Positions 1 to 64,000 of a DNA stretch of 64,000 nucleotides are shown one piece after another. This DNA is from Patescibacteria group bacterium. GTDB lineage: Bacteria; Patescibacteriota; Patescibacteriia; UBA2196. Below the pieces are notes generated by a model. It did not search any database, was not told where the DNA came from, and saw nothing but the letters and a program-made list of their open reading frames with translations. The translations under genes were made by a program, and so were the position numbers. Location: positions 129,112 to 193,111 of the forward strand of contig DAIUDD010000002.1 of the NCBI GenBank assembly GCA_036845805.1, given 5' to 3'. Each line of letters starts with the position of its first letter. Position 1 is the first letter of the stretch.

Positions 1-200
1 CTCGTCCACGACCACAAGCTAATACTTTTGTACCAGATTTAATATTAACATCTTCACCTAAATGTATGCCCCAGTATTTTGTGCCATACCAACATTTTTC
101 TTTAAATTTATAGCTATTAACTTTGTAATTCTCGAGTGGAAAGATTAATTTTTTGGTTAATAAATAAGCCATAAAATATTATTCGCATGTTATCCGTGTA

Positions 201-1280
201 TCACATACCCTTATCTAACAAATAAATCATCAGGGTGGTGACGCAGGCAATCGCGGTAATAATCCAATAACGCATCACAATGGTTTCATTTTTAATGCCT
301 TTAAACTGAAAATTATGGTGCAAGGGCGCGGCAATAAAAAATTGCCGTTTTTCTTGTGGCCAGCCGCGCCTTAAGCCATATTGACGATAAGCAATCTGAA
401 TAATATCGGAAAGGGTAGTTAGAACAAGCATAATACCAGCTAAAGGCAAGAGCAAAACCGTATTAGTTAAAAAGGCAATAATGGTTAAAACGGTAGTTAA
501 GGGTAAAATACCTGTTTCGCCAATATAAAAACGCGCTGGCGGGGCATTAAACCACAAAAACACAGCTAAAGTGCCGGCAATCATGGCACAAAAAGCAGCT
601 AAGTTAACTTGACCGCGCATAAAAGCAATCACGCCAAAAGTGACGAAAATCGGAGCAAAGACACCGCCGGACAAACCATCGATGCCGTCAATTACACCAG
701 AAGAAAAAACAGCCACCATGGTAATGGCAAAAAGCGGAATATAAAAACCATTAATATAAAAATCACCAAAAAAAGGAATGTGAATGGTGTCCCAACCTAA
801 TTTAAAATGAAACCACCAGGCGCCAATTAAACCAATAATTAAAACAATGATAATGCGCCGGCCCAAACTCATGCCACCGCCAAGATATTTGCCGCCAGAC
901 AATCTAGTGGTTAATAAATCATCAAACAAACCAATGATCCCGGCGGCGACCAAAGTAAAAAGAGGCAGCCAGGTTTCAGCGCGGGATAAAAAATTTAGAT
1001 TGAAAAATAAACCATCAAATAAACGATTAAATAAAGCAATGACCAATGCTAAAACCAATATAGTTACCCAAATTAAAAGGCCGCCGCCACGGGGAGTAAA
1101 TACCTTGTCATCTTTTTCAATTTTTTTAAAAGTTTCCAAAACGCGGCCGTCGGGCGTATATTTACGCGCCTGCTTTTTCCATAATTGCCACTTATGTAAG
1201 GAGCGCGCCAAAATTGGCGCCCACCAGAAAGCGCCCACAAAAGCCAAAACTGTTAAAATGAAAATTTTTACAACACTCAT
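201..1280 (-). CDS. mraY: Phospho-N-acetylmuramoyl-pentapeptide transferase (MraY), polyprenyl-phosphate sugar transferase family
   Basis: 359 aa, about 10 TM segments, and motifs DDxxD-like 'GLFDDLL', 'FYIGETG' and 'APLHHNFQ' typical of MraY/WecA. Confidence 0.8.
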   Translation of the reverse strand: MSVVKIFILTVLAFVGAFWWAPILARSLHKWQLWKKQARKYTPDGRVLETFKKIEKDDKVFTPRGGGLLIWVTILVLALVIALFNRLFDGLFFNLNFLSRAETWLPLFTLVAAGIIGLFDDLLTTRLSGGKYLGGGMSLGRRIIIVLIIGLIGAWWFHFKLGWDTIHIPFFGDFYINGFYIPLFAITMVAVFSSGVIDGIDGLSGGVFAPIFVTFGVIAFMRGQVNLAAFCAMIAGTLAVFLWFNAPPARFYIGETGILPLTTVLTIIAFLTNTVLLLPLAGIMLVLTTLSDIIQIAYRQYGLRRGWPQEKRQFFIAAPLHHNFQFKGIKNETIVMRYWIITAIACVTTLMIYLLDKGM

Positions 1281-1410
1281 AAATTATGAATTATGGTTTT
1301 CTGTCCTCTCCTTTTCAGGGAGGGGACTTAAGCCCAAAGGGCTAAGGGGGTGGTTAATAAATCGCCGATAAGCGTTGTCATCCCGTGCCACGACACGGGA
1401 TCCAGAAAAA

Positions 1411-1818
1411 TTATTTACTTACATGATAAATTACGCTCCATTGTTTAAACCATCTAAAATCTTTATGAAAATGATAATGCTCAACAATATCTAAAATTAA
1501 ATGAATCATATTACTCAAAAATATTAATAAAATTATCTGATTAAAAAATGATAAAATCGCTAAAACAAAATTAAATTCTGGCGAATGAAAAATATATAAA
1601 TGGGCTTGCATCTTTTTACGTTCATTTTTCCCAGCCACAAGCAATTTTTTAAAATTTGAAGTTTTTTCTTTAAAAATAAGGTATATAACATGATCAACGT
1701 CTATTAAAATTCCAAAAATAATAAATAATAAATAAAATTTTAATGAATTAATAACCCCAAAACGGTAAAATATTACGCCCGTAGCTATATTGACGACTAA
1801 GTGTTTTGAAAGATTCAT
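1411..1818 (-). CDS. Small integral membrane protein (hypothetical; His-rich C-terminal 'HYHFH')
   Basis: 135-aa ORF with 3-4 hydrophobic helices; no family recognised. Confidence 0.35.
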   Translation of the reverse strand: MNLSKHLVVNIATGVIFYRFGVINSLKFYLLFIIFGILIDVDHVIYLIFKEKTSNFKKLLVAGKNERKKMQAHLYIFHSPEFNFVLAILSFFNQIILLIFLSNMIHLILDIVEHYHFHKDFRWFKQWSVIYHVSK

Positions 1819-1971
1819 GTTTTAATTTTTTATTTTCTGGATTCCCGATTTTCATCGGAATGACAATTTTTATTACTTTATTACCTTATTACTTTATTAC
1901 CAAATAATCACGGAATCCTTCGACTTCATTTCGCTTTTGCAAAACTTCGCTCGCTCAGGATGATAACCACC

Positions 1972-3045
1972 TTAGAATTGCTTTAAAAACCTTAAATCAC
2001 CAGAATGCATCAAGCGCACATCATCAATGCCATATTTCATCATCACCAGCCGATCAAGGCCCACATTAATATAAAATCCTTGCCATTTTTTTGGATCAAG
2101 ACCACCAGCTTTTAGGACGTTGGGGTGTGGCGCGCCGCCGGGCATCACTTCCAACCAACCGCGCTGTTTACAAACACTGCAACCCTTTCCACCACAAACC
2201 TGGCATTCCATATCAATTTCAAAGCCGGGTTCCACAAAAGGAAAAAAACCGGCACGCATGCGAATTTTTACCTCATGGCCAAAAGTGCGCGCTAATATAG
2301 TTTTAATTAAAATTTTACCAGCGGCAAAAGAAATATTTTCATCCACAATTAAAGCTTCGTATTGATAAAAACAACGTTCGTGTCCGGCATCGGTGGCTTC
2401 ACTTCGAAAAACACGACCAGGATAAACAAATCTAAGTGGCGGTTGGTGGGTTTGCATATAAAGCACGCTGCCACCTGTTAAATGTGGCCGCAAACACAAC
2501 CTTTCAAATCCTTTTTCTTCACTTTCATTTTGACTTTTTAATTTTGACTTTTGACTTTGTATCCAATACGTATCCATTGATTCGCGCGCCGGATGATCAG
2601 GGGGAAAATTTAAAGAATCAAAAGCATAACCTTCGGAAGTAATTTCCGGCCCGTCATAAATTTCAAAATTTAAAGAACGAAATGTGTCATTTAATTCGTA
2701 GATTATGGAAGTGATCGGATGAAGCGAGCCAATTTTCTGTGATTGGCCGGGGATGGTGGGATCAAAAGTTTTTTGAAAATTCTTATTTTTTTCCTTAGCA
2801 TCACCAGCTAAAATATTTTTGGTTTCTGAAAAAATTTTCTCGGCTTCAGTTTTAATCTCATTAATCAAACGACCCATGGCTGGCTTTTCTGCAATTGCTA
2901 CATTTCTGACCTCTTTAAAAACTGTGGTCAATTGTCCTTGACGGCCAAGATATTTATAATACAATTCCTCTAGTTCTTGGCTATTTTTGACCGCTTTAAT
3001 TTTTTCTAATAATTCTTTTTTTAAGTGGTTTAATTTTGCCTGCAT
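1972..3045 (-). CDS. pheS: Phenylalanine--tRNA ligase alpha subunit
   Basis: Class II aaRS motifs ('FRSEATDAGHERCFYQYEALIVDENISFA', 'GFFPFVEPGFEIDMEC', 'GGLDPKKWQGFYINVGLDRL'). Also carries an in-frame tandem 'ttttgact' repeat encoding a KSKLKSQ insert. Confidence 0.9.
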   Translation of the reverse strand: MQAKLNHLKKELLEKIKAVKNSQELEELYYKYLGRQGQLTTVFKEVRNVAIAEKPAMGRLINEIKTEAEKIFSETKNILAGDAKEKNKNFQKTFDPTIPGQSQKIGSLHPITSIIYELNDTFRSLNFEIYDGPEITSEGYAFDSLNFPPDHPARESMDTYWIQSQKSKLKSQNESEEKGFERLCLRPHLTGGSVLYMQTHQPPLRFVYPGRVFRSEATDAGHERCFYQYEALIVDENISFAAGKILIKTILARTFGHEVKIRMRAGFFPFVEPGFEIDMECQVCGGKGCSVCKQRGWLEVMPGGAPHPNVLKAGGLDPKKWQGFYINVGLDRLVMMKYGIDDVRLMHSGDLRFLKQF

Positions 3046-3078
3046 ATTATTTTTTAAAATTTGTCGCCGGTGAGGCAG

Positions 3079-3573
3079 CTAGGATTTAGTTAAATTAGAA
3101 GATAAATTTTCGGGGATAGATTTTTCAGTTTTATTTTTTTCTGATTCTTCACTGTTTTGATAATGATTTTGAAAATAAAATTCAACAAGAGAAAAAAGAA
3201 TAACTAATAAAAGTAGATTCCACCAGGTAACCAAGCGCTGACTTTGTAACAATAATGTACCAACGATAATTAAAGCAAACCAAATACTTTGGCGGCCGGA
3301 AGCAATCATCTGATCGGCGGGAAAAACACTATGATGAAAAAAATAACGCATTAAAAATCCAAACAAAGAAAATGTCCCAACTAAAGCAAAAAATAAGGAG
3401 AGATAAAACAAAACAAAAACAAAAAAAGTAGCGCTTTCGGGGTTAATATTAAAGACTACCAAAAACCAAGCACCCCAACTCAACAATAAGGAAAAAATTA
3501 TAAAAATAAGGTAGGTTTTTAAAGACATTTTAATTAAACCTTGAAAGTTTTCCCAAGGTTGATTAAACTTCAC
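3079..3573 (-). CDS. Integral membrane protein (hypothetical, 4 TM)
   Basis: 164-aa hydrophobic ORF; no family recognised. Confidence 0.4.
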   Translation of the reverse strand: MKFNQPWENFQGLIKMSLKTYLIFIIFSLLLSWGAWFLVVFNINPESATFFVFVLFYLSLFFALVGTFSLFGFLMRYFFHHSVFPADQMIASGRQSIWFALIIVGTLLLQSQRLVTWWNLLLLVILFSLVEFYFQNHYQNSEESEKNKTEKSIPENLSSNLTKS

Positions 3574-3699
3574 TATTTACTTTAATTTTACCAAAATAAC
3601 AGATCTTTAGCAAACACAGTTAAAAACAGAAAATCCCGGCTTTAAGGCGGGATTTTCTGTTCTCTAAAAAATTGCTTTTGGCTAAAAAACAATAAAAGA

Positions 3700-3876
3700 T
3701 TAAAGATCAGCTGGTCTGATAGTTGATCTTTTGTTATCTTCACATCTTTTGGCGGCTTTGTCAAGCATATGAGCAACTTCTTTGCTCAAAGCTTCAGCCA
3801 AATCGCCAGCCATATGAAGATTTTTGCCTTTGACATAGGCTTTAACTTTGGAACCGACTACAAGCATGTCTTCCAT
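3700..3876 (-). CDS. Bacterial histone-fold DNA-binding protein (Bd0055/HBb-like, DUF1931-like singlet histone)
   Basis: Hand-translated 58-aa ORF, below the ORF-track cutoff: MEDMLVVGSKVKAYVKGKNLHMAGDLAEALSKEVAHMLDKAAKRCEDNKRSTIRPADL. Aligns residue-by-residue with my recollection of Bdellovibrio histone Bd0055 (MAEVLVVTSKVKKLIKEKGQMNTSAETIDVLSKAIEQLCLKAVDSAKADGRKTVMARDI), including the 'VVxSKVK' motif and the C-terminal 'RKT/RST-I-xxxDI' motif of the histone fold. Confidence 0.55.
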   Translation of the reverse strand: MEDMLVVGSKVKAYVKGKNLHMAGDLAEALSKEVAHMLDKAAKRCEDNKRSTIRPADL

Positions 3877-3994
3877 AATATTATTGAGTTTAAATTTGTT
3901 TTAAATTTAAACTAATTAATTTTAATTTAATGTTGCGCAAAACTTAAAGATATTATAGCAAATTGGGGAAAAAAATAACAATTTCTTTTTTAAG

Positions 3995-4068
3995 CGGAGC
4001 GGACGAGACTTGAACTCGCGACCTCTGCCGTGACAGGGCAGCGTTCTAACCAACTGAACTACCGCTCC
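3995..4068 (-). tRNA. tRNA-Asp (GTC)
   Basis: Hand-folded cloverleaf GGAGCGG-TA-GTTC..GAAC-G-CTGCC-CTGTCAC-GGCAG-..-GCGAG-TTCAAGT-CTCGT-CCGCTCC-G. Anticodon GTC; no encoded CCA. Confidence 0.8.
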
Positions 4069-4090
4069 GCGCAAAAAAGAAAAGTAAATT

Positions 4091-4411
4091 TTATTCATTC
4101 CAAAAAATCAAAGCTACAGAAATTATACCTAAAAAAATACCCACTAATTGTATTTTTGTCAAATATTCTTTATACAAAATAATGCCTATCAAGCTAGCAA
4201 AAACAGCGGAAACAACAGAAAAAATTACTGCGCCTCTGGCTAAACCAGAACCATTTTTTAAAGCAAATAACCAAAAAGTATTAGCTATAACATATGCCAA
4301 AATAGCACCAACGGCCCAAACTAAACCTGTTTTTAAAGACCATTCTTTGGCCAAAATATCTGCAATTATCTCAAACAAAATTAATAAACTTAAGAAAAAT
4401 ATCCAGTTCAT
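4091..4411 (-). CDS. Small multidrug resistance (SMR/EmrE-like) 4-TM transporter
   Basis: 106 aa with four TM helices and a conserved Glu in TM1 ('FEIIADILAKEW'), typical of the SMR/DMT superfamily. Confidence 0.65.
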   Translation of the reverse strand: MNWIFFLSLLILFEIIADILAKEWSLKTGLVWAVGAILAYVIANTFWLFALKNGSGLARGAVIFSVVSAVFASLIGIILYKEYLTKIQLVGIFLGIISVALIFWNE

Positions 4412-4575
4412 AAGATCAAAATTATTCTATCACAAATTTGAAATAAAGCAAGAAAAAATATTATCGCCTATTGGCTATCTTGTTAACCGCCCCCTCCGCT
4501 CCACTCTCCACAAGGGAGGTGAAGCGAGAGGCCCCGCCTTGAAAAGGCGGGGAGTTTTAAAATTCCCTTAATTTC

Positions 4576-6039
4576 TTAGTTTCTAATTTCTAATTTCTCC
4601 CCCACTCCAAACAAAATCTCTTCTCCCCACCATGGGCCGATGAGTTGCGCGCCAATTGGCAAACCGGCTTTGGTTTGGCCACAAGGAATTGACATGGCGG
4701 GCAGACCGGCTAAATTAACTGGCACAGTAAAAATATCTTCCAAATACATGGTCAAAGGATCATTAATTTTTTCACCGATTTTAAAAGCGGGCGTGGGAGT
4801 GGTGGGAGTTAATAAAAGATCAACTTGCTTAAATACTTTTTCAAAATCTTCGCGAATTAAAGCACGCACTTGCTGCGCTTTTTTATAATAGGCATCATAG
4901 TAACCAGCAGACAAAGTATAAGTGCCGAGCATTATTCTTCTTTTAACTTCTTCGCCCAAAAATTCAGCCCTTGTTTTTTTATAATGAGCTAACAAATTTT
5001 CTGAATCTACAGACTGGCCATAACGAATGCCATCAAAACGAGCCAAATTAGCGCTGGTTTCGGCTGGCTGAATTATATAATAAACAGCGAGCGCATATTC
5101 GGTATGCGGCAAACTAATATCAATAATTTGGGCGCCTAATTCTTCAGCTTTTTTGATTGCTTCTTTCACCGATTTCTCTACTTCCGGATCGATTCCAGCA
5201 ACAAAATATTCTTTAGGAATGCCGATTTTAAGATTCTTCAAATTTTCTTTTCCCTTAATTTCTTCATTTCTGGTTGCTTCAGCAACCATCCCGCCGTGGC
5301 GGGATGAAAGCGGAGCTTTCAATTTCTTAATTTCCATGCTAGTTGCATCTTTTTCATCTTTGCCTTTAATGACATCAAAAACAATTTTAGCATCAGCCAC
5401 TGTTTTGGTTAGAGGGCCAACTTGATCCAAAGATGAGGCCATGGCAATCAAACCATAACGGGAAACTGCGCCATAAGTTGGTTTTAGACCAACTACGCCG
5501 CAAAAAGTAGCTGGTTCGCGCACTGAACCGCCAGTATCAGTGCCGAGCGCATAAACAGCTAAATCAGCAGCCACGGCGGCGGCGGAACCACCAGAAGACC
5601 CGCCAGGCACGCGCTCTAAGTCATGGGGGTTTTTTACCAAGCCAAAACCAGAATTTTCATTAGAGCCGCCCATGGCAAATTCATCACAATTATTTTTACC
5701 TAAAATCACCGCGTCGGCGTTTTTTATTTTGGCGACGGCCATGGCGTCGTATGGAGCAAAGTAATTAGCTAAAATTTTGGAAGCGGCAGTGGTTTTGATG
5801 CCTTCAGTCATTAAAACATCTTTCACGCTCATTGGGATGCCAGCCAATAAAGAAATTTCAGCACCATTTTTAATTTTTTCATCAACAACAGCGGCTTGAG
5901 CTAAAGCTTCATCTTTAGTCACGGTAATAAAAGCATTAAGTTCCGGGTTTTTGTTTTCAAGACGCGCTAAATATTCGCGGGTTAATTCGACCGCAGAGAA
6001 TTTTTTATTAATTAATTTTTCATGAAGTTCTTGGATCAT
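4576..6039 (-). CDS. gatA: Glutamyl-tRNA(Gln) amidotransferase subunit A
   Basis: Amidase signature 'GGSSGGSAAAVAA' plus 'GTDTGGSVREPA'; 487 aa; immediately downstream of gatC. Confidence 0.9.
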   Translation of the reverse strand: MIQELHEKLINKKFSAVELTREYLARLENKNPELNAFITVTKDEALAQAAVVDEKIKNGAEISLLAGIPMSVKDVLMTEGIKTTAASKILANYFAPYDAMAVAKIKNADAVILGKNNCDEFAMGGSNENSGFGLVKNPHDLERVPGGSSGGSAAAVAADLAVYALGTDTGGSVREPATFCGVVGLKPTYGAVSRYGLIAMASSLDQVGPLTKTVADAKIVFDVIKGKDEKDATSMEIKKLKAPLSSRHGGMVAEATRNEEIKGKENLKNLKIGIPKEYFVAGIDPEVEKSVKEAIKKAEELGAQIIDISLPHTEYALAVYYIIQPAETSANLARFDGIRYGQSVDSENLLAHYKKTRAEFLGEEVKRRIMLGTYTLSAGYYDAYYKKAQQVRALIREDFEKVFKQVDLLLTPTTPTPAFKIGEKINDPLTMYLEDIFTVPVNLAGLPAMSIPCGQTKAGLPIGAQLIGPWWGEEILFGVGEKLEIRN

Positions 6040-6149
6040 AATTTTATGTCATGCCGTCCCGCGTTCGCGGGATCGGCATCTCTTTATTTCAAAATAATCT
6101 TAGGTTGAGAGATCCTGAAATAAATTCAGGATGACAAAATAAATTAAAA

Positions 6150-6488
6150 CTAAAACACTGACCTGACTTTCACTTGCCCCTTCTCTACTTCTGGCGCCAT
6201 ATCAATTAATTCCCCAAATTTCTCCTGCCTGCCATCGCCTGACGGCGAAGCCAATGGCGGGCAGGCTACTTCTTTATTTCTTAATTTCTCCTCATCTTCC
6301 CGCCAAACATTGGTCAAATCAATCGTGCCGCCATCAGCGGTAGGCACGTTTTGTGTATCAACCTCTTTTAATTTATTCATATAATCTAAAATGCGATCAA
6401 GCTGGGCTTGATATTTTTCTACTTCATCATTAGTTAAACTGATTTTAGCTAAATCAGCTATATGTTCGACATCACTTTTGGTAAGCAT
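6150..6488 (-). CDS. gatC: Asp/Glu-tRNA amidotransferase subunit C
   Basis: 112 aa; N-terminus 'LTKSDVEHIADLAKISLTNDEVEKYQAQLDRILDYMNKL' matches GatC; sits upstream of gatA. Confidence 0.8.
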   Translation of the reverse strand: MLTKSDVEHIADLAKISLTNDEVEKYQAQLDRILDYMNKLKEVDTQNVPTADGGTIDLTNVWREDEEKLRNKEVACPPLASPSGDGRQEKFGELIDMAPEVEKGQVKVRSVF

Positions 6489-6531
6489 AAAAATTAAAAT
6501 TATGTCTCTATTTTAGCATAAATTTAATTTT

Positions 6532-6559
6532 TGACAAATTATAATTTTTAGTTTATAAT
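6532..6559 (+). promoter_or_regulatory. Consensus sigma70-like promoter (TTGACA-N16-TATAAT) driving a short non-coding transcript
   Basis: Exact TTGACA at 6532-6537 and exact TATAAT at 6554-6559. Confidence 0.5.
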
Positions 6560-6566
6560 CTATTTG

Positions 6567-6706
6567 GTTCGTTCGCGAGATTACATTAAGCCCTGATAAG
6601 ATAAAAAGTGCTGGAAAACGTGTGCCAAATCAAAGCCACTCCTCTTTGATTTTGGCTATCCCCGCGTTTTCTTACGGTTGCTTATCAGGGCTTTTTTATT
6701 TTTTAC
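6567..6706 (+). ncRNA. Candidate small structured RNA (unclassified), about 130 nt, ending in an intrinsic terminator
   Basis: Closing 12-bp helix AGCCCTGATAAG (6590-6601) / CTTATCAGGGCT (6681-6692) followed by TTTTTTATTTTTT. Nested helices inside (CCAAATCAAAG/CTTTGATTTTGG; GGAAAACG/CGTTTTC). No ORF. Confidence 0.3.
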
Positions 6707-6798
6707 ACTTGACTTTTAAATTTAAAATATTAAAATCAGATTAAACATCAAAATTTAAAATTAAAAAAATTCTGCTAAGCCAAAGCGAGGAGGTAAAA

Positions 6799-7128
6799 AT
6801 GCAGAAGAAAAAATACAAAAATTATCCAACATGCACATGGTTTGTGCTGATTGTACATTGGACAAAAAAACAGATACAAATTTTTTATTCAAAGCGAGAA
6901 CAGGCTATAGATGAAAAAATTAGCAATTTACAAGAATCCATTCCTGATTTACCAGAGAATGAAAGAGCACGACCAATTGATGGCACAAATATGCCGAGCG
7001 CTCACAAATATAAAATGCCTTTTGCTGGATCAAAACGTGGCCCAACTCAGATAAACATTAAAAAAAGTTTCCACACAATATTGCCACATTTAAAAGGAGT
7101 AAAAATCAAATTCACCAAATTAGAATAG
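6799..7128 (+). CDS. Hypothetical Lys-rich protein (109 aa)
   Basis: Strong SD 'GAGGAGGTAAAA' before the ATG; TTGACT-N16-TAAAAT promoter at 6709-6736; hairpin terminator at 7133-7170. No family recognised. Confidence 0.4.
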   Translation: MQKKKYKNYPTCTWFVLIVHWTKKQIQIFYSKREQAIDEKISNLQESIPDLPENERARPIDGTNMPSAHKYKMPFAGSKRGPTQINIKKSFHTILPHLKGVKIKFTKLE

Positions 7129-7132
7129 AATT

Positions 7133-7170
7133 AAAAATCCTCCGTTTGAAGCGGAGGATTTTATTTTACT
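7133..7170. terminator. Bidirectional rho-independent terminator (AATCCTCCG-TTTGA-AGCGGAGGATT + T-run)
   Basis: 9-bp GC-rich stem flanked by T/A runs; lies between convergent genes. Confidence 0.6.
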
Positions 7171-7197
7171 CATCATTTATATTTACTGCCGAATTAT

Positions 7198-8835
7198 CTA
7201 ATTATTGTCGCTTGTCTCTTGTTGCTTGTTGCTAATTATTAAATATTTCTGCGCTTCTTTTTTGTTTTTAATTTTACCCAATAATTGCGCTTCGCGAAGC
7301 TTTTCTTTAAGTTCACCGACTCTTTTTCCTGACGAGATTTTAAGCAGGTGCATAATCTCAGTGCCATCAATCAGAGGTTTGGGCAGAGCATTTAATCTTT
7401 GCTTTTCTTTTAACAACGCTCTCATACTTTTAATTCTTTTCAAAAGCGCGCCAATTAAATCAAATTCTAATTTGCCAGTTTGGGGAATAGTGGCCAAAGA
7501 ATCAAGATAAGCTAATTTGATTAAATTTAAACCTGAATAATTTTCGGAAAAAAAATATTTTTCAATAGTGGTTGGCCGAAATTCCGAAGGATGGCCATGA
7601 ATTAACATCATGTGTTTTCGAACCAACCAAGAAACATTGTCAGGACTAATGCCATATTTCTCCGGGGCAGAAAAAGTTAATCGTTCACAAATATTCTTGG
7701 CCAAATCAGCGCCGACGTTGTCATGTTCATAAAATCTAATGCGTTCAACCTTGTCTTTGGCTGGCGTTTCAATGGTATAGGGTTTGCCGAGGTCGTGAAA
7801 AATAATTGCAAAGACTAATTCGAGTCTTTGTTTAATAAAATCTTTTCCTGGTTGCTTGTCGCTTATTACTAATAACTTTTCCACTTTCTTCTCAAATATT
7901 CTAAATTGCGGACTATTTATTTTATTAAGTGCTAATTTTGTATGCTGCCAAACATCGCCTTCAGAATGAAAATTTTTTGGCTGGGGGCATTTTTTCATTT
8001 TTAAAATTTCCGGCATTAAAATTTTAAAAATTCCCAGCTGATCGCACAAATCAAGGGCGGAGACGGGCTGATAATAAAAAGCACGCAATAATTCTTTGGC
8101 AATGGTTTCCCGTGGTGCAATCCAGTCCCCTTTTTTATTTTTATCATTAAGGCGCGGGGTTAATTTTTTAATCGCGATAAAAGTTTTTTTCTCAATTTTA
8201 AAATTCAACTGGCACGAAAGGCGCACGGCACGCAAAATTCTGGAATAATCTTCCCCAAATCTTTCGGCTGGCTTACCAACCGCTCGGATAGTTTTATTTT
8301 TCAGGTCATCAAGACCACAAAAAGGGTCAATTATTTTATCTGTCATCCTCGAGAAATCGAGGATCCCATCTTTATTAGCAATCAACACCGCCACAGCATT
8401 AATGGTAAAATCTCTTCTTAACAAATCTTCTTTCAGCGCTAATTTTTTATCAAATTTAACTTTAAAATCTTTATAACCGCCGGTGTTAAAAGAAAATTCT
8501 GTGCGCGGCAGGGCAATATCAAGCGGTTCAAAATTATTATCATTAATAAATTTCTTGGGCTTAAATTTCAAAACGCCAAAATTCCGACCAAGTTTTTCCA
8601 CCCAGCCAAGACGGCCTAAAAATTCTTCTAACTTTTTCATGGGGACATGACGAACCACAAAATCAAAATCCTTATTGTCTTTGACACCAAGCAAAGCATC
8701 GCGGACCGCGCCACCAACTAAATAAACTTCGGCCTGGGGAAATTCTTTAACTAACTTCTTTGACCAATCTAAAACCGCGCCCTTTTCCAGGGTTTGCAGA
8801 AATTTATTTAAATTGGACTCATGAGTTTTATTCAT
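7198..8835 (-). CDS. cca: CCA-adding tRNA nucleotidyltransferase / poly(A) polymerase family with HD domain
   Basis: Pol-beta NTase motif 'LVGGAVRDALLGVKDNKDFDFVV', 'RDFTINA', and C-terminal HD region ('IFHDLGKP'). Start set at MNKTHES (8835); the longer ORF-track start reads through a palindromic repeat. Confidence 0.8.
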   Translation of the reverse strand: MNKTHESNLNKFLQTLEKGAVLDWSKKLVKEFPQAEVYLVGGAVRDALLGVKDNKDFDFVVRHVPMKKLEEFLGRLGWVEKLGRNFGVLKFKPKKFINDNNFEPLDIALPRTEFSFNTGGYKDFKVKFDKKLALKEDLLRRDFTINAVAVLIANKDGILDFSRMTDKIIDPFCGLDDLKNKTIRAVGKPAERFGEDYSRILRAVRLSCQLNFKIEKKTFIAIKKLTPRLNDKNKKGDWIAPRETIAKELLRAFYYQPVSALDLCDQLGIFKILMPEILKMKKCPQPKNFHSEGDVWQHTKLALNKINSPQFRIFEKKVEKLLVISDKQPGKDFIKQRLELVFAIIFHDLGKPYTIETPAKDKVERIRFYEHDNVGADLAKNICERLTFSAPEKYGISPDNVSWLVRKHMMLIHGHPSEFRPTTIEKYFFSENYSGLNLIKLAYLDSLATIPQTGKLEFDLIGALLKRIKSMRALLKEKQRLNALPKPLIDGTEIMHLLKISSGKRVGELKEKLREAQLLGKIKNKKEAQKYLIISNKQQETSDNN

Positions 8836-9073
8836 GCTCTGTTTTATTTTGTCGTCCCGAACTCCCGCCCGCCTCGCAAGCGAGAGCGTTGCGGGCAGGT
8901 GTTTCAGGATCTCTATAATAAAAAAATTATTCTTTGTAAAAAGATGCTGAAATAAATTCAGCATGACAAAAAACATTACTATTATAATAAATTCATTTTA
9001 CCTCTAAAAATCAATTTTTTCAAGCAAACAAAAAATTACCATCTCTGATAATTTTTTGTTTTATAATTTAAAA

Positions 9074-9586
9074 TTACTTAATTGCTAATAATTCCACTTC
9101 AAAAATCAAAGTGGCTTTGGCTGGAATAGCACCGGGGATACCCTCTTCGCCATAAGCTAAATTATAGGGAATGGTTAATTTTCTTTTTTCACCAACTTTC
9201 ATGCCAGAAACCCCCTGATCCCAACCAGCAATCACCCGGCCAGCACCTAGCGGAAATTCAAATGGCGCGCCACGATCAAGACTAGAATCAAATTTAGTGC
9301 CATCAGTCAACCAGCCGGTATAATGAACCACGGCAATCTCGCCAGCCATAATTTGTCTATCACCGGTGCCCACATTTAATGTTTCAATTTGTAATTCCAT
9401 ATTATTATTTATTTTTTCTGGTTCTTTGGGTGTAGTCTCTGCCAACTGGTTCTCTTCTTTGGTTAAAACATTTTCTGTAGTCGGATTAGAAATATCGGCA
9501 ACATCGGGCTTGATAAAAACCAAATAAACAGCCAGAATGACAATTATTAATATGACTAATAAGGCAATGCTTTCGCGCGTATTCAT
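9074..9586 (-). CDS. FKBP-type peptidyl-prolyl cis-trans isomerase, membrane-anchored
   Basis: N-terminal TM then FKBP domain ('[55 protein letters not shown]...[12 protein letters not shown]'). Confidence 0.8.
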
Positions 9587-9628
9587 AAATATAAAAAACA
9601 AATTTTATATTAAAAAATATTTTTCAAT

Positions 9629-9672
9629 TGCCTGGGGGCAGAACCCCGATGGACATCGGGGCGCAAGGATAC
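9629..9672 (-). pseudogene. Degenerate 3' fragment of tRNA-Phe (duplicate of anticodon-stem-to-3'-end region, T-stem replaced by a CCCCGATG..CATCGGGG hairpin)
   Basis: 27-nt identical repeat 'atatttttcaattgcctgggggcagaa' at 9611-9637 and 9697-9723; reverse complement reads ...ATCCTTGCG[CCCCGATGTCCATCGGGG]TTCTGCCCCCAGGCA. Confidence 0.5.
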
Positions 9673-9710
9673 ATTCCACAACGGGTTTTGATATTAAAAT
9701 ATTTTTCAAT

Positions 9711-9782
9711 TGCCTGGGGGCAGAATCGGACTGCCGACGCAAGGATTTTCAGTCCTTCGCTCTACCACTGAGCTACCCAGGC
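9711..9782 (-). tRNA. tRNA-Phe (GAA)
   Basis: GCCTGGG-TA-GCTC..GAGC-AAGGA-CTGAAAA-TCCTT-..-GGCAG-TCCGATT-CTGCC-CCCAGGC-A. Anticodon GAA. Confidence 0.8.
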
Positions 9783-9789
9783 ATTAATT

Positions 9790-9830
9790 TGGGCATGGAT
9801 GGATTTGAACCATCGACATTCACCTTATAC
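9790..9830 (-). pseudogene. tRNA 3'-half fragment (Ile-like; anticodon loop to acceptor 3' strand CATGCCCA)
   Basis: Reverse complement TATAAGGTGAATGTCGATGGTTCAAATCCATCCATGCCCA parallels the 3' half of the adjacent intact tRNA-Ile. Confidence 0.45.
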
Positions 9831-9876
9831 TAAATATAATTACTGCGTTCGCAAAAAATATAAATGTCAAGACAAT

Positions 9877-9952
9877 TGGTGGGCACGGGTGGATTTGAAC
9901 CACCGACATCCACCTTATAAGGGTGGCGCTCTAACCGCTGAGCTACGTGCCC
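9877..9952 (-). tRNA. tRNA-Ile (TAT), CCA encoded
   Basis: GGGCACG-TA-GCTC..GAGC-G-CCACC-CTTATAA-GGTGG-..-GGTGG-TTCAAAT-CCACC-CGTGCCC-A-CCA. Anticodon read as UAU. Confidence 0.6.
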
Positions 9953-9990
9953 AGTGGTTTTAACATTTACATTTTATTGCTCTCTGGTAA

Positions 9991-10074
9991 TTATAAGGGT
10001 GGCGCTCTAACCCGCCCGCCTCGCAAGCGAGAGCGTTGCGGGCAGGCCGCTCGACTACATGCCCTTTATTATAA
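9991..10074 (-). pseudogene. tRNA 5'-half fragment (acceptor GGGCATG + D-arm + anticodon stem/loop) with a 35-nt GC-rich palindromic element inserted in the D-loop
   Basis: Reverse complement GGGCATGTAGTCGAGCGG[CCTGCCCGCAACGCTCTCGCTTGCGAGGCGGGCGG]GTTAGAGCGCCACCCTTATAA. The 5' acceptor GGGCATG is exactly complementary to the 3' fragment at 9790-9830 (CATGCCC). Confidence 0.45.
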
Positions 10075-10167
10075 ATATAATAACAAATTTGATCAAGCAT
10101 TTCAACTCTTGCCAAAATTTTATAAATGTATTATTATTAAAACATTAATTTTAAAATTTATAACTCT

Positions 10168-10431
10168 ATGCCTCAAATGAAAGCAGCTGAAAAAGCTTTA
10201 AGACAAACTAAAAAAAGAACGGTCAAAAACGACCAGATAAGAAAAAATTTGGATTATTTGCTGCGAAGTTTTAAAAAAGCAATTAATATTAAAGATGGCC
10301 AAAAGAGTCAAGAAATTGCCAAACAACTCGCCAAAGCCCTGGATAAAGCCGCACAAAAAAGAGTGATTAAAAAAAATAATGCGGCGAGAAAAAAATCTCG
10401 GCTAATGAAGAAAGTAAAGGTAATAAAATAA
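10168..10431 (+). CDS. rpsT: 30S ribosomal protein S20
   Basis: 87-aa basic protein 'MPQMKAAEKALRQTKKRTVKNDQIRKNL...KALDKAAQKRVIKKNNAARKKSRL' matching the S20 pattern. Terminator hairpin CCCCGC..GCGGGG+T-run at 10443-10476. Confidence 0.8.
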   Translation: MPQMKAAEKALRQTKKRTVKNDQIRKNLDYLLRSFKKAINIKDGQKSQEIAKQLAKALDKAAQKRVIKKNNAARKKSRLMKKVKVIK

Positions 10432-10519
10432 CAAATTTCCTACCCCGCCCTTCACGAAGAGCGGGGTTTTGGTTTTTTAAAAAAAATGTTAAGATAAAAT
10501 AAACTAATCAAATAAACAT

Positions 10520-11020
10520 ATGCTCGAAGAACAAAATAACCAACACGTTCGTCCATCTTGGGATGAATATTTTATGAAATTAGCCCAAATGGTTGGTGAA
10601 CGCGGAACTTGTGACCGTGGTCGAGCTGGTTCAGTAGCAGTTAAAGATAAAAGAATTATGGCCACTGGCTATGTCGGTTCACCACCAGGGATGCCACACT
10701 GCGATGAAGCTGGCCACATTATTCATGAAGTGATCAATGATGATGGTACGGTTTCTAAACATTGCGTGCGTACTATTCATTCAGAACAAAACATCATCTG
10801 TCAGGCTGCTAAGTATGGTATTTCCTTAGATGGCTGCACTATTTATACTAAAATGGAACCCTGTTATGTTTGTGCGCGCATGTTGGTAGCAGTGGGCATA
10901 AAAAGAGTGGTGTGCCAAAAAAGATATCATGGCGCCAAATTAACACGTGAACTTTTTGAAAAAGCTGGTATAAAACTTGATGTTTTAGAAGATGAGTTAG
11001 AAACTTATAAAGACATGTAA
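10520..11020 (+). CDS. dCMP deaminase (cytidine/deoxycytidylate deaminase zinc-binding family)
   Basis: Zinc motifs 'HSEQNIICQAAKYG' (HxE) and 'PCYVCARML' (PCxxC). Confidence 0.85.
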   Translation: MLEEQNNQHVRPSWDEYFMKLAQMVGERGTCDRGRAGSVAVKDKRIMATGYVGSPPGMPHCDEAGHIIHEVINDDGTVSKHCVRTIHSEQNIICQAAKYGISLDGCTIYTKMEPCYVCARMLVAVGIKRVVCQKRYHGAKLTRELFEKAGIKLDVLEDELETYKDM

Positions 11021-11022
11021 AT

Positions 11023-11604
11023 ATGAATAACAAAATCGTCTGCATAACCGGACTTTGTGGTTCGGGAAAAAGTGAGGTAGCAGAATTTTTTGTAAGGGCG
11101 GGTTATGCTTATATTAGGTTTGGTCAAATTGTATTGGATGAAATAAAAAAAAGAGGCTTAGAACCAAATGAAGCAAACGAAAGACCAATTAGAGAAAGTT
11201 TTAGAAAACAATATGGAATGGCGGCTTTTGCAATTTTGAACCAACCCAAAATTGATAATTTTTTAGAAGAAGGTAAAAATGTTTTAGCTGACGGTCTTTA
11301 TAGTTGGTCTGAATACAAAGAATTAAAAAATAAATATAACAATAATCTGATAGTTATTGCAGTATATGCCTCTCCTAAAACACGTTATGCTAGATTAGAG
11401 GATAGAAGAAATCGCTATGACAATGACCCTAATTTAAAATATCGTTCATTTTCCAAAAAAGAAGCCAAGGATCGTGATTATGCCGAAATAGAAAATATTG
11501 AAAAGGCAGGACCAATTGCGATGGCCGATTTTACTATTATTAATGAAGGAACTTTGGTAGATTTACATGCACAAATAGAAAAAATTTTAGAAAAAATATG
11601 TTAA
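11023..11604 (+). CDS. P-loop nucleotide kinase (dephospho-CoA kinase / dNMP kinase-like)
   Basis: Walker A 'GLCGSGKS' at the N-terminus; about 190 aa; overlaps stop/start with flanking nucleotide-metabolism genes. Confidence 0.55.
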   Translation: MNNKIVCITGLCGSGKSEVAEFFVRAGYAYIRFGQIVLDEIKKRGLEPNEANERPIRESFRKQYGMAAFAILNQPKIDNFLEEGKNVLADGLYSWSEYKELKNKYNNNLIVIAVYASPKTRYARLEDRRNRYDNDPNLKYRSFSKKEAKDRDYAEIENIEKAGPIAMADFTIINEGTLVDLHAQIEKILEKIC

Positions 11605-12218
11605 AAAATATTATTTTTGATTGGTCCGGAACAATAAGTGATAATACAAAAAAAGTTTATTTAACAGCTATGGCTATTTTTAAAAAGTTTGGTGTGAAAA
11701 AAATAAGCTTTAAAGATTTTAGAAAAAATTTTAAATTACCAGTGATGCTTTTCTATAACCAATATATTCCTAATCTTTCTTTGAGTGAAGAAAAAAAAAT
11801 TTATGCCGAAGAGTACGCTAAATTAAAAAAATCTACCCCTTATAAAAGTATCGATAAAATTATAAAAAATTTAGCCAAACGCGACCTTAATTTGGTGGTT
11901 ATAAGCACAGATCCGCCAGCACAACTAAAAAAAGAAATTAAAAAATTTGATTTAGAAAATGTTTTTATGGATATTGAATCTGGAGTTCACGATAAATATT
12001 CGACTCTGAAAAAAAATATTAAGAAAAATAAATTTAGATTATCAGAAACCATATTTATTGCTGATACTAAATGGGAAATAGAAATTGGAAATAAAATTGG
12101 GATAAAAACTGGAGGAGTTACTTGGGGCATAGGCACGCTTAAAGAGATATCTGAAGCTAAACCAACTTATCTTATTAATAATATCGCAAAATTTAAAAAA
12201 ATTTTTAATGAAACTTAA
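11598..12218 (+). CDS. HAD-superfamily hydrolase (putative nucleotidase/phosphatase)
   Basis: N-terminal motif I-like 'IIFDWSGTISD', later 'VVISTDPP' and 'IADTKWEIEIGNKIG' (motif III/IV-like). Confidence 0.55.
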   Translation: MLKNIIFDWSGTISDNTKKVYLTAMAIFKKFGVKKISFKDFRKNFKLPVMLFYNQYIPNLSLSEEKKIYAEEYAKLKKSTPYKSIDKIIKNLAKRDLNLVVISTDPPAQLKKEIKKFDLENVFMDIESGVHDKYSTLKKNIKKNKFRLSETIFIADTKWEIEIGNKIGIKTGGVTWGIGTLKEISEAKPTYLINNIAKFKKIFNET

Positions 12219-12630
12219 ATTTAAAAAAATATATTCAGATGCGATGGTGCCGACCTATGGCCGGGCGGGTGACGCGGGTATGGATTTGTATTCTTACGAA
12301 GATAAAGAACTTTTACCCGGTGAACGTTATACTTTTAAAACTGGCGTGGCGGTAGAAATTCCGGAAAATTTTGTGATGGTCTTTTGGGATCGTTCAGGCT
12401 TGGCAGTCAAACACGGATTAACGGTTTTAGCGGGCGTAATTGATTCTAATTTCCGCGGAGAAATGGGGGTTTGTGTTTTAAATACTTCTAATGAAGAATA
12501 TCAAATTAAAAAAGGAGATCGCATTGCCCAATTTTTGGTTCAGCCGGTTGAAAAAATAGAATTGGAAGAGGCGGATGAGTTGTCAGAAACAAATCGTGGG
12601 GAAAAGTGGCAGGCGTCGAGTGGGTATTAA
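12208..12630 (+). CDS. dut: dUTP diphosphatase
   Basis: dUTPase motifs 'RAGDAGMDLYS', 'GLAVKHGL', 'GVIDSNFRGEMGV'. Confidence 0.9.
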   Translation: MKLKFKKIYSDAMVPTYGRAGDAGMDLYSYEDKELLPGERYTFKTGVAVEIPENFVMVFWDRSGLAVKHGLTVLAGVIDSNFRGEMGVCVLNTSNEEYQIKKGDRIAQFLVQPVEKIELEEADELSETNRGEKWQASSGY

Positions 12631-12654
12631 TATGTTTAAAATTATCAGATGCCA

Positions 12655-12682
12655 AAAAACACTTTTTAAAAAGTGTTTTTTG
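12655..12682. terminator. Perfect 28-bp palindrome (AAAAAACACTTTTT|AAAAAGTGTTTTTT); bidirectional terminator between convergent genes
   Basis: Exact inverted repeat with flanking A/T runs on both strands. Confidence 0.65.
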
Positions 12683-12705
12683 ATTATCAATTTCTATTTC
12701 TAAAA

Positions 12706-13317
12706 TTAAAGTTCTTTTCTGGGTAAAAGAATAATAAAAATGCCACAAAAAAAAGAAAGCCCGGCCATAATCATAAAAATCAAACCAAAGCCATAACTGG
12801 CCACCAACCAACCACCAATAGCCGAGCCAATCGCAGGAATAAAATAGGCTAAACCATCATAAATTCCCCATTGCCAAGTGGCTTTTTTACCATCAGTGTG
12901 TTTAGCAAAAACAGAATGAAAAGCTGGCCAATAAAGCGCTTCGGCCATGCCCAAAACAATCATATCAAGATAAAGCATGGCTACATTATCGGTCAAATAT
13001 AACATTATATAACCGAGACCAATCACAAACTGGGACCAAGCAATGGCCAATTCGGTTTCTTTCATTTTATTTTCATAACGACTGAATAAAAAAGTTAAAA
13101 GACCAGCTACCACGCCAAAGATAGCCCAAGAATTTGCCGCCACTTCAATACCGCCGCCAACCTGCTCGACAAAAATGGCGTAAATTGGAGAGAACATGGC
13201 AAAAGCAAACATAAAAATTCCACTAATAAACAAAAGGTATTTTAAAGCGTCATTAATTAAATTGTTTTTGGAATTAATATTTTTCCTTTGTTCGTGACTG
13301 TGGTGTGGTAAATTCAT
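12706..13317 (-). CDS. Integral membrane protein, 6 TM (MFS-like half transporter?)
   Basis: 203 aa with 6 predicted TM helices; weak MFS-like features; no confident family. Confidence 0.4.
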   Translation of the reverse strand: MNLPHHSHEQRKNINSKNNLINDALKYLLFISGIFMFAFAMFSPIYAIFVEQVGGGIEVAANSWAIFGVVAGLLTFLFSRYENKMKETELAIAWSQFVIGLGYIMLYLTDNVAMLYLDMIVLGMAEALYWPAFHSVFAKHTDGKKATWQWGIYDGLAYFIPAIGSAIGGWLVASYGFGLIFMIMAGLSFFCGIFIILLPRKEL

Positions 13318-13449
13318 AAATTTTTTATTTTTATTTAATTAATATTTAATATTATATCATTTTTTAAGACACTTGCCAAAATCTATAGGCGTGATAAGGT
13401 AATAAAGGAAAAGAAATGTATCTAAAAAAAATAAAAGTGAGGAGGAAAA

Positions 13450-14439
13450 ATGAAAGCAGAAAAAAATGGGGAATTAAAAATATTCTCCGGGCGCGCTAAC
13501 AGTATTTTAGCCACACAAATAGTTACGGCACTGGCAAAAAATTTAAACAGAAATGTGGCTTTGGGTGAAATGGCGGCAAAAAATTTCTCTGATGGAGAAA
13601 TTTGGGTAAAATACGAAGAAAACATTCGTGGTTGCGATGTTTTTTTAATCCAACCAACCAATCCACCGGCTGATAATTTGATGGAATTATTGATCATGAT
13701 TGATGCGGCCAGACGCGCTTCAGCCAGACGGATTACGGCGGTGATTCCTTATTTTGGCTATGCGCGCCAAGATCGAAAAGATCAACCGCGAGTGGCTATC
13801 TCTGGAAAACTAATGGCAAACTTAATCACCCAAGCCGGTGCTGATCGAGTCTTGACCATTGAATTGCATGCGCCACAAATCCAAGGATTTTTTGATATTC
13901 CTTTGGACCATCTTTATACTGGCACTGTTTTGATAGATAAAATCAAAAAAATGAAAATACCAGATCTAACGGTAGCGGCGCCAGATATCGGTAGCGTGCT
14001 TTTAGGAAGATCATACGCTCGGAGGTTAAGGGCGAAGCTGGCGATTATAAACAAAGACCGAACCGCCCATAACAAATGCAAGGTTGATTGTATTATTGGG
14101 GAGGTAGAAAACAGGAATATCTTGCTGCCCGATGATATGATTGACACCGCGGGAACTCTGCGAACCGATGTTGAAGAATTGTTAACCCGAGGAGCAAAAA
14201 AAATTTTTATTGCCGTAACGCATGGGGTGTTATCTGGGGACGCTTGGCAAAATCTAACACACCCGCAAATTGAAAAAATTCTAATTTGTAACACTCTAGA
14301 GTTTGCCGTGCCAGAGCAATTACAAAAAAAAGTAGAAATTGTTTCAGTGGGAAAACTGTTAGCTGATGGTATCCAAAGAATACACGAAGAAAGATCAATC
14401 TCTGACCTTTTCCCAGAGAGAAGAAATGCTATTTCATAA
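13450..14439 (+). CDS. prs: Ribose-phosphate pyrophosphokinase (PRPP synthetase)
   Basis: 'KIFSGRANSILATQI...FSDGEIWVKYEENIRGCDVFLIQ', PRPP-binding 'DDMIDTAGTL'. SD GTGAGGAGG upstream; terminator at 14448-14480. Confidence 0.9.
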   Translation: MKAEKNGELKIFSGRANSILATQIVTALAKNLNRNVALGEMAAKNFSDGEIWVKYEENIRGCDVFLIQPTNPPADNLMELLIMIDAARRASARRITAVIPYFGYARQDRKDQPRVAISGKLMANLITQAGADRVLTIELHAPQIQGFFDIPLDHLYTGTVLIDKIKKMKIPDLTVAAPDIGSVLLGRSYARRLRAKLAIINKDRTAHNKCKVDCIIGEVENRNILLPDDMIDTAGTLRTDVEELLTRGAKKIFIAVTHGVLSGDAWQNLTHPQIEKILICNTLEFAVPEQLQKKVEIVSVGKLLADGIQRIHEERSISDLFPERRNAIS

Positions 14440-14501
14440 ATAACATAAAAGCTCCTGCCAGAGACGGGAGCTTTTTTATTTTTAGAAAAATTTTTTATCT
14501 A

Positions 14502-15236
14502 TTAAAATATTTTTCCTTTTTGCCAATCAAGTTCGGCCTGCTGCAATCGCTCTACAGTACCGATATCTTGCCAATAATAATCATCAACTTCAAAAACATT
14601 AATTAATTTTCCTTGGGCAACCAGATTTAGATATAAATCAACACTACTAAATTTGTTTTCTTGGGGCATTAAGGAAAAAATTTTTGGCGAGACAAGATGA
14701 ATACCCAAAAAACCAACTTCTTTTGGTGTCCCAGTAAAATTTTTTGCCACTATTCTTTTGAGGTTATTTTTCTTATCAAAATGTCCGATTAAGCGGCCGC
14801 CTGGAGCTACTAAAAACGGGCGGGAAGTGATTCGATTATTAACTAATAAAGTGGCCAAAGCCGAGCTGCTTTTTTGAAATTCCAAAGCTGGCAATAAATT
14901 AATATTAGTTAAAATATCAGCATTAAAGATAATAAAAGGGTTTGAATCTTTTAAAAAAAATTGGGCGTTTTTAATAGCGCCGCCAGTATCCAAAAGCTCA
15001 TGTTCAAAAAATGTCTGACAAATATTTAAATCCTTTTTTTGGGTTAAAAAATCAGTAATTTGATTAGCTAAATAATGACTATTAACAGCAATTTCCTTGA
15101 CACCGTTTTTTCTTAAATAAAAAATAGCTCGCTCCAAGAGAGTTAAATCACCCACTTTAAGCAGCGCTTTGGGGGTAGTAATGGTTAATGGTTGCAAACG
15201 AGTACCAAGTCCGGCCGCTAAAATCAAAGCTTTCAT
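14502..15236 (-). CDS. Sugar-1-phosphate nucleotidyltransferase (MurU / N-acetylmuramate-1-P uridylyltransferase-like)
   Basis: NTP-transferase signature 'LILAAGLGTRLQPLTITTPKALL'; 244 aa; 4-nt overlap with the upstream AmgK-like kinase gene. Confidence 0.7.
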   Translation of the reverse strand: MKALILAAGLGTRLQPLTITTPKALLKVGDLTLLERAIFYLRKNGVKEIAVNSHYLANQITDFLTQKKDLNICQTFFEHELLDTGGAIKNAQFFLKDSNPFIIFNADILTNINLLPALEFQKSSSALATLLVNNRITSRPFLVAPGGRLIGHFDKKNNLKRIVAKNFTGTPKEVGFLGIHLVSPKIFSLMPQENKFSSVDLYLNLVAQGKLINVFEVDDYYWQDIGTVERLQQAELDWQKGKIF

Positions 15237-16666
15237 AAATTATTTTTTAAAGAAAGATGTTGAACCTTAACCTTAATACCTTTTTCTTTTAGATAGCTGG
15301 CTAACTTTTCGGCGCAATAAACGGAACGGTGGGCGCCGCCAGTACAACCAAAAGAAACCATCAAATCAGTATAGCCCCTGGTTTGATAACTATTGATGGA
15401 GAGATCAATAAGCTCATAGACATGATTTAAAAAATTTTGCACTCTTTCTTTGGCGTCGAGATAGTTTTTAACTGCTTCATCCAATCCGGTTAATTTTTCT
15501 AAATCTTTTTCCCAAAAAGGATTAACCAGACCGCGACAATCAAAAACAAAGCCGCCATTATTTTCTGTTTCATCAATTGGTCGGTCTGATTTTTTAAAAC
15601 CAAAACTAAAAATTCTAACCAAAAAATCTCTATTTTCCGGCATGGCCTGGTCCCAAGAATTTAGTTGGCAAATTTTAGCAATAATCTCTTTCAAGCTGGG
15701 CATGTTGGTTAAGAAAGAAAGTTTTCTTTCGATTAAATTTAGATTTTCAATAGCCAAAGGAATGCTTTTTAAAAAATGTGGCTTGTTTTTAACTAAACCC
15801 AAAAAACCATAAGCGCCCAAAGCTTGCATAATTCTAATCAAGACAAAACCATAGAAATATTTTTTAAACTTTTCTTGGTCAACACTTTTTATTTTATTAA
15901 CTTCGGATAAATAATAATCTAATAATTCGGCCCTAATCTCTTCGGGAATTTTAGCTTTAGCATCATAAAGCAAAGAAGCCAGATCATATTGCAAGGCCCC
16001 CCGTCGACCAGATTGATAATCGATAAAATAAGGTGTCCCATTTTTTAACATAATATTGCGAGACTGAAAATCACGATAAACAAAAAAATCTTTTTCTGCT
16101 TCTAACAAAAAACCGGCTAATTTGTTAAAGTCTTCTTCTAGGCGTTCATTATCAATTTCTTCCTTATAAAAAAGGTTTAAAAAATTCCATTTAAAATAGT
16201 GCATGTCCCAAAGCATCGATTCGTGGGCAAACTCAATATGTTGATAACAAAGACCATAATTAATGTGTTGGCCAGCAGTAATTTGAATAAGTGGTAAAAT
16301 CGCTAAAATTTCTTTATACTTGGCAATTATTTCTGAATCAAATTCTTGTTTCTCTTGTCTTTTTTTTTCTAACCAAGTAAATAAAGTTTCGTCACCCAAA
16401 TCTTCTTCTAAATAAACATGGCGTTCTAAGTCGACTAAATAAATTTGTGGCACATTAATTTTATGAGCGAAAAAAGTCTCAGAAAAAGAAATAAAGGCCT
16501 CATTTTCTTTGCGATTTTTACCATAAACCCCAATGGCTGTTTGACCATTGCCGACTAACCGATAGAGTGTGCGATCCGAACCGTCACCTTTTAAATTTTT
16601 AATTTCGGTGCTCGCTACTCCAAAATATTCCTGAAACATTTTTTTTAACAATTCTTGCTCAGACAT
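15233..16666 (-). CDS. Fusion protein: AmgK-like anomeric MurNAc/GlcNAc kinase (APH fold) N-terminal + RapZ/YvcJ C-terminal domain
   Basis: N-terminal residues 1-340 show APH/Brenner motifs 'YRDFQSRNIML...YFIDYQSG' as in AmgK. The C-terminal ~135 aa 'FGFKKSDRPIDETENNGGFVFDCRGLVNPFWEKDLEKLTGLDEAVKNYLDAKERVQNFLNHVYELIDLSINSYQTRGYTDLMVSFGCTGGAHRSVYCAEKLASYLKEKGIKV' align closely with the E. coli RapZ C-terminal domain (..[20 protein letters not shown]..). Confidence 0.75.
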   Translation of the reverse strand: MSEQELLKKMFQEYFGVASTEIKNLKGDGSDRTLYRLVGNGQTAIGVYGKNRKENEAFISFSETFFAHKINVPQIYLVDLERHVYLEEDLGDETLFTWLEKKRQEKQEFDSEIIAKYKEILAILPLIQITAGQHINYGLCYQHIEFAHESMLWDMHYFKWNFLNLFYKEEIDNERLEEDFNKLAGFLLEAEKDFFVYRDFQSRNIMLKNGTPYFIDYQSGRRGALQYDLASLLYDAKAKIPEEIRAELLDYYLSEVNKIKSVDQEKFKKYFYGFVLIRIMQALGAYGFLGLVKNKPHFLKSIPLAIENLNLIERKLSFLTNMPSLKEIIAKICQLNSWDQAMPENRDFLVRIFSFGFKKSDRPIDETENNGGFVFDCRGLVNPFWEKDLEKLTGLDEAVKNYLDAKERVQNFLNHVYELIDLSINSYQTRGYTDLMVSFGCTGGAHRSVYCAEKLASYLKEKGIKVKVQHLSLKNNL

Positions 16667-16670
16667 AATT

Positions 16671-17777
16671 TTAATTTAAAATCGCCGTTAAATATTTTTC
16701 ACCAGTATAATCCACAAAAATTTTATTAATTTGTTCCCCCAATTCTTTTTGTGATTGTTCATCAACTAATAAATTTTTAATCTGGGCCACCAATTTTTCG
16801 CTTGTTAATTCTTTTTGTGATAAATAAAGAGCGGATTTTTTCTCTGCAAAATACTTGGCATTTTCCTCTTGGTGCGAATCGGGAATCGGAATAATAATAG
16901 TTGGTTTTTTAAAATAGGCCAGTTCGGTTAAAGTGGACATGCCAGCACGAGAAATGACCAGGGTTGCCTTAGAATAAACCACGGCCAGCTGATCTGCATT
17001 TAAAAATGTAAATTGCTGATAATTTTCTCTGGCATTTTGGCGCTGGATACCTGCCTTGCCGGCAGGCAGGCTTTGACACTTGTTTTTACCAGTCAGGTGA
17101 ATGATATTACAAAACTTAGTCAATTTCTCTAATGACTGCCAAACTAATTCATTAAGGAACAAAGCACCAGTGCCACCGCCAAGAACGAGAACTATTGGTA
17201 AATTATTATTAAAATGAACAAACATTTTTTCTCTTAATTTCTCTATTTCTTTATTTCTTAATTTCTCTCTAACTGGATTACCAACTAAAACAGCTTTTTC
17301 TTTTTTAAAATCATCCAAAGATTTTTCTAAGGCCACGGTTATTTTTTTGGCAAACGGAGCCATTAATTTATTAGCCAGGCCCACCCGCACATCTTGCTGA
17401 TGCACAAAAATTGGCACTCTTAAAAACCAGCCAGCCCACGCCACAGGCACAGCCACAAAAGAGCCGGCAGTTAAAATTAAATCTGGCTTAAATTTTTTAA
17501 TAATAAAAAAAGCTTGCCAAAAGCCAACTTTAATTTTAAAAAAATCAAATAAATTTTTAAAAGAAAAATAACGGCGAAATTTACCGCCGACAATGGATTT
17601 AAAATTAATGCCTTCACTCTCAACCACTTGGCGCTCTGGGCCAAACCTGGTGCCTAACCATAAGGCTTCGTCACTCGGCACTTTGGCACTTTGACGCTTT
17701 GACACTAATTTCTGATGGGTGGCAATAAGCGGACTAACCGAACCCAAAGTGCCGCCACCGCTATAAAGAATTTTCAT
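16671..17777 (-). CDS. murG: UDP-GlcNAc:MurNAc-(pentapeptide)-PP-undecaprenol GlcNAc transferase
   Basis: GT28 features: N-terminal 'ILYSGGGTLGSVSPL', C-terminal 'VLVLGGGTGALFLNELV'; 368 aa. Confidence 0.8.
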   Translation of the reverse strand: MKILYSGGGTLGSVSPLIATHQKLVSKRQSAKVPSDEALWLGTRFGPERQVVESEGINFKSIVGGKFRRYFSFKNLFDFFKIKVGFWQAFFIIKKFKPDLILTAGSFVAVPVAWAGWFLRVPIFVHQQDVRVGLANKLMAPFAKKITVALEKSLDDFKKEKAVLVGNPVREKLRNKEIEKLREKMFVHFNNNLPIVLVLGGGTGALFLNELVWQSLEKLTKFCNIIHLTGKNKCQSLPAGKAGIQRQNARENYQQFTFLNADQLAVVYSKATLVISRAGMSTLTELAYFKKPTIIIPIPDSHQEENAKYFAEKKSALYLSQKELTSEKLVAQIKNLLVDEQSQKELGEQINKIFVDYTGEKYLTAILN

Positions 17778-17790
17778 AGGATAAATAATT

Positions 17791-17865
17791 TGGTAGCCCG
17801 TAGGAGAATCGAACTCCTGTTACTAGGATGAGAACCTAGCGTCCTAGCCGCTAGACGAACGGGCC
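17791..17865 (-). tRNA. tRNA-Glu (CTC), CCA encoded
   Basis: GGCCCGT-TC-GTCT..GGAC-G-CTAGG-TTCTCAT-CCTAG-TAAC-AGGAG-TTCGATT-CTCCT-ACGGGCT-A-CCA. Anticodon CTC. Confidence 0.65.
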
Positions 17866-17893
17866 AAAAATAATTGTGATTTATAATAAATTT

Positions 17894-18610
17894 TTAAAGA
17901 TGGTGCTTTTGTTTAATTATTTTTTTAGCTAATTCATATTCTTTAACTTTTTTTAACCAAGTCAGGCGATAAAAAAATTTAGGCAGCCAAGAACTCATGG
18001 TACCATGACTTTTAGATTGCCACAAGAGTTCGGGTAGAAAAATTCCTGTTTCATGGTGGGCTAAAAGAGCCAGCCATAAATCCCAATCTTGAAATTTTTT
18101 TAATGATTCATCCCAAGGGATATTGGGAAAAGATAATTTTTCCAAAGCCCGGCGGCGAATTAAAGACATGGTGGAAATGTAATTATTTTGTTTTAATTTT
18201 TCTTGGTCAAAGGGAAAAAGTTTAAAAGTTTTCCAACCAAATTTAAAAGATGAGTATGAGTAGGCTTTATCTAGGTTATTTTCTAAAACATTAAGCATTT
18301 TTTCTAAAGCATTATTTTTTAAAAAAATTACATCGCTATCACAGAAAAAAATATACTCTCCAGTTGATTTTTGCCAGCCAAAATTTCTGGCTTTGGCTGC
18401 ACCAGAATGATCAATAAAATATTTCTGTAATTTTAATCCTTTAATTTCTAAATTTCTCAATTTCTCAATTTCTTTACTCCCATCATCAACCACGATTATC
18501 TCTATTTCATCTTTATACAATTCAAAAATTGTCTGCGGTTTTAAATTGTTTAGCAGTTTGGTTAAATTTTTTTCATTATTATAAACAGGAATAATAATAG
18601 ATAACAACAT
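17894..18610 (-). CDS. Glycosyltransferase family 2
   Basis: 'LSIIIPVYNNEKNL...IEIIVVDDGS' with DxD 'CDSD'. ATG start at 18610 preferred over the ORF-track TTG start at 18628. Confidence 0.75.
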   Translation of the reverse strand: MLLSIIIPVYNNEKNLTKLLNNLKPQTIFELYKDEIEIIVVDDGSKEIEKLRNLEIKGLKLQKYFIDHSGAAKARNFGWQKSTGEYIFFCDSDVIFLKNNALEKMLNVLENNLDKAYSYSSFKFGWKTFKLFPFDQEKLKQNNYISTMSLIRRRALEKLSFPNIPWDESLKKFQDWDLWLALLAHHETGIFLPELLWQSKSHGTMSSWLPKFFYRLTWLKKVKEYELAKKIIKQKHHL

Positions 18611-18656
18611 AAAAATAGCGCTTGACAATTTTAGAAAGATAAATTAAAATAAAAAG

Positions 18657-18912
18657 CACCAAAAAAATAAAGTTGGGAAGGAGGCATCATTGGTTTTGGT
18701 AAACCAAATTTACCGCGGAAATGATGTTGGTTCAAAAGAGACTTTTGTGCGAGTGGTTAGTCACCACGAGCATAAAAACGAAGTCCAGTATCATTTCTGT
18801 GATCAAAACGGCAGAGCTAAAACCGGGCTCGTAAGCCGGACGACGGAGAGTTTTTTATCTCTTTTTAGACTGGCTTAAAAACACCACAGACGATGAACGC
18901 ATGTTTGTCGTC
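18657..18912 (+). ncRNA. Candidate structured non-coding RNA (about 250 nt, unclassified) with its own promoter and intrinsic terminator
   Basis: TTGACA (18623-18628)-N16-TAAAAT on the plus strand between two minus-strand genes. Nested helices (GGCATCATTGG..GGTAAA/TTTACC..CCAACATCATTTCC; CCGG-GCTCGTAAG-CCGG; GGAGAG-TTTTTTAT-CTCTTT). Terminator GACGA..TCGTC+TTTTTTATT at about 18878-18912. The in-frame 62-aa TTG ORF looks non-protein-like. Confidence 0.3.
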
Positions 18913-18916
18913 TTTT

Positions 18917-20131
18917 TTATTTTTCTAAAACTTTTATTATATTGTCAACTAAATCATCAATATTTTCTGGATTAACAAAATTTGCTTTAAAATAATTCTG
19001 TAAAGATTCTTTAATGCCGCCAACATCCGAGGTAATAATTGGTAAATTAAATTCTTGGGCCTCTAAAAAAACCACGCCAAAACTTTCAGTATCTGTTGAA
19101 GGCGAGGTTCCGGAACCTCGCCTTCGAGGAGTCATAATAAACGCGTCGGCCAACTCATAATAATTAGGCAAATCTTGGTGTGGCACAGAACCAGCAAAAA
19201 TTACCCTATCGACACTTTTTATTTGAAAAGTGCCAGCCACATCATCCCCTCCTTTCGAAGGAGGGGCCTCTCGGCGATTAGCCGGAGGGGGAGGTAATAA
19301 TTCGTTGGCAATTTTAATTAATCTGTTTTTATCTGGGCCATCGCCAATAATTAGATAAACCAAATCTGGAATTTTCTGCCAAACTTTTGGCAAAGATTCA
19401 AGCACCCGATCAATACCTTTAGATTCTACCAAGCGCGCCACAGTTAATAAAACTTTTTTGTTAGCTAAATTATATTTTTCTTTTAATTCTGCTACTTTCT
19501 GTGGATCAACCATTTCTTTTTTTAATGTATTAACTGGATAAACAATTCTTATTTTTTCCGGCTGAACTTTAAAATCATTGATTAAAATATTTTTAGTAAA
19601 TTCAGTGTTGGCCTCAACAAATTCGGCGTCCTTCAAGATTTTCTTAGCTAACAAAAATTTGCGTTTATTCTTTTTGGCACGAAGCAAATCATTACCGTGG
19701 CAGGTGACAAAGTAAATTATGTCATTCCCGCCCCGCAAAATGCGGGGGGAATCCCCTTGAACTACGAGATCCTCACTTTTGTGAGGATGACAATGAGAAA
19801 ATAAATTCATTATTTTACAGATTAACCAAACCGCTGTGCCCACTGGCAAAATTTGCCCTGCCCATAAACGTTTAATTTTTTCTTTTTTTGCTATTTTATA
19901 AATGTGCCAAACTAAAGGCAGCCAGTGGGGCCAGATAAAACGCCAAAAAAAATGCTTATAAATTAATTTAAAATCATAAATCTTAAATCGTAAATCATAA
20001 ATCTCTGATTTATTCATCAAAACAACCACTGTCTTACCGGTATCAACCACCTGTCTGACTCTTTGCCTATAATAATTGGCAATGCCACCGATTAGGGGCG
20101 GAAAATCCATGGTAATTAAAAGCGTTTTCAT
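18917..20131 (-). CDS. Glycosyltransferase family 4 (GT-B) carrying multiple in-frame palindromic-repeat insertions
   Basis: C-terminal GT4 core 'VIFAGSVPHQDLPNYYELADAFIMTP...ESFGVVFLEAQEFNLPIITSDVGGIKE'. Segments 'PPPPANRREAPPSKGGD', 'RRRGSGTSPSTDT', 'CHPHKSEDL' and 'GDSPRILRGG' are encoded by hairpin repeats (see findings). Confidence 0.75.
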   Translation of the reverse strand: MKTLLITMDFPPLIGGIANYYRQRVRQVVDTGKTVVVLMNKSEIYDLRFKIYDFKLIYKHFFWRFIWPHWLPLVWHIYKIAKKEKIKRLWAGQILPVGTAVWLICKIMNLFSHCHPHKSEDLVVQGDSPRILRGGNDIIYFVTCHGNDLLRAKKNKRKFLLAKKILKDAEFVEANTEFTKNILINDFKVQPEKIRIVYPVNTLKKEMVDPQKVAELKEKYNLANKKVLLTVARLVESKGIDRVLESLPKVWQKIPDLVYLIIGDGPDKNRLIKIANELLPPPPANRREAPPSKGGDDVAGTFQIKSVDRVIFAGSVPHQDLPNYYELADAFIMTPRRRGSGTSPSTDTESFGVVFLEAQEFNLPIITSDVGGIKESLQNYFKANFVNPENIDDLVDNIIKVLEK

Positions 20132-20205
20132 GGCTTAATTTTATTAAATTTAAGCCGAAAAAGCAAATTAAAAACAGGCGCTAAACCTGTTTAATAAATA
20201 AGCAA

Positions 20206-21672
20206 TTATAATGACTTTTTAATTCTTAAAGACAATAAAATGTCATTTAATTCCTGGCGGGTAAAAAAACCAAATAAAAACAAGGCCAAAAAATAAACTA
20301 AGGCGCCTAAAATAATTAGATATATAAAATGAATTTTAAACAATAAGAGCCATAAAACGAAAACCATAATAATGCCGGCAAGCAAGCTTTGTAAAAAACT
20401 GGTTAATAAATATTTTTTATTATATTTTAAAATTTTGTTAGTGGCATAAATTCCTAAAACAAAAAGCACGACAGTGCTCACTAATGAGGAAATGGCGCCA
20501 CCAACATAAGTTAAGCGCGGAATTAAAAAAATATTTAAAAGAGTGTTAACCGCCACAGCCACACCAATTTGCTTGGTGTTTTGCAGCTGTTTAGAGCAGG
20601 CATTTAAAAGCGAGCCAATGGGAAAAGTTAAAAATAAAAAGATGAGCGAGCCGGCTAAAATCTGCAGTGGCAAAATGGCGCCATAATATTCGCGGCCAAA
20701 AATTTGGGGCACAAAATCCGGCGCTAAAATTAAAAGCCCGCCGGCAATGGGCGCGCTAATGAACATTAAATAGCGCATGGCTTTTTCAAAAGTACGCGCT
20801 AACTTTTCCTGGTCAGTGGCAAAAAATTCTGACAAGGCTGGGAAAAGAGCGGCCACAAAAGCCAGGGGCAAAAAATGAATGGCTAAAATTATTTTTGTCG
20901 CGACCGAATAGATGCCGACATTGGCATCGCAAATAGCTTGGGTAGCGCAACCAATTTTGGATAAAAAAATCGTATCAATTTGGGTATTAAGGCGCGCTAA
21001 AATTCCGGTCAAAGCAAAAGGCCAGGCAATAATTAAAAGTTTTTTGGCTAAAGAACGATCAATTTGTATAGTCGGAATAAGATGAGTGCGCCGGCGCATT
21101 TCCCAATAACTAAAAAAACACAAAAAAGAGCTGCCCATCAAAACAGCCAAAACCTGCACCACCACCCCCAAATCTAGGATTAACAAAATTGCGCCGACAA
21201 TAATTACTAATGATTCAAAAAAAACAATCCCCGCGCTTTCATATTTTAAATTTTGGTGGCCACGAAGCACACCCCAAAAAGTATTGGAAAAAGTATCAAG
21301 GAGCATAATAACACCGGTCAAATAAACCAAATTTTTGGTAATTTCCGGATAGTCCATGAGATTAATTAAAATCACAACGAATAAATAGACAAATAAACTT
21401 AAAAATAATTTTATACCAAGCACGTTGGCGAGAATTTCTTTGGTCCGGCTCCGATCTTTGGCAATCTCACGGGTTAAAACAGAATTCAAACCGACATCAA
21501 CAAAAACACTAAAAATAGTGGTGAACGAAAAAGCAAAAGTATAACGACCCAAATCTTCCACGCCTAAACCGCGCGCTAAAAAAGTAAAATAAACAAAAGC
21601 CAAGACTTTTTGAAATACTAAAGCTAAAGTATAATAAGTGGTGTTTTGAGTTAAGGTTTTAGCTTGGACCAT
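20206..21672 (-). CDS. Polysaccharide biosynthesis/export flippase (MOP superfamily, Wzx/MurJ-like), about 14 TM
   Basis: 488 aa, highly hydrophobic; N-terminus 'YYTLALVFQKVLAFVYFTFLARGLGVEDLGRYTFAFS' typical of Wzx/PST family. Confidence 0.7.
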   Translation of the reverse strand: MVQAKTLTQNTTYYTLALVFQKVLAFVYFTFLARGLGVEDLGRYTFAFSFTTIFSVFVDVGLNSVLTREIAKDRSRTKEILANVLGIKLFLSLFVYLFVVILINLMDYPEITKNLVYLTGVIMLLDTFSNTFWGVLRGHQNLKYESAGIVFFESLVIIVGAILLILDLGVVVQVLAVLMGSSFLCFFSYWEMRRRTHLIPTIQIDRSLAKKLLIIAWPFALTGILARLNTQIDTIFLSKIGCATQAICDANVGIYSVATKIILAIHFLPLAFVAALFPALSEFFATDQEKLARTFEKAMRYLMFISAPIAGGLLILAPDFVPQIFGREYYGAILPLQILAGSLIFLFLTFPIGSLLNACSKQLQNTKQIGVAVAVNTLLNIFLIPRLTYVGGAISSLVSTVVLFVLGIYATNKILKYNKKYLLTSFLQSLLAGIIMVFVLWLLLFKIHFIYLIILGALVYFLALFLFGFFTRQELNDILLSLRIKKSL

Positions 21673-21871
21673 ACAAATTTTATCCCCTCCTTACTAAGGA
21701 GGGGCCTCTCGCCACAAAGTGGCGGAGGGGGGGTTAAGAAAAACAAATTACTTTTAGTTTAGCAAAAAAATGTCAATCTGACAAAATATAAAAATCTCAT
21801 ATTTTCTACACTTGCCTCGAAAATGTAAAACTTTGTTTTACGTTTCACTCGCTCACTTGAAAATAAAAAGC

Positions 21872-21896
21872 GGGTCGTTCTTACGAACGACCCGCA
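21872..21896 (-). terminator. Rho-independent terminator (GCGGGTCGTTC-GTAAGA-ACGACCCGC + T-run on minus strand)
   Basis: 10-bp GC stem directly downstream of the 21911 stop. Confidence 0.6.
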
Positions 21897-21910
21897 CGAT
21901 GTAGCGCAAG

Positions 21911-22495
21911 CTATTTGATTTTGTAACTGCCCGCAACAAGAAACATTGGAGCGTTGTCGCGGATGTTATATGTTGATGAAACTTCAATCACGGCTGGCCC
22001 CGCCGGGATTGAGTATTTCATATATGGGAGATTCATCGGCTTCTCTCGCAAATAATGCAGAAGAGAATAGCCGAGGCCTAATTTACCAACCGAGACATCA
22101 ACGGCTTGGTAACCAAAGCCAAAATTGATGTCCCAGCCGGGGTGCTGCGGCCGACCAAAGAAAATTCCGTTCCAGCTTGTGAAGCTTAGGAATTTCCACG
22201 GGCTGAAAACCGCAATCGGCGCTACCCACATGGCGTTGTTCTGCTGGCCAAAAGTCGGGCCGCAGAAAAAACTACCATGCTTTTTCATCAACACCACCTG
22301 GCCCAGAGTGGCGTTGACTTCAAGAGAGAGCAGGTCACCATGGGCATTGGCCATGGTGCCGATGGCACCAACTCCGGACGAGAGCGCACTCTCTCCAGAG
22401 TAGATCTTCGCCTCGGCGAGGCGAAAACCTTGGGCCAACACAGCCCCGGCCAAAAACACAACAGCCAGAACAAAAACCAACAAAAACTTTTTCAT
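21911..22495 (-). CDS. Secreted hypothetical protein (signal peptide; beta-rich, OmpW/PagL-like size)
   Basis: N-terminal 'MKKFLLVFVLAVVFLAGAVLAQG' signal peptide; alternating hydrophobic pattern; local GC clearly above window average. Confidence 0.45.
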   Translation of the reverse strand: MKKFLLVFVLAVVFLAGAVLAQGFRLAEAKIYSGESALSSGVGAIGTMANAHGDLLSLEVNATLGQVVLMKKHGSFFCGPTFGQQNNAMWVAPIAVFSPWKFLSFTSWNGIFFGRPQHPGWDINFGFGYQAVDVSVGKLGLGYSLLHYLREKPMNLPYMKYSIPAGPAVIEVSSTYNIRDNAPMFLVAGSYKIK

Positions 22496-22528
22496 AAATA
22501 ATCCTCCCTAATTTTATATGTGAAAAAA

Positions 22529-23404
22529 TTAAAATTGCTGCTGGAATAAAATTCCCCAGCCGTTTTGATTGTTGCTCGCTAACTTAAACAAATTAAAGCG
22601 AACAACAGTCTTTGAACTGGGAGAAAAATTAACCCCAGCGCTCCAGCCATTGGTTGTTTTGTCACCAACTTTAAGCGACTCAACTAAACCAACCAGCTGA
22701 AAATATTTGTTTAGATCAAACGTTGACATGATCCAGCGGCCGATCTTTTGACCGTTGTAGTCAATATTGTTTTGCCCTCCATTGATCCAAAACATTTTAT
22801 ACTTCCACGTTAGGTCGCCGCCCAAAATTTGGCGATAACCATCAGGCTGCTGACCAGACCAACAAATCACTCCTGGTGTAAAACCAAAAGATAAATTGTA
22901 GGTCGCGCGACCAGTAAAATCCAAGGACTTATTATCGTCCTTGAATTTAGATGTGCCATTGGTCACGCCGACCATGGCCCAAATTCCCTTCCAATTTTCC
23001 TGCGCGAATACACCTAAGCCATATGGGTGGCTAAACAAAGCAACAGGATAATTAAGAATGGGTAAATTATGCGGCCCTGGAAATTGATATGAAATCGGAT
23101 CCAGGGTTCTTCCGACAATCAGCTTCGGCATCCACTCCTTTGGAAACTGAAAATTAATTTGAGCAAAGCCAAGTTCTGGCTTGCCCTCTTTGTCAAAGTC
23201 GGTATAGGTAACATAACCGACTTTAATATTTTTAATTCCAATTTCCACTGGTCCGGTAAGTATTACTCGAACCTTAGGAATGGAAAATCCACTGGAATCG
23301 GCCTTGATCTGGCCAAAACCAGACACAGTGGCTCCGTTTTCACCAGCAATAAGCTGGCTAACCAGAACCAAAATAACCACGATGCTAAAGAAAAAATTTT
23401 TCAT
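22529..23404 (-). CDS. Secreted hypothetical protein with outer-membrane beta-barrel-like features (C-terminal ...GWGILFQQQF)
   Basis: Signal peptide 'MKNFFFSIVVILVLVSQLIAG'; 291 aa rich in G/Y/W/F/N with alternating pattern and a terminal Phe; GC-rich relative to surroundings. Confidence 0.45.
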   Translation of the reverse strand: MKNFFFSIVVILVLVSQLIAGENGATVSGFGQIKADSSGFSIPKVRVILTGPVEIGIKNIKVGYVTYTDFDKEGKPELGFAQINFQFPKEWMPKLIVGRTLDPISYQFPGPHNLPILNYPVALFSHPYGLGVFAQENWKGIWAMVGVTNGTSKFKDDNKSLDFTGRATYNLSFGFTPGVICWSGQQPDGYRQILGGDLTWKYKMFWINGGQNNIDYNGQKIGRWIMSTFDLNKYFQLVGLVESLKVGDKTTNGWSAGVNFSPSSKTVVRFNLFKLASNNQNGWGILFQQQF

Positions 23405-23680
23405 TTTGAACTCCTATTCTTTTGATTTATAAATGAACATTTTTCTTTTTATTTAATAAAAAAACTTCTCCATAGAGAAGAAGATTAAAAAATATGCGCT
23501 GAAAGACCTATATAAATAATACTTTATAAGTCTTTTTCTCTCTTCTCTAATTATAGTTAGTATAGCACAAATAGAATTTTTGTCAATATTTTTATTAAAT
23601 TCTAGCTAATATTGGCTAAATTTATCTAATAAAAAACTGGCCCAAGATTATGAGCCAGATGATTTATAAAAAACTTAAAA

Positions 23681-23977
23681 TTATTTTAAATAAAATTGAT
23701 AAACAATAAAGCCATCAACAATTAGACCAGCAATGCCAATTAATAAAAGAATAATTATACACCAGCGCGGTACCTGATGATATTTTTTTAAAATAAAAAA
23801 AGACAAAATTATAATATAACAGAAACAAATAATGCCAAAGATGTCGAAAAATTGTGGTGGTAACATATTTTTATTGGATAATATTTGGTGTTTACTTGAT
23901 AAAATCCGAGCCAATTGGAACCAAGTTATTGAAGTAATAATACCAATGCAACCGCAATAAGAAAAAGGGCGAGCCAA
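23681..23977 (-). CDS. Small membrane protein (hypothetical)
   Basis: 98 aa, 3 TM helices; terminator hairpin CTGGCCCAAG..GAGCCAG+T-run just downstream. Confidence 0.35.
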   Translation of the reverse strand: MARPFSYCGCIGIITSITWFQLARILSSKHQILSNKNMLPPQFFDIFGIICFCYIIILSFFILKKYHQVPRWCIIILLLIGIAGLIVDGFIVYQFYLK

Positions 23978-24243
23978 CCAAGAGTAACTAAAAGCAAAAT
24001 AATTGCCTCTTTTTTCGAGCCGCCAAGATATAAATAAATTGGTCTACCAAAAACCAAGAGCCCGGTAACGGTTGCTGATATTATAAAAAGCAGCAACATA
24101 AAAATGGGGATAAATAAATTAGGCTCCGGCACTTCCCCAAATAATGATTTAGTATTGGATAATAATCCCGCTACGGCGGATACATAAACCAAAACGCTAA
24201 ATGCACTGATTAAACTTTTTATAAGATAATCTTTTTTCTTCAT
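23926..24243 (-). CDS. Small membrane protein (hypothetical)
   Basis: 105 aa, 3 TM helices; overlaps the downstream ORF in a different frame. Confidence 0.35.
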   Translation of the reverse strand: MKKKDYLIKSLISAFSVLVYVSAVAGLLSNTKSLFGEVPEPNLFIPIFMLLLFIISATVTGLLVFGRPIYLYLGGSKKEAIILLLVTLGWLALFLIAVALVLLLQ

Positions 24244-24278
24244 AAAATTAATAGCTACGCGTAGTCTGTTGTAAATTT

Positions 24279-24350
24279 TGGTGGACCCTACCGGGCTCGA
24301 ACCGTTTTAAAGCAATACTATTGCTTTAAAACCCTCCGCGTTGCTATGCT
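24279..24350 (-). pseudogene. tRNA-like 3' fragment (13-bp hairpin + T-arm + acceptor 3' strand + CCA) without a matching 5' acceptor strand
   Basis: Reverse complement GCATAGCAACGCGGAGGG-[TTTTAAAGCAATA-G-TATTGCTTTAAAA]-CGGTTCGAGCCCGGTAGGGTCCACCA. The complementary GGACCCT is absent nearby. The 3' end GGTCCACCA is identical to the 3' end of the adjacent tRNA-Ala. Confidence 0.4.
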
Positions 24351-24377
24351 AAATTCTGGAATTAAAATAATGTCATT

Positions 24378-24453
24378 TGGTGGACCGATGGGGACTCGAA
24401 CCCCAGACCCTCGCGTTGCAAACGCGATGCTCTACCAACTGAGCTATCGGCCC
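24378..24453 (-). tRNA. tRNA-Ala (TGC), CCA encoded
   Basis: GGGCCGA-TA-GCTC..GAGC-A-TCGCG-TTTGCAA-CGCGA-..-TGGGG-TTCGAGT-CCCCA-TCGGTCC-A-CCA, with the G3:U70 Ala identity pair present. Confidence 0.85.
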
Positions 24454-24590
24454 GAAAATTAAATTGTTACTGTTGTCATCCTGAACTTGTTTCAGGATCT
24501 CAATTAACTAGTTATTATTGATGCAAAGAGATGCTGAAATAAATTCAGCATAACATAATAAAAAAATTTTATATTTTAAAGATGATTATT

Positions 24591-24842
24591 TTATTCTCCT
24601 CCAAGTCGGCGCCCGGGCGCAAAAACAGCTAATAAAATTTCTTGCATTAAGCCAGTCATCCACATTAAAGCCAAAATAATAATAATCAAGCCAATTAATT
24701 TATACAGGGTGCGCGAACCGCCCCAGGTGCCAAATTTAGCTTCGGCCCAGGCAGAATAATCAAAAAAGTTTAAAATCCATTCGGTTTTGACGACCATAAA
24801 ACAACCAATAGCGATAAAAAGAAAAGAAATAAAGTATTTCAT
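24591..24842 (-). CDS. Small membrane protein (hypothetical, 2 TM)
   Basis: 83-aa ORF, hydrophobic. Confidence 0.35.
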   Translation of the reverse strand: MKYFISFLFIAIGCFMVVKTEWILNFFDYSAWAEAKFGTWGGSRTLYKLIGLIIIILALMWMTGLMQEILLAVFAPGRRLGGE

Positions 24843-24906
24843 AAGAATTTAGATTCCTGATCCACCGCAAATGCGGGGCAGGCAGGTCGGGAATGACAAA
24901 ATGATT

Positions 24907-24982
24907 TGGTGGGCAGTATAGGACTCGAACCTATGACATCTTCGATGTAAACGAAGCGCTCTACCAACTGAGCTAACTGCCC
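24907..24982 (-). tRNA. tRNA-Val (TAC), CCA encoded
   Basis: GGGCAGT-TA-GCTC..GAGC-G-CTTCG-TTTACAT-CGAAG-..-ATAGG-TTCGAGT-CCTAT-ACTGCCC-A-CCA. Confidence 0.85.
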
Positions 24983-25452
24983 ATTTTTTCCATTTCTTTT
25001 AGTTTCTCTTGCCACCAATTATTAATAGCCTCTCTGTGTTGGGTGGGCCCCATTTGACGAAAATAAGTAACTTTGTCTTTTAAAATTTTTCGATAATAGT
25101 TATAAATTTTTTTATCAGACAAAACCATTAAACTTATTTTTAAATCGGCCAATTCTTTCCGTTTAAGAAATTCTGGATCACGATAACGATTAATGGATAA
25201 ATCAAAATCTAGTGGAATAATTTGAAATTTGTTTTTAATAATTTTTTTAGCCAAAGTTTTTATTTTTAAGACGCGGGTCTGTTCTACAAAAATAAAAATA
25301 TTTTTATCAATCTTTGTGTTTTCAATTATTTTATTAGCAAAAAGAATATTTTCCATGGTAGATAAAGATTTATTTTCCAGTTTATATTGCCAACTCTTGG
25401 TGTAATTTTTAACAAAATCTCTTTTAGCAAAAAATAAAAACAGTTTTTTCAT
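24973..25452 (-). CDS. Hypothetical protein (Lys/Ile-rich)
   Basis: 159-aa ORF; C-terminus overlaps the tRNA-Val 5' end by 10 nt; no family recognised. Confidence 0.35.
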   Translation of the reverse strand: MKKLFLFFAKRDFVKNYTKSWQYKLENKSLSTMENILFANKIIENTKIDKNIFIFVEQTRVLKIKTLAKKIIKNKFQIIPLDFDLSINRYRDPEFLKRKELADLKISLMVLSDKKIYNYYRKILKDKVTYFRQMGPTQHREAINNWWQEKLKEMEKMGS

Positions 25453-25458
25453 TTCTGC

Positions 25459-25653
25459 TTATTCTGTTCTGGTATAAGGCTTAAAAATATCTGTATTACC
25501 ACCACAAAAAATTATGACCGGTTTGTTTTCATCTTTATTTAAACAAATCTGATAGATATGATTAAACACCAATCCCAAATATTTTCTGTAGGGTTCATCC
25601 TTTAAGATATCTTTCGGAATACCATAACCGGGTATTATAAAAATATTTTTCAT
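25459..25653 (-). CDS. Hypothetical small protein (DUF218/YdcF-like fragment?)
   Basis: 64 aa 'MKNIFIIPGYG...VIIFCGGNTD'. The longer ORF-track start would run through tRNA-Leu, so the internal ATG at 25653 was chosen. Confidence 0.3.
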   Translation of the reverse strand: MKNIFIIPGYGIPKDILKDEPYRKYLGLVFNHIYQICLNKDENKPVIIFCGGNTDIFKPYTRTE

Positions 25654-25735
25654 AATTTTTATTTGCAAACGAGAGGACTTGCCGTGCCCCACATAGGGTG
25701 CGTGATCCGCCTTTGGCGGAAACTCTTTATAAAAA

Positions 25736-25819
25736 TGCCGAGGAGAGGATTTGAACCTCCAAACCCTTGCGGGTGCTACCACCTCAAGGTAGTGCGTCTA
25801 CCAGTTTCGCCACCTCGGC
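25736..25819 (-). tRNA. tRNA-Leu (GAG), long variable arm
   Basis: GCCGAGG-TG-GCGAAACTGGTAGACGC-A-CTACC-TTGAGGT-GGTAG-CACCCGCAAGGGTTT-GGAGG-TTCAAAT-CCTCT-CCTCGGC-A. Confidence 0.85.
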
Positions 25820-25907
25820 ATATTGTCTACTGCGTCCGTATAATAATTAAAAACGACCACTAATGATCGTTTTTTATTATAACAAAATAATCAATTTAAG
25901 CAAGAAA

Positions 25908-26252
25908 TTAAAACTTTTTTTCGTTTAATCTTTTTTTGTAGGTGCGCAAATAATATAATTTAGCCCGGCGCACAGCAGCTTGTTTAACTGGCACAATTTT
26001 TTCAATTAAAGGCGAATAAAGAGGGTAAATTTTTTCCACACCGATACCATCAGAAATTTTACGCACCGTGAAAGTGGCTGAAGGAGTGTTTGGTTTTTTA
26101 ACAGCAATAATAATCCCTTCAAAAACCTGGGCGCGAGTTCTTTCTTTGCCTTTAGCATCAATGTCTTTGATTAATTCATAAACTTTCACGGTTAAACCGG
26201 GTTTAACCAATGCGGCTAATTTTTCTTTTTTATTGTCTGTCTGATCGCTCAT
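25908..26252 (-). CDS. rplS: 50S ribosomal protein L19
   Basis: 114 aa; 'VKPGLTVKVYELIKD...RAQVFEGIIIAVKK...TFTVRKISDGIGVEKIYPLYSPLIEKI' is the L19 signature. Confidence 0.9.
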   Translation of the reverse strand: MSDQTDNKKEKLAALVKPGLTVKVYELIKDIDAKGKERTRAQVFEGIIIAVKKPNTPSATFTVRKISDGIGVEKIYPLYSPLIEKIVPVKQAAVRRAKLYYLRTYKKRLNEKKF

Positions 26253-26329
26253 ATTTTTGATTAATTAATGTGGTTATGACTATTTTATCAAGTATTTAAA
26301 ATCTAGTCAAGTTACTGCGCGGTTGATAA

Positions 26330-27286
26330 TTAAACAGCTGCGGCGGCTAAAAATTTTTTAAATTTTATTGGTTGAGATAATTTAAACTCCTGCCAATCAT
26401 GATTTAAATCATAAAAACCAAGTTTGGCCGCATAAAGAAAAATAAAATCAGGTGCTGATTTTTTATTTTGATGACGAAGGTCTTTGGTTTGATAGAGTTT
26501 ATCGCCGACAATGGAATGGCCAATACTTTTTAAGTGCACGCGAATTTGATGAGTCCGGCCAGTAAGAAGTACTATTTTTAATAAAGTATAAGATTTAAAT
26601 CTTTTAACAACTTCAAATTCCGTAATGGCTTCCTTGCCGTTCTCTACTTCACCAAAATGGGCGGTCATAAGCCCAGTCCTAGCCGACCGACTAATAACGC
26701 GCTCAATCCGACCGGAATCTAAATTAACGGAGCCGTATACCAAAGCCAAATACTCTTTTTTAATCTGACGAGTTTTAAATTGCTCTTTTAAAGAATTAAA
26801 CATTTTTTGCGTTTTGGCAATAACCATCAAACCAGAAACATCTCGATCAAGGCGATGCACAATACCCGGGCGAATTTTACCATCTTTATTTTCCCGATCA
26901 TAAACTTTCTTAATAGCTGGATATTTTCTAATAAGCCAGTCGACTAGCGTATTATTTTCTTGGGCAGCAGTAGGATGAACCAAAATTCCAGCTGGTTTAT
27001 TAATAACTAAGTAATCATTGTTTTCGGCTATAATTTTGATGTTTATCTTTTTATCATTGGTCTTATTGCTCTCTAATTTCTTTATTTCTAATTTCTTTAT
27101 TTCTATGATGTCTTTTTCTTTTAAAAAATAATGCGGTGTAACTTTTTTTTGATTAACAAAAACAAAACCGGCTTTAACCAATTCTTGAAGCTTGCTTCGG
27201 GATAAAGCCGGAAATTTTTGTGATAAAAATTTATCCAAGCGTTCGTTAACTTGGAAATCAGTAACAATAAATTTTTGGCCAGCCAT
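26330..27286 (-). CDS. RluA-family 23S rRNA pseudouridine synthase (RluD-like) with S4 domain
   Basis: N-terminal S4-like 'ERLDKFLSQKF', catalytic 'HRLDRDVSGLMVIAKT', 'GRTHQIRVHL'. Confidence 0.85.
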   Translation of the reverse strand: MAGQKFIVTDFQVNERLDKFLSQKFPALSRSKLQELVKAGFVFVNQKKVTPHYFLKEKDIIEIKKLEIKKLESNKTNDKKINIKIIAENNDYLVINKPAGILVHPTAAQENNTLVDWLIRKYPAIKKVYDRENKDGKIRPGIVHRLDRDVSGLMVIAKTQKMFNSLKEQFKTRQIKKEYLALVYGSVNLDSGRIERVISRSARTGLMTAHFGEVENGKEAITEFEVVKRFKSYTLLKIVLLTGRTHQIRVHLKSIGHSIVGDKLYQTKDLRHQNKKSAPDFIFLYAAKLGFYDLNHDWQEFKLSQPIKFKKFLAAAAV

Positions 27287-27290
27287 AAAA

Positions 27291-27569
27291 TTATTTTTTC
27301 AAAGCATCCTTCAGGGTCTTGCCAGCCTTAAATTTAGGCACGGTAACTGAAGGCACCTGAATCCGTTCACTGGGATTTCTGGGATTAACACCAGCTCGAG
27401 CAGAACGAAATTTGGCCGAAAAAGTACCAAAGCCAGTTAAAGTTACTTCTTTGCCGGCTTTTAAATTTTCAATCACCACGTCTTCTAAGGCCTGTAAAAC
27501 TTTTTCTACTGTTATTTTCTCCTGGCTGGTTTTATCCGCAATGGTTTGAATTAATTCGGGTTTATTCAT
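27291..27569 (-). CDS. hup: DNA-binding protein HU
   Basis: 92 aa 'MNKPELIQTIADKT...GFGTFSAKFRSARAGVNPRNPSERIQVPSVTVPKFKAGKTLKDAL', the HU/IHF fold signature. Confidence 0.85.
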   Translation of the reverse strand: MNKPELIQTIADKTSQEKITVEKVLQALEDVVIENLKAGKEVTLTGFGTFSAKFRSARAGVNPRNPSERIQVPSVTVPKFKAGKTLKDALKK

Positions 27570-27585
27570 AGGGTTAAATATTAAA

Positions 27586-28395
27586 TTAATTAATATGAAC
27601 TAACTTTTCAATTCTTTTTAGAGACAAACATTTGGCGGTTTTATCATCGATAGCTACTACTACGGCATTAATGACTGCCTGGCCATTTTCTGGAAATTCG
27701 TGGGCCATGCCAGTTTGCGTTAAAAATTTATCGATAATAATTTCTTTTTTCACGCCAATAACTGTATTGACACCACCGACCATACCTACATCAGTTAAAT
27801 AACCGGTCCCGCCCGGTAATATTTTTTCATCGGCAGTCGGAACGTGGGTGTGGGTCCCCAATACAACAGAAACACGGCCATCAGCATACCAGCCAAAAGC
27901 AACCTTTTCCGAAGTAGCCTCGGCATGTAAATCTATTAAGATAATATCACTTTTCTTGGGTTTAATCAATTTCAATAAATAGTCCAATTTACGAAAAGGA
28001 CAGTCAGCACTTTCAGAAAAAAATACCCGGCCCAGTAAATTAATGATGTAAATTTTTTTTAAACCGTTTTTGGTTTTAAAATTAAGCGCCAAATATTCTT
28101 TACCCGGCACAGTGGGCGGATAATTGGCTGGCCGTAAAAGATTAAATTCCTGGCTCTTTAAAAGTTCGCCGTATTCACCTTTTTTAGTCACGTGATTGCC
28201 GGAAGTAAAAACATTAATGCCTAAAGTTTTAATCTCATTTAAGGTTTTAGCGGTTACCCCTTGACCGTGAGCCAAATTTTCCACATTAGCCATAATTAAA
28301 TCTGGCTGATATTTTTTTTTCAATTCAGGCAATGCCTTGGCCAAAGCCCGGCGACCAAGTTTGCCAACAACGTCACCAAAAAATAAAATGGTCAT
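27586..28395 (-). CDS. ymdB: YmdB-like metallophosphoesterase (TIGR00282; 2',3'-cyclic-nucleotide phosphodiesterase)
   Basis: 'MTILFFGDVVGKLGR', 'VENLAHGQG', 'GNHVT' and 'IDLHAEATSEK' motifs; conserved rny-ymdB pairing. Confidence 0.8.
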   Translation of the reverse strand: MTILFFGDVVGKLGRRALAKALPELKKKYQPDLIMANVENLAHGQGVTAKTLNEIKTLGINVFTSGNHVTKKGEYGELLKSQEFNLLRPANYPPTVPGKEYLALNFKTKNGLKKIYIINLLGRVFFSESADCPFRKLDYLLKLIKPKKSDIILIDLHAEATSEKVAFGWYADGRVSVVLGTHTHVPTADEKILPGGTGYLTDVGMVGGVNTVIGVKKEIIIDKFLTQTGMAHEFPENGQAVINAVVVAIDDKTAKCLSLKRIEKLVHIN

Positions 28396-28397
28396 AA

Positions 28398-29927
28398 TTA
28401 TCTCGCGTATTCAATAATCCGAGTTTCACGAATCACATTAACTTTAATTTCACCCGGATATTTTAATTCTTGTTCAATTTTATTAGCAATTTCACGCGCT
28501 AATTTTTTAGCTGACCAATCATCGATTTTCTCTGGCTCAACAAAAACACGAATCTCACGGCCAGCTTGAATAGCATAAACCTTGTCTACGCCAGCAAAAG
28601 ATTTAGCTGTATCTTCTAATTCAGACAAGCGTTGAATATAGTTTTCATAACTGTCTTTTCTGGCGCCCAAACGGGCACCGGAAATAGCATCGGCCACTTT
28701 GGAAATGGCCCCTAAAAGAGATTCGGGTCGATCCTCATGATGTTCGATAGAGACTCGGGCAATTTCCTCTGGTAGACCATATTTTTTTAAAATTTTATAA
28801 CCAATTTCTGGGTGGGTGCCTTCAATTTCATGATCTACGGCCTTACCAATATCGTGAAGCAAGCCAGCTTTTTTGGCCAAAGCCGGGCTAGCACCCAATT
28901 CCTCAGCCAAAAGTGCGGAAAGTTGCGCCACCTCGATCGAATGTTGCAAAACATTTTGGCCATATGAAGTGCGATATTTAAGCCGGCCTAAAATTTGAAT
29001 TAATTTTGGATCAAGTCCGGCCACCCCAACCTCATAACACGCATCTTCGCCAGCCTTTTTAATTTCCAAAGCTAGTTCTTTCTTAACTTGATCGACGGTC
29101 TCTTCAATCCGACCAGGATGAATGCGCCCGTCTAAAATCAATTTTTCCAAAGACATCTTAGCCACTTGGCGCCGAAGTGGAGAAAAAGCGGAAACCAAAA
29201 TGGCACCCGGAGTGTCATCGACGACAATTTCCACACCCAATAAATTTTCCAAGGTTTTAATGTTTCTACCTTCGCGACCAATAATCCGACCCTTCATTTC
29301 ATCGGAGGGTAAATTAACAACCGAGCTAGTGGTTTCAGCGGTATGAGCCGAGGCGCAACGTTCAATAGCTAAAGTTAATAATTCTTTGGCTTTGTGTTCC
29401 AATTCTTCTTGAGTTTGATTTTCAATTTTTCTGACGCGCGAAAACAATTCATCCTTGACGCCTTGCTCTACATTCTCAATCAAAACTCTCTGCGCTTCGC
29501 TTTTGGTCATTTCAGCAACTTTTTGCAATTTTTCTAATTGCTGGGTCTTAATTTGTTCGATCTCTTGTTTGATTTTTTCCACCTTTTCCGCCTTGTCTAA
29601 TAATTGCTGTTTTTTGTCTTCAAACTCCAAAAGTTTTTGATCAAACATCGATTCTCTCTTTTCTAGTCGGCGTTGTAGTTCATTAATTTCTTTGCGCCGT
29701 TCCTGTTCTTCACCCTTAGCTTCATCTATAATCTTAAGAGCCTTATCTTTGGCATCCATCAAAACATCGCGATATTTAACCTTGGCTTCTTCAATTATTT
29801 TTTCGGCTCGAGCTTCGGCTGATTCAGCATAACGACGCGCCAGAGCCCGACGGACCAAGTAGCCAATACTCAATCCTAAAAGCAAGCCGATTAATAAATA
29901 AAATAACATAAAAACTCCTAATTTCAT
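28398..29927 (-). CDS. rny: Ribonuclease Y
   Basis: N-terminal TM, coiled-coil, KH domain ('GRIIGREGRNI') and HD domain ('LLHDIGKAVDHE'); 509 aa. Confidence 0.9.
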   Translation of the reverse strand: MKLGVFMLFYLLIGLLLGLSIGYLVRRALARRYAESAEARAEKIIEEAKVKYRDVLMDAKDKALKIIDEAKGEEQERRKEINELQRRLEKRESMFDQKLLEFEDKKQQLLDKAEKVEKIKQEIEQIKTQQLEKLQKVAEMTKSEAQRVLIENVEQGVKDELFSRVRKIENQTQEELEHKAKELLTLAIERCASAHTAETTSSVVNLPSDEMKGRIIGREGRNIKTLENLLGVEIVVDDTPGAILVSAFSPLRRQVAKMSLEKLILDGRIHPGRIEETVDQVKKELALEIKKAGEDACYEVGVAGLDPKLIQILGRLKYRTSYGQNVLQHSIEVAQLSALLAEELGASPALAKKAGLLHDIGKAVDHEIEGTHPEIGYKILKKYGLPEEIARVSIEHHEDRPESLLGAISKVADAISGARLGARKDSYENYIQRLSELEDTAKSFAGVDKVYAIQAGREIRVFVEPEKIDDWSAKKLAREIANKIEQELKYPGEIKVNVIRETRIIEYAR

Positions 29928-30417
29928 TTTGGAATATAGAAAAAAGGAGTTTGATAATAAAGCTATTTATCTTTTAAAATAAAGCTAAAAATCAAATAAC
30001 AAAAATTTCCTTAAAATAATTTAAAAAAGGAGGCTGATGTATTAATTAATGAAAAAATTAGTAGTTCCATTTTAAATTAAAATATTGAAATTTTTTACTA
30101 AAATTAGCCAATAATTCCTTTATTTTGACAAAATTTTCTGTATTCCAAAATATGATAGTTAATAAATTTTCATGGTTATTATAACACCAAAAAAATAATT
30201 TGGCAAGACGGCCAAATTACTTAATTTCCAAACCAACAAAGGCCCATTTAGCTAATTCCCAAAAAAACAAGAATAGAATAATAAAAAAAGCAAAGCGTGA
30301 GGCCATGTTTCTTAGGCCGGGAAAAATAAGCAAAAATAAACCAGCAACAACCATGGTTAAAAACAAAGAAATTAATTTAGTGTCTTCGGCTTTATCCATA
30401 TTTTTTATTTTATCATC

Positions 30418-32604
30418 TTATTTAATTATCGGCCAACGCTCAACCATTAAAAGGTCACTTTTTTTTACTGGCAAAGATTGATAAATGGTTTCGGTAATAA
30501 AAGGTATAAAAGGATGTAAAAGCTTTAAACTGGTAATTAAAACATAAAATAAAATTTCTTGCGCTGCTTTTTTACTTTTTTCGTCGGCACCGTTTAGGCG
30601 ATCCTTAACGGCTTCAATATAAACATCACAGAAATCATGCCAAAAAAATTGATAAGCATCTTGAGCCGCTTCATGAAACATATAATTATCTAGATTTCGC
30701 GTGACGCTTTTAGTAGCTTCATTTAAAGCTGCTAAAATTGTTTGATCAGCGGGGTCAGAAGCGACAGGAGTGGCAAGGGTGGAAGAAAAATCGTTGCCCA
30801 GGTTGTTTAAAACAAATTTACTGGCGTTCCAAATTTTATTGGCAAATCTTTTAAAACCGATAATTTTTTCTTCATAAAATTTGGAATCATTACCGGGTGT
30901 GACGCCAAAAATTAAAGACAAGCGCAGGGCGTCAGTGCCGTGTTTGTCACACACTTCTCTGGGATCAATGCCAATGCCAAGAGATTTAGAAAATTTTTGG
31001 CCACTCTTATTGCGGAGCATGCCATGAATATAGACTTCTTTAAAAGGAATTTCCTCCAAAGCATAAGTGGACATTAAAATCATCCGCGCCATCCAGAAAA
31101 ATAATATTTCATAACCCATCTGCATCCAACTGGTGGGGTGAAATTTTTTCAAATCCTCTGTTTTCTCCGGCCAGCCAAGCGTGGAAAATGTCCACAGCCC
31201 TGATGAAAACCAAGTGTCCAAAGTATCAGGATCTTGCTCCCAATCCCCACCTTTTGGTGGTTTGTCACCAACATAAATTTCTTGTTTATGATAGTAAACC
31301 GGAATCCGGTGTCCAAACCAAATCTGGCGGGAAATGCACCAGTCGCGCAGATTATCAATCCAGTTGAAATAACTTTTTTCAAACCGCTCGGGCGTGATTT
31401 TTATTTTTTGTTTTGGATCATTATTCAAGCCGGTGGTAAAAGCTTCTTTCATTAAATCTTTTAAACTTTTATTTTTGCCGGGAATTTTTTTATTAACACT
31501 CACAAACCACTGGAGCATGGGAATGGCTTCCACCACGTCGCCAAAACGGTCAGAAGTGCCGACATTTTGCGGAATGTCTTCTTCTTTGATAAATAAATTA
31601 TTTTCTTTAAGCCAGTCAATAAATTTTTCTCTGGCTGCCAAAACTTTTAAGCCCGCATAATTTTTGCCAGCGGCTTCAGTCATCCGGCCGAAATTATCAA
31701 TCACTGGAATTAATTCCAAGTTATGTTTTTCTTTTAATTCAAAATCAATTTGGCTATGGGCTGGCGTCACACCCAAAGCGCCGGTGCCATATTCAGGATC
31801 AACTATTTCATCGCCAATAATTTTGATGGCTAGGGGTTTGGCGGCGCCAACATCAACTTGAAAAGTTTGGCCAATATATTTTTTATAACGTTCGTCGTTT
31901 GGATTAACCGCAACCGCGGTGTCACCAAGCTTTGTTTCTGGCCTGGTGGTGGCAATCGTGATGGGAAAATCAGCACTATATTTAAAAGTATAAAGCTTGC
32001 CGGATTGTTCCTGATAAACCAATTCATCATCACTGCAAGTGGACTGGCCCTTGACTGACCAATTCACCACCCGGTAGCCGCGATAAATTAAGCCATCATT
32101 ATACATTTTAATGAACATTTCATTAACCGCCTTTTCTCGCTTATCATCAAAAGTATAAGCCAAGCGGCTCCAGTCGCAAGAGGTGCCCATTTTTTTAATT
32201 TGTTCCAAAATTGTTTTTTGTGATTTTTCCGCATAATCTTTAATCAGCGTCAATAGTTTTTCGCGGCCGAGTTCAGCCCGCGGATTTTTATATTGGCCAG
32301 ATTTAACCAATTCTTTTTCCACTTTGGCTTGGGTGGCGACCGCCGCATGATCAGTGCCGGGAATAATGACGGCCCGCTTGCCTTGCATTCTTTGATATCT
32401 GATTTCAATATCCATGAGCGCGTTTTCCAAAGCATGGCCCAAATGCAAAACACCGGTCACATTCACCGGCGGCATGGCCAGGGAAAAAACCGGCGCGTCT
32501 TTCTCGATTGGCAAATTATCAGGATTAAAATAACCAGATTTTTCCCAAAGCTGGTAAATTTTTTCTTCGTGCTCTTTTGAATTATATGGACCTGGAGGCA
32601 GCAT
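30418..32604 (-). CDS. valS: Valine--tRNA ligase (short form, 728 aa, no C-terminal coiled coil)
   Basis: Class I motifs 'PPVNVTGVLHLGHAL' (HIGH) and 'KFSKS' (KMSKS); overall ValRS-like N-terminus 'QLWEKSGYFNP'. Confidence 0.8.
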   Translation of the reverse strand: MLPPGPYNSKEHEEKIYQLWEKSGYFNPDNLPIEKDAPVFSLAMPPVNVTGVLHLGHALENALMDIEIRYQRMQGKRAVIIPGTDHAAVATQAKVEKELVKSGQYKNPRAELGREKLLTLIKDYAEKSQKTILEQIKKMGTSCDWSRLAYTFDDKREKAVNEMFIKMYNDGLIYRGYRVVNWSVKGQSTCSDDELVYQEQSGKLYTFKYSADFPITIATTRPETKLGDTAVAVNPNDERYKKYIGQTFQVDVGAAKPLAIKIIGDEIVDPEYGTGALGVTPAHSQIDFELKEKHNLELIPVIDNFGRMTEAAGKNYAGLKVLAAREKFIDWLKENNLFIKEEDIPQNVGTSDRFGDVVEAIPMLQWFVSVNKKIPGKNKSLKDLMKEAFTTGLNNDPKQKIKITPERFEKSYFNWIDNLRDWCISRQIWFGHRIPVYYHKQEIYVGDKPPKGGDWEQDPDTLDTWFSSGLWTFSTLGWPEKTEDLKKFHPTSWMQMGYEILFFWMARMILMSTYALEEIPFKEVYIHGMLRNKSGQKFSKSLGIGIDPREVCDKHGTDALRLSLIFGVTPGNDSKFYEEKIIGFKRFANKIWNASKFVLNNLGNDFSSTLATPVASDPADQTILAALNEATKSVTRNLDNYMFHEAAQDAYQFFWHDFCDVYIEAVKDRLNGADEKSKKAAQEILFYVLITSLKLLHPFIPFITETIYQSLPVKKSDLLMVERWPIIK

Positions 32605-32725
32605 AAATTTTTGTCATCCTTATATAAATAAGGATCCAATCATTAATCATATTTTACTTTTTTTTCTTGATTTAGTCAATTAAAAATCCAGCTGGCGCTG
32701 GAAGATTAAAAAATGTTTTTTAAAT

Positions 32726-33025
32726 TTAATGACTGGCTAATTTAATAATTTCTTCCACATTATCACTAGGTAATGATTTGACAGAAAATTTTTGGCCGCA
32801 TTTTTGGCATTGGTAATGAATAATATATTTTTGATTTTTTAAAGTCACGCCTTGGGGCGCCATTAAGCCGCCGCAGTTGGCTTGACGGTCACCCGGAAAA
32901 ACATCAACATGCTTAGACCATAAACAATTAGGGCAGTGGTCAGTATAACCAGTGCCAATAATTTTGGCGTCGCATAATTCACAAACAAAATTTTCTTTAG
33001 TGCGTTTAAATTTTAGATTAGCCAT
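32726..33025 (-). CDS. RNHCP-domain zinc-ribbon protein
   Basis: 99 aa with 'CELCDAK...TDHCPNCLWSKHVD...CGGLM...HYQCQKCGQKF', matching the RNHCP/zinc-ribbon pattern. Confidence 0.55.
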   Translation of the reverse strand: MANLKFKRTKENFVCELCDAKIIGTGYTDHCPNCLWSKHVDVFPGDRQANCGGLMAPQGVTLKNQKYIIHYQCQKCGQKFSVKSLPSDNVEEIIKLASH

Positions 33026-33123
33026 GTTGATTTTTATTATTATTCAGTTTTTACCAATTGTCAATTGGTTTTGATGGCACAATTTTTAAAAAAGTGTTAA
33101 AATTAAGAGGTTAATAATTACCT

Positions 33124-34074
33124 GTGTATATGAAAAAAAATATTACTTGGCTATTGTTGCTTTTATTTTTAATATTAATTCCATTAAAAAGTCAGGCTGC
33201 CGATATTGCCTTGTCTTGTTATGATACTGGCAATTGTAATTTGTGTAATGCTTTAGAATTGGGGCAAAAAATTATGCGGGCAATTTTAGGCCTAGCCGGT
33301 TCTTTGGCTTTATTATTTTTTGTCTTAGCTGGTTTTAAGATGATCTTAAGCCAAGGTAATGCCAGTAAATTTGGGGAAGCGCAAAAAATGATGACCACGG
33401 CCGTAGTAGGTATTTTTATTGTACTTTTAGCTTGGACAATTGTTAATTTTGTGATCTGGGCTTTGGTTTCTGGGCAAGGAACACCGGGCGCTGGACAAAT
33501 TTTTACTAAGCCTTGGCAAACCATAGAATGCAATGTGCCAGCCGGTGGAGGTGGAAGTGGTGGTGCTGACGGAAGTGGTGGGGGCGGTGGTTCGGGAACA
33601 CCAATTATTTATACTGGCTGCATATCCTCTTGGGAAGTCGGTACACCAAATCCATGCAATTCAACCCCTGGTAATTTCCCTTTCAAAATTACCAATAGTC
33701 AACAAAAACAAGATGCGTCGCCCAGTTTAATAAAATTTTTAAATAATTTGTATTCTAATCTGTTGAGTGGCGGCGTGCTATCTCCAGGAGAAATTACCAT
33801 TACTTCTGTTAGCGATAGCAATGGCATTGGTTATTGTCGCGATTCAAATCCATTTCCACAACCTTGCGAAGAGGATAGAGTGACAACCAATTGTTGTTGG
33901 CATACAAAAGGTTCTTGCCATTATCGAAAAGACGGTTCTCATGCAGTAGACATAAGACTCCTAGGTAGTGATACCAAAAAAACTGCCTTGGAGAACGCAG
34001 TAAATTTTTTAGGAGGTTATTTTAAAACGGAAGGCGATCATTATCATGTGAGTTATCAGTGTAGCGGATATTAA
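33124..34074 (+). CDS. TrbC/VirB2-like pilin-domain membrane protein with Gly-rich linker and C-terminal putative LAS-type (HxxD...HxH) Zn hydrolase domain
   Basis: Signal peptide; N-terminal two-helix pilin-like module 'LGQKIMRAILGLAGSLALLFFVLAGFKMILSQGNASKFGEAQKMMTTAVVGIFIVLLAWTIVNFV', paralogous to the C-terminus of the 53774-54397 protein. 'GGGGSGGADGSGGGGGSG' linker; C-terminal 'GSHAVDIRL...GDHYHVSY'. Confidence 0.55.
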   Translation: MYMKKNITWLLLLLFLILIPLKSQAADIALSCYDTGNCNLCNALELGQKIMRAILGLAGSLALLFFVLAGFKMILSQGNASKFGEAQKMMTTAVVGIFIVLLAWTIVNFVIWALVSGQGTPGAGQIFTKPWQTIECNVPAGGGGSGGADGSGGGGGSGTPIIYTGCISSWEVGTPNPCNSTPGNFPFKITNSQQKQDASPSLIKFLNNLYSNLLSGGVLSPGEITITSVSDSNGIGYCRDSNPFPQPCEEDRVTTNCCWHTKGSCHYRKDGSHAVDIRLLGSDTKKTALENAVNFLGGYFKTEGDHYHVSYQCSGY

Positions 34075-34097
34075 TAAAAAAATAAAAAAATATTTAT

Positions 34098-35132
34098 ATG
34101 ACCCTTAAAGAAATTTTTCAAGAAGCAGTAAAAAATAAAGCTTCCGATGTACATATTATTGTGGGTAAACCGCCAATTTTTCGCATTAATGGCGAATTAA
34201 AAGCGATAAAAAATGCGCCAGATGTTAATGAAAAAAAAGCAGAAGAATTAATTTTTGGATTATTAAATCCCCAGCAAAAGGAAAGGTTTTTAAAAGAAAA
34301 AGAATTAGATATTTCTGCACAACTACCCGATAATAATCGCTTAAGAGTAAATTGCCACTTGGAGAAGGGTAATATTGGCCTGGTGGCGCGCCTTATCCCG
34401 GCTGTACTACCAACCATGGAAGAAATTTTAATGCCGCCAATTGCCTATGATTTAGCCAGGCGCAAACAAGGCTTGGTTTTATTAACTGGGCCAACTGGCT
34501 GCGGCAAATCAACCTCACTCGCGGCCATGATTAACTTAATTAATAATGAACGTTCAGTGCATATTGTCACTTTAGAAGACCCAATTGAATTTATTTTCCA
34601 CCCAGTTAAATCAATTATTAAACAAAGACAAATTGGAACAGACACTGTTTCTTTCGCTGAAGGTTTAAAACATGTTGTACGGCAAGATCCAAATGTGATT
34701 ATGGTCGGTGAAATGCGCGACTTAGAAACTATTAGTACCACTTTGACTTTGGCCGAAACCGGACATTTGGTTTTAGCGACCCTACACACCAACAGTTCTT
34801 CGCAAGCAATTGACCGGATTATTGATGTTTTCCCGCCATACCAACAAGTACAAATTCGGCTACAACTATCTTTAGTCTTAAACGGCATCATTGCCCAACA
34901 ATTATTGCCAAAAACAGATGGCGGGCGTATTGCGGCACGAGAAATATTAATTAATACGGCCGCAGTGGCTAATTTAATCAGAGATCAAAAAACTGCTCAA
35001 ATCAGAAGTATTTTACAAACTTCTTCCAGCCAAGGCATGTTTACTATGGATCAGGATCTAGAAAAATTAATTGATCAAAATCTGGTAACGAAAGAAATGG
35101 CTAGTATGTATATGCTTGACGGAAAAAGCTAA
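34098..35132 (+). CDS. pilT: Type IV pilus retraction ATPase PilT
   Basis: 344 aa; Walker A 'GPTGCGKST'; Asp box, Walker B 'VIMVGEMRD'; His box 'GHLVLATLHTNS'; N-terminus 'ASDVHI' typical of PilT. Confidence 0.85.
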   Translation: MTLKEIFQEAVKNKASDVHIIVGKPPIFRINGELKAIKNAPDVNEKKAEELIFGLLNPQQKERFLKEKELDISAQLPDNNRLRVNCHLEKGNIGLVARLIPAVLPTMEEILMPPIAYDLARRKQGLVLLTGPTGCGKSTSLAAMINLINNERSVHIVTLEDPIEFIFHPVKSIIKQRQIGTDTVSFAEGLKHVVRQDPNVIMVGEMRDLETISTTLTLAETGHLVLATLHTNSSSQAIDRIIDVFPPYQQVQIRLQLSLVLNGIIAQQLLPKTDGGRIAAREILINTAAVANLIRDQKTAQIRSILQTSSSQGMFTMDQDLEKLIDQNLVTKEMASMYMLDGKS

Positions 35133-35200
35133 GCGGTATAAATTTAAACAAGAATAAAACGGGCCCGAGCCTCTTGCCCGGTCCGTTTTTAAAAATTTTA

Positions 35201-35272
35201 GCCCCTGTGGTGAAATGGATATCACGTTTGGCTTCGGACCAAAAATTTTGGGTTCAAATCCTGACAGGGGCA
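35201..35272 (+). tRNA. tRNA-Arg (TCG)
   Basis: GCCCCTG-TG-GTGA..TCAC-G-TTTGG-CTTCGGA-CCAAA-..-TTCAAAT-..-CAGGGGC-A. T-stem weak, so could be marginal. Confidence 0.6.
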
Positions 35273-35299
35273 AAATATTCATAATTTGATAATTTTTTT

Positions 35300-35372
35300 G
35301 CCCCGTTAGCTCAGTTGGTAGAGCAGACGCCTCTTAAGCGTATGGTCGCAGGTTCGAATCCTGCACGGGGCA
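35300..35372 (+). tRNA. tRNA-Lys (CTT)
   Basis: GCCCCGT-TA-GCTC..GAGC-A-GACGC-CTCTTAA-GCGTA-..-GCAGG-TTCGAAT-CCTGC-ACGGGGC-A; followed by terminator hairpin AACAGAAA..TTTCTGTT+T-run (35374-35410). Confidence 0.8.
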
Positions 35373-35429
35373 AATAAAAAAACAGAAATTTTATTTTCTG
35401 TTTTTTTGATTATTTCAATTAAATATTTT

Positions 35430-38252
35430 TTAAAGAACTTCTTTTAAATATTTTCCAGTCCAGCTTTTTTTAACTTTGGCCACTTGTTCGGGTGTGCCTT
35501 CGGCCACCAAATAGCCGCCCTTATCCCCGCCCTCGGGACCCAAATCAATGACCCAATCAGAATTTTTAATAACGTCAAGATTGTGTTCAATGATTAAGAC
35601 AGAATTTCCCTTAACCACCAACTTTTGTAAAATCAATAATAATTTTTTGATATCATCAAAATGCAAACCAGTAGTGGGCTCATCTAAAATATACAAAGTC
35701 CGGCCGGTGGCGCGACGCGATAATTCAGTGGCAAGCTTAATCCGTTGAGCTTCACCGCCAGACAAAGTATTGGCTGGCTGGCCCAAAGGCAAATAACCCA
35801 AACCAACCTCGGCAAGAGTTTTCATTTTAGCAGTGATAAAAGGATTACCGCGAAAAAAATCACCTGCTTCTTCCACGGTCATTTGTAAAATATCGGCAAT
35901 GTTTTGACCATGGTAATGGATATCTAAAATTTCATTTTTAAATCTCTTACCTTGACAAACTTCGCACAATCGATAAACATCGGGCATAAAATTCATTTCA
36001 ATTTTAACCGCGCCTTCTCCTTGACAAGCTTCACAACGGCCACCAATTACATTAAAAGAAAAAGAACCTGGCTCAAATCTTTTGATTTTAGCTTCAGGCA
36101 AATTAGCAAATAAATCGCGAATGTAGGTAAAGGCGCCGGTATATGTGGCCGGATTAGAACGCGGAGTGCGGCCAATGGGACTTTGATCAACCGTAATAAC
36201 TTTATCTAAATTTTCTAAGCCAATAATTTTTTCGTGGGCTGCTGGCAGATCTTTGGCTTGATAAAAATAGTGAGATAGAGCTTTAGATAAAATTTCAGTA
36301 ATTAAAGTTGATTTGCCAGAACCAGAAACACCGGTAATACTAACTAAAACACCAAGCGGAATTTTAACATCAATGTTTTTTAAATTAAAAGCTTTGGCTT
36401 TTTTTATCATTAAAAATTTACCATTGCCTTTGTGTCTTTTGGTGGCTGTTAAAATCTCTAAACGATTAGCCAAATAAGCACCGGTTAGAGAATTTTTATT
36501 ATTTTTTATTTGAATGGGCGTACCCTCAGCAATAATTTCGCCGCCGTGTTTGCCAGCGCCGGGACCAATGTCGATTAACCAATCGGAAGCTAACATGGTG
36601 GCTTTATCGTGTTCCACCACGATGACACTATTGCCCGAAGCGCGTAAATCTTTTAACGTGGTAATTAATTGCTCGTTGTCTTTTTGATGCAAGCCAATCG
36701 ATGGCTCATCAAGAACATAGATAATACCCGAAAGACCAGAGCTGGTCTGGGTTGCTAAACGCACCCGCTGAGCTTCACCACCGGAAAGTGTTTCCGCAGA
36801 ACGAGCCAGAGATAAATAAGATAAGCCCACTTGGCATAAACAATGTAAGCGCTGGCTAATTTCTTTAATTAAAGGTTTAGCAATTAATGCTTCAGTGGTT
36901 GATAATTTTAAAGTTGATAAAAAATTATTTAAAATTAGTAAATTAAGTTCAGTAATCTGTGCCATATTTTTACCAGCTAATAAAACTGATAGGGCGGTCT
37001 TATTAAGACGACTGCCTTGGCAGGTGGGACAGACAGAAAAACGCATATAACGTTCTAATTCGCTTTTCATGTAATCGGTGTCGGCGGCGGCATATTTATG
37101 GACCAAACTGGGAATAACACCGCTAAACAAATCATCACCATATAAAACAACATCTAATTGTTTTTTGGTGAGCTTGGCAACGGGAATGTGCATGGTAAAA
37201 CCATGACGACTAGCCGCTTTAGCCAAGTCTTCGTTTAAGCGCGCATTAGTTTTGGCCAGTGCCCGGACCCAAGGTCTAATCGCGCCTTCAGCTAAAGTCA
37301 ATTTTTTATTGGGGATAACCAAATCTGGGTCAACTTGTTCTTTAACGCCCAAACCAGCGCAAACAGGGCAAGCGCCCAGAGGAGAATTAAAAGAAAAGAG
37401 ACGCGGTTCAATGGCGGGCAATTGAAAATGACATGCCGGGCAGGAAAGATGAAGAGAAAACATCTTTTCTTCTTTGGTTTTAAGACTAAATAAAGAGACA
37501 AAGCCATTGCCCAATTCAAGAGCAGTGTTTAATTCTTTTTCAAAAATATTACTAGTTAAATTATTTTTCTTTAGTGGTTCATTGTTAATGTTAAAAGTAC
37601 CAGTCACCACATCCAAATCATATTTTTTATCGCTATCAAAAGGAAGCAGCTGGGCTTCATCGATAGATAAAAATTCCTTATTCAGGCGAATGATTTTAAA
37701 CCCAGCTTTTTTAAGCTCGGCTAAAATTTTTTGACTTAAGCCTTTTTTCTGCTGAGCAATGGGAGTTAAAAAATAGACTTCCTGGTGGTTGAAAAAATTT
37801 TTAAGTTCGTTAATTATTTCGTTGATGTTTTTTTGAATCACCTCGCTGCCACAAATTGGACAATGAGGGTGGCCTAAACGGGCCATTAAAAGCCGCAGAT
37901 AATCATGAATTTCAGTCATGGTGCCCACGGTCGAGCGCGGATTTCTGGCAGCGGTTTTTTGATCAATCGCAATGGCTGGCGAAAGGCCGGAAATTTGATC
38001 AACATCGGGCTTATCTTTTAGCGCCGCAAACTGCCTGGCATAAGAAGAAATACTGTCCAGATAACGTCTTTGTCCTTCAGCATAAATAGTATCAAAGGCT
38101 AAGGAAGATTTGCCCGAACCAGAAACGCCGGTAATTACAACTAATTTATTTTTAGGAATATTAACATTAATATTTTTTAAATTATTAACCCGAGCACCAT
38201 GAATGGCAATAAAATCTGAATTTTTATGATTATTTGTTTTGGAACTGGGCAT
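35430..38252 (-). CDS. uvrA: Excinuclease ABC subunit A
   Basis: Two ABC ATPase modules (Walker A 'GVSGSGKSS' and 'GVSGSGKST'; signature 'LSGGEAQR' x2) plus Zn-finger Cys clusters. Start at MPSSKTN (38252); the ORF-track start is 17 codons further upstream. Confidence 0.9.
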
Positions 38253-38315
38253 AAAATATTTTTTATTTAACACAATTATATAACCTTTTCTGGTTATGGT
38301 CAAGGAAAATAAAAA

Positions 38316-38338
38316 ACCCCGGCGATCCGGGGTTCAAA
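38316..38338 (-). terminator. Rho-independent terminator (AACCCCGGATCGCCGGGGTT + T-run on minus strand)
   Basis: GC-rich 7-bp stem followed by TTTTTT in minus orientation, immediately after the stop of the Cys-rich ORF. Confidence 0.65.
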
Positions 38339-38344
38339 CTTATA

Positions 38345-38557
38345 TTACTCATTGCCCTGTGCGCACTTGCACACAAGACAAGGAGTGGTGCAGCTGCAAG
38401 CACCAGCTTCGTTGGCTGCTTTTCGGAACACGGGGCAATCTTCTCTATGGGCACAAGATTCTGGACCGCATCCACGGACCCCGGAATCATCTATTCCGCG
38501 ACATGTTGTTTTGCTACACGCCGCCAATCCTGCGGCCACTTGTTTGCAATTAAACAT
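38345..38557 (-). CDS. Cys-rich small protein (70 aa, 11 Cys; metallothionein-like or RiPP-precursor-like; unclassified)
   Basis: MFNCKQVAAGLAACSKTTCRGIDDSGVRGCGPESCAHREDCPVFRKAANEAGACSCTTPCLVCKCAQGNE. SD GGAGGG 8 nt upstream; terminator downstream; local GC about 55% against about 35% background. Confidence 0.4.
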   Translation of the reverse strand: MFNCKQVAAGLAACSKTTCRGIDDSGVRGCGPESCAHREDCPVFRKAANEAGACSCTTPCLVCKCAQGNE

Positions 38558-38575
38558 TAGCCTTAGCCCTCCAAT

Positions 38576-38722
38576 TTATTTTTTAAAAATTTTATCTGGG
38601 ATCAAATATATGACCGCTGATAAAGCTACGGCCACTAAAAAAAATAGTGGAATAAAAAATGGTCGGCAAAATTTATTGTCAGCCAAATTATCAATAAAAA
38701 CTAGAAACTTTTTCATTTTCAT
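38576..38722 (-). CDS. Small hydrophobic membrane peptide (48 aa) co-transcribed upstream of the Cys-rich ORF
   Basis: Hand-translated (not in ORF track): MKMKKFLVFIDNLADNKFCRPFFIPLFFLVAVALSAVIYLIPDKIFKK. Strong SD 'GGGAGGAGAGA' immediately upstream; stop 18 nt before the next ORF's start. Confidence 0.4.
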   Translation of the reverse strand: MKMKKFLVFIDNLADNKFCRPFFIPLFFLVAVALSAVIYLIPDKIFKK

Positions 38723-38789
38723 TCTCTCCTCCCGTTAATGACTTTTAAAAAAATAATTTACTATGTAATTAAAAATTTATTAATCTTTA

Positions 38790-39500
38790 TTACCAATCTT
38801 TAACTCTAAGAGCCTCTTCGGCTGCAGCCATCTGTGCTTCTTGCTTAGAAGTGCCAGTGCCTTGAGCCACCAGCTCATCTTCTAAATAGACCCCGATCAC
38901 AAAATTCTTATTATGATCAGGACCAGATTCAGCTAGAACCTGATAAGAGGGGGTGATTCCGACGCGGTCCTGCGCTTCTTCTTGAAACCGAGATTTGGCA
39001 TCAATATACAATTTTTTATCTAAGATGTTTGGCAGGTGTGTAATAATATTTTTATTAATAAATTCACTGGCCTTAGCTATGCCTTGATCAAGATAAATAG
39101 CGCCAATAATAGCTTCCATGGCGTTAGCCAAAATATAATTGCGAGCCTTCTGGTTTTTATCTTTAGCTTCACCGCGCGATAAATGCAAATATTCCTCCAC
39201 GCCTAATTGATGTGCAATGTCGGCTAACATTTTGGCATTAACCAAAGCGGCTCGCCAGTTAGTCAATTCGCCTTCGGGATTTTTATATTGTTTATAAAGA
39301 TATTCAGTCACTACTAACTCTAAAACAGCGTCGCCCAAAAACTCTAAACGTTCATTGTGGCCCAAAGATAAATCAGGATGTTCATTTAAATAGGAACGAT
39401 GAATTAAGGCCTGGAGCAATAAATTTTCGTCATTAAACCGACAAGTAAGGTGTTTGGCAAACTCACTAATGTTTTTCATAAAAAAAATAGCCCCATTCAA
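38790..39500 (-). CDS. rnc: Ribonuclease III
   Basis: RNase III signature 'ERLEFLGDAVLELVVTEYLY' and C-terminal dsRBD ('GPDHNKNFVIGVYL...AQGTGTSKQEAQMAAAEEAL'). Confidence 0.9.
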   Translation of the reverse strand: MNGAIFFMKNISEFAKHLTCRFNDENLLLQALIHRSYLNEHPDLSLGHNERLEFLGDAVLELVVTEYLYKQYKNPEGELTNWRAALVNAKMLADIAHQLGVEEYLHLSRGEAKDKNQKARNYILANAMEAIIGAIYLDQGIAKASEFINKNIITHLPNILDKKLYIDAKSRFQEEAQDRVGITPSYQVLAESGPDHNKNFVIGVYLEDELVAQGTGTSKQEAQMAAAEEALRVKDW

Positions 39501-39603
39501 AGTTCAAAACCCGCCAAGTTATGAAAACAAAAGCGGATTTTGAAATTTGGATGATTAATTAATTTTTATAAAAGAAAATAAAAGTATTCTGCTTTCAAAA
39601 AAA

Positions 39604-39957
39604 TTATTCTTCATCAATATCGTCTGTTTTTTCTTCTTCTTCAATTTTTATTAAATCTTCTTCTTCGCCAACCACAGCGGTAGTTTCTTCAATTTTTTTC
39701 AGTTTTAATTTTTTTACTAAATTTTCATAATTGGTCGGGTTATCTTTACTTAAAAATTTAAGCAAGCGGCGGCGTTGGCCAATCTTACGCAAAAGACCGC
39801 GCCGAGAAGAAAAATCTTTCTTGTGAATTTTTAAATGTTCAGTTAATTCACGAATTTCTTCTGACAAAATTGCAATTTGCACCTCAGAAGAACCAGAATC
39901 GCTTTCATGAACACGGAATTTTTTGATAATCGCTTCTTTTCTTTTTTTATCTAACAT
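39604..39957 (-). CDS. rpsO: 30S ribosomal protein S15 with acidic C-terminal tail
   Basis: 'GSSEVQIAILSEEIRELTEHLKIHKKDFSSRRGLLRKIGQRRRLLKFL' is the S15 signature. Unusual ~30-aa E/D-rich extension. Start uncertain (39957 or 40002). Confidence 0.75.
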   Translation of the reverse strand: MLDKKRKEAIIKKFRVHESDSGSSEVQIAILSEEIRELTEHLKIHKKDFSSRRGLLRKIGQRRRLLKFLSKDNPTNYENLVKKLKLKKIEETTAVVGEEEDLIKIEEEEKTDDIDEE

Positions 39958-40200
39958 AAATTTATAGCCACGATAATCCGAGTTATAAGCCAAGTTAGAC
40001 AAAATGTTAGCTAAGAACCCAGAAAATCGTCATTAATTGATGTTTTGTATTTTAGCATAAAGTTAAAAATCTTGCAAGTTTGGCAAAAATAAGGTAAAGT
40101 GAGAATAACGATTTTAATCATGATGGCTTGCTTGCAACACCAATAAATCGGCTGGCGCGATGGGCAGAAAATAGTAATCTAAACATCAATTTTAAAAAAT

Positions 40201-40429
40201 AAGTTTTATTACTTGTGCCCTCATAGTTCAATGGAGTTCGAACCAGTAAAGCAAGCAAACCGCTTTGCTTGCGATGGTGAGAACGGGTTTGGGCTTGTGC
40301 CAATAGGCACGACCAAAACCAAGAACACCAGCCTTCTAAGCTGGTTATGTAGGTCCGCCCTAAACCATAAAGGTTTAGGGTGCCATGCACCTTTATGGTG
40401 CATGGCGATTCCTTATTCTTTGTGTTAAC
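40201..40429 (+). pseudogene. Degenerate tRNA-Arg(TCT) copy disrupted by a ~90-nt insertion in the D-loop and a double-hairpin insertion in the T-loop
   Basis: Contains GTGCCCTCATAGTTCAATGGA (acceptor/D 5' side), then ..AGAAC-ACCAGC-CTTCTAA-GCTGGT (intact anticodon arm, anticodon TCT), then TATGTAGGTCCG-[CCCTAAACC..GGTTTAGGG][CGCCATGCACC..GGTGCATGGCG]-ATTCCT (T-loop TCCGATTCCT split by two hairpins). No acceptor 3' strand. Confidence 0.45.
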
Positions 40430-40690
40430 ATGTATTATCATTATATTTTATTACTTGCCAATAGAAGTTTATATAATGGTTTTTCTAACGATTTAAAAAC
40501 TAGATTTTTTGAACATGAAAAAGGCAAGGTAAAATCTACGAAAAATTTGAGACCAGTCAAATTAATCTATTATGAAGCTTTTTTAAATAAAAATGACGCT
40601 TTAAGGAGAGAAAAATATTTCAAAACGAATAAAGGCAAAAAGATGACTAAAATAATATTAAGGGAGTTTTTTAATCAGATAGGCGAATAA
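40430..40690 (+). CDS. GIY-YIG family endonuclease (small Slx1/UPF0213-type, homing-endonuclease-like)
   Basis: 86 aa 'MYYHYILLLANRSLYNGFSNDLKTRFFEHEKGKVKSTKNLRPVKLIYYEAFLNKNDALRREKYFKTNKGKKMTKIIL', matching the GIY-(x10)-YIG pattern, the 'R..EH' motif and the C-terminal 'REK.LK' signature. Confidence 0.7.
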   Translation: MYYHYILLLANRSLYNGFSNDLKTRFFEHEKGKVKSTKNLRPVKLIYYEAFLNKNDALRREKYFKTNKGKKMTKIILREFFNQIGE

Positions 40691-40776
40691 GTTTTATTAC
40701 TTGTGCCCTCATAGTTCAATGGATACTTTTAATTTGCCAGTGGCAAATTAAAAGACCAGCCTTCTATTTATTTTTT
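40689..40776 (+). pseudogene. Second degenerate tRNA-Arg(TCT) 5' fragment (acceptor/D 5' side + hairpin insert + anticodon stem/loop), truncated
   Basis: 35-nt exact direct repeat of 40201-40235 (aagttttattacttgtgccctcatagttcaatgga), then hairpin CTTTTAATTTGCCA-GTGGCAAATTAAAAG, then ACCAGCCTTCTA (anticodon 5' stem + loop), then a T-run. Confidence 0.45.
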
Positions 40777-40848
40777 GCCCCCGTAGCACAATGGATAGTG
40801 CAGTAGCCTTCTAAGCTATTTATAGAGGTCCGATTCCTCTCGGGGGTA
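40777..40848 (+). tRNA. tRNA-Arg (TCT), intact
   Basis: GCCCCCG-TA-GCAC..GTGC-A-GTAGC-CTTCTAA-GCTAT-TTAT-AGAGG-TCCGATT-CCTCT-CGGGGGT-A. Confidence 0.75.
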
Positions 40849-40998
40849 CTTAGAAATGTAGGTCCGAGGGTTTCGCGGTGCCTGTCGGCACATCGCTCAA
40901 CCCGTTGTGGCTACAAAAAGTCAAGCAGTTGACTTTTTGTTTAACGCCACAACTCCACACTGAGGATATAGGTAATAAAATTTATTTTATAAATTAAA

Positions 40999-42246
40999 AT
41001 GGATCAAGAAATTTCCAATTTAATCAAAAAAGAAGAAGCTCGCCAAAGAGAGAGAATTACTTTGATCGCTTCGGAAAATTATGCTTCGCCAAACGTGCGC
41101 GAAGTTTTAAGTTCTGTTTTGGCTAATAAATATTCTGAGGGCGAACCTGGCAAAAGATATTATCAAGGCAATGAAATTATTGATGAAATTGAAACTCTAA
41201 CTAATGCTCGTGCATTAAAAGTTTTTGGTTTAAAAGAAAAAGATTGGCATGTAAATTGCAAAGCGGTTTCCGCTTCTATTGCTAATTTGGCAGTGATTTC
41301 TGGTTTACTAGAACCAGGGCAAAAAATTTTAGCCATGGATTTGACTCATGGCGGACACCTGTCTCATGGTTGGCAATTACCTTCAGGCAAACCAATTTCT
41401 CTTTCCTCAAAAATTTTTAAGGTCAGTTATTATGGTGTTAATAAAAAAACTAATCTTTTTGGTTATAATCAAATTTTGAAAATTGCTAAAAAGTTTAAGC
41501 CCGATTTAATAATTTCTGGCGGCACGGCCTATGCGCGGGATATTAATTATAAAAAAATGTCGGTTATTGCCAAAGCTGTTGGCGCTTATTATTTGGCTGA
41601 CATTGCTCATGAAGCTGGTTTAATTGCTGGCCGAGCGATAAATTCTCCATTTCCTTATGCTGATGTGGTCACCATGTCCACGCAAAAAACTTTAAGAGGT
41701 CCACGCGGCGCTATTATTATTTGTAAAAAAGAATTACAGGAAAAAATTGATAAAGGAATTTTTCCCGGGCTGATGGGTGGCCCTTGTGATAATGTTATTG
41801 CCGCCATTGCTGTTTGTCTAAAAGAAGCGCAAACAGGTGCCTTTAAAAAATATACCAAGCAAACAATAGTTAATGCCAAAGTTTTAGCTCAAGAATTGAA
41901 AAAATATGGTTTTAAAATTGTTACTGATGGTACAGACAAACATTTATTTTTAATTGATTTGAGAAATCTACCAACTGGCGGAAAAAATATCAATGGTCAC
42001 GAGGCTGCTGTTTTATTAGATAAAGCAGGTTTGGTTTGCAATAAAAATACTGTTCCATATGAAACAGGCACGCCCATGAAGCCCTCGGGCATCCGCCTTG
42101 GCACACCAGCTTGCACCACTCGGGGCATGAAAGAGGGTGAAATGAAAATTATTGCTAAATGGATTTATGAAGTTTTGGTTTTAAATAGAAAATCAGAAGA
42201 TGTACTTAAAGAAGTAAAACAGTTGACTAAGAGATTTAAGATTTAA
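40999..42246 (+). CDS. glyA: Serine hydroxymethyltransferase
   Basis: 'LIASENYASPNVREVLSSVLANKYSEG', PLP-Lys region 'VVTMSTQKTLRGPRGAII'; 415 aa. Confidence 0.9.
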   Translation: MDQEISNLIKKEEARQRERITLIASENYASPNVREVLSSVLANKYSEGEPGKRYYQGNEIIDEIETLTNARALKVFGLKEKDWHVNCKAVSASIANLAVISGLLEPGQKILAMDLTHGGHLSHGWQLPSGKPISLSSKIFKVSYYGVNKKTNLFGYNQILKIAKKFKPDLIISGGTAYARDINYKKMSVIAKAVGAYYLADIAHEAGLIAGRAINSPFPYADVVTMSTQKTLRGPRGAIIICKKELQEKIDKGIFPGLMGGPCDNVIAAIAVCLKEAQTGAFKKYTKQTIVNAKVLAQELKKYGFKIVTDGTDKHLFLIDLRNLPTGGKNINGHEAAVLLDKAGLVCNKNTVPYETGTPMKPSGIRLGTPACTTRGMKEGEMKIIAKWIYEVLVLNRKSEDVLKEVKQLTKRFKI

Positions 42247-42304
42247 TTATTTTTTCCCCTCTCCTTTATAAGGAGAGGGTGGGGAGAGGTATTAAAAACC
42301 GTGC

Positions 42305-42748
42305 ATGTTTACGCAACTTTACAATACGGTAGAACGGAAAAATATCAGAAGAGTGTTAAGGAAATCAATGCCTAAAGGTGAAAAACTTTTGTGGTCTAAA
42401 CTTAAAGCTAATCAATTAGGTTATAAATTTAAAAGACAATATAGTATCGGGGCATATATATTAGATTTTTATGCTCCCGCTATTAAACTATGCATTGAAA
42501 TTGACGGTCGAACTCATGATTATGATGAACAAACTAAATATGATGATAAAAGACAAAAATATTTGGAATCAATAGGTATAATTGTTAAAAGATTTAATAG
42601 TAAAGAAATTTTTGATAATATTAATTCAGTAGTAGAACAAATATGGTTCATCGGGGAAGATATTAAAAATAAAAACATAAAAACACCTCTCCCCAACCCT
42701 CCCCTTATTAAGGGAAGGGAGCCGACCTTCATAAGACAAATATGTTAA
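42305..42748 (+). CDS. DUF559 (Vsr/restriction-endonuclease-like fold) endonuclease-domain protein, flanked by GC-rich inverted repeats
   Basis: 'LWSKLKANQLGYKFKRQYSIGAYILDFYAPAIKLCIEIDGRTHDYDEQTKYDDKRQKYLESIGIIVKRF' is typical of DUF559. The last ~20 codons read through the right-hand repeat. Confidence 0.65.
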   Translation: MFTQLYNTVERKNIRRVLRKSMPKGEKLLWSKLKANQLGYKFKRQYSIGAYILDFYAPAIKLCIEIDGRTHDYDEQTKYDDKRQKYLESIGIIVKRFNSKEIFDNINSVVEQIWFIGEDIKNKNIKTPLPNPPLIKGREPTFIRQIC

Positions 42749-43578
42749 ATAACCAAGTTTTTCTTGATGGCAAAGCCGAAGCGGAAAAGCTTATTAATTC
42801 ATTAAAGCAACAAATTGCCCAAAAAAAGATGAACTTAAGCTTGGCCGTTATTTTGGTTGGCAATAACCCGGCTTCTAAGGTCTATGTTAATATTAAAGAA
42901 AAAAGAGCTAAAGAATTGGGGGTGGAATTTAAAAAATATATTTTACCAGCTACTGTGAGTGAAAATAAAATTTTAACTTTAATTAATAAATTAAATAATA
43001 ATAAAAAAATAACTGGGATTTTGTTGCAATTACCTTTACCAAAAAAATTTAAGACTAATAAAATAATCCAAGCTATTGATATCAAGAAAGATGTGGATGG
43101 GCTCTGTCCCTCTCTCCTTACGAAGGAGAGGGGTGGGGTGAGGTTATTAATTATTTCACCAACTATTCAAGCAATTTCACACTTAATCAAATTATCAAAA
43201 ATAAGGTTAGCGGGTAAAAAGGCAGTGATTTTATGCCATAGCCAAGAATTTGCTCAATCGTTGAAGCAAGAATTATGTAGACAAAAAATTAGTGTGGACG
43301 TTTTATTGAAACCTCCTATTAAAACTCATAATTCATTATCCGTAATTCATTATTCAATTGTTATTATTGCTTTGGGCAAAAAATATTTTCTTAAATCAAA
43401 AATGATCAAAAAAAATGCGGTTATTATTGATGTGGGTATAAACAGGGTTGATAAAAAAATATTTGGTGATGTTGATCCAAGATGTTTTAAAAAAACAAAA
43501 TACATTTCGCCAGTACCGGGCGGGGTAGGACCTTTAACAGTGGCTTATTTATTTAAAAATTTAATAAAATTAAAATAA
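42742..43578 (+). CDS. folD: Bifunctional methylenetetrahydrofolate dehydrogenase/cyclohydrolase carrying an in-frame palindromic insertion
   Basis: FolD motifs 'ILLQLPLP', 'KDVDG', 'IIDVGINR', 'PVPGGVGPLTVAYL'. The expected 'HPxNxGxL' segment after KDVDG is replaced by 'LCPSLLTKERGGVRL', encoded by a GC-rich hairpin repeat (43101-43145). Confidence 0.75.
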   Translation: MLNNQVFLDGKAEAEKLINSLKQQIAQKKMNLSLAVILVGNNPASKVYVNIKEKRAKELGVEFKKYILPATVSENKILTLINKLNNNKKITGILLQLPLPKKFKTNKIIQAIDIKKDVDGLCPSLLTKERGGVRLLIISPTIQAISHLIKLSKIRLAGKKAVILCHSQEFAQSLKQELCRQKISVDVLLKPPIKTHNSLSVIHYSIVIIALGKKYFLKSKMIKKNAVIIDVGINRVDKKIFGDVDPRCFKKTKYISPVPGGVGPLTVAYLFKNLIKLK

Positions 43579-43692
43579 TAATTATAAATTTAAAAACACC
43601 CTAAAATTAATTAGAGTGTTTTTTATTTAACTTAAAATAATCATTATTCGAAAGAATAATTAATAATTCGGCCACTATCTTAATTTTAAATT

Positions 43693-43950
43693 TTATTCGG
43701 TGACCAGATAAACTTCTACCCCTTCTTTAACCGGACTATCAACCTTAAAACCAATTTCATCACCGGCGTTAGCAGTCTCGATGTTTTGTCCATCAATTTG
43801 CATGGAAGAGAGGGTTTGCGTGAAATCAGCGCCATGACCAATAAGATGAATAACATCACCAACCTTCAAGGAGGCCTCTACTCTCATGGCGGCCACGGAA
43901 ATTTTGCCAAAATAGTGGGTAATTTTGCCAATTAGTTTTTCTTCGGCCAT
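43693..43950 (-). CDS. Small beta-barrel protein (EF-Tu domain-2-like; hypothetical)
   Basis: 85 aa; Gly/Val-rich beta pattern 'KVGDVIHLIGHGADFTQTLSSMQIDGQNIETANAGDEIGFKV'; co-oriented with the DsbA-like and Grx genes upstream. Confidence 0.4.
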   Translation of the reverse strand: MAEEKLIGKITHYFGKISVAAMRVEASLKVGDVIHLIGHGADFTQTLSSMQIDGQNIETANAGDEIGFKVDSPVKEGVEVYLVTE

Positions 43951-43951
43951 A

Positions 43952-44683
43952 TTATTTTTTTAATAATTGATCAATAATGGTTTTTAAATTTTCATAAGGC
44001 ACTGCACCGGGCACAGGATTATTGTTAATAAAATTAGTCGGGGTGCCTTGTACGCCAGATTCTACGCCTAAATTATAATCAGCTAAAATTTTCTCTTTAT
44101 ATTTCTCTTCTTCGATACAGGTATTAAATTTATCAGTATCGAGATTTAATTGGCCAGCAAATTTGCTAAAACTCGCTTCAGATAAGGTGTCCTGATTAGC
44201 AAAAATCATATCGCTCATTTCCCAAAACTTATCTTGCTCGCCAGCACATTCAGCTGCCAAAGATCCAGGCATGCCCAAAGGATGAGAAGCAATAGGAAAG
44301 TTTTTAAAAACCCAAACAACTTGATCGCCATATTCCTTAACAATCTTAGCCATGGTTTCTTGGTGTCTGGCACAATAAGGACATTGAAAATCAGAAAATT
44401 CAAAAATTTTAACTGGGGCGTTTTTATTACCACGCACATGATCATTATCAGAAATTTTTAAATCAACCTTAACCGCTGGTTCATTTTCATTGTTTTGTTG
44501 ATTAGCTGCTTGATTGTTATTATTGGCATTATTATTAGCTTGATTATCTTTGTTAGAAAAACCACCAGTAAAATAGGCAGCGGTGGAAATAAGAGCAATG
44601 CCCAAAATCAGTCCTAAGAAAAAATTTACTTTAGGAGAATCAGTAATAAATTTTTGTGAAGTTTGATTGTTTGCTTCAGTCAT
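43952..44683 (-). CDS. DsbA-like thioredoxin-fold thiol:disulfide oxidoreductase, membrane-anchored
   Basis: N-terminal TM, Asn/Gln-rich linker, CxxC 'FQCPYCARHQ', and thioredoxin-fold C-terminus. Confidence 0.75.
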   Translation of the reverse strand: MTEANNQTSQKFITDSPKVNFFLGLILGIALISTAAYFTGGFSNKDNQANNNANNNNQAANQQNNENEPAVKVDLKISDNDHVRGNKNAPVKIFEFSDFQCPYCARHQETMAKIVKEYGDQVVWVFKNFPIASHPLGMPGSLAAECAGEQDKFWEMSDMIFANQDTLSEASFSKFAGQLNLDTDKFNTCIEEEKYKEKILADYNLGVESGVQGTPTNFINNNPVPGAVPYENLKTIIDQLLKK

Positions 44684-44694
44684 ATAATAATTAA

Positions 44695-44940
44695 TTAGTT
44701 AATATTTAATAAATGATTTAATTTATCTTTTTGAAAACCAATAATAATTTCTTCGGTTTTGATAATAATTACCGGCACACCCATTTGCTTGGTTTTATTA
44801 ATCATTTCTTGTTGTGCGGCTTCATTTTCGGAAACATCAATTTCCGTATAAGCAATACCTTTTTCGGTTAGATATTGCTTGGCTAGCTGACAGTAACCAC
44901 AATAAGGTGTCGAGTAGATAGTTACTTGGGGTTGGGACAT
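44695..44940 (-). CDS. Glutaredoxin/NrdH-like redoxin
   Basis: 81 aa 'VTIYSTPYCGYCQLAKQYLTEKGIAYTEIDV...GVPVIII'; CxxC motif and glutaredoxin fold pattern. Confidence 0.75.
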   Translation of the reverse strand: MSQPQVTIYSTPYCGYCQLAKQYLTEKGIAYTEIDVSENEAAQQEMINKTKQMGVPVIIIKTEEIIIGFQKDKLNHLLNIN

Positions 44941-45212
44941 AATTTTATGATTAACTAGTGACTTGGCCTCCTTAAACTTAAGTACTAGAAATTAATTATA
45001 AAAACATTTAAATAGTATAAATTAGTTTAACATATTTTTAAAAAAGCAACAATTCTTGCTTTTTTTAAAAAAATATGCTATACTATAGATAGTTATCAGG
45101 AAGAGCGCAAAACAAGATTTTTATGAAAATAAAAGTCCGCAACCTGACTCCGAAAGCTTATTTAATAAAAATCAAGGCCCATTAGGCCTTGATTTTTATT
45201 TAAACAAAAAAA

Positions 45213-45560
45213 TTATTTTTTAATTTGATTGACAATCTTAACAAAAATTTCCGGCTGTTTTATGGCTAATTCAACCAAAACCTTACGATCTAGGGCAATT
45301 TTATTCTTTTTAAGCAAATCGATAAATAAGGAATATTTAAGACCCAACGGTCTGAGAGCCGCATTAAGACGCACTTGCCATAAAGCACGGGCGGTTCTTT
45401 TTTTATTACGCCGATCGCGAAAAGCATAGACGCCGGCTTTTTTTACCGCGGTCTTAGCTAATTTGGTTAAATTTTTGCGGCCCCAGTGATAACCCTTGGT
45501 TTGACTTAAGAGCGCGCGTCGTTTTCTGGTCCGTACTGTCCCTCTTTTAACTCTAGGCAT
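45213..45560 (-). CDS. rplT: 50S ribosomal protein L20
   Basis: 'MPRVKRGTVRTRKRR...KGYHWGRKNL...ALWQVRLNAALRPLGLKYSLFIDLL' is the L20 signature. Confidence 0.9.
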   Translation of the reverse strand: MPRVKRGTVRTRKRRALLSQTKGYHWGRKNLTKLAKTAVKKAGVYAFRDRRNKKRTARALWQVRLNAALRPLGLKYSLFIDLLKKNKIALDRKVLVELAIKQPEIFVKIVNQIKK

Positions 45561-45605
45561 ATAACACGATTAATTATGGAGAACTAAAATAGTAATCCAA
45601 AATAA

Positions 45606-45791
45606 TTAAATTAATTTTTTAATATTTTGAGCTAATGTTTTGTCGGTGGACAAATCATTTCTCTTTTTTCTAACAATTTTACCAGATTCCTTGGCGTTAA
45701 AATGATCTTGCCCGGCGCGACGTTTTAAAATAAGACCGCGGCGGGTTTTTTTAAACCTTTTAGCCAATGATTTGACTGTTTTTTGTTTCAT
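45606..45791 (-). CDS. rpmI: 50S ribosomal protein L35
   Basis: 'MKQKTVKSLAKRFKKTRRGLILKRRAGQDH', basic, about 61 aa; sits between infC and rplT. Confidence 0.8.
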   Translation of the reverse strand: MKQKTVKSLAKRFKKTRRGLILKRRAGQDHFNAKESGKIVRKKRNDLSTDKTLAQNIKKLI

Positions 45792-45885
45792 ATAAATAAG
45801 ACTAATCGACACAAATTATTTACAGATTAACACAGACTAAGATAAAATAAATATTGGACGATTGAATAAAAATTAATTTTTTGGT

Positions 45886-46434
45886 TTAATTGGGAGCGAT
45901 GAGAGCAGAAAATTTGCCGCCCTGTTTTTGAACGGGCTGAACAATTTTTATTTTCTCCCCCAAAGTATCAATAAAATTACTAATAATCTGACGGGCGTTA
46001 TCAGCATGAGCCTTTTCTCGACCCTTTAAAATTAATTCGATCCGCACTTGGTTACCTTCGGTTAAAAATTTTTCAGCTTGGTGCAGGCGATTTTCCAAGT
46101 CACCACCCTTGATTTTAAAAGATAAGCGAATACCTTTAATTTCCACTTTCTTACTGGCAATTCTTTGCTTGTGAGCCAATTTATCTTGTTCATATTTAAA
46201 TTTACCAAAATCCATAATTTTGCACACTGGCGGATTAACCACGGGATTAACTTCTACTAAATCTAATTCTAATTCCCTGGCCTGTCTTAAGGCAGTGGCA
46301 GTATCAACTATGCCCTGGCCTTGTCCATTTTCATCTATTAAAAAAACACTGGGTATGCGAATCATTTCATTATAACGTGTTTTTTTTTCCGGTATTTTTT
46401 GATTTTTAGAAACACCGCGGTGACGAATCTGCAT
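45886..46434 (-). CDS. infC: Translation initiation factor IF-3
   Basis: 'IRIPSVFLIDENGQGQGIVDTATALRQARELELDLVEVNP...CKIMDFGKFKYEQ' N-domain and C-domain 'KGREKAHADNARQII'. True start is probably a non-ATG codon upstream of MIRIP; the 5' boundary is uncertain. Confidence 0.75.
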   Translation of the reverse strand: MQIRHRGVSKNQKIPEKKTRYNEMIRIPSVFLIDENGQGQGIVDTATALRQARELELDLVEVNPVVNPPVCKIMDFGKFKYEQDKLAHKQRIASKKVEIKGIRLSFKIKGGDLENRLHQAEKFLTEGNQVRIELILKGREKAHADNARQIISNFIDTLGEKIKIVQPVQKQGGKFSALIAPN

Positions 46435-47021
46435 ATTTTTGGTGGAGGTGGCCGGAATTGCACCGGCGTCTAAAATTTTTTATTAAACCATTGCTACAAA
46501 GTTAGTTTGTTTAAGTGATCGACCAATTTTCTAAAACAAACAAAACAAATTGGCTTAAGCCTAATTGTTCTTACTAATTTTAAGCGGCCTTAAAATTAGC
46601 CAGCTTGTATTTTATAACACCTTGGCTGCTTTTACAAGCTTTAAGCAGTAAGATGGCGGTTGGATTTAAGCAACCACATAAGCTGGTTGAAAAGAAAAAG
46701 CGTGAGCTAGTTTAGCCACACCTTCTTTCACCCGGCTAAAAAGATTGGCATTTATTGTGCCGTGAATCAGTTTTAAGAGATGATTCAACTCTCTTTGATA
46801 AGTTTAATAGCTAAATTTTATCAAATTTGAACACCCCCATAATATTAAACTCAAAGTTCAAAATGCCAGCTCTGCGCCGGCATCCCGCATTTTGTGGGTT
46901 GGTTGTCCAAAGAACAACCAAAACTCAAAATTTAAGGTAAAAAGTTAGAATTATTGTAGCTTAAAAAATAAAAGATGTCAAATATAATAAAAAACTTTTA
47001 AAATATCTTATTATATTAAAA

Positions 47022-49418
47022 TCAATTTTTTTTGATCTTCTTTTCCATGGTAGCAATAGCAAGTTTGGTTTTAACCACGGAATCGGGATTTAACGAAATT
47101 GAATCAATACCTTCACGCACTAAAAACTGGGCAAAGTCTGGGAAGTCCGAAGGTGCTTGGCCGCAAATGCCGATTTTGGTTTTGGTCTTATTAGCCACTT
47201 TGATGACAGTGCTAATTAATTCTTTAACTGCTTCATCTTTTTCATTGCCAATATGAGTTAAAATTCCAGAATCACGATCAAGACCTAAAGTTAATTGGGT
47301 TAGATCATTGGAGCCAATGGAAAAACCATCAAAGAGTTTGGCAAATTTTTCCGCTAAAATTACGTTGGAAGGAATCTCCACCATCATATACAATTGCAAA
47401 CCATTTTGATGGCGTTTTAAGCCAGCATCAGACATAATTTTAATAACTTTCTTAGCTTCCTCCAGCGTCCGCACAAAAGGAATCATAATTTTAACATTGG
47501 TTAAACCCATGTCATCACGAACTTTTTTAAAAGCCTGGCATTCTAATTTAAAAATATCAACAAATTTAGGATCATAATAACGGGAAGCGCCGCGCCAACC
47601 AATCATCGGGTTTTCTTCTTGCGGTTCAAAATTTTTGCCGCCGATTAAATTAGCGTATTCATTAGTCTTAAAATCAGACAAGCGCACAATTACACTTTTT
47701 GGATAAAAAGCGGCGGCAATCATAGCAATGCCTTCGGCTAATTTATCGACAAAAAAATCTGTTTTATGTGCGTAGCCTAAAGTCATTTTGGTAATTTGAT
47801 TTTTAACTTTTTGATCTTTAAGCTGATCAAAGTTCCATAGCGCCGACGGATGAATTTTAATAGAATTAGTAACAATAAATTCTTCACGGGCCAAACCCAC
47901 GCCATCACTTGGCAAAAAAGAAAATTCAAAAGCCCGTTCGGGTTCAGCCAAGTTTAACATGATTTTGGTCCGGGTAGCTGGTAATTTTTTTAAATCAATT
48001 TTTCTTTGTCCAAATTTAAGTAAGTCTTGATAAACAAAGCCGGTTTCACCGTCAGCGCAATTAATAGTCACCAAATCGCCAGTTTTTATTTTTTCTGTGG
48101 CGTTAGCAGTACCAACGATACACGGTACCCCAAGTTCGCGCGAAACAATGGCAGCGTGGCAAGTGCGCCCGCCAGAATTAGTAATAATGCCGGCAGCGAT
48201 TTTCATGATTGGCACCCAATCCGGATCGGTCATTTCCGTAACCAAAACATCGCCGGGTTTAAATTTTTTAATATCTTTAATATTTAAAATAACATGGGCT
48301 TTGCCAGCGCCAATTTTACTGCCTACGGCCTTACCGGTTACCAAAATTTTTTCCTGGCTATTTTTTTTATTATCAACCAAATAATATTCTTCTAAATAAG
48401 AAAAATCGCGTTGCGATTGCACGGTTTCCGGCCGAGCTTGAACTAAATAAATGCGGCCGCTTTTACCATCTTTGGCCCATTCCATATCCATGGGCCGGCC
48501 ATAATGTTCTTCAATTTTAACAGCCCAATTAGCAAGCTGGTGTACCTCTCTATCGGTCAAAGAAAATTTCTGTTGATCATCAACGGGCACCGCAACATTA
48601 ATTAAATCACTGCGATTATAAATGAGTTTCTTTTTTTTGTCACCTAATTTTTTATTAATAATGGCATATTTGCCCTTTTTTAAACTGGGTTTAAAAACAT
48701 AAAATTCGTCTGGATTAACTTTGCCTAAAACAATATTTTCGCCCAGGCCAAAAATAGAATTAATCAAGACGATATCGGCAAAACCAGTTTCGGTATCAAT
48801 AGAAAACATGACGCCGGAAGAAGCCAAATCGCTTCGAACCATTTTCTGCACGCCAACGGAAAGAAAAACAGTGCTGTCTTTTATTTTTTTAGTGCGGCGA
48901 TAAATAATAGCCCGGGCATGATAAAGCGAAGCAAAGCACTGTTTAACTGACATTAAAAGCTCTTCACGGCCAGTAACATTTAAAAAAGTTTCATGTTGGC
49001 CGGCAAAAGAAGCGTCGGGCAAATCTTCAGCCGTAGCAGAAGAGCGCACCGCTACATCAGTGGCGCGTCCAAACTTATGGTAAGCAGATAAAATCTTTAA
49101 TTCTAAATCCAAGGGCATCTTAGCACTCATAATAAGATGGCGCGCGGCAGCTGAACGACGGTTTAAGTCGGCCATATCGCGCGGCCGTAAACCAGATAAA
49201 ATTTCCGCTACTTGATCATTCAAATTATTCTTGGCCATAAAATAACGATACGCGGCGGCCGTAATCGCAAAACCATTAGGCACCAAAACGCCTTTTTTAG
49301 TGAGCTGGCTGTACATTTCACCAAGCGAAGCGTTTTTACCGCCAACCAGAGCAACGTCATTGTTAGTGATTTCTGAAAACCAAAGGATGTGGGGCTGTTT
49401 TTTGTTTTTGTTAAACAT
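47022..49418 (-). CDS. ppsA: Phosphoenolpyruvate synthase (pyruvate, water dikinase)
   Basis: 798 aa; phosphohistidine domain 'GGRTCHAAIVSRELGVPCIVG'; N-terminal ATP-grasp and C-terminal PEP-utilising TIM barrel pattern. Confidence 0.85.
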   Translation of the reverse strand: MFNKNKKQPHILWFSEITNNDVALVGGKNASLGEMYSQLTKKGVLVPNGFAITAAAYRYFMAKNNLNDQVAEILSGLRPRDMADLNRRSAAARHLIMSAKMPLDLELKILSAYHKFGRATDVAVRSSATAEDLPDASFAGQHETFLNVTGREELLMSVKQCFASLYHARAIIYRRTKKIKDSTVFLSVGVQKMVRSDLASSGVMFSIDTETGFADIVLINSIFGLGENIVLGKVNPDEFYVFKPSLKKGKYAIINKKLGDKKKKLIYNRSDLINVAVPVDDQQKFSLTDREVHQLANWAVKIEEHYGRPMDMEWAKDGKSGRIYLVQARPETVQSQRDFSYLEEYYLVDNKKNSQEKILVTGKAVGSKIGAGKAHVILNIKDIKKFKPGDVLVTEMTDPDWVPIMKIAAGIITNSGGRTCHAAIVSRELGVPCIVGTANATEKIKTGDLVTINCADGETGFVYQDLLKFGQRKIDLKKLPATRTKIMLNLAEPERAFEFSFLPSDGVGLAREEFIVTNSIKIHPSALWNFDQLKDQKVKNQITKMTLGYAHKTDFFVDKLAEGIAMIAAAFYPKSVIVRLSDFKTNEYANLIGGKNFEPQEENPMIGWRGASRYYDPKFVDIFKLECQAFKKVRDDMGLTNVKIMIPFVRTLEEAKKVIKIMSDAGLKRHQNGLQLYMMVEIPSNVILAEKFAKLFDGFSIGSNDLTQLTLGLDRDSGILTHIGNEKDEAVKELISTVIKVANKTKTKIGICGQAPSDFPDFAQFLVREGIDSISLNPDSVVKTKLAIATMEKKIKKN

Positions 49419-49439
49419 AAAAATATAGAAAATTTTAAA

Positions 49440-49757
49440 TTATAAATTTATTCTTTTAGCATATTTGCTTAAATAAGGCATTTCCCATTCTTTACCTTGA
49501 AGAGCATTAAGAAAGCCAAGCACAGAAAAAATAATGATAACAAGCCAGCCCAGCGGGGCGATAATCAACCAACCGATCAAAGGCAAGGCGCCAAAAAACA
49601 AAACCAGCAAAGAAAAAAAGAATAAAACAAGGCCTTGTTTGGCGTGAAATTGACAAAAACTATTGTCTTTTTTTAAAATCAAAGGCACTAAAAATAACAG
49701 CCAAACATAACTAATGGCCGCAATTATTTTTTCTTCTGAGTGAGAGTTGTTGTCCAT
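49440..49757 (-). CDS. Small membrane protein (hypothetical, 3 TM)
   Basis: 105-aa hydrophobic ORF. Confidence 0.4.
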   Translation of the reverse strand: MDNNSHSEEKIIAAISYVWLLFLVPLILKKDNSFCQFHAKQGLVLFFFSLLVLFFGALPLIGWLIIAPLGWLVIIIFSVLGFLNALQGKEWEMPYLSKYAKRINL

Positions 49758-49770
49758 AATATTTTTAAAT

Positions 49771-51249
49771 TTATAAATCGCCTAATTCATAATTAATTGT
49801 TTGATTTTTATAGCGCGACATCAGCCGACGATCGCTGATTAACAAGCTAATAATTAAGGCGCTGCCGCCAGCCACTAAACCATCAATTAAACTTTCGGAG
49901 ATAAGATTAAAAACCGTCCAAAGTTCACCAATCCAAATAACTTTAAAAAAAGAGCGCGCTAAACCAACGAGTAATCCGGCCAAAATCAAACACTTAACAG
50001 TGGTGGAGCGATTTTCAAAATGAACCAAGCGCAGCCGCAACGACATCCAAACAAAAACTACCACGTCAAGCAACACCAGGTAAGGCAAAAAGACGCCCAA
50101 AAACAAAGTTCGCCAACCGGGAATAAGACTAAAAAAATATAACAAAAATTCCAACCCGGCTAAATAAATGACTGGCCGTCTAATTATGGAAACATACCAG
50201 CCCCGATGATGAAAAGGACGGTGCTTTAGCCAATTTTCTCTGGCTTGTAAATACTTAGCACGCGCATTTTGTTTTTGTGCCTGTTTTAATTTCTGCGCGG
50301 CTTGTTTTTGTACTTTCTTAGCTGCTAACTGTTCTTGCCAATCTTTGATTTTTTGTTCGCGAGCATTTTTTTTACTCTCTTCCAGAGCAATTTTTTGCTG
50401 GCGGCTTTCTTTAGCTGCTTGTTCTTTGTCGGCTTTAATCTGTTGTTTTAATAATTCTTTTTGGGCGCGCAATTCGGCTCTTTTCGTCTGCTCTAAAACT
50501 AAGAGTCTCTCTTGTTCTGCCTGGTGGTCTTTTTCTTTGGCCAAACGTTGTGCTTTTAATAATTGCGCGGCTTTTTCTGCCGCGGCTTTTTTTTGCTCGC
50601 GCTCGATTTGTTGTTGTTTTATTTTTAACAGCTCGGCTTGGCGCGCTTCTTCTTTTGCTTTTTTAGCTTGTTCTTTGGCTAAATGCTTGGCTTCGATTTT
50701 GGCTTGTCTATCTGCCAACCATTTTTCTTCAGCCGCTATTTTTTCTTGACGAATCTTTTCTTTCTCAGCAGCAGCTTTCTGAGCTTTAATAATTTTTTCT
50801 GCTTGTCGACGTTTTTGATCTTGTTGTCTTTTTTCATAACGCAAAGCTCTGGCCTTTCTAATTTCTTCGCGCTGTTCTTGTAAAAAATTTTTTCTCTTGG
50901 CTGTTACCTCTTTAAGATTACCAGGATGGAGTTTAAAGCTTTGATATAATGGCCAAGAAGACTTTTTTTCATTTTCAGCATTATTAGTGACTGGCTCTTT
51001 AAGCGCTGATTCTCTTTTAACTAATGGCAATAATTCTGATTCTTTTTTTAATTCAGCCAGTTCTTTTTCTAATTCTAAAATTTCGGCTTTTTTTTCTAAA
51101 TAAGAGGCGTAAGAGGAAGTTGGTGCTAAATTTTTTTCATCAATTTGTTCCTCTAGTTGTGTAATTAAAGTTGATAAATCATCTGAGGCAATGGAATCAG
51201 TTAATAAACTTTCAATTTTTTTAGATGAAGAAGTAAAATCATCAGCCAT
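49771..51249 (-). CDS. Membrane-anchored protein with ~250-aa K/E/A/Q-rich charged helix (single-alpha-helix/coiled-coil, TolA-like) and C-terminal 4-TM domain
   Basis: Compositional: long 'KAEKAAQ...EQAKKAKEEARQAELLK' low-complexity helix, then hydrophobic C-terminus. Confidence 0.45.
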   Translation of the reverse strand: MADDFTSSSKKIESLLTDSIASDDLSTLITQLEEQIDEKNLAPTSSYASYLEKKAEILELEKELAELKKESELLPLVKRESALKEPVTNNAENEKKSSWPLYQSFKLHPGNLKEVTAKRKNFLQEQREEIRKARALRYEKRQQDQKRRQAEKIIKAQKAAAEKEKIRQEKIAAEEKWLADRQAKIEAKHLAKEQAKKAKEEARQAELLKIKQQQIEREQKKAAAEKAAQLLKAQRLAKEKDHQAEQERLLVLEQTKRAELRAQKELLKQQIKADKEQAAKESRQQKIALEESKKNAREQKIKDWQEQLAAKKVQKQAAQKLKQAQKQNARAKYLQARENWLKHRPFHHRGWYVSIIRRPVIYLAGLEFLLYFFSLIPGWRTLFLGVFLPYLVLLDVVVFVWMSLRLRLVHFENRSTTVKCLILAGLLVGLARSFFKVIWIGELWTVFNLISESLIDGLVAGGSALIISLLISDRRLMSRYKNQTINYELGDL

Positions 51250-51482
51250 ATGTGGATATTATAACACAAAAAAGAGTTTAGATGAATGATTAAAAACGTA
51301 AAATTTTTTTAGAAAATAAATTTTAAAGACCGCATATAATGATTGATAAATTTAATAGCTGGCTAGAAAAATTATTAAATTTATTGACAAAAAATTTATG
51401 GCAATAAAGAAACAGCAATATTTATTCTTAAAATAGAATAAACAAAAAAATTAATACGGATTATTAAATTGTTATATATTAC

Positions 51483-51511
51483 TTGACAAATTTTTAATTT
51501 TATGATAAAAT
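51483..51511 (+). promoter_or_regulatory. Sigma70-like promoter TTGACA-N17-TAAAAT for the 51579-53708 operon
   Basis: Exact -35, good -10, followed by SD GGAGG 8 nt before the ATG at 51579. Confidence 0.5.
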
Positions 51512-51578
51512 CTTTATTAAAATAAAAATAATAAGGAACATTAATAAATAATGATGTTAACTTTTTTGGAGGCAAAAA

Positions 51579-51848
51579 ATGAGCGAAAAAACTCAAAAAA
51601 TTGTTTCGCTGGTCCTTTATGTGATCGGCGCTGCATTCGTGCTTGTGGGCATGGTTACACATTCACGGGCAGTGATCTTTGGTGGTTTGCTTTTTGTTTT
51701 TTTAACAAGCAGACTATCCAAAGCATTGAAACAACTGACAGCCAAAGAGGATGAGGAACCAACTTGGTTGTTTTTGTTAAAAAAAGTTTTTGGCAACCAA
51801 TGGTCGATTTTGTTTATCGGCCTGTGGTTAATCATTTTTATTCTGTAA
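51579..51848 (+). CDS. Small membrane protein (3 TM), first gene of a GC-rich 3-gene operon
   Basis: 89-aa ORF with SD; local GC well above background. Confidence 0.45.
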   Translation: MSEKTQKIVSLVLYVIGAAFVLVGMVTHSRAVIFGGLLFVFLTSRLSKALKQLTAKEDEEPTWLFLLKKVFGNQWSILFIGLWLIIFIL

Positions 51849-51858
51849 GGAGAAAGAG

Positions 51859-52434
51859 ATGGCAAAAGATAAGGAAAGAAAAAAGGGTGGTGGTGCCGAA
51901 GATTCAATTGGCATCATCTTAGAGCAAATCGGTCCGCCGATTGCTCAAGTTCTGGTCACTTTTTTCTCAGTTAATTTTTTGGAAAAAAATTTGGACATAA
52001 TCAAAACCAGCCCCTTTTTCAGCTGGATCATTAACATGCTCCTGCCGGATACGGGGATTGGGAAGACACTGGCTGATATACAGCAGGAGATTTTTGCCAA
52101 GCAGCTAGTAATAGCTGTTGAAGCAAAGATAAAAAACCCTAGAAATTTTCAAGACCGAAGCCAGATCTGGCAAAGTCTGCGAGAAAAAATTGCTGGCCTG
52201 AGAGCCAGCAACCCAGAATTGCCTGGCGTTCTGGAAAAAATTCCTGACCGGCTGGAAAAAATTGGCGCAAAAATTCAAGAGTGGCTTGGAAAAAATCAAC
52301 CTCTGGAAAAAATAAACCAGGGGGTTGGTGAATGGGCCATGCGCCAATGGGGCACGAAAGAAAAAGCCCCTGCCAATTTGGCCGAATGGAAGAAAAAAAG
52401 TGAAGAATTTCGCAAAAGATATTGGAGGGATTAA
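51859..52434 (+). CDS. Hypothetical protein (191 aa)
   Basis: Follows the upstream gene by 10 nt with SD 'AAGGAGAAAGAG'; no family recognised. Confidence 0.45.
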   Translation: MAKDKERKKGGGAEDSIGIILEQIGPPIAQVLVTFFSVNFLEKNLDIIKTSPFFSWIINMLLPDTGIGKTLADIQQEIFAKQLVIAVEAKIKNPRNFQDRSQIWQSLREKIAGLRASNPELPGVLEKIPDRLEKIGAKIQEWLGKNQPLEKINQGVGEWAMRQWGTKEKAPANLAEWKKKSEEFRKRYWRD

Positions 52435-53708
52435 AAATGGATAGAATTATTGACATCATTGACGATTTTTTTACCACCGTTCTTAATCTCGTATATGGTG
52501 GTTTCGGCGCGCTTATCAATCAGGGCGTGCCAGAAGCCCGCCGGATATTGAGAGGGTTTGAATGGTTGACGGTAACGCTGATTCTCGCCGGCGTGTATGC
52601 CCTCATAAACCGGGATGTGCCGATTTTATCGGCCGTTCTGTTGGTTGTTTTGTTGATTTATTATGGAGGAATTTTTTTCAGCTCCATAAAAATCAATATC
52701 AGGGACCATGAGATCGGCGGCTGGGATGGCGCGCAAAGGACATTGTCATTACTGTTCATGTTCTTTACGCCGGTCGTTGTTCTGTTTTTGTTTGATATCG
52801 ACTTTGCTACCAGCAAAGTTGGTATTGGCATGATGGCCGGATATTTTATAATAGGCGTCTTTTTTGACGCATTTGGCCGATTCATCGGGCGAGTAACAAA
52901 TGCCCCGGCTTATTGGCTGACAATTTTCATGCTCACCACGCTTGCTTTGGTGGCATGGAAGAGCGCTTTCCCTGAAAACTATCTAGCCCACAAGGTGGAC
53001 TGGGAAAGAAAGGTCGGCGTGTGGACTGCGCACAAAGACCGCAAATCTTTCCCCAGTGGCCTTGACGGGTCTGCCACTTACACAAAAGTAACAGAAGAAA
53101 CTTTTTGTTTTTATAAATGCGGAGGAACCTTCATACCGGCCACCGCCGATACCACCAACAGGGAACATCTCAGAATCGAGCTGGGCACCGAAGTTGCCGT
53201 GGTCAACCACGGTACTGCCCCAGAAATGTGGGGCGACGAACAAATGGTGTTGGTGCGATTAAAAAATTCGACAACCAATTTGTTCACGGGAAAAAAGGTC
53301 TGGGTGCCAAGCCGATTTTTGGATAATTTCCAAAGCCCGCTGGATTATCGGCCAAAACCGGCCCCAACACCAGGTTCTAATACCACCACTACCACCACTA
53401 ATTCCCCGCCGAGAAAAGACACTACTACAATCTCAATTTCCAATCAAGGTGAGTGGGTGGAAATCGGCACACCATTGCACGAGGGCATGCGCGTTTATGT
53501 GCATGCGCCGTATAAAGAAGTGAGGGGGATGTTTAGTTGGATGGAGGAGGAGGATTCAATTCTTCTCCAACCAATCTATAAACACCACGCTGGCGGATGG
53601 TGGGGTTTTTATCGGGTCACGGCTGAGCCGGATGACCCAAGCACCAAATTTTTAATCCAAGTACCTGAAGCCGTGGCGGGAGAAACGGTGCAGTACTGGA
53701 TTGGGTAA
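52422..53708 (+). CDS. Polytopic membrane protein (about 5 TM) with Thr-rich linker and C-terminal extracytoplasmic domain (hypothetical)
   Basis: Start overlaps the preceding stop; 'NTTTTTTNSPPRKDTTT' linker; terminator GGACGGACT..GTCCGCCC+T-run at 53722-53750. Confidence 0.45.
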   Translation: MEGLKMDRIIDIIDDFFTTVLNLVYGGFGALINQGVPEARRILRGFEWLTVTLILAGVYALINRDVPILSAVLLVVLLIYYGGIFFSSIKINIRDHEIGGWDGAQRTLSLLFMFFTPVVVLFLFDIDFATSKVGIGMMAGYFIIGVFFDAFGRFIGRVTNAPAYWLTIFMLTTLALVAWKSAFPENYLAHKVDWERKVGVWTAHKDRKSFPSGLDGSATYTKVTEETFCFYKCGGTFIPATADTTNREHLRIELGTEVAVVNHGTAPEMWGDEQMVLVRLKNSTTNLFTGKKVWVPSRFLDNFQSPLDYRPKPAPTPGSNTTTTTTNSPPRKDTTTISISNQGEWVEIGTPLHEGMRVYVHAPYKEVRGMFSWMEEEDSILLQPIYKHHAGGWWGFYRVTAEPDDPSTKFLIQVPEAVAGETVQYWIG

Positions 53709-53773
53709 AAACAGAAACACAAAGGACGGACTTTTAGTCCGCCCTTTTTTATTTTGAAAAATTTTTAATTTAT

Positions 53774-54397
53774 TTAATTAAAAACATTAAAAACAAAATT
53801 TAACAAGGCATAAGAAGCAAAGACAATTAAAATTCCAATGGAAGCATAAACCAAAGTATCTTGACCGGTTTTTATTTTAGCAGAATTGCCTTGCGAAGTT
53901 AATAAAATAAAGCCGCCATAAACAAAAATTAATAAAGAAATACTGCCAATAATACCAAGAAAAGCTTTAATAATCCGGCCAATTATTTGTTCAATTGAAC
54001 CAGCAGCAATAGGATTGTTTAAGCTTGATTGATTAGTAGTGGGGTTGGCGGGCGCATTCGGATCAACAGGACAACCGGCCATATTTGGATCAACGTCTTT
54101 TTGTCCGGGTAGTGGGTTGGCACAACAGCCGACTAAAGCGGGATTAGCTCCACACTCATCAGAAGAAGGTAGGTTGGTACAAGTAGCAGTACAGCCAGTG
54201 GGATTTGAACCACAACACTGAGTTTGGCATTCTGCCTGATTGGTGGTAATAAAATAATCACTGCCAGAACTTGGCGATACCCGACAATCACACAAACAAC
54301 TTGGATCTGCTGCCAAAGTAAAACTAGTCACAAAAAAAATACTAAATAAACTTAAGATAAAAATAAATAAAAATTTTTTTAACATAAACTTATTCAT
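53774..54397 (-). CDS. Secreted Cys-rich protein (14 Cys in ~95 aa) with C-terminal TrbC/VirB2-like pilin module
   Basis: Signal peptide; 'CLCDCRVSP...CQTQCCGSNPTGCTATC...CGANPALVGCCANP...GCPVDP'; C-terminus 'IIKAFLGIIGSISLLIFVYGGFILLTSQGNSAKIKTGQDTLVYASIGILIVFASYALLNFV' paralogous to the N-terminus of the 33124-34074 protein. Confidence 0.5.
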   Translation of the reverse strand: MNKFMLKKFLFIFILSLFSIFFVTSFTLAADPSCLCDCRVSPSSGSDYFITTNQAECQTQCCGSNPTGCTATCTNLPSSDECGANPALVGCCANPLPGQKDVDPNMAGCPVDPNAPANPTTNQSSLNNPIAAGSIEQIIGRIIKAFLGIIGSISLLIFVYGGFILLTSQGNSAKIKTGQDTLVYASIGILIVFASYALLNFVFNVFN

Positions 54398-54465
54398 TAA
54401 AGCATTAAATCATCAAAGCATTAAAACAATTAAAATTTCTATTTTGCTTTTTTGTTTTAATGTTT

Positions 54466-55332
54466 TTATATTGTTATGATTTTATTATACCACTTTTTTC
54501 GGTGCAAATAAACAACCACGGCAAGAATAATCAAAAAGATACTGACCCACTGGCCTAGGCGCAAAGTTAAAAATACTGGCTGGTGGTCAAGACGCAAAAA
54601 TTCAATAAAAAAACGCCATAAACCATAACTAAATAAATAAAGAGTCAAAATCAAACCGGGTGGCTTGTTAATGATGGCGGACTGATAAATTTTTCGGGTG
54701 AGAAAAAACAAAAAGACAAAAAGCAAAAAACAAAACAAGCTTTCATACAAAAAAAGCGGATGAAAAAATTCAAAATTAAGATAGCTGGCCGGCCGGTTAA
54801 CGGGATCAATTGGAATGCCCCATGATAAAAAAGTGGGTCGGCCAAAAATTTCCTGATTAAAATAATTACCCCAGCGGCCAAGCGCTTGGCCCAAAGCCAG
54901 GGAAGGCACGAGTAAATCCAATAAAACAAAAAAACAAGTGACAAGTGATAAGTGACAAGCGGCAGAAAAAACATTAATTTCTTTTTGGTTTTTTTTAATA
55001 AAAAAATAAATGGCGAGGACACCGCCGAGCATGGCACCATAAATTCCCAAACCGCCTTGCCAAAGAAAAAATATTTTTAAAGGCTCATGCCAATAATAAT
55101 TAAATTCAGAAAAAACATGATAAAAACGGCCGCCAAGCAGGCCAAAAATTAAAACATAAAATAATAAATCAATAATCAGGGAACTTTTGATTTTTAGGGA
55201 CTTGGTTAGGAAATAAAAAATTAAGGCGCCAAAAATTATGGCGAGAGCCATTAAAAAACCATACCAATAAATAGTAACTGGGCCAAAAGAGAAAAGGGCT
55301 GGCGTGGGATGATAAAAATGAAGAAAATTCAT
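54466..55332 (-). CDS. lgt: Prolipoprotein diacylglyceryl transferase
   Basis: 'GPVTIYWYGFLMALAIIFG...GGRFYHVF...' Lgt signature (G-x-R-x-Y/G103-like), 7 TM; internal 'gtgacaagtgataagtgacaag' micro-repeat. Confidence 0.8.
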   Translation of the reverse strand: MNFLHFYHPTPALFSFGPVTIYWYGFLMALAIIFGALIFYFLTKSLKIKSSLIIDLLFYVLIFGLLGGRFYHVFSEFNYYWHEPLKIFFLWQGGLGIYGAMLGGVLAIYFFIKKNQKEINVFSAACHLSLVTCFFVLLDLLVPSLALGQALGRWGNYFNQEIFGRPTFLSWGIPIDPVNRPASYLNFEFFHPLFLYESLFCFLLFVFLFFLTRKIYQSAIINKPPGLILTLYLFSYGLWRFFIEFLRLDHQPVFLTLRLGQWVSIFLIILAVVVYLHRKKWYNKIITI

Positions 55333-55419
55333 AAATATATTTTAACATTAAATAGCGATTAAAAAAACCACTTTAACAAAAGCGGTTTTTAAATAAATAT
55401 TTTATTTAAATTTATAAAA

Positions 55420-56337
55420 TTAAAAATTTTTCTGCACATAATCATATACTTCCAAAGCCGCGATGGCGCCTGCACCTTCCGCTACCACAATTTGCTTATA
55501 TTTACTATTAGTCACATCACCGGCAGCAAAAATTCCGGCTTGATTAGTATGGCCCAAATTATCAATTTTGATTTGGCCCAATTCATCTAAGTTAATCAAT
55601 TCTTTTAGCCAGCTGGTTTCGGCTTGATAGCCAATTTCCACAAAAACACCACTGACATTTAATTCTTGGAGCTGGCCATCTTTCTCTGCGGTCACACTGG
55701 CTAAAAAATCAGTGCCAGCTAAATTGGTAAGTTTGGTTTTGGGCCAGAGGGTGACATTTTTTAATTGTTTAATTTTTTCTTGGGTGCGTTCGTCAGCCCG
55801 AAATTTATCAGTCACTTCTAACCAATAGACTTGCGGGCAAATTTTAGCTAAAAATTCCACCGCATCAGCGCCAGAATTACCACCGCCAACCACCACCACA
55901 TTTTTATCTTTAAACAGGGGGCCGTCGCAGTTAACACAATAAGATAAACCGCGGCCATCAAATTTTTCTTCATTGGCCAAACCTAATTTTCTTTTTTTCA
56001 AACCAAAAGCCAAGATAATTGTTTTAGCAAAATAATTTTGACCATTACTTAAAGTAAGTTGCCATATTTTATCTTGCAATTTAAGGCTAGTGGCCTGATC
56101 AGTTATAATTTCTGCCCCAAAAGATTTTAATTGTTCTTGCATTTGGTAAGCCAGTCCCAAACCGCCAGTAGTTTTAATCCCAGGATAATTTTCAATTAAG
56201 ACGGTTTTACTAATCTGGCCGCCAAGTTCGGCGCCAACAACTAAAGTTTTTAAGGCGCGACGTGTCGTATAGATACCGGCCGTCAAACCCGCTGGCCCGG
56301 CACCAACAATAATAACGTCATAAATATTTTCAGACAT
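55420..56337 (-). CDS. trxB: Thioredoxin-disulfide reductase
   Basis: FAD motif 'VIIVGAGPAGLTAGIY', redox-active 'CVNCDG', NADPH motif 'VVVVGGGNSGADAV'. Confidence 0.85.
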   Translation of the reverse strand: MSENIYDVIIVGAGPAGLTAGIYTTRRALKTLVVGAELGGQISKTVLIENYPGIKTTGGLGLAYQMQEQLKSFGAEIITDQATSLKLQDKIWQLTLSNGQNYFAKTIILAFGLKKRKLGLANEEKFDGRGLSYCVNCDGPLFKDKNVVVVGGGNSGADAVEFLAKICPQVYWLEVTDKFRADERTQEKIKQLKNVTLWPKTKLTNLAGTDFLASVTAEKDGQLQELNVSGVFVEIGYQAETSWLKELINLDELGQIKIDNLGHTNQAGIFAAGDVTNSKYKQIVVAEGAGAIAALEVYDYVQKNF

Positions 56338-56340
56338 AAA

Positions 56341-57321
56341 TTAGATAAGACCGATTAATTTTTTAATTTCTTTAAAATTTTTATCAGCGATAAGGTGAGC
56401 TTGTTTCGCGCCCGCGGCTAAAATCTTAAGCAACTTTTCTGGTGATTTAAGATAGACTGCTCTTTGCGCTTGAATGGGAGCGAGAGTCTTAATAATTTCT
56501 TCTGCTAAAACTGGTTTTAGTTCGGAATATTTCAGTGTGCCTTTTTTATAATCAGCTTCAAATTTAGTAATAATTTTTTGATCACCACAAAATTCATTTA
56601 ACAAATTCAATAAATTGCGGCCGCCACTAACTTGATTTTTTCCTTGGCCACCGAGATCAGTCACCGCTGATTGAATTTTTTTACGAATCACTTCCGGACG
56701 ATCGCTTAAAGCAATATAGGAATTAACCAGAGATTTAGACATTTTTTTATCCGGGGCGTTTAGAGCCATGATTCGTTTGCCAGAACTAACTAAAGCTTGC
56801 GGCTCGGGAAAATATTGACCAAATTTTTGGTTAAAGCGTCGCGCCAAGGTGCGGGCTAATTCCAAATGTTGCAGTTGATCTTCGCCCACTGGCACCACGG
56901 AAGTTTTATAAAGCAAAATATCAGCGGCCATTAAAATCGGGTAGGTAAAAAGACCGGCATTAATATTTTCTTTTTGTCTTAATGATTTGTCTTTATATTG
57001 TGTCATTCTTTCCAGTTCGCCCATGGGAGTCAGACAATTTAGAATCCAAGACAACTCGGCGTGAGCGCTCACTTCTGATTGTACAAAAAGAATGGATTTT
57101 TTAGGATCAATGCCGACGGCTAAAATTTCCGCGGCGGTGGTTAAAATTTGCTGGCGTTTAGTTTGGGGATCAAAATTTTCTGTTAAAGAATGATAATCAA
57201 CTACGGAAAAAATTGATTGATATTGATCTTGTAATTTAACCCACTGTTTAAGCGCACCCAAATAATTGCCAAGGTGTAATTCACCAGTGGGTTGGATGCC
57301 AGAAAAAAGTATTTTTTTCAT
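56341..57321 (-). CDS. trpS: Tryptophan--tRNA ligase
   Basis: 'FSGIQPTGELHLGNYLG' (HIGH-type) and 'KMSKS' present; 326 aa. Confidence 0.9.
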   Translation of the reverse strand: MKKILFSGIQPTGELHLGNYLGALKQWVKLQDQYQSIFSVVDYHSLTENFDPQTKRQQILTTAAEILAVGIDPKKSILFVQSEVSAHAELSWILNCLTPMGELERMTQYKDKSLRQKENINAGLFTYPILMAADILLYKTSVVPVGEDQLQHLELARTLARRFNQKFGQYFPEPQALVSSGKRIMALNAPDKKMSKSLVNSYIALSDRPEVIRKKIQSAVTDLGGQGKNQVSGGRNLLNLLNEFCGDQKIITKFEADYKKGTLKYSELKPVLAEEIIKTLAPIQAQRAVYLKSPEKLLKILAAGAKQAHLIADKNFKEIKKLIGLI

Positions 57322-57334
57322 AGATTTTAATTAA

Positions 57335-57408
57335 AGGTCACGATGGGATTTGAACCCATGAATAACAGTTTTGCAGACTGTCGCCTTAGACCACTTGGCT
57401 ACGTGACC
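57335..57408 (-). tRNA. tRNA-Cys (GCA)
   Basis: GGTCACG-TA-GCCAAGTGGTCTAAGGC-G-ACAGT-CTGCAAA-ACTGT-..-ATGGG-TTCAAAT-CCCAT-CGTGACC-U. The U73 discriminator is typical of tRNA-Cys. Confidence 0.85.
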
Positions 57409-57506
57409 GTTTAATAATAGATATATCATAACCAAAATTTAACGGTTTGGCAATGTTTTTTGTTTTTACCAAAAAAATGATAAAATAATAACAAACAACG
57501 AAATTT

Positions 57507-60296
57507 ATGAGTCAGAAAAAATTTATTATTATTGATGCCAATTCACTAATTCACCGCTCGTTTCACGCCTTGCCGCCGTTAACTAATAAAGCGGGGCAGT
57601 TGGTAAATGCGGTTTACGGCTTTACAGTGATTTTACTAAAAATTTTAAAAGAGTTAAAGCCCGATTATCTGGCTTGCTGTTTTGATGTTTCGCGCGACAC
57701 TTTTCGCAAGCAAGAATATGAAGATTACAAAGCCCATCGAGTGGAACAGCCGTCAGAATTATATCAACAATTTCCTTTTATCAAACAATTGCTCGCGGCT
57801 TTTAAAATCCCGGTTTTTGAAAAACATGGCTTTGAAGCTGATGATTTAATCGGTACTTTAAGCCGCCTATCAGTAAAAGATAAACGTGATGGTAAAAATT
57901 TAAAAAATATTATTGTCAGCGGAGACCTTGATGCGCTGCAATTGGTTGACGAGCATAATGTGGTTTATACCTTAAAAAAAGGCATTTCCGAAACCATAAT
58001 TTATGATGAAAAAGCAGTTAAAGAAAGATATGGTTTTGGTCCGGAAAAAATGGTCGATTATAAGGCGCTCAGAGGTGATGCCTCTGATAATATTCCCGGA
58101 GTCAAAGGCATTGGCGAAAAAACCGCCATGGAGTTAATTAAAAATTTAGATTCTTTGGATGAGATTTATGAAACTTTGGAAAAATATAAAGATGACGAAA
58201 AAAAGTTAAAAGAATTTGGCTTAACCAAAAGTGTCAGAGAAAAATTATTAGCACAAAAAAAACAAGCCTATCAAAGCCAAAAGCTAGCTAGGATTGTTTC
58301 AGATATGCCGCTTAAGTTTGACTTGGCAGATTGCCAAGTGGAAGCTTTTAACACAGAAGAAGTGGTTAATATTCTCCAACAATTAAATTTTACTTCTTTG
58401 ATTAATAAAATACCGCAGGCAGAAAGAGTGATGTGGGAAAGACAAGGAAATATTTTTGAAAAATCCGAAATCCGAAATCCGAAATCCGAAAATAAAAATG
58501 CAAATTTAAAAAAAGGATATAATTTGATCGACGACGAGGAAAAATATGAAAAATTTATTAAGGAATTAAAAAAACAAAAAGAATTTTCCTTGGATACGGA
58601 AACCGACGGGCTTGATCCATTTCAAAATAAATTAATTGGCATTTCTTTTGCCTGGCAAAAGGGCCAGGCGGCATATATTCCGGTTGAGACTCTGACGGCG
58701 ACCGATGATTTAAAAGAATTAAAAAATATTTTAGGTGATGAAAAAATAAAAAAAATCGGGCATAATATAAAATTTGATGCAGAAGTTTTGGAAACTTTCG
58801 GGCTGCCTTTGCAAGGCATTTATTTTGATACCATGGTAGCGTCATATTTATTAAACCCAGGCAGCCGGCAACACAATTTGGACAGTTTGGCTTTTACGGA
58901 ACTCGGTTATAAAACCCAAAGTATTCAGGAATTAACTGGTGAAAAACAGGCAGATAAAATTGATTTGTCAAAAATTCCGATCCCGTTAGTAGCCAATTAT
59001 TCTTGCGAAGACGCCGAGATCAGCTGGCGGCTGTATGAAAAATTAAAACCACGGTTAAAAGAAAATATGGTCGATAGGGTTTTTAAAGAAATAGAAATGC
59101 CCTTAATTTCAATCTTGGCCGAGATGGAAAAAAATGGAATCAAGATAGATGTCATTTTTTTAAAAAAAATGAGCCAGGAATTAGGTCAAAAAATTAATAA
59201 ACTAGAGCAAAAAATCCAAAAATTGGCCCATAAAAAATTTAATGTCGCTTCACCACAACAATTAAAAGAAATTTTGTTTGATGAATTAAAAATTCCAACC
59301 CGCGGCTTAAGTCGGACTAAAACCGGCATTTCGACCGCCGCCGGTGAATTAGATAAATTAAAAGGCAATCATCCAATTATTGACTTGATTTTAGAATTTA
59401 GAGAATATACTAAATTAAAAAATACTTATCTTGACCCATTGCCAGAATTAGCTGATAAAAATAATCGAGTGCACACCTCTTTTAATCAAACCGTTACCGC
59501 TACGGGGCGCTTATCATCGACCGAACCAAATTTACAAAATATTCCAATTCGCACGGAATTAGGTAAAAAAATACGTCATGGTTTTATTGCGGAAAATGGT
59601 TATAAAATTTTAGCGGCCGATTATTCGCAAATAGAACTTCGAATTGCAGCCAGCGTTGCCCAAGACGAAAAAATGATTAATGCTTTTAATAATAAAGAAG
59701 ATATTCACACCCAAACAGCAAGTGAAATTTTTGGAATAAAAAAAGAAGCAGTGACTAGTGAAATGCGCCGGCAGGCTAAAGTGGTAAATTTTGGCATTCT
59801 TTATGGGCTCGGTCCGCGTGGCCTAGCGGAAGGCACTGGTTTGGCTTATGAAGAAGCCCAAGAATTTATTGAAAAATATTTCGCAACTTATAAAAAAATA
59901 AATGATTATATCAATCGCACCATTGCTCAAGCGAGGGCTTTTGGTTATGTGGAAACAATTTTTGGCCGCCGTCGTTATTTGCCAGAAATTGGAGCGGAGC
60001 ATCAACAGCTTAGGGCGCAAGCGGAAAGGATGGCGATTAATCACCCAATTCAAGGTACAGCGGCAGACATTATTAAAATTGCCATGTTTAAAGTTGACCA
60101 GGCAATAAAAAAACATTTTGACAATAATGAGGTGCGTATGATTTTACAAATTCACGATGAATTGGTGTTTGAGATAAAAAAAGAAAGAATAGCGGCGGCT
60201 AAAAAAATTATTGAAAAAGAAATGGTTGATTTTAAAGAAATTAAAGTTCCCTTAGCAGTAGAAATAGCAGTAGGCAATAGTTGGGGCGAGTGTTAA
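57507..60296 (+). CDS. polA: DNA polymerase I
   Basis: N-terminal 5'-3' exonuclease (FEN) domain, central 3'-5'-exo-like domain, C-terminal pol A motifs ('DYSQIELR', 'RRQAKVVNFGILYG', 'QIHDELVFE'). Internal 'ccgaaat' x3 in-frame tandem repeat. Confidence 0.9.
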   Translation: MSQKKFIIIDANSLIHRSFHALPPLTNKAGQLVNAVYGFTVILLKILKELKPDYLACCFDVSRDTFRKQEYEDYKAHRVEQPSELYQQFPFIKQLLAAFKIPVFEKHGFEADDLIGTLSRLSVKDKRDGKNLKNIIVSGDLDALQLVDEHNVVYTLKKGISETIIYDEKAVKERYGFGPEKMVDYKALRGDASDNIPGVKGIGEKTAMELIKNLDSLDEIYETLEKYKDDEKKLKEFGLTKSVREKLLAQKKQAYQSQKLARIVSDMPLKFDLADCQVEAFNTEEVVNILQQLNFTSLINKIPQAERVMWERQGNIFEKSEIRNPKSENKNANLKKGYNLIDDEEKYEKFIKELKKQKEFSLDTETDGLDPFQNKLIGISFAWQKGQAAYIPVETLTATDDLKELKNILGDEKIKKIGHNIKFDAEVLETFGLPLQGIYFDTMVASYLLNPGSRQHNLDSLAFTELGYKTQSIQELTGEKQADKIDLSKIPIPLVANYSCEDAEISWRLYEKLKPRLKENMVDRVFKEIEMPLISILAEMEKNGIKIDVIFLKKMSQELGQKINKLEQKIQKLAHKKFNVASPQQLKEILFDELKIPTRGLSRTKTGISTAAGELDKLKGNHPIIDLILEFREYTKLKNTYLDPLPELADKNNRVHTSFNQTVTATGRLSSTEPNLQNIPIRTELGKKIRHGFIAENGYKILAADYSQIELRIAASVAQDEKMINAFNNKEDIHTQTASEIFGIKKEAVTSEMRRQAKVVNFGILYGLGPRGLAEGTGLAYEEAQEFIEKYFATYKKINDYINRTIAQARAFGYVETIFGRRRYLPEIGAEHQQLRAQAERMAINHPIQGTAADIIKIAMFKVDQAIKKHFDNNEVRMILQIHDELVFEIKKERIAAAKKIIEKEMVDFKEIKVPLAVEIAVGNSWGEC

Positions 60297-60339
60297 GAGG
60301 CGATTTGACTGTTAAAAAATTTTTTGCCAAAATTAGTCC

Positions 60340-61725
60340 ATGATTAAAAAGATTAATTTTAATTCAATAGTAGTTATTGTTTTTTGCTTAGCGCTGGCCG
60401 CTGGCCTTTTTTATTTTCATAACCTAAAAAATAATCAAAAGACGTGCCGCGCTTATTTGTCAGATGAGACGCGCTGGTATGCCGAGTTTAGTTTAAAAAA
60501 TACAACTTGGAGCAATTTAAATAAGGAAGAAAAAAATTTTTTTTATCAACAAAAAATAATGCCGGAACTAGAAGAAAAATTTTGGCCGTTAATTGATCTG
60601 GTGGCAACAGTTAATACCCCCGAAGGGGTGGTTTGGTTATTAGAAACTAAAAATAGTAAAAAAATATTAGCGGAATTGCCAAAAAAATTTAAATCGGTCT
60701 TATTAGAATCAGATTTAGTCGGCTTAGCTAACAATGAAAAAAGTCTTGAGCTTATTAAAAAGAGCGGCGCCACACCCCCGGGTGATGTATCAAAATTAAT
60801 TACCAATAATTTTTTGCCCACCGCAACTCTTAATTTCTATTTTTCATCACATCAAGCACCAAAAATAAGTGCTTGGCTACCATTTGAGATTGGTGAACAA
60901 AAAAAATATGTTTTTTTGTCTTTAAATAAAAAAGATGTCTTCTGGCAATATGAGCTAAACACCAAGATTGGCGAAAAAAAGACAACCAACTCAAAATTTA
61001 ATAGTCAATTTAAAAATTGGCAAGATGAAGAAAATAAAATAAGTAAAAACATTTTTTTACAAAACGATGGGGTGTTATTAATCGCCGTAGCAAATTTGGC
61101 TGAATTATGGCCAATAGAAAATGACTTTGGAAATGAGTTTAAAAAAACAATTAATAATAAATATCCTGATATAGATATAAATAATTTTGATAAAAATTTA
61201 ATAAATGGCCCGGCTTTGATGTTGTTAGAAAAAAAACCAACGGCCAACAGTAATAATTGGTTATTGGCGGTGCAAGTAAAGGATGCAAAAGAAAAAATAA
61301 ATATTCTTAAAGAATTACTTAGTAAGATTTTGGCTTATACTTATCCCGAGGAACAGATTAAAAAATTGCCCGATGGATCAACTGCCATAAATTTGGTAGC
61401 TAATAATAAAAAATATTCTTTTCAAGCAAGCACCAACGGATTATATGAAACAACTGAGACGCCAGAAGGTGTTTGGGCGGTAATGCAAAATGGCAATTAT
61501 CTGTTATTAACTAATAAGGCGGCGCTATTAGATAAAATCTTAATTTCAGAAAAAAATAATCAAGTGCTTACAATATTGGAGCAGCCACCGTGTTTTTTTG
61601 CCACTGGTCAAGAATTCATGAAAGTCAACTTAGCAGCCCTGGAGCTAAAATTGCCGAATCAATTTTTAAGCGCTAACTTAGAAAATAATAATGGCCAGCT
61701 TAAGATAAGAGGCTGTTTAAAATAA
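60340..61725 (+). CDS. Hypothetical N-terminally anchored/secreted Lys/Asn-rich protein (461 aa)
   Basis: N-terminal TM 'IVVIVFCLALAAGLFYF'; no family recognised. Confidence 0.45.
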   Translation: MIKKINFNSIVVIVFCLALAAGLFYFHNLKNNQKTCRAYLSDETRWYAEFSLKNTTWSNLNKEEKNFFYQQKIMPELEEKFWPLIDLVATVNTPEGVVWLLETKNSKKILAELPKKFKSVLLESDLVGLANNEKSLELIKKSGATPPGDVSKLITNNFLPTATLNFYFSSHQAPKISAWLPFEIGEQKKYVFLSLNKKDVFWQYELNTKIGEKKTTNSKFNSQFKNWQDEENKISKNIFLQNDGVLLIAVANLAELWPIENDFGNEFKKTINNKYPDIDINNFDKNLINGPALMLLEKKPTANSNNWLLAVQVKDAKEKINILKELLSKILAYTYPEEQIKKLPDGSTAINLVANNKKYSFQASTNGLYETTETPEGVWAVMQNGNYLLLTNKAALLDKILISEKNNQVLTILEQPPCFFATGQEFMKVNLAALELKLPNQFLSANLENNNGQLKIRGCLK

Positions 61726-61726
61726 T

Positions 61727-62191
61727 ATGTTAAAGATAATTTTAGACACTAATGTTTTAATTAATGCCATGAATGACAATCTTTCCTATACTTGGAAAAT
61801 TATTAATTTAGTATTAAAGGGCGAAATTGAAGCTTATGCCTCAGAAAAAATTATTAAAGAATATAATTTAATTGTCGAGAGAAATATTGTAAAGAAACAA
61901 GACCGCGAACAATTAGAAAATTTTATTCAACAAGTAAATTTGATACCAGTTTATCAAAAAATTATGGCCATTGCCGATGATCCAGAAGATAATAAATTCA
62001 TTGAATGTGCGGTAGAGGCAAAAGCTGATTATATAATTTCTTCAGATAGACACTTGCTACGTCTTGGTAACTATGACAATATTAAAATTAAAGAGCCAAA
62101 AGATTTTTGGTATCTATATCAAGGCCAAAAACCAGAGGCGGATGAAGAATGGAAAGATTTTTTTAGAAATATTTTGGGAATCAATAAATAA
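61727..62191 (+). CDS. PIN-domain protein (putative VapC-like nuclease)
   Basis: 'ILDTNVLINA' N-terminal acidic motif and 'IISSDRHL' C-terminal Asp, consistent with the PIN fold; 154 aa. Confidence 0.6.
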   Translation: MLKIILDTNVLINAMNDNLSYTWKIINLVLKGEIEAYASEKIIKEYNLIVERNIVKKQDREQLENFIQQVNLIPVYQKIMAIADDPEDNKFIECAVEAKADYIISSDRHLLRLGNYDNIKIKEPKDFWYLYQGQKPEADEEWKDFFRNILGINK

Positions 62192-62343
62192 TAAAAAAAT
62201 CGTCCTCATAAAGGGGGCGGTTTTTTATTTTCCGTAGATTTATTTATAAATTTTATTAACCACCCTGTCACCCTACCGGAAAAAGGTGGGGATTATTTTT
62301 TTCCTTTGTTTCTCAATTTCTTTATTTCTTAATTTCTTATTTT

Positions 62344-63870
62344 TTATTCTACTTTTGCTCGATACTGAAGAGCTTCGGCCACATGGGCTAAAGCAATATT
62401 TTCTTCGCCGGCCAAATCAGCAATAGTGCGCGCGACTTTTAAAATCCGGTGATAACCGCGGCCAGATAAATGTAGCTGCTCCACCGCGTTATGCATTAAT
62501 TCTTGTGTCTGGCCATCAAGAAGACAAATGTCTTTGATTTCTTTGGCTGTCATTTCAGCATTAGTACTAATTTTAGTACCTTTAAAACGTAGATGTTGGC
62601 GCTCCCGAGCAGGCACAATACGACCGCGAATATTTTCTGATGATTCACTTAACTCCGCGCTGTTTAATTTATCAAATTTAAGACGCGGCACTTCAATATG
62701 TAAATCAATCCGATCTAAAAGCGGCCCAGAAATTCTTTTACGATATTTTAAAATTTGTCCCGGAGCGCAAACACAAGCGCGTTCTGGATCAGAAGCATAA
62801 CCACAAGGGCAAGGATTTTGCGAAGCAATTAAGGTGAAGCGGGCGGGGAAAGTAATAGTGCCTTGGGCGCGGGAAACGGTGACTACCCCATCTTCCAGGG
62901 GCTGGCGCAAATTTTCTAAAACCAAGCGCGGAAATTCTGGAAATTCATCCAGAAACAAAATACCTTTATGCGCTAAGCTTATTTCGCCAGGGCGGGGAAA
63001 TGCCCCGCCGCCAACCAAAGCCACGCCACTCGCAGTGTGGTGTGGGCTTCTAAACGGCCGTTCTGTGATTAAGTTGCCACCATTAATTAATTTGCCAGCC
63101 ACTGAATAGATTTTGGTCACTTCTAATACCTCGTCGCGACTTAAGGGCGGTAAAATAGTGGTCATGGCGCGCGCTAGAAGGGTTTTGCCCGAACCAGGCG
63201 GACCCGAGAGAAGCACGTTGTGACCACCAGCGGCCGCGATTTCGAGTGCACGTTTAGCGTGTTCTTGACCTTTAACATAGGCCATGTCAATCTCTTTACT
63301 ATAATCAGGTACAAATTCTTGCCAAGGCGCGGGCACAAAAGGAGTAATATTTTTTTGGCCAGTCAAATGCTCAAATAATTCTAATAAATTATCAACCGGC
63401 ATAACTTCCAAACCATCAATCAGAGAAGCTTCGGGGGCGTTGGCTAGAGGCACATAAAGGCGCGGAATGTTTTTGGCTTTAGCCATTAAAGCGATGGGTA
63501 AAATGCCAGCAATGGGACGCAAACGGCCGTCTAAAGATAACTCGCCCAAATAGATTGCTTCCTTGTCGATTTCATTTAAGGTAAGATGGCCAGCAGCCAT
63601 AATTAAAGAAAGAGCAATGGGTAAATCATAGGCCGGGCCTTCTTTACGCAAATCAGCTGGCGCTAAATTTACCACAATTTTATAACGTGGAAAATCTAAT
63701 TCACAGTTTTTAATAGCTGACCAAACTCGTTCCCGAGCTTCTTGCACCGCCGCGTCTGGCAATCCAACCACAATAAAAACACCGCCCTGACCACCGCCAA
63801 TATCTGCTTCTACTTCTACAACTTGCGCTTCTAAACCCAAGGTAGCAGCTGAAAAAATTTTTGATGACAT
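62344..63870 (-). CDS. Mg-chelatase-family AAA+ ATPase YifB/ComM
   Basis: N-terminal Lon-like domain, Walker A 'GPPGSGKTL', 'ILFLDEFPEF', C-terminal Mg-chelatase domain; 508 aa. Confidence 0.85.
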   Translation of the reverse strand: MSSKIFSAATLGLEAQVVEVEADIGGGQGGVFIVVGLPDAAVQEARERVWSAIKNCELDFPRYKIVVNLAPADLRKEGPAYDLPIALSLIMAAGHLTLNEIDKEAIYLGELSLDGRLRPIAGILPIALMAKAKNIPRLYVPLANAPEASLIDGLEVMPVDNLLELFEHLTGQKNITPFVPAPWQEFVPDYSKEIDMAYVKGQEHAKRALEIAAAGGHNVLLSGPPGSGKTLLARAMTTILPPLSRDEVLEVTKIYSVAGKLINGGNLITERPFRSPHHTASGVALVGGGAFPRPGEISLAHKGILFLDEFPEFPRLVLENLRQPLEDGVVTVSRAQGTITFPARFTLIASQNPCPCGYASDPERACVCAPGQILKYRKRISGPLLDRIDLHIEVPRLKFDKLNSAELSESSENIRGRIVPARERQHLRFKGTKISTNAEMTAKEIKDICLLDGQTQELMHNAVEQLHLSGRGYHRILKVARTIADLAGEENIALAHVAEALQYRAKVE

Positions 63871-64000
63871 ATTAAATTGTTTCTATAATTTTATTATAAC
63901 ATGTTTTGACTAAAGGTAAGGATTAGTATTAAAATAAATGCATGGAAACAACAAAAACAACAATAAATAGTATGTCTGAAGTTGATTTAATTAGATTATC

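Follow-up and report, generated by a model that had tools for sequence, protein, structure and literature searches.

We found that the short hairpins repeated in the window (a 64-kb stretch of a Patescibacteria (CPR) MAG, analysed whole) belong to the CGTC/TGTC-tagged REPs, a known class of selfish DNA made up of small palindromic repeats with a very wide distribution, and that related loci carry a small GIY-YIG (UPF0213-like) gene inside paired REPs whose tags point outward (HH dimers). Such genes lay inside HH dimers at 29 of 68 loci, compared with 0 of 93 control ORFs. The GIY-YIG gene within HH dimers, CPR genomes included, is a new result; no published report of small GIY-YIG genes in this position was found.

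Altogether, 13 hairpin units were counted at 8 loci, all within the first 33 kb of the window (see table). A unit consists of an unpaired 5' TGTC tag, an 8-bp stem opening with A-T and T-A, a loop of 4-6 nt and a 3-nt tail; the stem was longer or bulged in 5 of the 13. The initial annotation had listed eight copies, which are indeed present to within a few bases, but its list was incomplete (1838-1865(-), 1912-1965(-), 8850-8913(+) and 19720-19755(+) were missing), and most units are not lone. They are arranged as tag-outward dimers, forming four pairs (6047-6136, 8850-8968, 19720-19792 and 24474-24555) with spacers of 26-27 nt, or 10 nt in the GT4 dimer. Instead of the fixed GSATCTC 3' flank that had been described, the tail was CTC, CCA, CCC or CTT, with CTC the commonest. 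A hairpin and G[GC]ATC followed all eight TGTCAT[CG]C octamers of the 64 kb (five on the + strand, three on the -). Perfect TGTC-tagged hairpins with an AT-starting 8-bp stem and a loop of 4-6 nt were observed 7 times, whereas 200 dinucleotide-preserving shuffles averaged 0.005 and gave 1 at most. Every intergenic unit sits between co-directional genes and is thus co-transcribed; both orientations relative to transcription are represented, and several units lie 6-13 nt past a stop codon or 7-19 nt ahead of a start codon.

Table. Hairpin units and the associated ORF in the window, with the sequence of each unit given as tag, stem, loop, stem and tail.
Feature	Position	Strand	Sequence	Score	Placement and remarks
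REP singleton	1376..1404	+	TGTC ATCCCGTG CCACGA CACGGGAT CCA	30.3 bits	loop 6 nt; 6 nt downstream of ORF135 stop (ORF135 = 1411-1818, -), upstream of mraY
REP singleton, one bulge	1838..1865	-	TGTC ATTCCGAT GAAA ATCGGGAAT CCA	23.8 bits, E about 1e-4	19 nt upstream of ORF135 start
Degenerate REP	1912..1965	-	TATC, ATCCT...AGGAT around a long GC-rich interior, TCC		directly past pheS stop; identified by reading the sequence
HH dimer 1, left unit	6047..6082	+	TGTC ATGCCGTCCCGCG TT CGCGGGA(T)CGGCAT CTC	20.1 bits; dG -13.2, z -4.9	12-bp stem, one bulge; 7 nt from gatA start
HH dimer 1, right unit	6109..6136	-	TGTC ATCCTGAA TTTAT TTCAGGAT CTC	43.9 bits	13 nt past gatC stop; spacer 6083-6108, 26 nt
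Intragenic REP in cca (gene on -)	8341..8367	+	TGTC ATCCTCGA GAAA TCGAGGAT CCC		27 nt
HH dimer 2, left unit, degenerate	8850..8913	+	TGTC GTCCCGAAC [GC-rich hairpin insert] GTTTCAGGAT CTC		end ~15 nt upstream of probable cca start (8835); read from sequence; weakest of the set
HH dimer 2, right unit	8941..8968	-	TGTC ATGCTGAA TTTAT TTCAGCAT CTT	42.2 bits	spacer 8914-8940, 27 nt
GT4 intragenic HH heterodimer, left unit	19720..19755	+	TGTC ATTCCCGCCCCGC AAAAT GCGGGGGGAAT CCC	14.8 bits; dG -10.8	dRS3/RPE-like ATTCCC...GGGAAT flavour
GT4 heterodimer, right unit	19766..19792	-	TGTC ATCCTCAC AAAA GTGAGGAT CTC	38.2 bits	
HH dimer 3, left unit	24474..24501	+	TGTC ATCCTGAA CTTGT TTCAGGAT CTC	42.6 bits	20 nt from 5' end of tRNA-Ala (24378-24453, -)
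HH dimer 3, right unit	24528..24555	-	TGTT ATGCTGAA TTTAT TTCAGCAT CTC	37.0 bits; z -5.8	variant tag; spacer 24502-24527, 26 nt
REP singleton	32612..32638	+	TGTC ATCCTTAT ATAA ATAAGGAT CCA	40.2 bits	7 nt upstream of leuS start (32604, -)
REP-like hairpin	40382-40406	+	(TGCC) ATGCACC TTTAT GGTGCAT GGC		not a canonical member, possibly related
Diverged small GIY-YIG ORF	40430-40690	+			24 nt downstream of hairpin 40382-40406

Covariation of the stems, proposed earlier as a sign of selection for pairing, was borne out. In 10 aligned units 100% of the cells were paired, both sides had changed at 4 of 7 pairs, and the covariation score was reached by 0 of 500 shuffles. All units agreed with the predicted fold, in which the tag is left unpaired. 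The cca unit and its ortholog at the equivalent site in the relative L123 (TGTC ATCCCGAT GAAA ATCGGGGT CCC) have the GAAA loop and the CCC tail in common but differ on both sides of 4 stem pairs.

The presence of units varied among three close syntenic relatives (L123, L124 and L125). At the site of 1376..1404, L124 has an ortholog of the unit whose stem differs, and L125 has no unit; that of 1838..1865 had a unit at the equivalent place in L124, while the L125 spacer is just 3 nt; and the 6109..6136 unit was missing from the relatives. An identical copy of 24474..24501 was found in L125 at another locus. On the other hand, the gatA and ORF135 positions kept their units across relatives with altered stems, the site of 6047..6082 being occupied in all three. 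The degenerate unit 1912..1965 resembles a TATC-ATCCC...GGGAT-CCC unit before gatA in L124 and L125. Neither target-site duplications nor footprints of excision could be delimited, here or at the GIY-YIG loci described below.

The two copies reported inside genes are indeed in frame. The cca insertion adds 9 codons, encoding GILDFSRMT, to the loop that separates RRDFTINA from IIDPF, and appears as a 9-residue gap in the alignment with the CCA-adding enzyme 7otr. The GT4 insertion of ~26 codons (MNLFSHCHPHKSEDLVVQGDSPRILRGGND) contains the whole 73-nt dimer. Basal orthologs of both genes are without the insertion (in GT4, they read VSKIL-KLPYFITCHGNDLL), and comparable inserts are present in many CPR orthologs, including the related GT4 inserts CHPHESEDP...DSRLRGND. 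The copy first placed at 8943-8970 exists and is covered by the longest cca ORF, yet it precedes the start shared by all orthologs; because all of them begin there, the true cca start is probably the ATG at 8835.

The CGTC-tagged REP superfamily was defined by Di Nocera, De Gregorio and Rocco (2013, BMC Genomics 14:522; PMC3733652). Its elements carry a CGTC, often TGTC, tag, an AT-starting 8-9-bp stem, a loop of 4-5 nt and a 3-nt tail; HH dimers with spacers of 20-100 nt predominate, located between co-directional genes, and intragenic copies are in frame, with 20-30 residues per dimer (PMC3733652). The survey found them in 5 phyla, mostly in alpha-proteobacteria, and they include Rickettsia RPE-4/RPE-6 and Neisseria dRS3 (PMC3733652). 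The window units share the tag, stem, loop, tail, HH dimers, co-directional spacers and in-frame copies, and the ATTCCCGC...GCGGGAAT flavour recurs in unit 19720-19755. We therefore regard them as very probably CGTC-type REPs, an assignment made at the level of the superfamily rather than of CGTC-1..4. They differ in coming from a Patescibacteria/CPR MAG, in ending mostly with CTC where the published tail is CCA, and in having one 6-nt loop and several GC-rich interiors or bulges. Moreover, the 2013 paper describes no associated gene, whereas the related loci here have the small GIY-YIG gene inside HH dimers.

Other known systems are more distant. REPINs, with their GTAG-tagged REPs and RAYT (TnpA-REP, Y1 HUH), have been described as lineage-specific, with vertical inheritance, whereas conservation of the sequence studied here extends across phyla and into viral contigs; the tag is TGTC/CGTC instead of GTAG, and the flanked gene encodes a GIY-YIG nuclease rather than a Y1 HUH transposase. 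In outline the two systems are nevertheless alike: each is built on a short palindrome preceded by an unpaired tetranucleotide at its 5' end, replicates as inverted doublets, and has a small gene between inverted copies besides many ORF-less copies. Rickettsia palindromic elements of the RPE-1 type are likewise palindromic selfish DNA tolerated in frame in essential genes, where they add a peptide loop, but they have no sequence relation to the present units and are longer, about 100-150 bp, compared with 27-36 nt for single units and 73-128 nt for dimers in the window. In IS200/IS605 elements and their ORF-less derivatives, a subterminal hairpin with an adjacent short unpaired motif is described as the recognition and cleavage signal, but their left and right ends are distinct, whereas here the ends are mirror images. 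No TnpA or TnpB gene was seen near any copy; in place of the cognate TnpA-REP (IS200-like) gene envisaged by the initial annotation, the gene associated in related loci is the small GIY-YIG nuclease.

Identical 25-mers turned up in genomes of many phyla, in at least 120 stretches, with carriers including Sphingomonas, Pedobacter, Treponema, a Rickettsia endosymbiont and several CPR groups, and in at least 120 viral stretches. In the 120 genome loci among the matches listed, 298 of 351 units bore a CGTC or TGTC tag, and the dimers comprised 70 HH, 17 TT and 19 HT. Thus the early suggestion of a REP-like or miniature mobile element is upheld by anatomy, covariation, gain and loss, in-frame insertions, and cross-phylum and viral spread.

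REPs were concentrated around the GIY-YIG genes: 148 lay within 200 nt of one (4.94 per kb), compared with 0.24 per kb farther off, and 69 of 80 loci had at least one REP nearby. The nearest REP was tag-out upstream in 42 of 74 loci and downstream in 41 of 74; for control ORFs of these loci the counts were 2 of 93 and 3 of 93, and none had both (Fisher p 1e-13 to 1e-17). Genomes of Levybacteria and Roizmanbacteria contain perfect TGTC-REP / ORF / REP-GACA units. The embedded gene occupies exactly the position of a dimer's spacer. At one locus (L163) an ORF-less dimer adjoins a GIY-YIG unit, and the left end, including the leader, is common to both.

The REP-embedded ORFs encode single-domain GIY-YIG proteins of ~90-100 aa (PF01541). 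Their closest solved relatives, through weak matches (E about 1e-3), are the likewise small GIY-YIG proteins of UPF0213/COG2827 (EF2693, PDB 1ywl; BH0048, PDB 1zg2), and we found nothing in the literature searched on the function of EF2693 or BH0048 or on any link to repeats. Among GIY-YIG homing endonucleases I-TevI has a DNA-binding extension, unlike the REP-embedded ORFs. The window itself has no canonical REP-flanked GIY-YIG gene in its 64 kb. Its ORF 40430-40690 matches the HMM of the REP-embedded genes (E 5.8e-11) and is known from a single genomic context, with no REP downstream and just the REP-like hairpin upstream; the pair (40382-40690) is possibly related to the TGTC units.

Taken as a whole, we consider it likely that these are selfish TGTC-tagged REPs with a GIY-YIG nuclease as mobiliser and that the window dimers are non-autonomous; the mobilising role of the nuclease, taken singly, is a tentative proposal, somewhat short of an even chance. 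REPs of this superfamily are small, non-coding, non-autonomous palindromic DNA elements, two of which with tags outward form a composite MITE/REPIN-like unit. They would propagate as selfish DNA within and between genomes and persist at harmless sites, namely co-directional gene spacers and in-frame surface loops (cca, GT4), like Rickettsia RPEs. The recognition target would be the hairpin and tag, not the stem sequence, which would result in compensatory stem variation. A GIY-YIG nuclease, presumably of a structure-specific type, would recognise the extruded hairpin and tag and make a nick or break, from which host repair or replication would copy the dimer to a new site; it would be to these REPs what RAYT is to REPINs. 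Against this, enzymes of the GIY-YIG type are nucleases that are not known to carry out strand transfer. The ORF-less dimers of the window would be non-autonomous derivatives of the GIY-YIG unit.

Alternatively, the REPs may owe their movement to another agent, either a HUH/RAYT-like enzyme that has escaped recognition or slippage of replication at the hairpins, the GIY-YIG genes being freestanding homing-endonuclease-type parasites that insert specifically into dimer spacers, which we think rather unlikely. Homing into pre-existing dimers would equally produce the GIY-YIG/REP association, and REP-ORF-REP is the exact architecture expected from it; the L163 dimer could be an "empty" version, with the same left end, beside the filled one. 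REPs also vastly outnumber the gene: the REP-anchored loci, ~1.9 Mb of genome and viral sequence, yielded only 4 genes of this family, and the viral share of 1.04 Mb yielded none. In addition, GIY-YIG domains are classical homing endonucleases (with weak matches to TIGR01453), and IS elements, e.g., of the IS110 family, are known to target REPs. However, among the 120 listed REP-anchored loci no further gene recurred that could be a candidate mobiliser, and the 2013 survey likewise reports no transposase for CGTC REPs (PMC3733652). Furthermore, the start and stop of the GIY-YIG gene are integrated with the REPs (at L160, its stop codon TGA comes from the ATGACA of the REP), which suggests that gene and REPs have co-evolved for a long time and that the gene did not insert opportunistically.

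It is distinctly improbable that the hairpins are instead host-selected RNA elements (3'-UTR stabilisers, processing sites, attenuators or translational regulators), kept for structure and not mobile. Such a role has been proposed for REPs (PMC3733652), and co-transcription, the closeness of several units to stops or starts, stem covariation, and the units retained at the gatA and ORF135 positions would fit it. Nevertheless, units occur in both orientations, some are in-frame coding insertions, their presence differs between close relatives, identical 25-mers occur in unrelated phyla and viral contigs, and no Rfam family matched the units. The terminator option raised initially is unsupported because in the scan of the first 20 kb only 1 of the 10 units was followed by a T-run, the sole terminator-like unit flagged being 8941..8968. 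An RNA role is compatible with mobility and may be a secondary, exapted one for some copies. A chance origin is already refuted by the shuffle counts, and it or clustered restriction-modification sites can hardly be entertained: the flanks contain GGATG/GGATC/GCATC, and the conserved ATCC/GGAT and ATGC/GCAT stem bases presumably coincide with type IIS recognition sequences, but stems of the element in other genomes lack such sites (ACCC/GGGT, ATTC/GAAT, ATTGCGGG), and what is conserved is the dimer architecture and tag.

Under the preferred reading of selfish REPs mobilised by the nuclease, the hairpins give a testable lead on the mobilising enzyme, and the small GIY-YIG gene may be the long-missing enzyme that moves CGTC/TGTC REPs.

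The hairpin family proposed for this stretch was found to be real. All eight TGTCAT[CG]C octamers in the window (five on the + strand and three on the - strand) preceded a hairpin and G[GC]ATC. The motif consisting of TGTC, a perfect 8-bp stem starting AT and a 4-6-nt loop occurred at seven sites of the window, the G+C content of which is 36.5%. Shuffled sequence falls clearly short of this: 200 dinucleotide-preserving shuffles averaged 0.005 sites, with a maximum of 1. A covariance model built from ten units retrieved these ten at 30-44 bits, and also detected a unit at 1838-1865 (-) that the initial annotation had missed, together with the units at 6047 and 19720, which have long stems. Reading of the flanking sequence brought in a further two, both degenerate: 1912-1965 (-) and 8850-8913 (+). 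The eight copies counted originally all exist, and the total now stands at 13 units at eight loci. All 13 lie within the first 33 kb and none in the remaining 31 kb of the window. Most genes of the first 33 kb are on the - strand, and the cumulative GC skew falls there; the confinement of the units to 1-33000 may reflect a strand or replication bias, or chance.

Compensatory variation of the stem, also claimed at the outset, was borne out. At seven stem pairs of ten aligned units every cell was a standard pair, both partners changed in four of the pairs, and the covariation score was not approached by any shuffle or slid register. Folded as single-stranded DNA, the units took the expected shape at -5.8 to -13.4 kcal/mol (z -2.3 to -5.8). 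For nearly all single units the MFE fold left the tag unpaired (its last base was paired in 19717-19764), and two dimer folds, those of 6043-6140 and 19717-19796, can be closed by pairing of the terminal TGTC with GACA. The structure of the tagged hairpin, not the sequence of its stem, is conserved, and the dimer is a composite unit.

The REP-like reading of these hairpins was then compared with the survey of Di Nocera, De Gregorio and Rocco 2013 (PMC3733652), which described two REP superfamilies, GTAG-tagged and CGTC-tagged. According to this survey, CGTC REPs have a stem of 8-9 bp with complementary A-T and T-A at the first and second positions, a loop of 4-5 nt, and a short unpaired 3-nt tail that is mostly CCA. 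Dimers of two facing units with the tags outward (HH) predominate, with spacers of 20-100 bp, while dimers with the tags inward (TT) are rare and pairs in the same direction (HT) negligible. Most lie between unidirectional or convergent genes, and some are intragenic and in frame, the dimers encoding 20-30 residues. The superfamily was found in five phyla as the families CGTC-1 to CGTC-4, and includes RPE-4/RPE-6 of Rickettsia and dRS3 of Neisseria; no dedicated transposase was reported for CGTC/TGTC REPs (PMC3733652).

In the window, the tag was TGTC in 11 of the 13 units, with the variants TGTT (24555) and TATC (1965). Eight units had a perfect 8-bp stem starting AT; the stems of the other five (6047, 8850, 19720, 1838 and 1912) were longer, bulged or interrupted, and four of them started AT and one (8850) GT, AT(C/G)C or ATTC being the typical opening across units. 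The loop was 4 nt (8341, 19792, 32612, 1838), 5 nt (6136, 8968, 24474, 24555, 19720) or, once, 6 nt (1376). Every unit ended in an unpaired 3-nt tail: CTC in six, CCA in three, CCC in two, and CTT and TCC in one each, CTC being the commonest tail in other genomes too. There were four HH dimers, which took up eight of the 13 units, no TT dimer and one HT pair (1838/1912). Every intergenic unit lay between co-directional genes, often 6-13 nt past a stop codon or 7-19 nt ahead of a start codon, and intragenic copies occurred in cca, the CCA-adding enzyme gene, and in a glycosyltransferase gene (GT4). Identical 25-mers were found in Sphingomonas and Novosphingobium, and beside the ATTCCCGC...GCGGGAAT units of a Rickettsia endosymbiont. 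Since all the features of CGTC REPs listed above fit except the tail sequence, the window units were filed in the CGTC superfamily, and at superfamily level we hold this placement with high confidence. The GTAG tag at the hairpin foot belongs to the REPIN/RAYT system, whereas TGTC/CGTC is found here. In themselves the window repeats are ordinary: they form a population, not listed before, of an established REP superfamily and extend its range to Patescibacteria.

Tag-outward REP dimers, and copies of a second, G+C-rich hairpin family, in the window
Feature	Position	Location	Spacer	Length
HH dimer	6047-6136	intergenic	26 nt	
HH dimer	8850-8968	most likely intergenic	27 nt	
HH heterodimer	19720-19792	intragenic (GT4)		73 nt
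HH dimer	24474-24555	intergenic	26 nt	
G+C-rich hairpin	1296-1350			
G+C-rich hairpin	4532-4552			
G+C-rich hairpin	19246-19266	inside GT4		
G+C-rich hairpin	21684-21704			
G+C-rich hairpin	42257-42279			
G+C-rich hairpin	43112-43130			

The two insertions said to lie inside genes are truly intragenic. The host is an uncultured member of the Patescibacteria (CPR). Metagenome contigs identical to the window exist, and those relatives of the cca and GT4 proteins that carry a name come from Parcubacteria, Kuenenbacteria and "Patescibacteria group". The cca unit (8341-8367, 27 nt, on a - strand gene) encodes GILDFSRMT between the motifs RRDFTINA and IIDPF; a solved CCA-adding enzyme has a 9-residue gap at this site, and many cca orthologs have only ~6 residues there. 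The GT4 heterodimer lies within an insertion of ~26 codons, which basal orthologs, reading VSKIL-KLPYFITCHGNDLL, do not have. The dimer 8850-8968 falls inside the longest cca ORF (592 aa) and inside the 588-aa public gene call, both of which start within the REP dimer. It is most likely intergenic because the Met encoded at 8835 is the start in all cca orthologs; the annotated N-terminus of cca (8836-8976), judged from these sequences, is probably spurious. Cca and GT4 orthologs also carry other palindrome-derived peptides, at the same and at other sites (for example CHPHESEDP...DSRLRGND and VIPAKAGIQ...WIPDQVGDD). In alignments of cca orthologs (P0002, P0003, P0007, P0009, P0016, P0017) and GT4 orthologs (P0122-P0129), many varied palindrome-like inserts of CPR proteins were seen at the same few loop positions, for example AGVETRHRNL...MRASLQ, LPAFAQKR...APAGKL, PACQSAGASRRLAGR and VIPAKAGIQ...WIPDQVGDD. 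In-frame insertion of the repeats is tolerated, and palindromic insertions of this kind seem to be common in Patescibacteria proteins.

Other palindromes were observed in the window. A second, unrelated family of G+C-rich hairpins has the form CCCCTCCTT-N3/4-AAGGAGGGG, often paired with CTTAAGCC-N4-GGCTTAAG(GGGGTGG), and related copies lie upstream of cca in relatives (L124/L125, ~9850-9990). Its copy in GT4 is in frame and encodes ...PPSKGG... within an insertion of ~28 residues, and basal orthologs are without this insertion. The GT4 coding sequence at 19098-19125 (RRRGSGTSPSTDTE) forms a perfect 12-bp hairpin, GAAGGCGAGGTT ccgg AACCTCGCCTTC, at a spot where different insertions, or no insertion, are found in several orthologs; this hairpin may represent a palindromic insert of a third kind. 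ARAGORN predicted a tRNA-Ile with anticodon TAT at 9877-9952; tRNA-Ile with this anticodon is uncommon in bacteria.

The history of the units was traced in three syntenic contigs (L123, L124 and L125), the cca proteins of which are 68-72% identical. In L123, the cca unit has the same position, orientation, loop (GAAA) and tail (CCC), and at four stem pairs both partners differ (TGTC ATCCCGAT GAAA ATCGGGGT CCC versus TGTC ATCCTCGA GAAA TCGAGGAT CCC in the window). All three contigs have the unit adjoining the gatA start, with differing interiors; its partner, 6109-6136, occurs in the window only. Three units around the small gene ORF135 are common to the window and L124 and missing in L125, where the spacers measure 3 and 24 nt; L125 also holds a copy identical to 24474-24501 at a different locus. 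The repeats turn over between relatives, and gain, loss and structure-preserving change are the pattern expected of mobile palindromes under selective filtering. No consistent target-site duplications or excision footprints were found by comparing the window with L124 and L125 and reading the unit flanks, because the relatives are too diverged. ORF135 itself (1411-1818, -), with tag-outward REPs on both sides, has the geometry of the GIY-YIG units described below, and it was considered as REP cargo and rejected: it is syntenic in the relatives, including L125, where none of the three neighbouring REPs is present, no Pfam family matched it at E<=10, and by sequence it appears to be a small, hydrophobic protein of membrane-like character.

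To follow the repeats across genomes, the exact pattern GTCATSCTGAA-N4-6-TTCAGSATC was searched in one genome per species. It occurred in at least 120 genome stretches, with ~13 expected by chance over the whole collection by our own arithmetic. The bacterial matches listed include Sphingomonas, Novosphingobium, Pedobacter, Treponema, Nitrospirota, Elusimicrobiota, Gastranaerophilales and a Rickettsia endosymbiont, and the CPR groups among them are Gracili-, Sacchari-, Nomura-, Falkow- and Peribacteria. For most of the genome matches listed an inverted partner lay 10-60 nt away; among the 120 listed, 298 of 351 units had a CGTC or TGTC tag, and the dimers were 70 HH, 17 TT and 19 HT. The same REP dimers were seen at 2672-2760 of a 3.8-kb DPANN-binned contig (L032, Nanoarchaeota MAG JAHIPG010000372.1), which is either a real cross-domain presence or a binning error. 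The pattern was also found in at least 120 viral-contig stretches, some with 5-7 copies on one strand, so that the spread is both cross-phylum and viral; IMG/VR contigs with several one-strand copies of the 25-mer are L246 (seven, all +), L239 (five, all -), L279 and L284.

All ORFs in the 120 REP-anchored loci listed were clustered all against all in search of a recurrent neighbour. The sole specific one was a ~95-aa GIY-YIG ORF, at three loci; the clusters otherwise comprised generic families only (response regulators, ABC transporters), and no RAYT-type neighbour recurred in these 120 loci. We then fetched 80 metagenome loci by the GIY-YIG protein alone (query alignment of three sequences) and searched them for hairpins with a tag. 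Of these hairpins, 148 lay no more than 200 nt from the gene (4.94 per kb) and 59 in flanking sequence beyond that distance (0.24 per kb), and 69 of the 80 loci had at least one nearby. The nearest unit was tag-outward upstream at 42 of 74 loci, downstream at 41 of 74 and on both sides at 29 of 68, with median gaps of ~30 nt. In contrast, the corresponding counts for 93 control ORFs (other ORFs of these loci with a length of 100 aa or more) were 2, 3 and 0 (Fisher p 1e-13 to 1e-17). Therefore, the GIY-YIG gene occupies the spacer position of an HH dimer, and the nuclease gene sits in the same dimers as the repeats. At the locus L163, an ORF-less dimer comes after a GIY-YIG unit, and the left ends of the two are identical, 8 nt of leader included. 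At two other loci (L160, 467-772; L198, 2426-2794), the ORF was seen to read into the downstream REP, which supplies its C-terminal residues (..DAEINSA) and, from its ATGACA end, the TGA stop.

The REP-embedded protein is a bare GIY-YIG domain (PF01541), and its closest solved relatives are the UPF0213 proteins EF2693 and BH0048. Its named homologs are mostly from CPR (Kerfeld-, Levy- and Roizmanbacteria), and the Levybacteria and Roizmanbacteria genes are bracketed by perfect TGTC units of the window flavour. A GIY-YIG HMM had no match in 1.04 Mb of REP-bearing viral loci, the L246, L239, L279 and L284 stretches included; thus, phages carry the repeats without the gene. In the literature found on REPs, RAYTs or REPINs, GIY-YIG was not mentioned, and that on COG2827, YhbQ, UPF0213 or a GIY-YIG transposase held nothing on repeats, most subscription journals being outside both searches; a search with the literal repeat sequence gave nothing relevant.

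No canonical GIY-YIG gene with flanking REPs occurs in the window. The lone small GIY-YIG ORF there (40430-40690) is diverged, with just a REP-like hairpin 24 nt upstream, and its protein is known from a single genomic context, so there is no evidence of this copy being mobile. A 36-bp direct repeat (40201-40236, 40691-40726), which includes a tRNA 5' half (GCCCTCATAGTTCAATGGA), was seen to bracket this ORF. Both copies run into tRNA-like fragments (40216-40406, 40706-40770) with inserts and a TCT anticodon stem-loop, and an intact tRNA-Arg(TCT) lies just downstream (40777-40849). The layout suggests that a tRNA gene was disrupted or duplicated when the GIY-YIG gene inserted.

We propose that the repeats are selfish, non-autonomous DNA. 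The recognition signal would consist of the unpaired tag plus the hairpin, the latter extruded either as a cruciform or in single-stranded DNA; the GIY-YIG nuclease would be the cognate enzyme nicking or cutting there, and the copying would be done by host replication or repair. Such a GIY-YIG/REP system would be a functional parallel to RAYTs and REPINs, although the catalytic domain differs. That the nuclease is the mobiliser of the REPs we put forward tentatively, at somewhat less than an even chance. With a little less assurance again, the CGTC/TGTC REPs as a whole, RPE-4/6 and dRS3 included, could be the non-autonomous partners of widespread ~95-aa GIY-YIG (UPF0213-like) genes within the same tag-outward dimers: a REPIN/RAYT-like, undescribed class of mobile elements in many bacterial phyla, CPR and phage contigs, with in-frame entry into essential genes. 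The main rival explanation is that the GIY-YIG gene is a parasite homing into REP dimers that are moved by something else. A host RNA function is possible for some copies as a secondary role, but it leaves the intragenic copies, the two orientations and the distribution unexplained; Rfam gave no family at any unit at the gathering threshold, and only sub-threshold, chance-level matches at E<=1 in 5900-9100. The terminator function offered as an option by the initial annotation was dropped, since a T-run followed only one of ten units (8944-8964) in a scan of window 1-20000, the remaining units having CTC or CCA tails and no T-run. A reading of the conserved ATCC/GGAT bases as a restriction site was ruled out, as other genomes use other stems.

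Like Rickettsia proteins, those of CPR (cca, GT4 and many orthologs of the two) tolerate palindromic insertions in frame. This has consequences for gene calling, the database start of cca lying within a REP dimer, and for the reading of "CPR-specific" protein insertions. The survey of 2013 had left the question of what moves CGTC REPs, RPE-4/6 and dRS3; because the GIY-YIG gene is embedded in a dimer at 29 of 68 loci and none of the 93 control genes is, the question of the mobiliser becomes a direct experiment. If the nuclease cuts REP hairpins at the tag and stimulates their copying, a nuclease-driven class would be added to the bacterial transposable elements, and this would, if true, explain the near-identical 25-mers across Sphingomonas, Pedobacter, Treponema and CPR.

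What the first reader, a model, noticed from the sequence alone, without database searches (positions are those of the whole stretch)
3700..3876. Unannotated 58-aa ORF encoding a bacterial histone-fold (Bd0055-like) protein
A short ORF missed by the 60-aa cutoff lies between a tRNA-Asp and a membrane protein gene. Its product aligns position-by-position with the singlet bacterial histone Bd0055/HBb as I recall it. Shared features are the N-terminal 'LVVxSKVK', the central amphipathic helix, and the C-terminal 'KR(S/K)T(I/V)xxxDI' motif that ends histone folds. The window also encodes HU, so this would be a second, histone-type nucleoid protein.
Basis: partly seen in the sequence, partly recalled or inferred. 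Interest (0 to 1): 0.6.

Follow-up and report, generated by a model that had tools for sequence, protein, structure and literature searches.

The report
Face-to-face-type bacterial histone gene
The 58-codon ORF is a real, conserved gene for a small histone-fold DNA-packaging protein in an uncultured ultra-small (CPR/Patescibacteria) bacterium. It belongs to the known "face-to-face" histone family typified by Leptospira HLp rather than to the Bdellovibrio Bd0055 type, so it is a new member of a rare but known kind.

Summary
The ORF at 3700..3876 (minus strand, 58 aa) exists as described. It is intact in 20 related loci and under strong purifying selection (dN/dS about 0.09-0.3). It has its own conserved extended -10 promoter and an intrinsic terminator.

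Pfam and NCBIfam give no hit above threshold. Public records call it "hypothetical protein", so it is annotated but not named.

Sequence and profile searches place it in the alpha3-truncated histone family. The closest solved relative is HLp of Leptospira perolatii, the tetrameric DNA-wrapping "face-to-face" (FtF) histone: 45% identity with no gaps, E=1e-12, profile E=1e-25. Bd0055/HBb is far weaker (29% identity, E=0.06).

All published FtF signature residues are present (R44, N48, R50-x-T52-xxxx-D57, K12). R44, N48, R50 and D57 are invariant across 34 relatives; T52 is nearly so. HBb lacks the two tetramer residues. The AlphaFold monomer shows alpha1, a 28-residue alpha2 and a 3-residue alpha3.

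Orthologues sit in conserved synteny (GatCA, tRNA-Asp, histone, membrane protein, PheS) in Kuenenbacteria-like CPR genomes. HU is also encoded in the window.

Extra: the mRNA leader carries a covarying hairpin that matches no Rfam family.

Verdict: the histone reading is correct and the subfamily is refined. Tetramer formation and DNA wrapping are inferred, not tested.

The parts
3700..3876 (-). Coding sequence of a 58-aa (6.4 kDa, pI 8.9) alpha3-truncated, face-to-face-type histone
   Evidence: ORF. Best solved relative is HLp/9qt0, E=9.7e-13; profile E=1.1e-25. dN/dS 0.085-0.31. AlphaFold2 monomer pLDDT 80.5 with helices 2-17, 23-50 and 55-57. FtF signature residues K12, R44, N48, R50, T52 and D57 are present.
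3952..3981 (-). Promoter-like site: TTGTTA, 18-nt spacer, TGc-TATAAT (extended -10). Inferred transcription start near 3944.
   Evidence: Consensus scan scores 10/12 with the TG extension. The TTGCTAyAATAT block is conserved upstream of the orthologues in L003/L008, L009, L010, L011 and L013, with one mismatch in L007 and L015. It is unique in the window at up to 1 mismatch. The transcription start is inferred, not measured.
3913..3921 (-). AATTAAYNN block in the leader, directly 5' of the hairpin; the first six bases (AATTAA) are invariant
   Evidence: The first six bases are invariant in 9 distinct leaders. The pattern AATTAAYNNGTT occurs 5 times in the window against 1.5 expected. Function unknown.
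3888..3912 (-). Conserved 5'-leader RNA hairpin (10-bp stem GTTTAAATTT/AAATTTAAAC, loop AAAAC), ending 11 nt before the ATG
   Evidence: Across 9 distinct orthologous leaders, 11 pairs are 100% paired. Seven pairs carry compensatory changes on both sides. No shuffle of 500 reaches the observed covariation, and slid registers collapse to 58% paired or less (the alignment was hand-fitted). A tenth example is L090. The G:U pairs work only on the sense strand. No Rfam family matches.
3622..3664 (-). Intrinsic terminator: GC-cored hairpin followed by CUGUUUUU, 36 nt after the stop codon
   Evidence: RNA fold of 3610..3700(-) gives -28.6 kcal/mol, z=-4.7, with 0 of 200 shuffles folding as well. Comparable hairpin-plus-T-run sequences follow the stop codon in most orthologues.
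3994..4068 (-). tRNA-Asp(GTC), the conserved upstream neighbour (context, not part of the gene)
   Evidence: ARAGORN and Rfam. tRNA-Asp also precedes the histone gene in L003, L007, L008, L011, L013 and L020.
27291..27569 (-). HU (92 aa, pI 9.9), the classical nucleoid protein co-encoded in the window (context)
   Evidence: Pfam Bac_DNA_binding, E=2.8e-27; charge and pI.

Best explanation
The ORF encodes a face-to-face (FtF) type alpha3-truncated histone, an orthologue-level relative of Leptospira HLp. The host is a Kuenenbacteria-like member of the Candidate Phyla Radiation.

Shown here:
- The gene is real, single-copy in the window and under strong purifying selection.
- It is vertically conserved in fixed synteny.
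- It forms its own transcription unit: a conserved extended -10 promoter, a roughly 68-nt leader with a covarying hairpin, the coding sequence and an intrinsic terminator.
- Its sequence carries every published FtF signature.

Inferred by homology:
- Two chains form the histone-fold handshake dimer.
- Two dimers join through the C-terminal end of alpha2, loop L2 and the short alpha3, using R44, N48 and R50, into a stable tetramer.
- The tetramer binds DNA without sequence preference through the alpha1 N-terminus (S9, K10, K12, K16) and the L1/L2 loops (G24, S51, T52). It wraps about 60 bp, as shown experimentally for HLp.
- It would thus act beside HU as a chromosome-compacting nucleoid protein.

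The leader hairpin most likely acts at the RNA level, on mRNA stability or translation control. The genome mostly lacks Shine-Dalgarno sequences. The role of the hairpin is a guess.
For: Gene reality:
- The ORF is intact in 20 loci.
- dN/dS is 0.085-0.31 with a third-position bias.
- Promoter and terminator are present.

Family:
- phmmer against the PDB: HLp 9.7e-13, HTkC 3.8e-3, HBb 0.06.
- Profile of 34 relatives: HLp 1.1e-25, HTkC 1.9e-14, HBb 4e-13, NF-YB/HMfA only marginal.
- 45-46% gapless identity to the L. perolatii and L. interrogans histones.
- R44, N48, R50 and D57 are invariant, and V7, S9, K10, A41 and T52 nearly invariant, across 34 relatives at 45-84% identity. These are the FtF HMM positions R48, N52, R54, T56 and D61 of Schwab et al. 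2024 (PMC11390915).

Mapping onto HLp residues (offset verified against every residue named in PMC12701072):
- 6 of 9 DNA-contact residues are identical, plus T56->S51.
- The three conserved tetramer residues R49, N53 and R55 are identical.
- The RD clamp is kept, and the net charge is the same, +2.

Fold: the AlphaFold2 monomer has pLDDT 80.5, with alpha1 at 2-17, alpha2 at 23-50 (28 aa) and alpha3 at 55-57. This matches the family definition of a 3-4-residue alpha3 and a shortened alpha2.

Lineage:
- The nearest genomes are Cand. Kuenenbacteria, Parcubacteria, Patescibacteria, Falkowbacteria and Kerfeldbacteria.
- Synteny GatC-GatA-tRNA-Asp-histone-membrane protein-PheS-glycosyltransferase holds, in whole or in part, in 8 loci whose neighbouring genes are only 37-74% identical, apart from the glycosyltransferase.

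Function by homology: HLp forms tetramers, wraps about 60 bp and reorganises the E. coli nucleoid (PMC12701072). The L. interrogans orthologue ranked second (fourth in an earlier study) among the most abundant proteins and is probably essential (PMC10627809).
Against: - No experiment or multimer prediction was possible, so tetramerisation and wrapping rest on conserved residues only.
- Three of the six HLp tetramer-interface residues differ (S52->D47, T61->A56, F63->L58).
- One HLp DNA-contact residue is not conserved (T27->M22).
- Pfam histone models hit only below threshold.
- Unlike Leptospira, this genome keeps HU. The histone therefore need not be the main chromatin protein, and its abundance is unknown.
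- Many relatives carry Lys-rich N-terminal tails that this protein lacks.
Confidence: 0.8

Rival explanations
1. It is a Bd0055/HBb-type 'bacterial dimer' histone. It would stay a dimer and bend DNA sharply, or coat it, rather than forming tetramers that wrap DNA.
For: - HBb is a detectable relative: profile E=4e-13 and 29% identity over the full length.
- The two share the LVVxSKVK N-terminus, the RxTxxxxD motif and the short alpha2/alpha3.
- No oligomeric state was measured or modelled here.
- Half of the HLp interface residues are substituted.
Against: - HLp scores about 34 bits higher than HBb in single-sequence search and about 40 bits higher with the profile.
- The alignment to HBb needs a gap in L1.
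- Bacterial dimers are defined as lacking R48 and N52 of the FtF profile (PMC11390915). HBb has S and D there, while this protein and all 34 relatives keep R and N invariant.
- In a rough NJ tree HBb sits on a long separate branch.
Confidence: 0.12
2. It has a histone fold but is not a general chromatin protein. It could be a specific regulator or a protein-protein adaptor, as some histone-fold proteins such as NF-Y, TAFs and the DUF1931 pseudodimers have become.
For: - HU is present and could cover nucleoid organisation.
- Schwab et al. themselves caution that not all prokaryotic 'histones' need be global organisers (PMC11390915).
- Net charge is only +2.
- The tightly conserved leader element hints at specific regulation.
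Against: - The DNA-contact residues of HLp are largely conserved: S9, K10, K12, K16, G24, T52.
- The charge and pI equal those of the HLp core, which does bind and wrap DNA (PMC12701072).
- There is no extra domain and no partner gene in the conserved neighbourhood.
- There is no DUF1931 match.
Confidence: 0.07
3. The ORF is a chance open frame in an AT-rich intergenic region and is not translated.
For: - It is short at 58 codons.
- There is no Shine-Dalgarno sequence upstream.
- No Pfam or NCBIfam family passes threshold.
Against: - It is intact in 20 loci down to 56% identity.
- dN/dS is 0.085-0.31.
- There are 316 relatives at E<=1e-3 among 1.84 billion cluster representatives.
- It is clearly homologous to crystallised proteins.
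- 11 of 12 other genes checked in the window also lack an SD.
- Its own promoter and terminator are present.
Confidence: 0.01

Closest known systems
HLp of Leptospira perolatii (PDB 9QT0-2) and its L. interrogans orthologue LA_2458: bacterial face-to-face (FtF) alpha3 histones (Hu et al. 2025, PMC12701072; Hocher et al. 2023, PMC10627809)
   Same: - 45-46% identity with no gaps, and the same C-terminal end point.
- Same alpha1-L1-alpha2-L2-short alpha3 layout.
- Identical tetramer-signature residues (R44/N48/R50 = HLp R49/N53/R55).
- RD clamp R50-D57.
- DNA-contact residues S9, K10, K12, K16, G24 and T52.
- Same core net charge, +2.
   Different: - The host is a CPR bacterium that also keeps HU; Leptospira lacks HU and Dps.
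- Three interface residues differ (D47, A56, L58), as does one DNA-contact residue (M22).
- The genomic neighbourhood is different: GatCA/tRNA-Asp/PheS here against SMC/MAP/DUF350 in Leptospira.
- It has a lineage-specific leader hairpin.
- Oligomeric state, DNA binding and abundance are untested.
HTkC (TK1040) of Thermococcus kodakarensis, PDB 9F2C: archaeal FtF histone (Schwab et al. 2024, PMC11390915)
   Same: Same family (profile E=1.9e-14). It shares the truncated alpha3 and the R at the start of the tetramer patch. Its crystal structure shows the torus-shaped tetramer that defines the family.
   Different: 34% identity. It has a two-residue longer L1. E replaces the N48 equivalent. It is archaeal.
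HBb / Bd0055 of Bdellovibrio bacteriovorus (PDB 8FVX, 8CMP): 'bacterial dimer' alpha3 histone
   Same: Same alpha3 superfamily and a similar length. It shares the LVVxSKVK start, the RxTxxxxD motif and the short alpha2.
   Different: Only 29% identity, with a gap in L1. S and D replace R44 and N48. It is a dimer that bends DNA rather than a wrapping tetramer (PMC11390915; PMC12701072).
Archaeal nucleosomal histones (HMfA/HMfB) and Pfam CBFD_NFYB_HMF / Histone
   Same: Histone fold, with the RxTxxxxD L2 motif and RD clamp. Weak profile hits to PF00808 and PF00125 over residues 26-58, and to HMfA and NF-YB.
   Different: Scores fall below Pfam gathering thresholds (15.5 against 21.4 bits). alpha3 has 3 residues instead of about 10, and alpha2 is shorter. 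The four-helix-bundle tetramer interface is absent.
DUF1931 (PF09123) pseudodimeric histones (Aquifex AQ328, Thermus 1WWI)
   Same: They are prokaryotic histone-fold proteins. The PDB entry for HLp happens to carry the label 'DUF1931 domain-containing protein'.
   Different: No PF09123 hit even at E<=10. DUF1931 proteins are two-fold pseudodimers that lack DNA-binding residues (PMC12701072). This protein is a singlet that has them.

Membership tests
Face-to-face (FtF) alpha3 histones (Schwab et al. 2024) | Histone fold with alpha3 truncated to 3-4 residues and an alpha2 4-5 residues shorter than in nucleosomal histones | tested here: met
   The AlphaFold2 model (pLDDT 80.5) has helices 2-17, 23-50 (28 aa) and 55-57 (3 aa). 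This is a secondary-structure layout only; no structural superposition could be obtained.
Face-to-face (FtF) alpha3 histones (Schwab et al. 2024) | Conserved C-terminal residues of the FtF HMM: R48, N52 (dimer-dimer contact) and R54-x-T56-xxxx-D61 | tested here: met
   R44, N48, R50, T52 and D57 have the same spacing (+4, +6, +8, +13). R44, N48, R50 and D57 are invariant, and T52 is kept in at least 90%, of 34 relatives. The definitions come from PMC11390915.
Face-to-face (FtF) alpha3 histones (Schwab et al. 2024) | Conserved solvent-exposed lysines on alpha1 (HMM K16, less often K12/K14/K20) | tested here: met
   K12 (= HMM 16), K10 (= 14) and K16 (= 20) are present. K10 is nearly invariant. 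K10, K12 and K16 are invariant among closer relatives.
Face-to-face (FtF) alpha3 histones (Schwab et al. 2024) | Sequence closer to FtF members than to other histone categories | tested here: met
   Bits for HLp / HTkC / HBb are 50.7 / 20.9 / 17 by single sequence and 92.8 / 56.8 / 52.4 with the profile. The protein clusters with Leptospira and Planctomycetota FtF sequences in an NJ tree (rough, no support values).
Face-to-face (FtF) alpha3 histones (Schwab et al. 2024) | Torus-shaped homotetramer of two dimers (predicted or solved). This is the feature the category was defined on. | not testable with these tools
   The structure tool folds single chains only. The tetramer is inferred from conserved R44/N48/R50; 3 of the 6 HLp interface residues differ.
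Face-to-face (FtF) alpha3 histones (Schwab et al. 2024) | Non-specific DNA binding and wrapping of about 60 bp | not testable with these tools
   Only homology is available: 6 of 9 HLp DNA-contact residues are identical and one is conservative.
Bacterial dimer histones (HBb/Bd0055 type) | Absence of the FtF dimer-dimer residues R48 and N52, and sequence clustering with HBb | tested here: not met
   R44 and N48 are present and invariant in relatives, while HBb has S and D at those columns. HBb reaches only E=0.06 and 29% identity.
DUF1931 (PF09123) pseudodimeric histones | Match to PF09123; two fused histone folds; no DNA-binding residues | tested here: not met
   There is no PF09123 hit at E<=10, and none among 34 relatives at E<=0.01. 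The protein is a single 58-aa fold.
Nucleosomal archaeal histones / Pfam PF00808 CBFD_NFYB_HMF | Score at or above the Pfam gathering threshold; alpha3 of about 10 residues | tested here: not met
   PF00808 scores 15.5 bits against a cut-off of 21.4, and PF00125 scores 13.4 against 26.4. Only 3 of 34 relatives touch PF00808 at E<=0.01. alpha3 has 3 residues.

The most novel reading that the evidence does not exclude
In a whole Kuenenbacteria-like branch of the ultra-small CPR bacteria, a vertically inherited FtF histone, rather than or together with HU, is a major chromatin protein. Its synthesis would be controlled post-transcriptionally through the lineage-specific covarying hairpin in its Shine-Dalgarno-less leader, for example by autoregulation through the histone binding its own mRNA, or by regulated mRNA stability. 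This would extend histone-based chromatin, with a dedicated RNA control element, to a bacterial radiation that the histone papers read here do not mention in their text.
Probability: 0.15. Interest if true: 0.6.

Novelty: new member of a known kind. Interest (0 to 1): 0.4.

Why it matters
Histone-fold proteins were found in under 2% of bacterial genomes, against about 93% for HU (PMC10627809). Only two have been characterised structurally with DNA. This gene shows that the HLp-type wrapping histone is conserved in fixed synteny, with its signature residues intact, in a Kuenenbacteria-like branch of the Candidate Phyla Radiation, with relatives in several other CPR lineages. There it co-exists with HU. 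The texts of the histone papers read here name Spirochaetota, Planctomycetota, Bdellovibrionota and Myxococcota as the main bacterial hosts and do not mention CPR.

Practically, the family escapes Pfam and NCBIfam and is labelled 'hypothetical protein', so it can now be named. The covarying leader hairpin is a small testable handle on how such a gene is controlled in a genome that largely lacks Shine-Dalgarno sequences.

It does not change the concept of bacterial histones.

Tried and rejected
- Pfam and NCBIfam scans of the protein gave nothing above threshold, and no DUF1931 hit. Pfam on 34 relatives gave only 3 weak PF00808 hits.
- Foldseek of the AlphaFold monomer against the PDB found no match with E<=0.001; even HLp was not retrieved. 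I read this as the known weakness of structure search on a 58-residue open two-helix monomer, not as evidence against the fold.
- The 34-sequence alignment was too diverse for the locus scan, so a 15-sequence alignment was used.
- The metagenome scan added only four close relatives, L087-L090.
- MAFFT alignments of the leader did not keep the hairpin arms in register. I therefore hand-aligned them, padded with N. My first structure string was off by one column and gave 58% pairing.
- An alternative start at M4 (55 aa, as in some database entries) was rejected. All loci have the in-frame upstream ATG, and position 4 is V, A or T in several orthologues.
- The hairpin as a DNA-level operator or a terminator was considered and judged less likely. 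Its G:U pairs exist only on the sense strand, and it is followed by an A-rich rather than a U-rich tail.
- Recent horizontal transfer was considered. The ORF's GC content (40%) against the window's (36.5%), together with the conserved synteny, argue against it.
- Literature searches combining histone terms with Patescibacteria/CPR terms found no paper on the subject.

Full report
**1. Observation**

The minus strand at 3700..3876 holds an ATG-started ORF of 58 codons. Its product is MEDMLVVGSKVKAYVKGKNLHMAGDLAEALSKEVAHMLDKAAKRCEDNKRSTIRPADL.

- Upstream is tRNA-Asp(GTC) at 3994..4068(-).
- Downstream is a 164-aa ORF without a Pfam match at 3079..3573(-). I read it as a membrane protein only from its hydrophobic translation.
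- Beyond the tRNA lie an EamA/SMR-like 106-aa membrane protein, then GatA and GatC.
- HU is encoded at 27291..27569(-).

The gene is not unannotated in public data. An identical protein is on record as 'MAG TPA: hypothetical protein PKZ16_01780 [bacterium]' on a 722-kb contig, and JGI also called it.

**2. Is it a real gene?**

Yes.

- The ORF is intact in all 20 related loci inspected, down to 56% protein identity. Database versions listed as 55 aa all have the same in-frame upstream ATG.
- Against 11 same-length orthologues whose dS could be estimated, nucleotide differences pile up at third codon positions (for example 22/8/3 for positions 3/1/2). Nei-Gojobori dN/dS is 0.085-0.31.
- A sigma-70-like promoter with an extended -10 (TTGTTA, 18 nt, TGcTATAAT; 3981..3952) lies between the tRNA and the ORF. 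Its TTGCTAyAATAT core is conserved upstream of the orthologues, with a single mismatch in two of them, and is unique in the window.
- Thirty-six nucleotides after the stop codon there is a strong hairpin followed by a U-run (3622..3664; -28.6 kcal/mol for the 91-nt stretch, z=-4.7).
- There is no Shine-Dalgarno sequence, but 11 of 12 other genes checked in the window lack one too.
- The window holds one copy. Its GC content (40%) is close to the window's (36.5%).

**3. What family?**

Pfam gives only sub-threshold hits to the histone models over residues 26-58: PF00808 at E=0.021 (15.5 bits against a cut-off of 21.4) and PF00125 at E=0.098. There is no DUF1931 hit, and NCBIfam gives nothing.

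Against PDB sequences the picture is clear:

| Solved relative | Type | E-value (single sequence) | E-value (profile of 34 relatives) |
|---|---|---|---|
| 9QT0, HLp of Leptospira perolatii | tetrameric DNA-wrapping histone | 9.7e-13 | 1.1e-25 |
| 9F2C, HTkC | archaeal face-to-face histone | 3.8e-3 | 1.9e-14 |
| HBb/Bd0055 (8FVX, 8CMP) | bacterial dimer histone | 0.06 | 4e-13 |

With the profile, NF-YB and HMfA are only marginal. Identity is 45-46% to the Leptospira proteins with no gap, 34% to HTkC and 29% to HBb, which needs a gap in L1.

Schwab et al. 2024 define the alpha3 histones by a 3-4-residue alpha3 and a shortened alpha2. They define the face-to-face (FtF) subgroup by conserved HMM positions R48, N52, R54, T56 and D61 plus lysine K16. 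'Bacterial dimers' such as HBb lack R48 and N52 (PMC11390915).

The window protein has R44, N48, R50, T52 and D57 at exactly that spacing, and K12. Across 34 relatives at 45-84% identity, R44, N48, R50 and D57 are the only invariant columns, and T52 is nearly invariant. HBb has S and D at the first two positions.

I verified the numbering offset to HLp against every residue named in Hu et al. 2025. I then mapped the functional residues.

- The three tetramer residues said to be conserved among bacterial FtF histones (R49, N53, R55) are identical.
- The other three interface residues differ (S52->D, T61->A, F63->L).
- The RD clamp is kept.
- Six of nine DNA-contact residues are identical, plus T->S.
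- Net charge (+2) and pI (8.9 against 9.1) match the HLp core.

**4. Where does it occur?**

An exhaustive phmmer search of 1.84 billion cluster representatives finds 316 relatives at E<=1e-3. They are mostly 55-90-aa singlets, many with Lys-rich N-terminal tails, plus fused doublets of about 118-126 aa.

In GTDB species genomes the closest loci, at 50-86% identity, are:
- an unclassified MAG and Candidatus Kuenenbacteria (both 86%);
- then Parcubacteria, Patescibacteria, Falkowbacteria, Buchananbacteria and Kerfeldbacteria MAGs.

These are followed by Planctomycetota, Melainabacteria, Nanoarchaeota, Iainarchaeum, Chloroflexi, Myxococcales and Leptospira. NCBI places Kuenenbacteria in the Patescibacteria/Parcubacteria group.

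The order GatC-GatA-tRNA-Asp-histone-membrane protein-PheS-(hypothetical)-glycosyltransferase is kept, in whole or in part, in eight loci. Their neighbouring proteins other than the glycosyltransferase are only 37-74% identical to the window's. The gene is therefore vertically inherited in this CPR branch, and the window is from a Kuenenbacteria-like CPR bacterium.

A rough NJ tree without support values puts most CPR sequences in one cluster inside the bacterial FtF group, with HBb on a long branch.

**5. Mechanism**

Shown: a conserved, selected, independently transcribed gene for an FtF-signature histone-fold protein.

Inferred by homology to HLp (PMC12701072):
- a handshake dimer forms;
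- two dimers join face to face through the end of alpha2, L2 and alpha3 into a tetramer;
- a basic band wraps about 60 bp of DNA non-specifically, compacting the nucleoid.

The L. interrogans orthologue ranked second (fourth in an earlier study) among the most abundant proteins and is probably essential (PMC10627809). Here HU is also present, so the division of labour is unknown.

The rivals, all less likely, are:
- an HBb-like bending dimer, for which the defining features were tested and not met;
- a non-chromatin role;
- a spurious ORF, which is refuted.

**6. Extra: a conserved leader hairpin**

A hairpin lies between the promoter and the ATG at 3888..3912(-): GTTTAAATTT-AAAAC-AAATTTAAAC. 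It is preceded by a block whose first six bases, AATTAA, are invariant, and it ends 11 nt before the start codon.

- The nine distinct orthologous leaders all have a stem in the same register with different sequences.
- On a hand-fitted alignment, 11 pairs are 100% paired. Seven have compensatory changes on both sides (for example AU/GC/CG/GU at one pair).
- No shuffle of 500 reaches the observed covariation score. Sliding the partner by one column drops pairing to 58%.
- Stems this long from the fixed anchor arise in at most 0.2% of composition-matched shuffles for seven of the nine leaders. L090 gives a tenth example.
- The G:U pairs work only on the sense strand, so this is an RNA feature.
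- No Rfam family matches it.
- More distant CPR relatives have a GGAGGTGA Shine-Dalgarno sequence instead and lack the hairpin.

Caveats: the alignment was fitted to the structure, and the sequences are related. The function (mRNA stability or translational control) is a guess.

**7. Comparison, novelty and verdict**

This is a member of a known family, the FtF alpha3 histones. Every sequence-level defining feature that could be tested was met. The quaternary structure and DNA wrapping were not testable.

It is not a Bd0055-type bacterial dimer, not DUF1931 and not a nucleosomal histone.

Presence in CPR is not mentioned in the text of the papers read here, though their catalogues may include such sequences.

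Novelty: new member of a known kind. Interest is moderate, 0.4.

Noticed in passing
window 3888..3921 (-); also L002, L003-L006/L008/L088, L007/L087, L089, L009, L010, L011/L013, L015, L090 just upstream of the histone ATG: A conserved AATTAA block (AATTAAYNN) is followed by a covarying RNA hairpin in the histone mRNA leader. Seven of 11 pairs carry compensatory changes, and no Rfam family matches. It is absent from CPR relatives that use a GGAGGTGA Shine-Dalgarno sequence.
   Followed up: yes
proteins P0012-P0017, P0019, P0022-P0024, P0031, P0033, P0038, P0040: The best-scoring representatives in the exhaustive search are fused tandem doublets (about 118-150 aa) of the same FtF-type fold, each half keeping the R..N.R.T....D signature. 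Some have signal-peptide-like N-termini (P0022, P0024). Their organisms are unknown, and the main text of Schwab et al. read here does not describe FtF doublets.
   Followed up: no
L023 3478..3651 and 3742..3915 (Nanoarchaeota MAG): Two separate FtF histone genes stand in tandem, about 57-60% identical to the window protein. This is a possible unfused counterpart of the doublets.
   Followed up: no
L009-L011, L013, L015, L016, L018, L019, L038, L057 (genome contigs titles): These MAGs are titled 'uncultured Gammaproteobacteria bacterium ... binchicken/SRP...'. Four of them (L010, L011, L013, L015) share part or all of the CPR synteny (GatCA-tRNA-Asp-histone-membrane protein-PheS) with Kuenenbacteria. 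The record taxonomy therefore looks like a placeholder or a mislabel.
   Followed up: partly
window 46440..46838 (-): Rfam finds a full-length tmRNA (105 bits, E=5e-40) that ARAGORN did not report in its scan of the window.
   Followed up: no
window-wide; examples upstream of 1972..3045, 4576..6039, 27291..27569, 25908..26252: Eleven of 12 genes checked have no Shine-Dalgarno sequence upstream of the ATG; their upstream regions are mostly AT-rich. Related CPR lineages carry a clear GGAGGTGA upstream of the histone gene. This suggests a lineage-level loss of SD-led initiation.
   Followed up: partly
L007 3067..5000: In the closest GTDB relative, about 1.9 kb is inserted between tRNA-Asp and the histone gene. 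These two are adjacent in the window and in L003/L008. It may be an insertion at the tRNA gene.
   Followed up: no
window 9877..9952 (-); also L003, L008, L010: A tRNA-Ile with anticodon TAT (UAU) sits next to tRNA-Phe. The pairing is conserved in the related CPR loci L003 and L008. This implies AUA decoding without a lysidine-modified CAU tRNA.
   Followed up: no
window 3079..3573 (-) and orthologues in L002-L008, L010, L011, L013, L015: A Pfam-less ORF with a hydrophobic translation (164 aa from a GTG start; 130-143 aa in relatives) always follows the histone gene at 42-49% identity. It has its own promoter-like site (3613..3585). Any functional link to the histone is unknown.
   Followed up: partly

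Follow-up and report, generated by a model that had tools for sequence, protein, structure and literature searches.

Three small GC-rich hairpin repeats probably acquired in frame by a GT4 glycosyltransferase gene of Patescibacteria

In a stretch of Patescibacteria DNA of 64,000 nucleotides (the window), a gene coding for a GT4 glycosyltransferase has very probably taken up three small GC-rich hairpin DNA repeats while its reading frame was kept. A preliminary description of this locus had reported at least four in-frame palindromic units and had related them to the Rickettsia palindromic elements (RPEs). Its observation is partly confirmed and its interpretation is supported. The translation contains each of the four quoted peptides and the quoted palindromes all exist, but they form three elements (S2, S3 and S4, Table 1) rather than four separate units, the third and fourth being the halves of a single doublet bounded by TGTCAT and ATGACA. 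Some positions also had to be corrected: the first unit occupies 19244-19297 rather than 19255-19305, its first hairpin being located at 19246-19266, and the palindrome CCCCGC-AAAAT-GCGGGG of the fourth unit is located at 19731-19747, with outer arms at 19724-19752, and not at 19737-19765.

The GT4 gene and its in-frame elements

As had been proposed, the host ORF is open and codes for a GT4 glycosyltransferase. It matches Pfam Glycos_transf_1 (3.6e-32) along with Glyco_transf_4, and has the features of this family, namely a GT-B fold, a C-terminal Glycos_transf_1 domain and the E-x7-E motif. Alignment of the orthologues showed that all family-invariant residues are kept, including the ESFG...E motif (ESFGVVFLE), in which E349 and E357 are invariant. 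The AlphaFold2 model (pLDDT 82.7) is confident outside loops and, when searched with Foldseek, gave PimB' (3oka) as best match and closest solved relative, BshA and MshA being also matched.

Table 1. Positions of the host gene, of its elements and of related features in the window
Feature	Position	Strand	Description
GT4 glycosyltransferase	18917-20131	-	intact open ORF, 404 aa, GT-B fold, PimB'-like
Element S2	19720-19794	.	inverted doublet, 75 nt, made up of a pair of dRS3-like hairpin units (unit detection, comparison with orthologue DNA)
S2 unit A	19765-19794	-	TTGTCAT + ATCCTCAC-aaaa-GTGAGGAT + CTC
S2 unit C	19720-19757	+	TGTCAT + ATTCCCGCCCCGC-aaaat-GCGGGGGGAAT + CCCC
Element S3	19244-19297	.	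54 nt, two hairpins: ATCCCCTCCTT-tcg-AAGGAGGGG + CCTCTCGGC-gatta-GCCGGAGGGG + GAGGTAA
Element S4	19098-19125	.	28-nt perfect palindrome 14+14, GAAGGCGAGGTTCC/GGAACCTCGCCTTC
Site S1	19971-20003	.	in-frame heptanucleotide tandem array AAATCAT x4.7 (TRF)
S3 sister copy	21682-21735	+	intergenic, upstream of flippase gene; fold z -5.6
dRS3-like inverted doublet	6047-6136	.	intergenic, GatA/GatC; fold z -6.2
dRS3-like single unit	8341-8366	+	in frame in CCA-adding enzyme, antisense to gene, peptide GILDFSRMTD
GC-rich hairpin in GatC	6212-6274	.	in frame, ACPPLASPSGDGRQE; absent from L131
Hairpin in GatA	5287-5306	.	in frame, CATCCCGC-cgtg-GCGGGATG

The protein is ~72 aa longer than its shortest orthologues (~332 aa, the shortest set spanning 332-340 aa), which are true orthologues since the synteny flippase-GT4-GT2 is conserved across orthologous loci. 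Two checks proposed in the preliminary description bear on the status of the segments. In the alignment, those encoded by the elements are absent from these shortest syntenic orthologues, and in the structural model, S2, S3 and S4 all fall in predicted low-confidence loops between secondary-structure elements, with pLDDT <50 over aa 115-129 (S2), 292-303 (S3) and 340-344 (S4). The elements also stand out by their GC content (0.52-0.64, vs 0.327 for the rest of the gene) and, folded as single-stranded DNA, by z-scores of -4.7 (S2), -4.2 (S3) and -6.3 (S4), none of 200 shuffles folding as well.

S2, whose length is divisible by 3 (GC 0.52), is laid out as TGTCAT-hairpin-ATCyC ... GGGGAT-hairpin-ATGACA. 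Residues 111-138 (FSHCHPHKSEDLVVQGDSPRILRGGNDI) are encoded by S2 and its flanks (19718-19801), and the element is absent in the orthologues L004 and L006. Its units resemble the neisserial dRS3/NIME repeat ATTCCC-N8-GGGAAT, with variant arms (ATCCTC/GAGGAT) or a longer inner stem. The 20-bp palindrome of unit A has the dRS3 format of 6-bp arms around N8 (ATCCTC-N8-GAGGAT), with two of the six arm bases differing; unit C has the ATTCCC...GGGAAT arms, with N17 between them (19724-19752). S3 encodes about aa 279-296 (LPPPPANRREAPPSKGGD) and, according to the alignment, adds about 28 aa relative to PimB'. The residues encoded by S4, aa 336-345 (RRRGSGTSPS), separate the conserved TP from DTESFG and amount to a net gain of 4-5 aa (+4 aa vs 3oka). 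A further loop, S1, contains a tandem array which was missing from the preliminary description; it encodes IYDLRFKIYDF, and the same loop holds dRS3-like doublets in orthologues.

Two other readings of the in-gene hairpins were rejected. No T-tract follows them on the coding strand, which rules against intrinsic terminators in the GT4 context, and Rfam returned no match at the elements, either in the window scan at gathering threshold or in a permissive scan of the gene (ribozyme, riboswitch, repeat RNA), which rules against a structured-RNA family. The GT4-GT2 spacer (18629-18916) likewise gave no Rfam match and no conservation across orthologous loci.

Recurrence of the elements in the window, in relatives and across phyla

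The window contains 16 strict GC-rich hairpins (perfect stem of at least 8 bp), where Markov shuffles give 0.6. The earlier statement that the same families occur between genes elsewhere in the window holds for the TTGTCAT-hairpin family (about 12 units, mostly intergenic) and for the CCCCTCCTT family, to which S3 belongs and which has further copies at 21682-21735 and 1303-1356. It fails for the 28-nt palindrome S4, for which no second copy was found within the 64-kb window. S3 is 93% identical over 30 nt to the sequence at 21682-21711 (family D18); in the alignment with this sister copy, the second stem differs yet remains paired.

Outside the window, the 22-nt core of S4 has an exact match in two metagenome contigs, in which the full 28 nt are identical. 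In the relative L131 (72-79% nt identity), the palindrome is in frame inside the CCA enzyme, in the same loop where the window genome has a dRS3-like unit. In contig L132, it lies between convergent genes, a setting in which it resembles a terminator. L131, whose sequence covers CCA-GatC-GatA and not GT4, also provides an empty site for the intergenic doublet at 6047-6136, which is within a ~105-nt stretch missing in this syntenic relative; the duplication call in this comparison is ambiguous owing to AT-rich flanks. As for GatA, its hairpin is located inside a stretch ~17 aa longer than in solved GatA. FolD was rejected as an insertion case: in its alignment to 3p2o, the length is unchanged and a peptide encoded by the hairpin stands in place of a conserved stretch, so that simple insertion does not account for all cases.

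For GT4, the nearest orthologue is only 55% identical, which explains that no clean empty site is available. In orthologues, different elements occupy these loops, at five sites in all, and nested elements also occur. The S2-type doublets of the window, L001 and L005 have a common architecture and stem type, and the inserts of L003, L005 and L006 hold the dRS3 palindrome ATTCCC-N8-GGGAAT exactly (ATTCCCGCGAAGGCGGGAAT), in the form ATTCCCGCG(A/C)A(G/A)GCGGGAAT.

The dRS3-like motif was found in at least 15 phyla, and it is frequent on contigs of viruses or prophages as well. Outside this genome, a unit is in frame in eight Pfam-verified enzymes, whose hosts belong to CPR, Bacteroidota, Ignavibacteria, Delta- and Epsilonproteobacteria, and units were found in Rickettsiaceae and Tisiphia contigs (L038, L053, L091). 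Five different reading frames of the element are used among different proteins. Of the six frames of the consensus unit, five are open. In the alignment of the units, 93.8% of the cells pair and compensatory changes affect 5/8 pairs, with a covariation score for the stems that was reached by none of 500 shuffles. What is conserved is the hairpin structure and not the peptide. Perfectly paired stems which differ between copies are unlike the prediction of a simple MITE copy-and-decay process, and hint at either a constraint or a palindrome-restoring process.

Across loci, 59 unique doublets were collected, with a median length of 73 nt and lengths of up to 145 nt elsewhere than in GT4. In 49 of them, no direct repeat of at least 2 nt abuts the ends, and in the remainder such repeats are short. 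Their lengths are evenly distributed modulo 3 (18, 22 and 19; n=59). Literature searches with DNA and peptide strings, and for palindromic elements, MITEs or in-frame insertions, retrieved no earlier report for Patescibacteria/CPR, and none of the matches listed associated dRS3 with a non-neisserial taxon.

Comparison with known repeat systems

RPEs measure roughly 100-150 bp and code for a conserved peptide of about 30-50 aa. They have been described as palindromic repeats of ~150 bp inserted in frame in unrelated genes (Ogata et al. 2000, 2002, as summarised in PMC10969869). Similarly, the palindromic repeats reported here are in frame in unrelated housekeeping genes (GT4, GatA, GatC and the CCA enzyme), their added peptide segments appear compatible with the fold and located at structurally tolerant positions, and the same families are present in the non-coding DNA of a reduced, AT-rich genome. 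The earlier comparison with RPEs thus stands as regards dispersed in-frame hairpins that add peptides, but not as regards RPE membership, the lengths being 28-75 nt. Indeed, with 75, 54 and 28 nt, the elements are shorter than the Rickettsia families (~150 bp, PMC10969869), one of their families is pan-bacterial and, in different lineages, the same loops of a single protein family have received elements of several distinct families. By analogy, they appear to behave like RPEs, probably without being members of these families, from which their length and the dRS3-type family set them apart.

One of the families resembles a repeat type of Neisseria, in which dRS3 is a 20-bp inverted repeat (ATTCCC-N8-GGGAAT) forming, with RS spacers of 19-214 bp, dRS3-RS-dRS3 units and arrays; these NIMEs are intergenic by name and description and are Neisseria-specific arrays (PMC1797815). 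Gonococcal copies have the same extended flank GTCAT...ATC as the units studied here, and the inverted doublets of GT4, of 6047-6136 and of the 59 unique cases are the counterparts of the dRS3-spacer-dRS3 pairs. Both kinds form GC peaks over an AT-richer background. In contrast with NIMEs, the present units occur inside reading frames, in Patescibacteria and other phyla, and their spacers are short (19-40 nt).

REPs are extragenic, with GTAG located 5' of an imperfect palindrome, and REP/REPIN sequences are reportedly mobilised by RAYT (Y1/HUH) transposases. The elements share with them a short hairpin beside a conserved 5' motif, inverted doublets as the common form, a non-autonomous nature and the lack of target-site duplications. 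However, the conserved flank is (T)TGTCAT and not GTAG, and no RAYT gene is present among the about 57 window ORFs (Pfam). Unlike in REPINs, a doublet comprises two hairpins of different sequence and would therefore fold as a multi-hairpin junction and not as one long hairpin.

Target-site duplications and a parent IS with matching ends are the rule for MITEs. Like them, the elements are small non-autonomous repeats with terminal inverted symmetry, the doublets being bounded by TTGTCAT...ATGACAA and mirrored hairpins, and they are sometimes fused in frame; in contrast, target-site duplications are absent in 49/59 unique doublets and the elements are at or under the lower size limit of MITEs. 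In-frame fusions with genes are known for bacterial MITEs such as ERIC, QMITE1 of Coxiella and Anabaena MITEs (PMC10969869). Hairpins embedded in coding sequences of AT-rich genomes, with the ORF maintained, are also known from organelles, as coding palindromes of up to 284 bp in Nematomorpha mitochondria (PMC6649704) and as GC-rich palindromic clusters in Volvox organelle genes (PMC2670323). These organellar examples are unrelated in sequence, and the palindromes of Nematomorpha far exceed the present elements in length.

Proposed origin, rival explanations and mobility

The elements are best regarded as DNA-level, non-autonomous units composed of a hairpin and short conserved flanks, which are scattered in the genome, mostly between genes. 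At loop-encoding positions, GT4 has very probably acquired a 75-nt dRS3/NIME-like doublet, a 54-nt CCCCTCCTT element and a 28-nt palindrome. In-gene copies would survive only if their net length keeps the frame, if this frame is free of stops and if the 5-30 added residues fall in a tolerant loop. The surviving inserts would presumably be translated as disordered loop extensions, neutral for an enzyme which would remain functional. Separate Patescibacteria lineages have very probably gained repeated, independent insertions in a small common set of loops, five sites in the family. Few sites tolerate insertions, and elements also nest into earlier ones. Overall, this reading, in which dispersed hairpin repeats entered the loops of GT4, is very likely. 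The identity of the repeats, their status as insertions, their position in loops, their recurrence, the covariation of their stems and the lack of target-site duplications are observed, while translation of the inserts, neutrality and mode of movement are inferred. From their distribution, and from presence and absence against one relative, the elements would be selfish and mobile.

A single old, long-conserved insertion could account for the S2 doublets found in the window and in L001 and L005, which would imply selection on the hairpin or on the peptide and not neutrality. More broadly, the hairpins might be selected as cis-acting RNA or DNA structures, such as RNase III or RNase Y sites, pause sites at domain boundaries or recombinase-binding sites, the latter role having been proposed for dRS3 in Neisseria (PMC1797815). 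Such a function would be consistent with stems that covary and stay perfectly paired across copies, with an S2 doublet type common to three orthologues only ~55% identical in protein, and with the presence of RNase III and RNase Y genes in the window. However, many orthologues, among them close clade members (e.g. P0007), work without inserts at these sites, whose content varies between lineages, while the same elements are found in both orientations, in unrelated genes and spacers, with no Rfam family match. Selection for a cis-acting structure is an unlikely explanation for the inserts.

Target-site duplications are absent and identical sites hold different elements in related genomes, which would also be expected if the inserts were recombination scars or junctions as for NIME arrays, the hairpins being crossover points and the inserts marking mosaic boundaries and not transposition. 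One of the families resembles dRS3, for which a role in recombination with incoming DNA has been suggested (PMC1797815), and the motif is frequent on viral or prophage contigs. Nevertheless, the core flanks on both sides of each insert align normally with orthologues, a neighbour-joining tree of the core alignment has no obvious mosaic signal on informal inspection, and no recombinase gene was found nearby among the window ORFs (Pfam); recombination scars are judged improbable.

Removal of the inserts before or during protein synthesis, by intron-like excision or by bypass as in T4 gene 60, would add no peptide at all. While the strong local structure and the unusual rRNA/tRNA gene introns for which Patescibacteria are known (PMC13011429) might suggest such a process, all in-gene copies that were examined are in frame and free of stops, which would be unnecessary if the copies were removed. 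In addition, introns of group I or group II are far larger than these elements, and no ribozyme or intron family was detected with Rfam, making removal very improbable. Finally, MAG-derived sequences can be chimeric at repeats, but a chimeric assembly or a junk-accumulating pseudogene has a negligible probability, since three assemblies obtained independently, each from another sample, agree at 100% identity over the 3.3-3.5 kb spanning GT4, the ORF is intact with all family-invariant residues and the fold model is confident outside loops.

Returning to the acquisition of mobile hairpin repeats, the 49/59 doublets without end repeats and the even modulo-3 lengths count against a DDE mechanism. 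It is tentatively proposed, as a plausible option short of a probable one, that the elements are moved by a trans-acting hairpin-recognising enzyme, of the HUH/Y1 or IS110/Piv type, rather than by a DDE transposase. The Pfam search of the about 57 ORFs of the 64-kb window returned no transposase, RAYT or IS110 gene. The sole nuclease-like oddity in the window is a DUF559/Vsr-like ORF.

At a larger scale, TTGTCAT-hairpin-ATCCAG ('dRS3') might represent an ancient or horizontally spreading family, with members in at least 15 phyla as well as on viral contigs, which would be kept or moved without target-site duplication by a hairpin-recognising enzyme and would serve as a general source of loop insertions. 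Patescibacteria would then be especially permissive, with several families remodelling the same core-enzyme loops; this generalisation is possible, if rather doubtful. The dRS3 hairpin, treated so far as a neisserial curiosity, here spans phyla with the same flanks and doublet architecture. Its occurrence across phyla and the lack of target-site duplications make the question of what moves or maintains it open to phylogenetic profiling. Two other identities were rejected for the repeats. TGTCAT/ATGACA occurs 32 times in the window, against ~43 estimated from base composition, and is not over-represented as an uptake sequence would be. The dRS3-like unit bears a slight resemblance to type I-E CRISPR repeats, but its copies are inverted doublets and not direct arrays.

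Hairpin insertions may supply new surface loops, and their recurrent independent arrival at five defined loops of one enzyme family would mark out, as a natural map, the sites at which insertions are tolerated. Compared with homologues, proteins of Patescibacteria are often longer or odder, and part of this difference may be repeat-derived loop filler, which would have to be masked in alignments, phylogenies and family models. Such filler is recognisable from the DNA, for instance as VIPAKAGIQ, DSRLRGND, CHPHxSED or PPxKGG peptides. In GT4, insert-spanning peptides contain, for example, CHPHKSEDLVVQGDSPR or GSGTSPSTDTESFGVVFLEAQEFNLPIITSDVGGIK.

Hairpin elements in the loops of a GT4 glycosyltransferase gene

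The host gene (18917-20131, minus strand) comprises 404 open codons, and its product is recognized by Pfam as a glycosyltransferase (Glycos_transf_1, 3.6e-32; also Glyco_trans_1_4 and Glyco_transf_4), with named homologues in Kuenenbacteria, Parcubacteria and 'Patescibacteria group', by which the window is assigned to a Patescibacteria (CPR) genome. An AlphaFold2 model obtained with 27 orthologues as input (mean pLDDT 82.7) has PimB' (3oka), BshA and MshA as its best structural matches, all of them retaining GT-B enzymes of family GT4. The gene is preceded by a Wzx/MurJ-type flippase gene and followed by GT2 and MurG genes; because the order flippase-GT4-GT2/MurG is also kept around the aligned proteins, these are true orthologues belonging to a conserved glycan-synthesis cluster. 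An assembly artefact is ruled out as the origin of the hairpins, the GT4 DNA being 100% identical across three independent assemblies from different samples.

All palindromes and peptides quoted in the preliminary description are present in the window sequence or its translation, with two coordinate ranges displaced by 6-10 nt. The four separate units it had distinguished in the gene are nevertheless three elements, S2, S3 and S4 (Table), its third and fourth units being the halves of one inverted doublet. The latter, S2, reads TTGTCAT-(ATCCTCAC aaaa GTGAGGAT)-CTC...GGGG-(ATTCCCCCCGC atttt GCGGGGCGGGAAT)-GACA, each half consisting of TTGTCAT, a hairpin and ATC(C/T); as the second half is inverted, the element is bounded by TGTCAT/ATGACA. 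The lengths of S2 and S3 are divisible by three, and S4 brings a net gain of 4-5 residues. Folded as single-stranded DNA, the elements depart strongly from dinucleotide shuffles (z of -4.7 for S2, -4.2 for S3 and -6.3 for S4), which none of 200 shuffles equalled. Their GC content is 0.52-0.64 vs 0.327 in the remainder of the gene, and the AT-rich window (36.5% GC) holds 16 GC-rich perfect hairpins with stems of at least 8 bp, vs 0.6 expected. Recurrence of the repeat families elsewhere in the window, as had been claimed, holds for the TTGTCAT family of S2 and for S3, whose intergenic copy (21682-21735) has the same flanks and first hairpin (93% identity over 30 nt) and a second stem which differs in sequence and retains its pairing, but not for S4, which has no relative in the window. 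Two metagenome contigs contain the 22-nt core of S4 exactly, the full 28 nt reading the same in both; in one of them, the palindrome lies between convergent genes and resembles a bidirectional terminator, and in the other (L131, see below) it is in frame in the CCA-adding enzyme of a syntenic relative of the window genome.

That these segments are insertions is borne out by the alignment of the 27 orthologues (332-422 aa), in which the shortest proteins lack all three. About 65 of the 72 extra residues of the window protein are located at S2, S3 and S4, and the family-invariant residues are all kept. In the predicted model, the three segments fall between elements of secondary structure and are the only regions with pLDDT below 50 (aa 115-129, 292-303 and 340-344). 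In other orthologues, these loops and a further two (S1 and S5) are occupied by separate GC-rich hairpin elements (Table). In a neighbour-joining tree built from the core alignment, both presence and content of the inserts are patchy: orthologue P0007 lacks the S2 insert found in its sister P0002, and the S2 elements of P0002 and P0003 differ. This patchiness indicates turnover at a few permissive sites. Elements are also nested, at S2 of the orthologue locus L001 and at window 8846-8913, where a 36-nt GC element, CCCGCCCGCCTCGCAAGCGAGAGCGTTGCGGGCAGG (8864-8899), occupies the loop of a TTGTCAT hairpin.

Table. Location of hairpin elements, other repeats and associated genes (window coordinates unless a locus or taxon is named)
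Feature	Location	Description
S2	19720-19794	75-nt inverted doublet
S3	19244-19297	54 nt, two adjacent hairpins
S3, third copy	1303-1356	
S4	19098-19125	perfect 14+14 palindrome
GatA		in-frame hairpin; stretch ~17 aa longer than in 4wj3
GatC		in-frame hairpin
CCA-adding enzyme		in-frame hairpin
FolD	42742-43578 (+)	hairpin element CCCTCTCC at 43105-43145, encoding CPSLLTKERGGVRL
Orthologue loop S1	L003, L005, L006	dRS3-type doublets
Orthologue loop S2	L001, L002, L003, L005	doublets, nested doublets or other TTGTCAT...ATGACAA-bounded elements
Orthologue loop S3	L003, L006	CCCCTCCTT-type elements
Orthologue loops S4, S5		further element families
In-frame loci	L047 (3027-3052), L040, L052, L056, L070, L071, L100, L008	dRS3-like hairpins in Pfam-verified enzymes
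M16 peptidase	Deltaproteobacteria	in-frame hairpin
Two P-type ATPases	Magasanikbacteria, Patescibacteria	in-frame hairpin
Methylmalonyl-CoA mutase	cultured Flavobacterium paronense	DSRLRGNDNSGNDNN in inter-domain linker before B12 domain
Sua5	Peregrinibacteria	in-frame hairpin
Another GT4	Ignavibacteria MAG	doublet between two Rossmann domains
Lgt	Kuenenbacteria	doublet
ELM1-like protein	Sulfurovum	in-frame hairpin
8-nt-period AT-rich arrays	18443-18473, 17237-17268, 27072-27105, 6270-6289, 4569-4598, 62304-62346	AATTTCTC and variants
PolA array	58461-58491	perfect 7-nt array, AAATCCG x4.4, in frame
tmRNA	46440-46838 (-)	Rfam, 105 bits

The TTGTCAT family and its relation to dRS3

In an alignment of twelve TTGTCAT units, of which the window supplied eight and orthologue inserts the other four, standard pairs fill 93.8% of the pair cells vs 73% in shuffles. 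Both sides have changed in five of the eight stem pairs, and the covariation score was reached by none of 500 shuffles and in no slid register. The only invariant positions are the foot of the stem (AT.C/G.AT) and the flanking GTCAT. The consensus unit is free of stop codons in five of the six frames, and five frames are read among the proteins (VIPAxAGIx, CHSRxGGNx, DSRLRGNDx, WIPAxAGMT and DPRFRGDD), which argues against selection for one particular peptide.

A scan for TTGTCATYCYYRC-N3-6-GYRRGRATC, with one genome per species, returned at least 120 loci. The matches listed include many CPR lineages as well as Bacteroidota, Ignavibacteria, all classes of Proteobacteria (including Rickettsiaceae/Tisiphia and Coxiellaceae), Chloroflexota, Planctomycetota, Nitrospirae, Omnitrophota, Zixibacteria, Elusimicrobia, Fibrobacter, Cloacimonadota, Poribacteria, Acidobacteria and one Clostridia MAG; the most common form among them is TTGTCATTCCCGCGAAGGCGGGAATCCAG, which very frequently occurs as an inverted doublet. 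Viral or prophage contigs of IMG/VR also carry the motif frequently (at least 120 matches, which may lie in phage DNA proper or in host flanks), with six copies in L176, the highest number per contig among the matches listed. In Candidatus Omnitrophus magneticus, three direct copies of the unit (L088, 116-500) form an array resembling those of neisserial NIMEs; the first two, 186 nt apart, share a downstream flank of ~75 nt and each forms a doublet.

When a doublet was compared by BLAST with a plasmid collection, it matched 23-28 places in each of two chromosome-sized Neisseria gonorrhoeae records. These copies read ctGTCATTCCCGCGAAGGCGGGAATCtgg...tctGGATTCCCGCCTGCGCGGGAATGACga and are the dRS3 repeat of Neisseria, ATTCCC-N8-GGGAAT. 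In 'neisserial intergenic mosaic elements', dRS3 flanks RS spacers; it is also the site at which Nf filamentous phages integrate via a phage-encoded transposase/recombinase (PMC1797815). Since the gonococcal copies match dRS3, the 'AT-rich TTGTCATCC..GGATCTC family' of the preliminary description appears to be a dRS3 variant. dRS3/NIME is the best family assignment, although the defining 'intergenic' feature does not apply to the in-frame copies described here.

In-frame copies, turnover and possible mobility

In-frame hairpins, seen in the window in GT4, GatA, GatC and the CCA-adding enzyme, appear to be a genome-wide habit of this bacterium. In FolD, the hairpin peptide sits where solved FolD proteins have the conserved HPxNxGxL...PCTP, PCTP reading ISPT here; an insertion was rejected, there being no change in length relative to the solved proteins, and either the conserved segment was replaced by a repeat or FolD is impaired. 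The nearest approach to a comparison of filled and empty sites is provided by the metagenome contig Ga0116156_10034064 (L131), syntenic with window 5511-8814 (CCA-GatC-GatA) at 72-79% nucleotide identity. The GatC insert is missing from this contig, and its GatC-GatA spacer is just a few nt long, without the 105-nt stretch which in the window carries an intergenic doublet. At 781-802, it has a 28-nt S4-type palindrome in frame in the CCA enzyme; in the window, exactly this loop of the enzyme is occupied by a TTGTCAT unit.

Outside this genome, 13 of the 149 motif matches listed lie in frames with 50 or more open codons on each side, and for eight of these Pfam confirmed a genuine enzyme that carries the hairpin in frame (Table). 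In-frame copies make up ~4 of ~30 matches in CPR vs 4-5 of ~115 elsewhere among the matches listed, small numbers which are suggestive of an enrichment in CPR.

The elements are dispersed DNA hairpins at loop-encoding positions, gained and lost on a timescale of ~25% nucleotide divergence. Among the matches listed, 59 unique doublets (median 73 nt) were collected over all loci, and no direct repeat abuts the ends of 49 of them, which gives no indication of target-site duplication, and the stems stay paired despite sequence variation. Since doublet lengths are evenly spread modulo 3 (18, 22 and 19), in-frame copies are a filtered subset and not the outcome of a built-in property. The inserts would be translated as disordered loop extensions, selection likely retaining, in tolerant loops, just those copies that keep the frame and contain no stop codon; the repeated occupation of the same loops would then reflect this filter together with insertion into earlier copies. 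No transposase was found in the 64-kb window. REP/REPIN-RAYT elements and IS200/IS605 ends likewise combine a hairpin flanked by a conserved motif with inverted doublets and an absence of duplications, whereas the precedent from Neisseria suggests IS110/Piv-type recombinases that act on dRS3. Movement by a hairpin-recognising, non-DDE route is favoured here, though only tentatively. Gene conversion or repair acting inside the hairpin could also produce perfect yet non-identical stems.

The preliminary description had invoked the Rickettsia palindromic elements (RPE). Functionally, the phenomenon is the same, both concerning a reduced genome whose housekeeping genes contain palindromes in frame (PMC10969869), but the elements do not belong to RPE on account of their size. 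In-frame palindrome insertion is already known as a concept; a literature search of incomplete coverage retrieved nothing on such insertions in Patescibacteria and nothing on dRS3-like repeats in taxa other than Neisseria. What is striking is the density, with three elements and a heptamer array in a single 1.2-kb gene, as well as the hot spots that are occupied recurrently and the extension of one hairpin family across phyla.

Other repeats and genes of the window

The 8-nt-period arrays lie inside GT2, MurG, RluD, GatC and the end of GatA, and also in spacers; several adjoin GC hairpin inserts and encode EIRN/LRNKE-like peptides. Together with the PolA array, the arrays represent a second, unrelated kind of repeat also found in coding sequence. 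Ribosomal protein S15 (39604-40002) has 132 aa vs 81 positions in its Pfam domain (aa 22-102), and residues 15-443 of a class I tRNA synthetase (30418-32604) span just profile positions 1-254; further insertions specific to the lineage may be present in both proteins. A DUF559/Vsr-like endonuclease ORF (42305-42748; PF04480, 1.3e-27), preceded by the hairpin CCCTCTCCTT-tat-AAGGAGAGGG (42257-42279), lies between SHMT and FolD, overlaps the start of FolD and may be a selfish nuclease gene.

Within 9790-10065 (minus strand), an intact tRNA-Ile(tat) (9877-9952) is located between two fragments of a second tRNA-Ile-like gene, whose 5' half (~10062-9993) stops in the anticodon loop where the 3' half (~9833-9793) begins. 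Their acceptor-stem halves are complementary (GGGCATG/CATGCCC), and the D-loop of the 5' fragment holds a copy of the 36-nt GC element identical to that at 8864-8899. A 30-nt sequence, AAAATATTTTTCAATTGCCTGGGGGCAGAA, is exactly duplicated within 9614-9725 (at 9614 and 9696) and corresponds to the 3' end of tRNA-Phe and its flank; the extra copy, with the hairpin CCCCGATGGACATCGGGG ahead of it, looks like an att-type remnant of an integrated element. The tmRNA gene is not among the 11 calls of ARAGORN, all of which are tRNAs.
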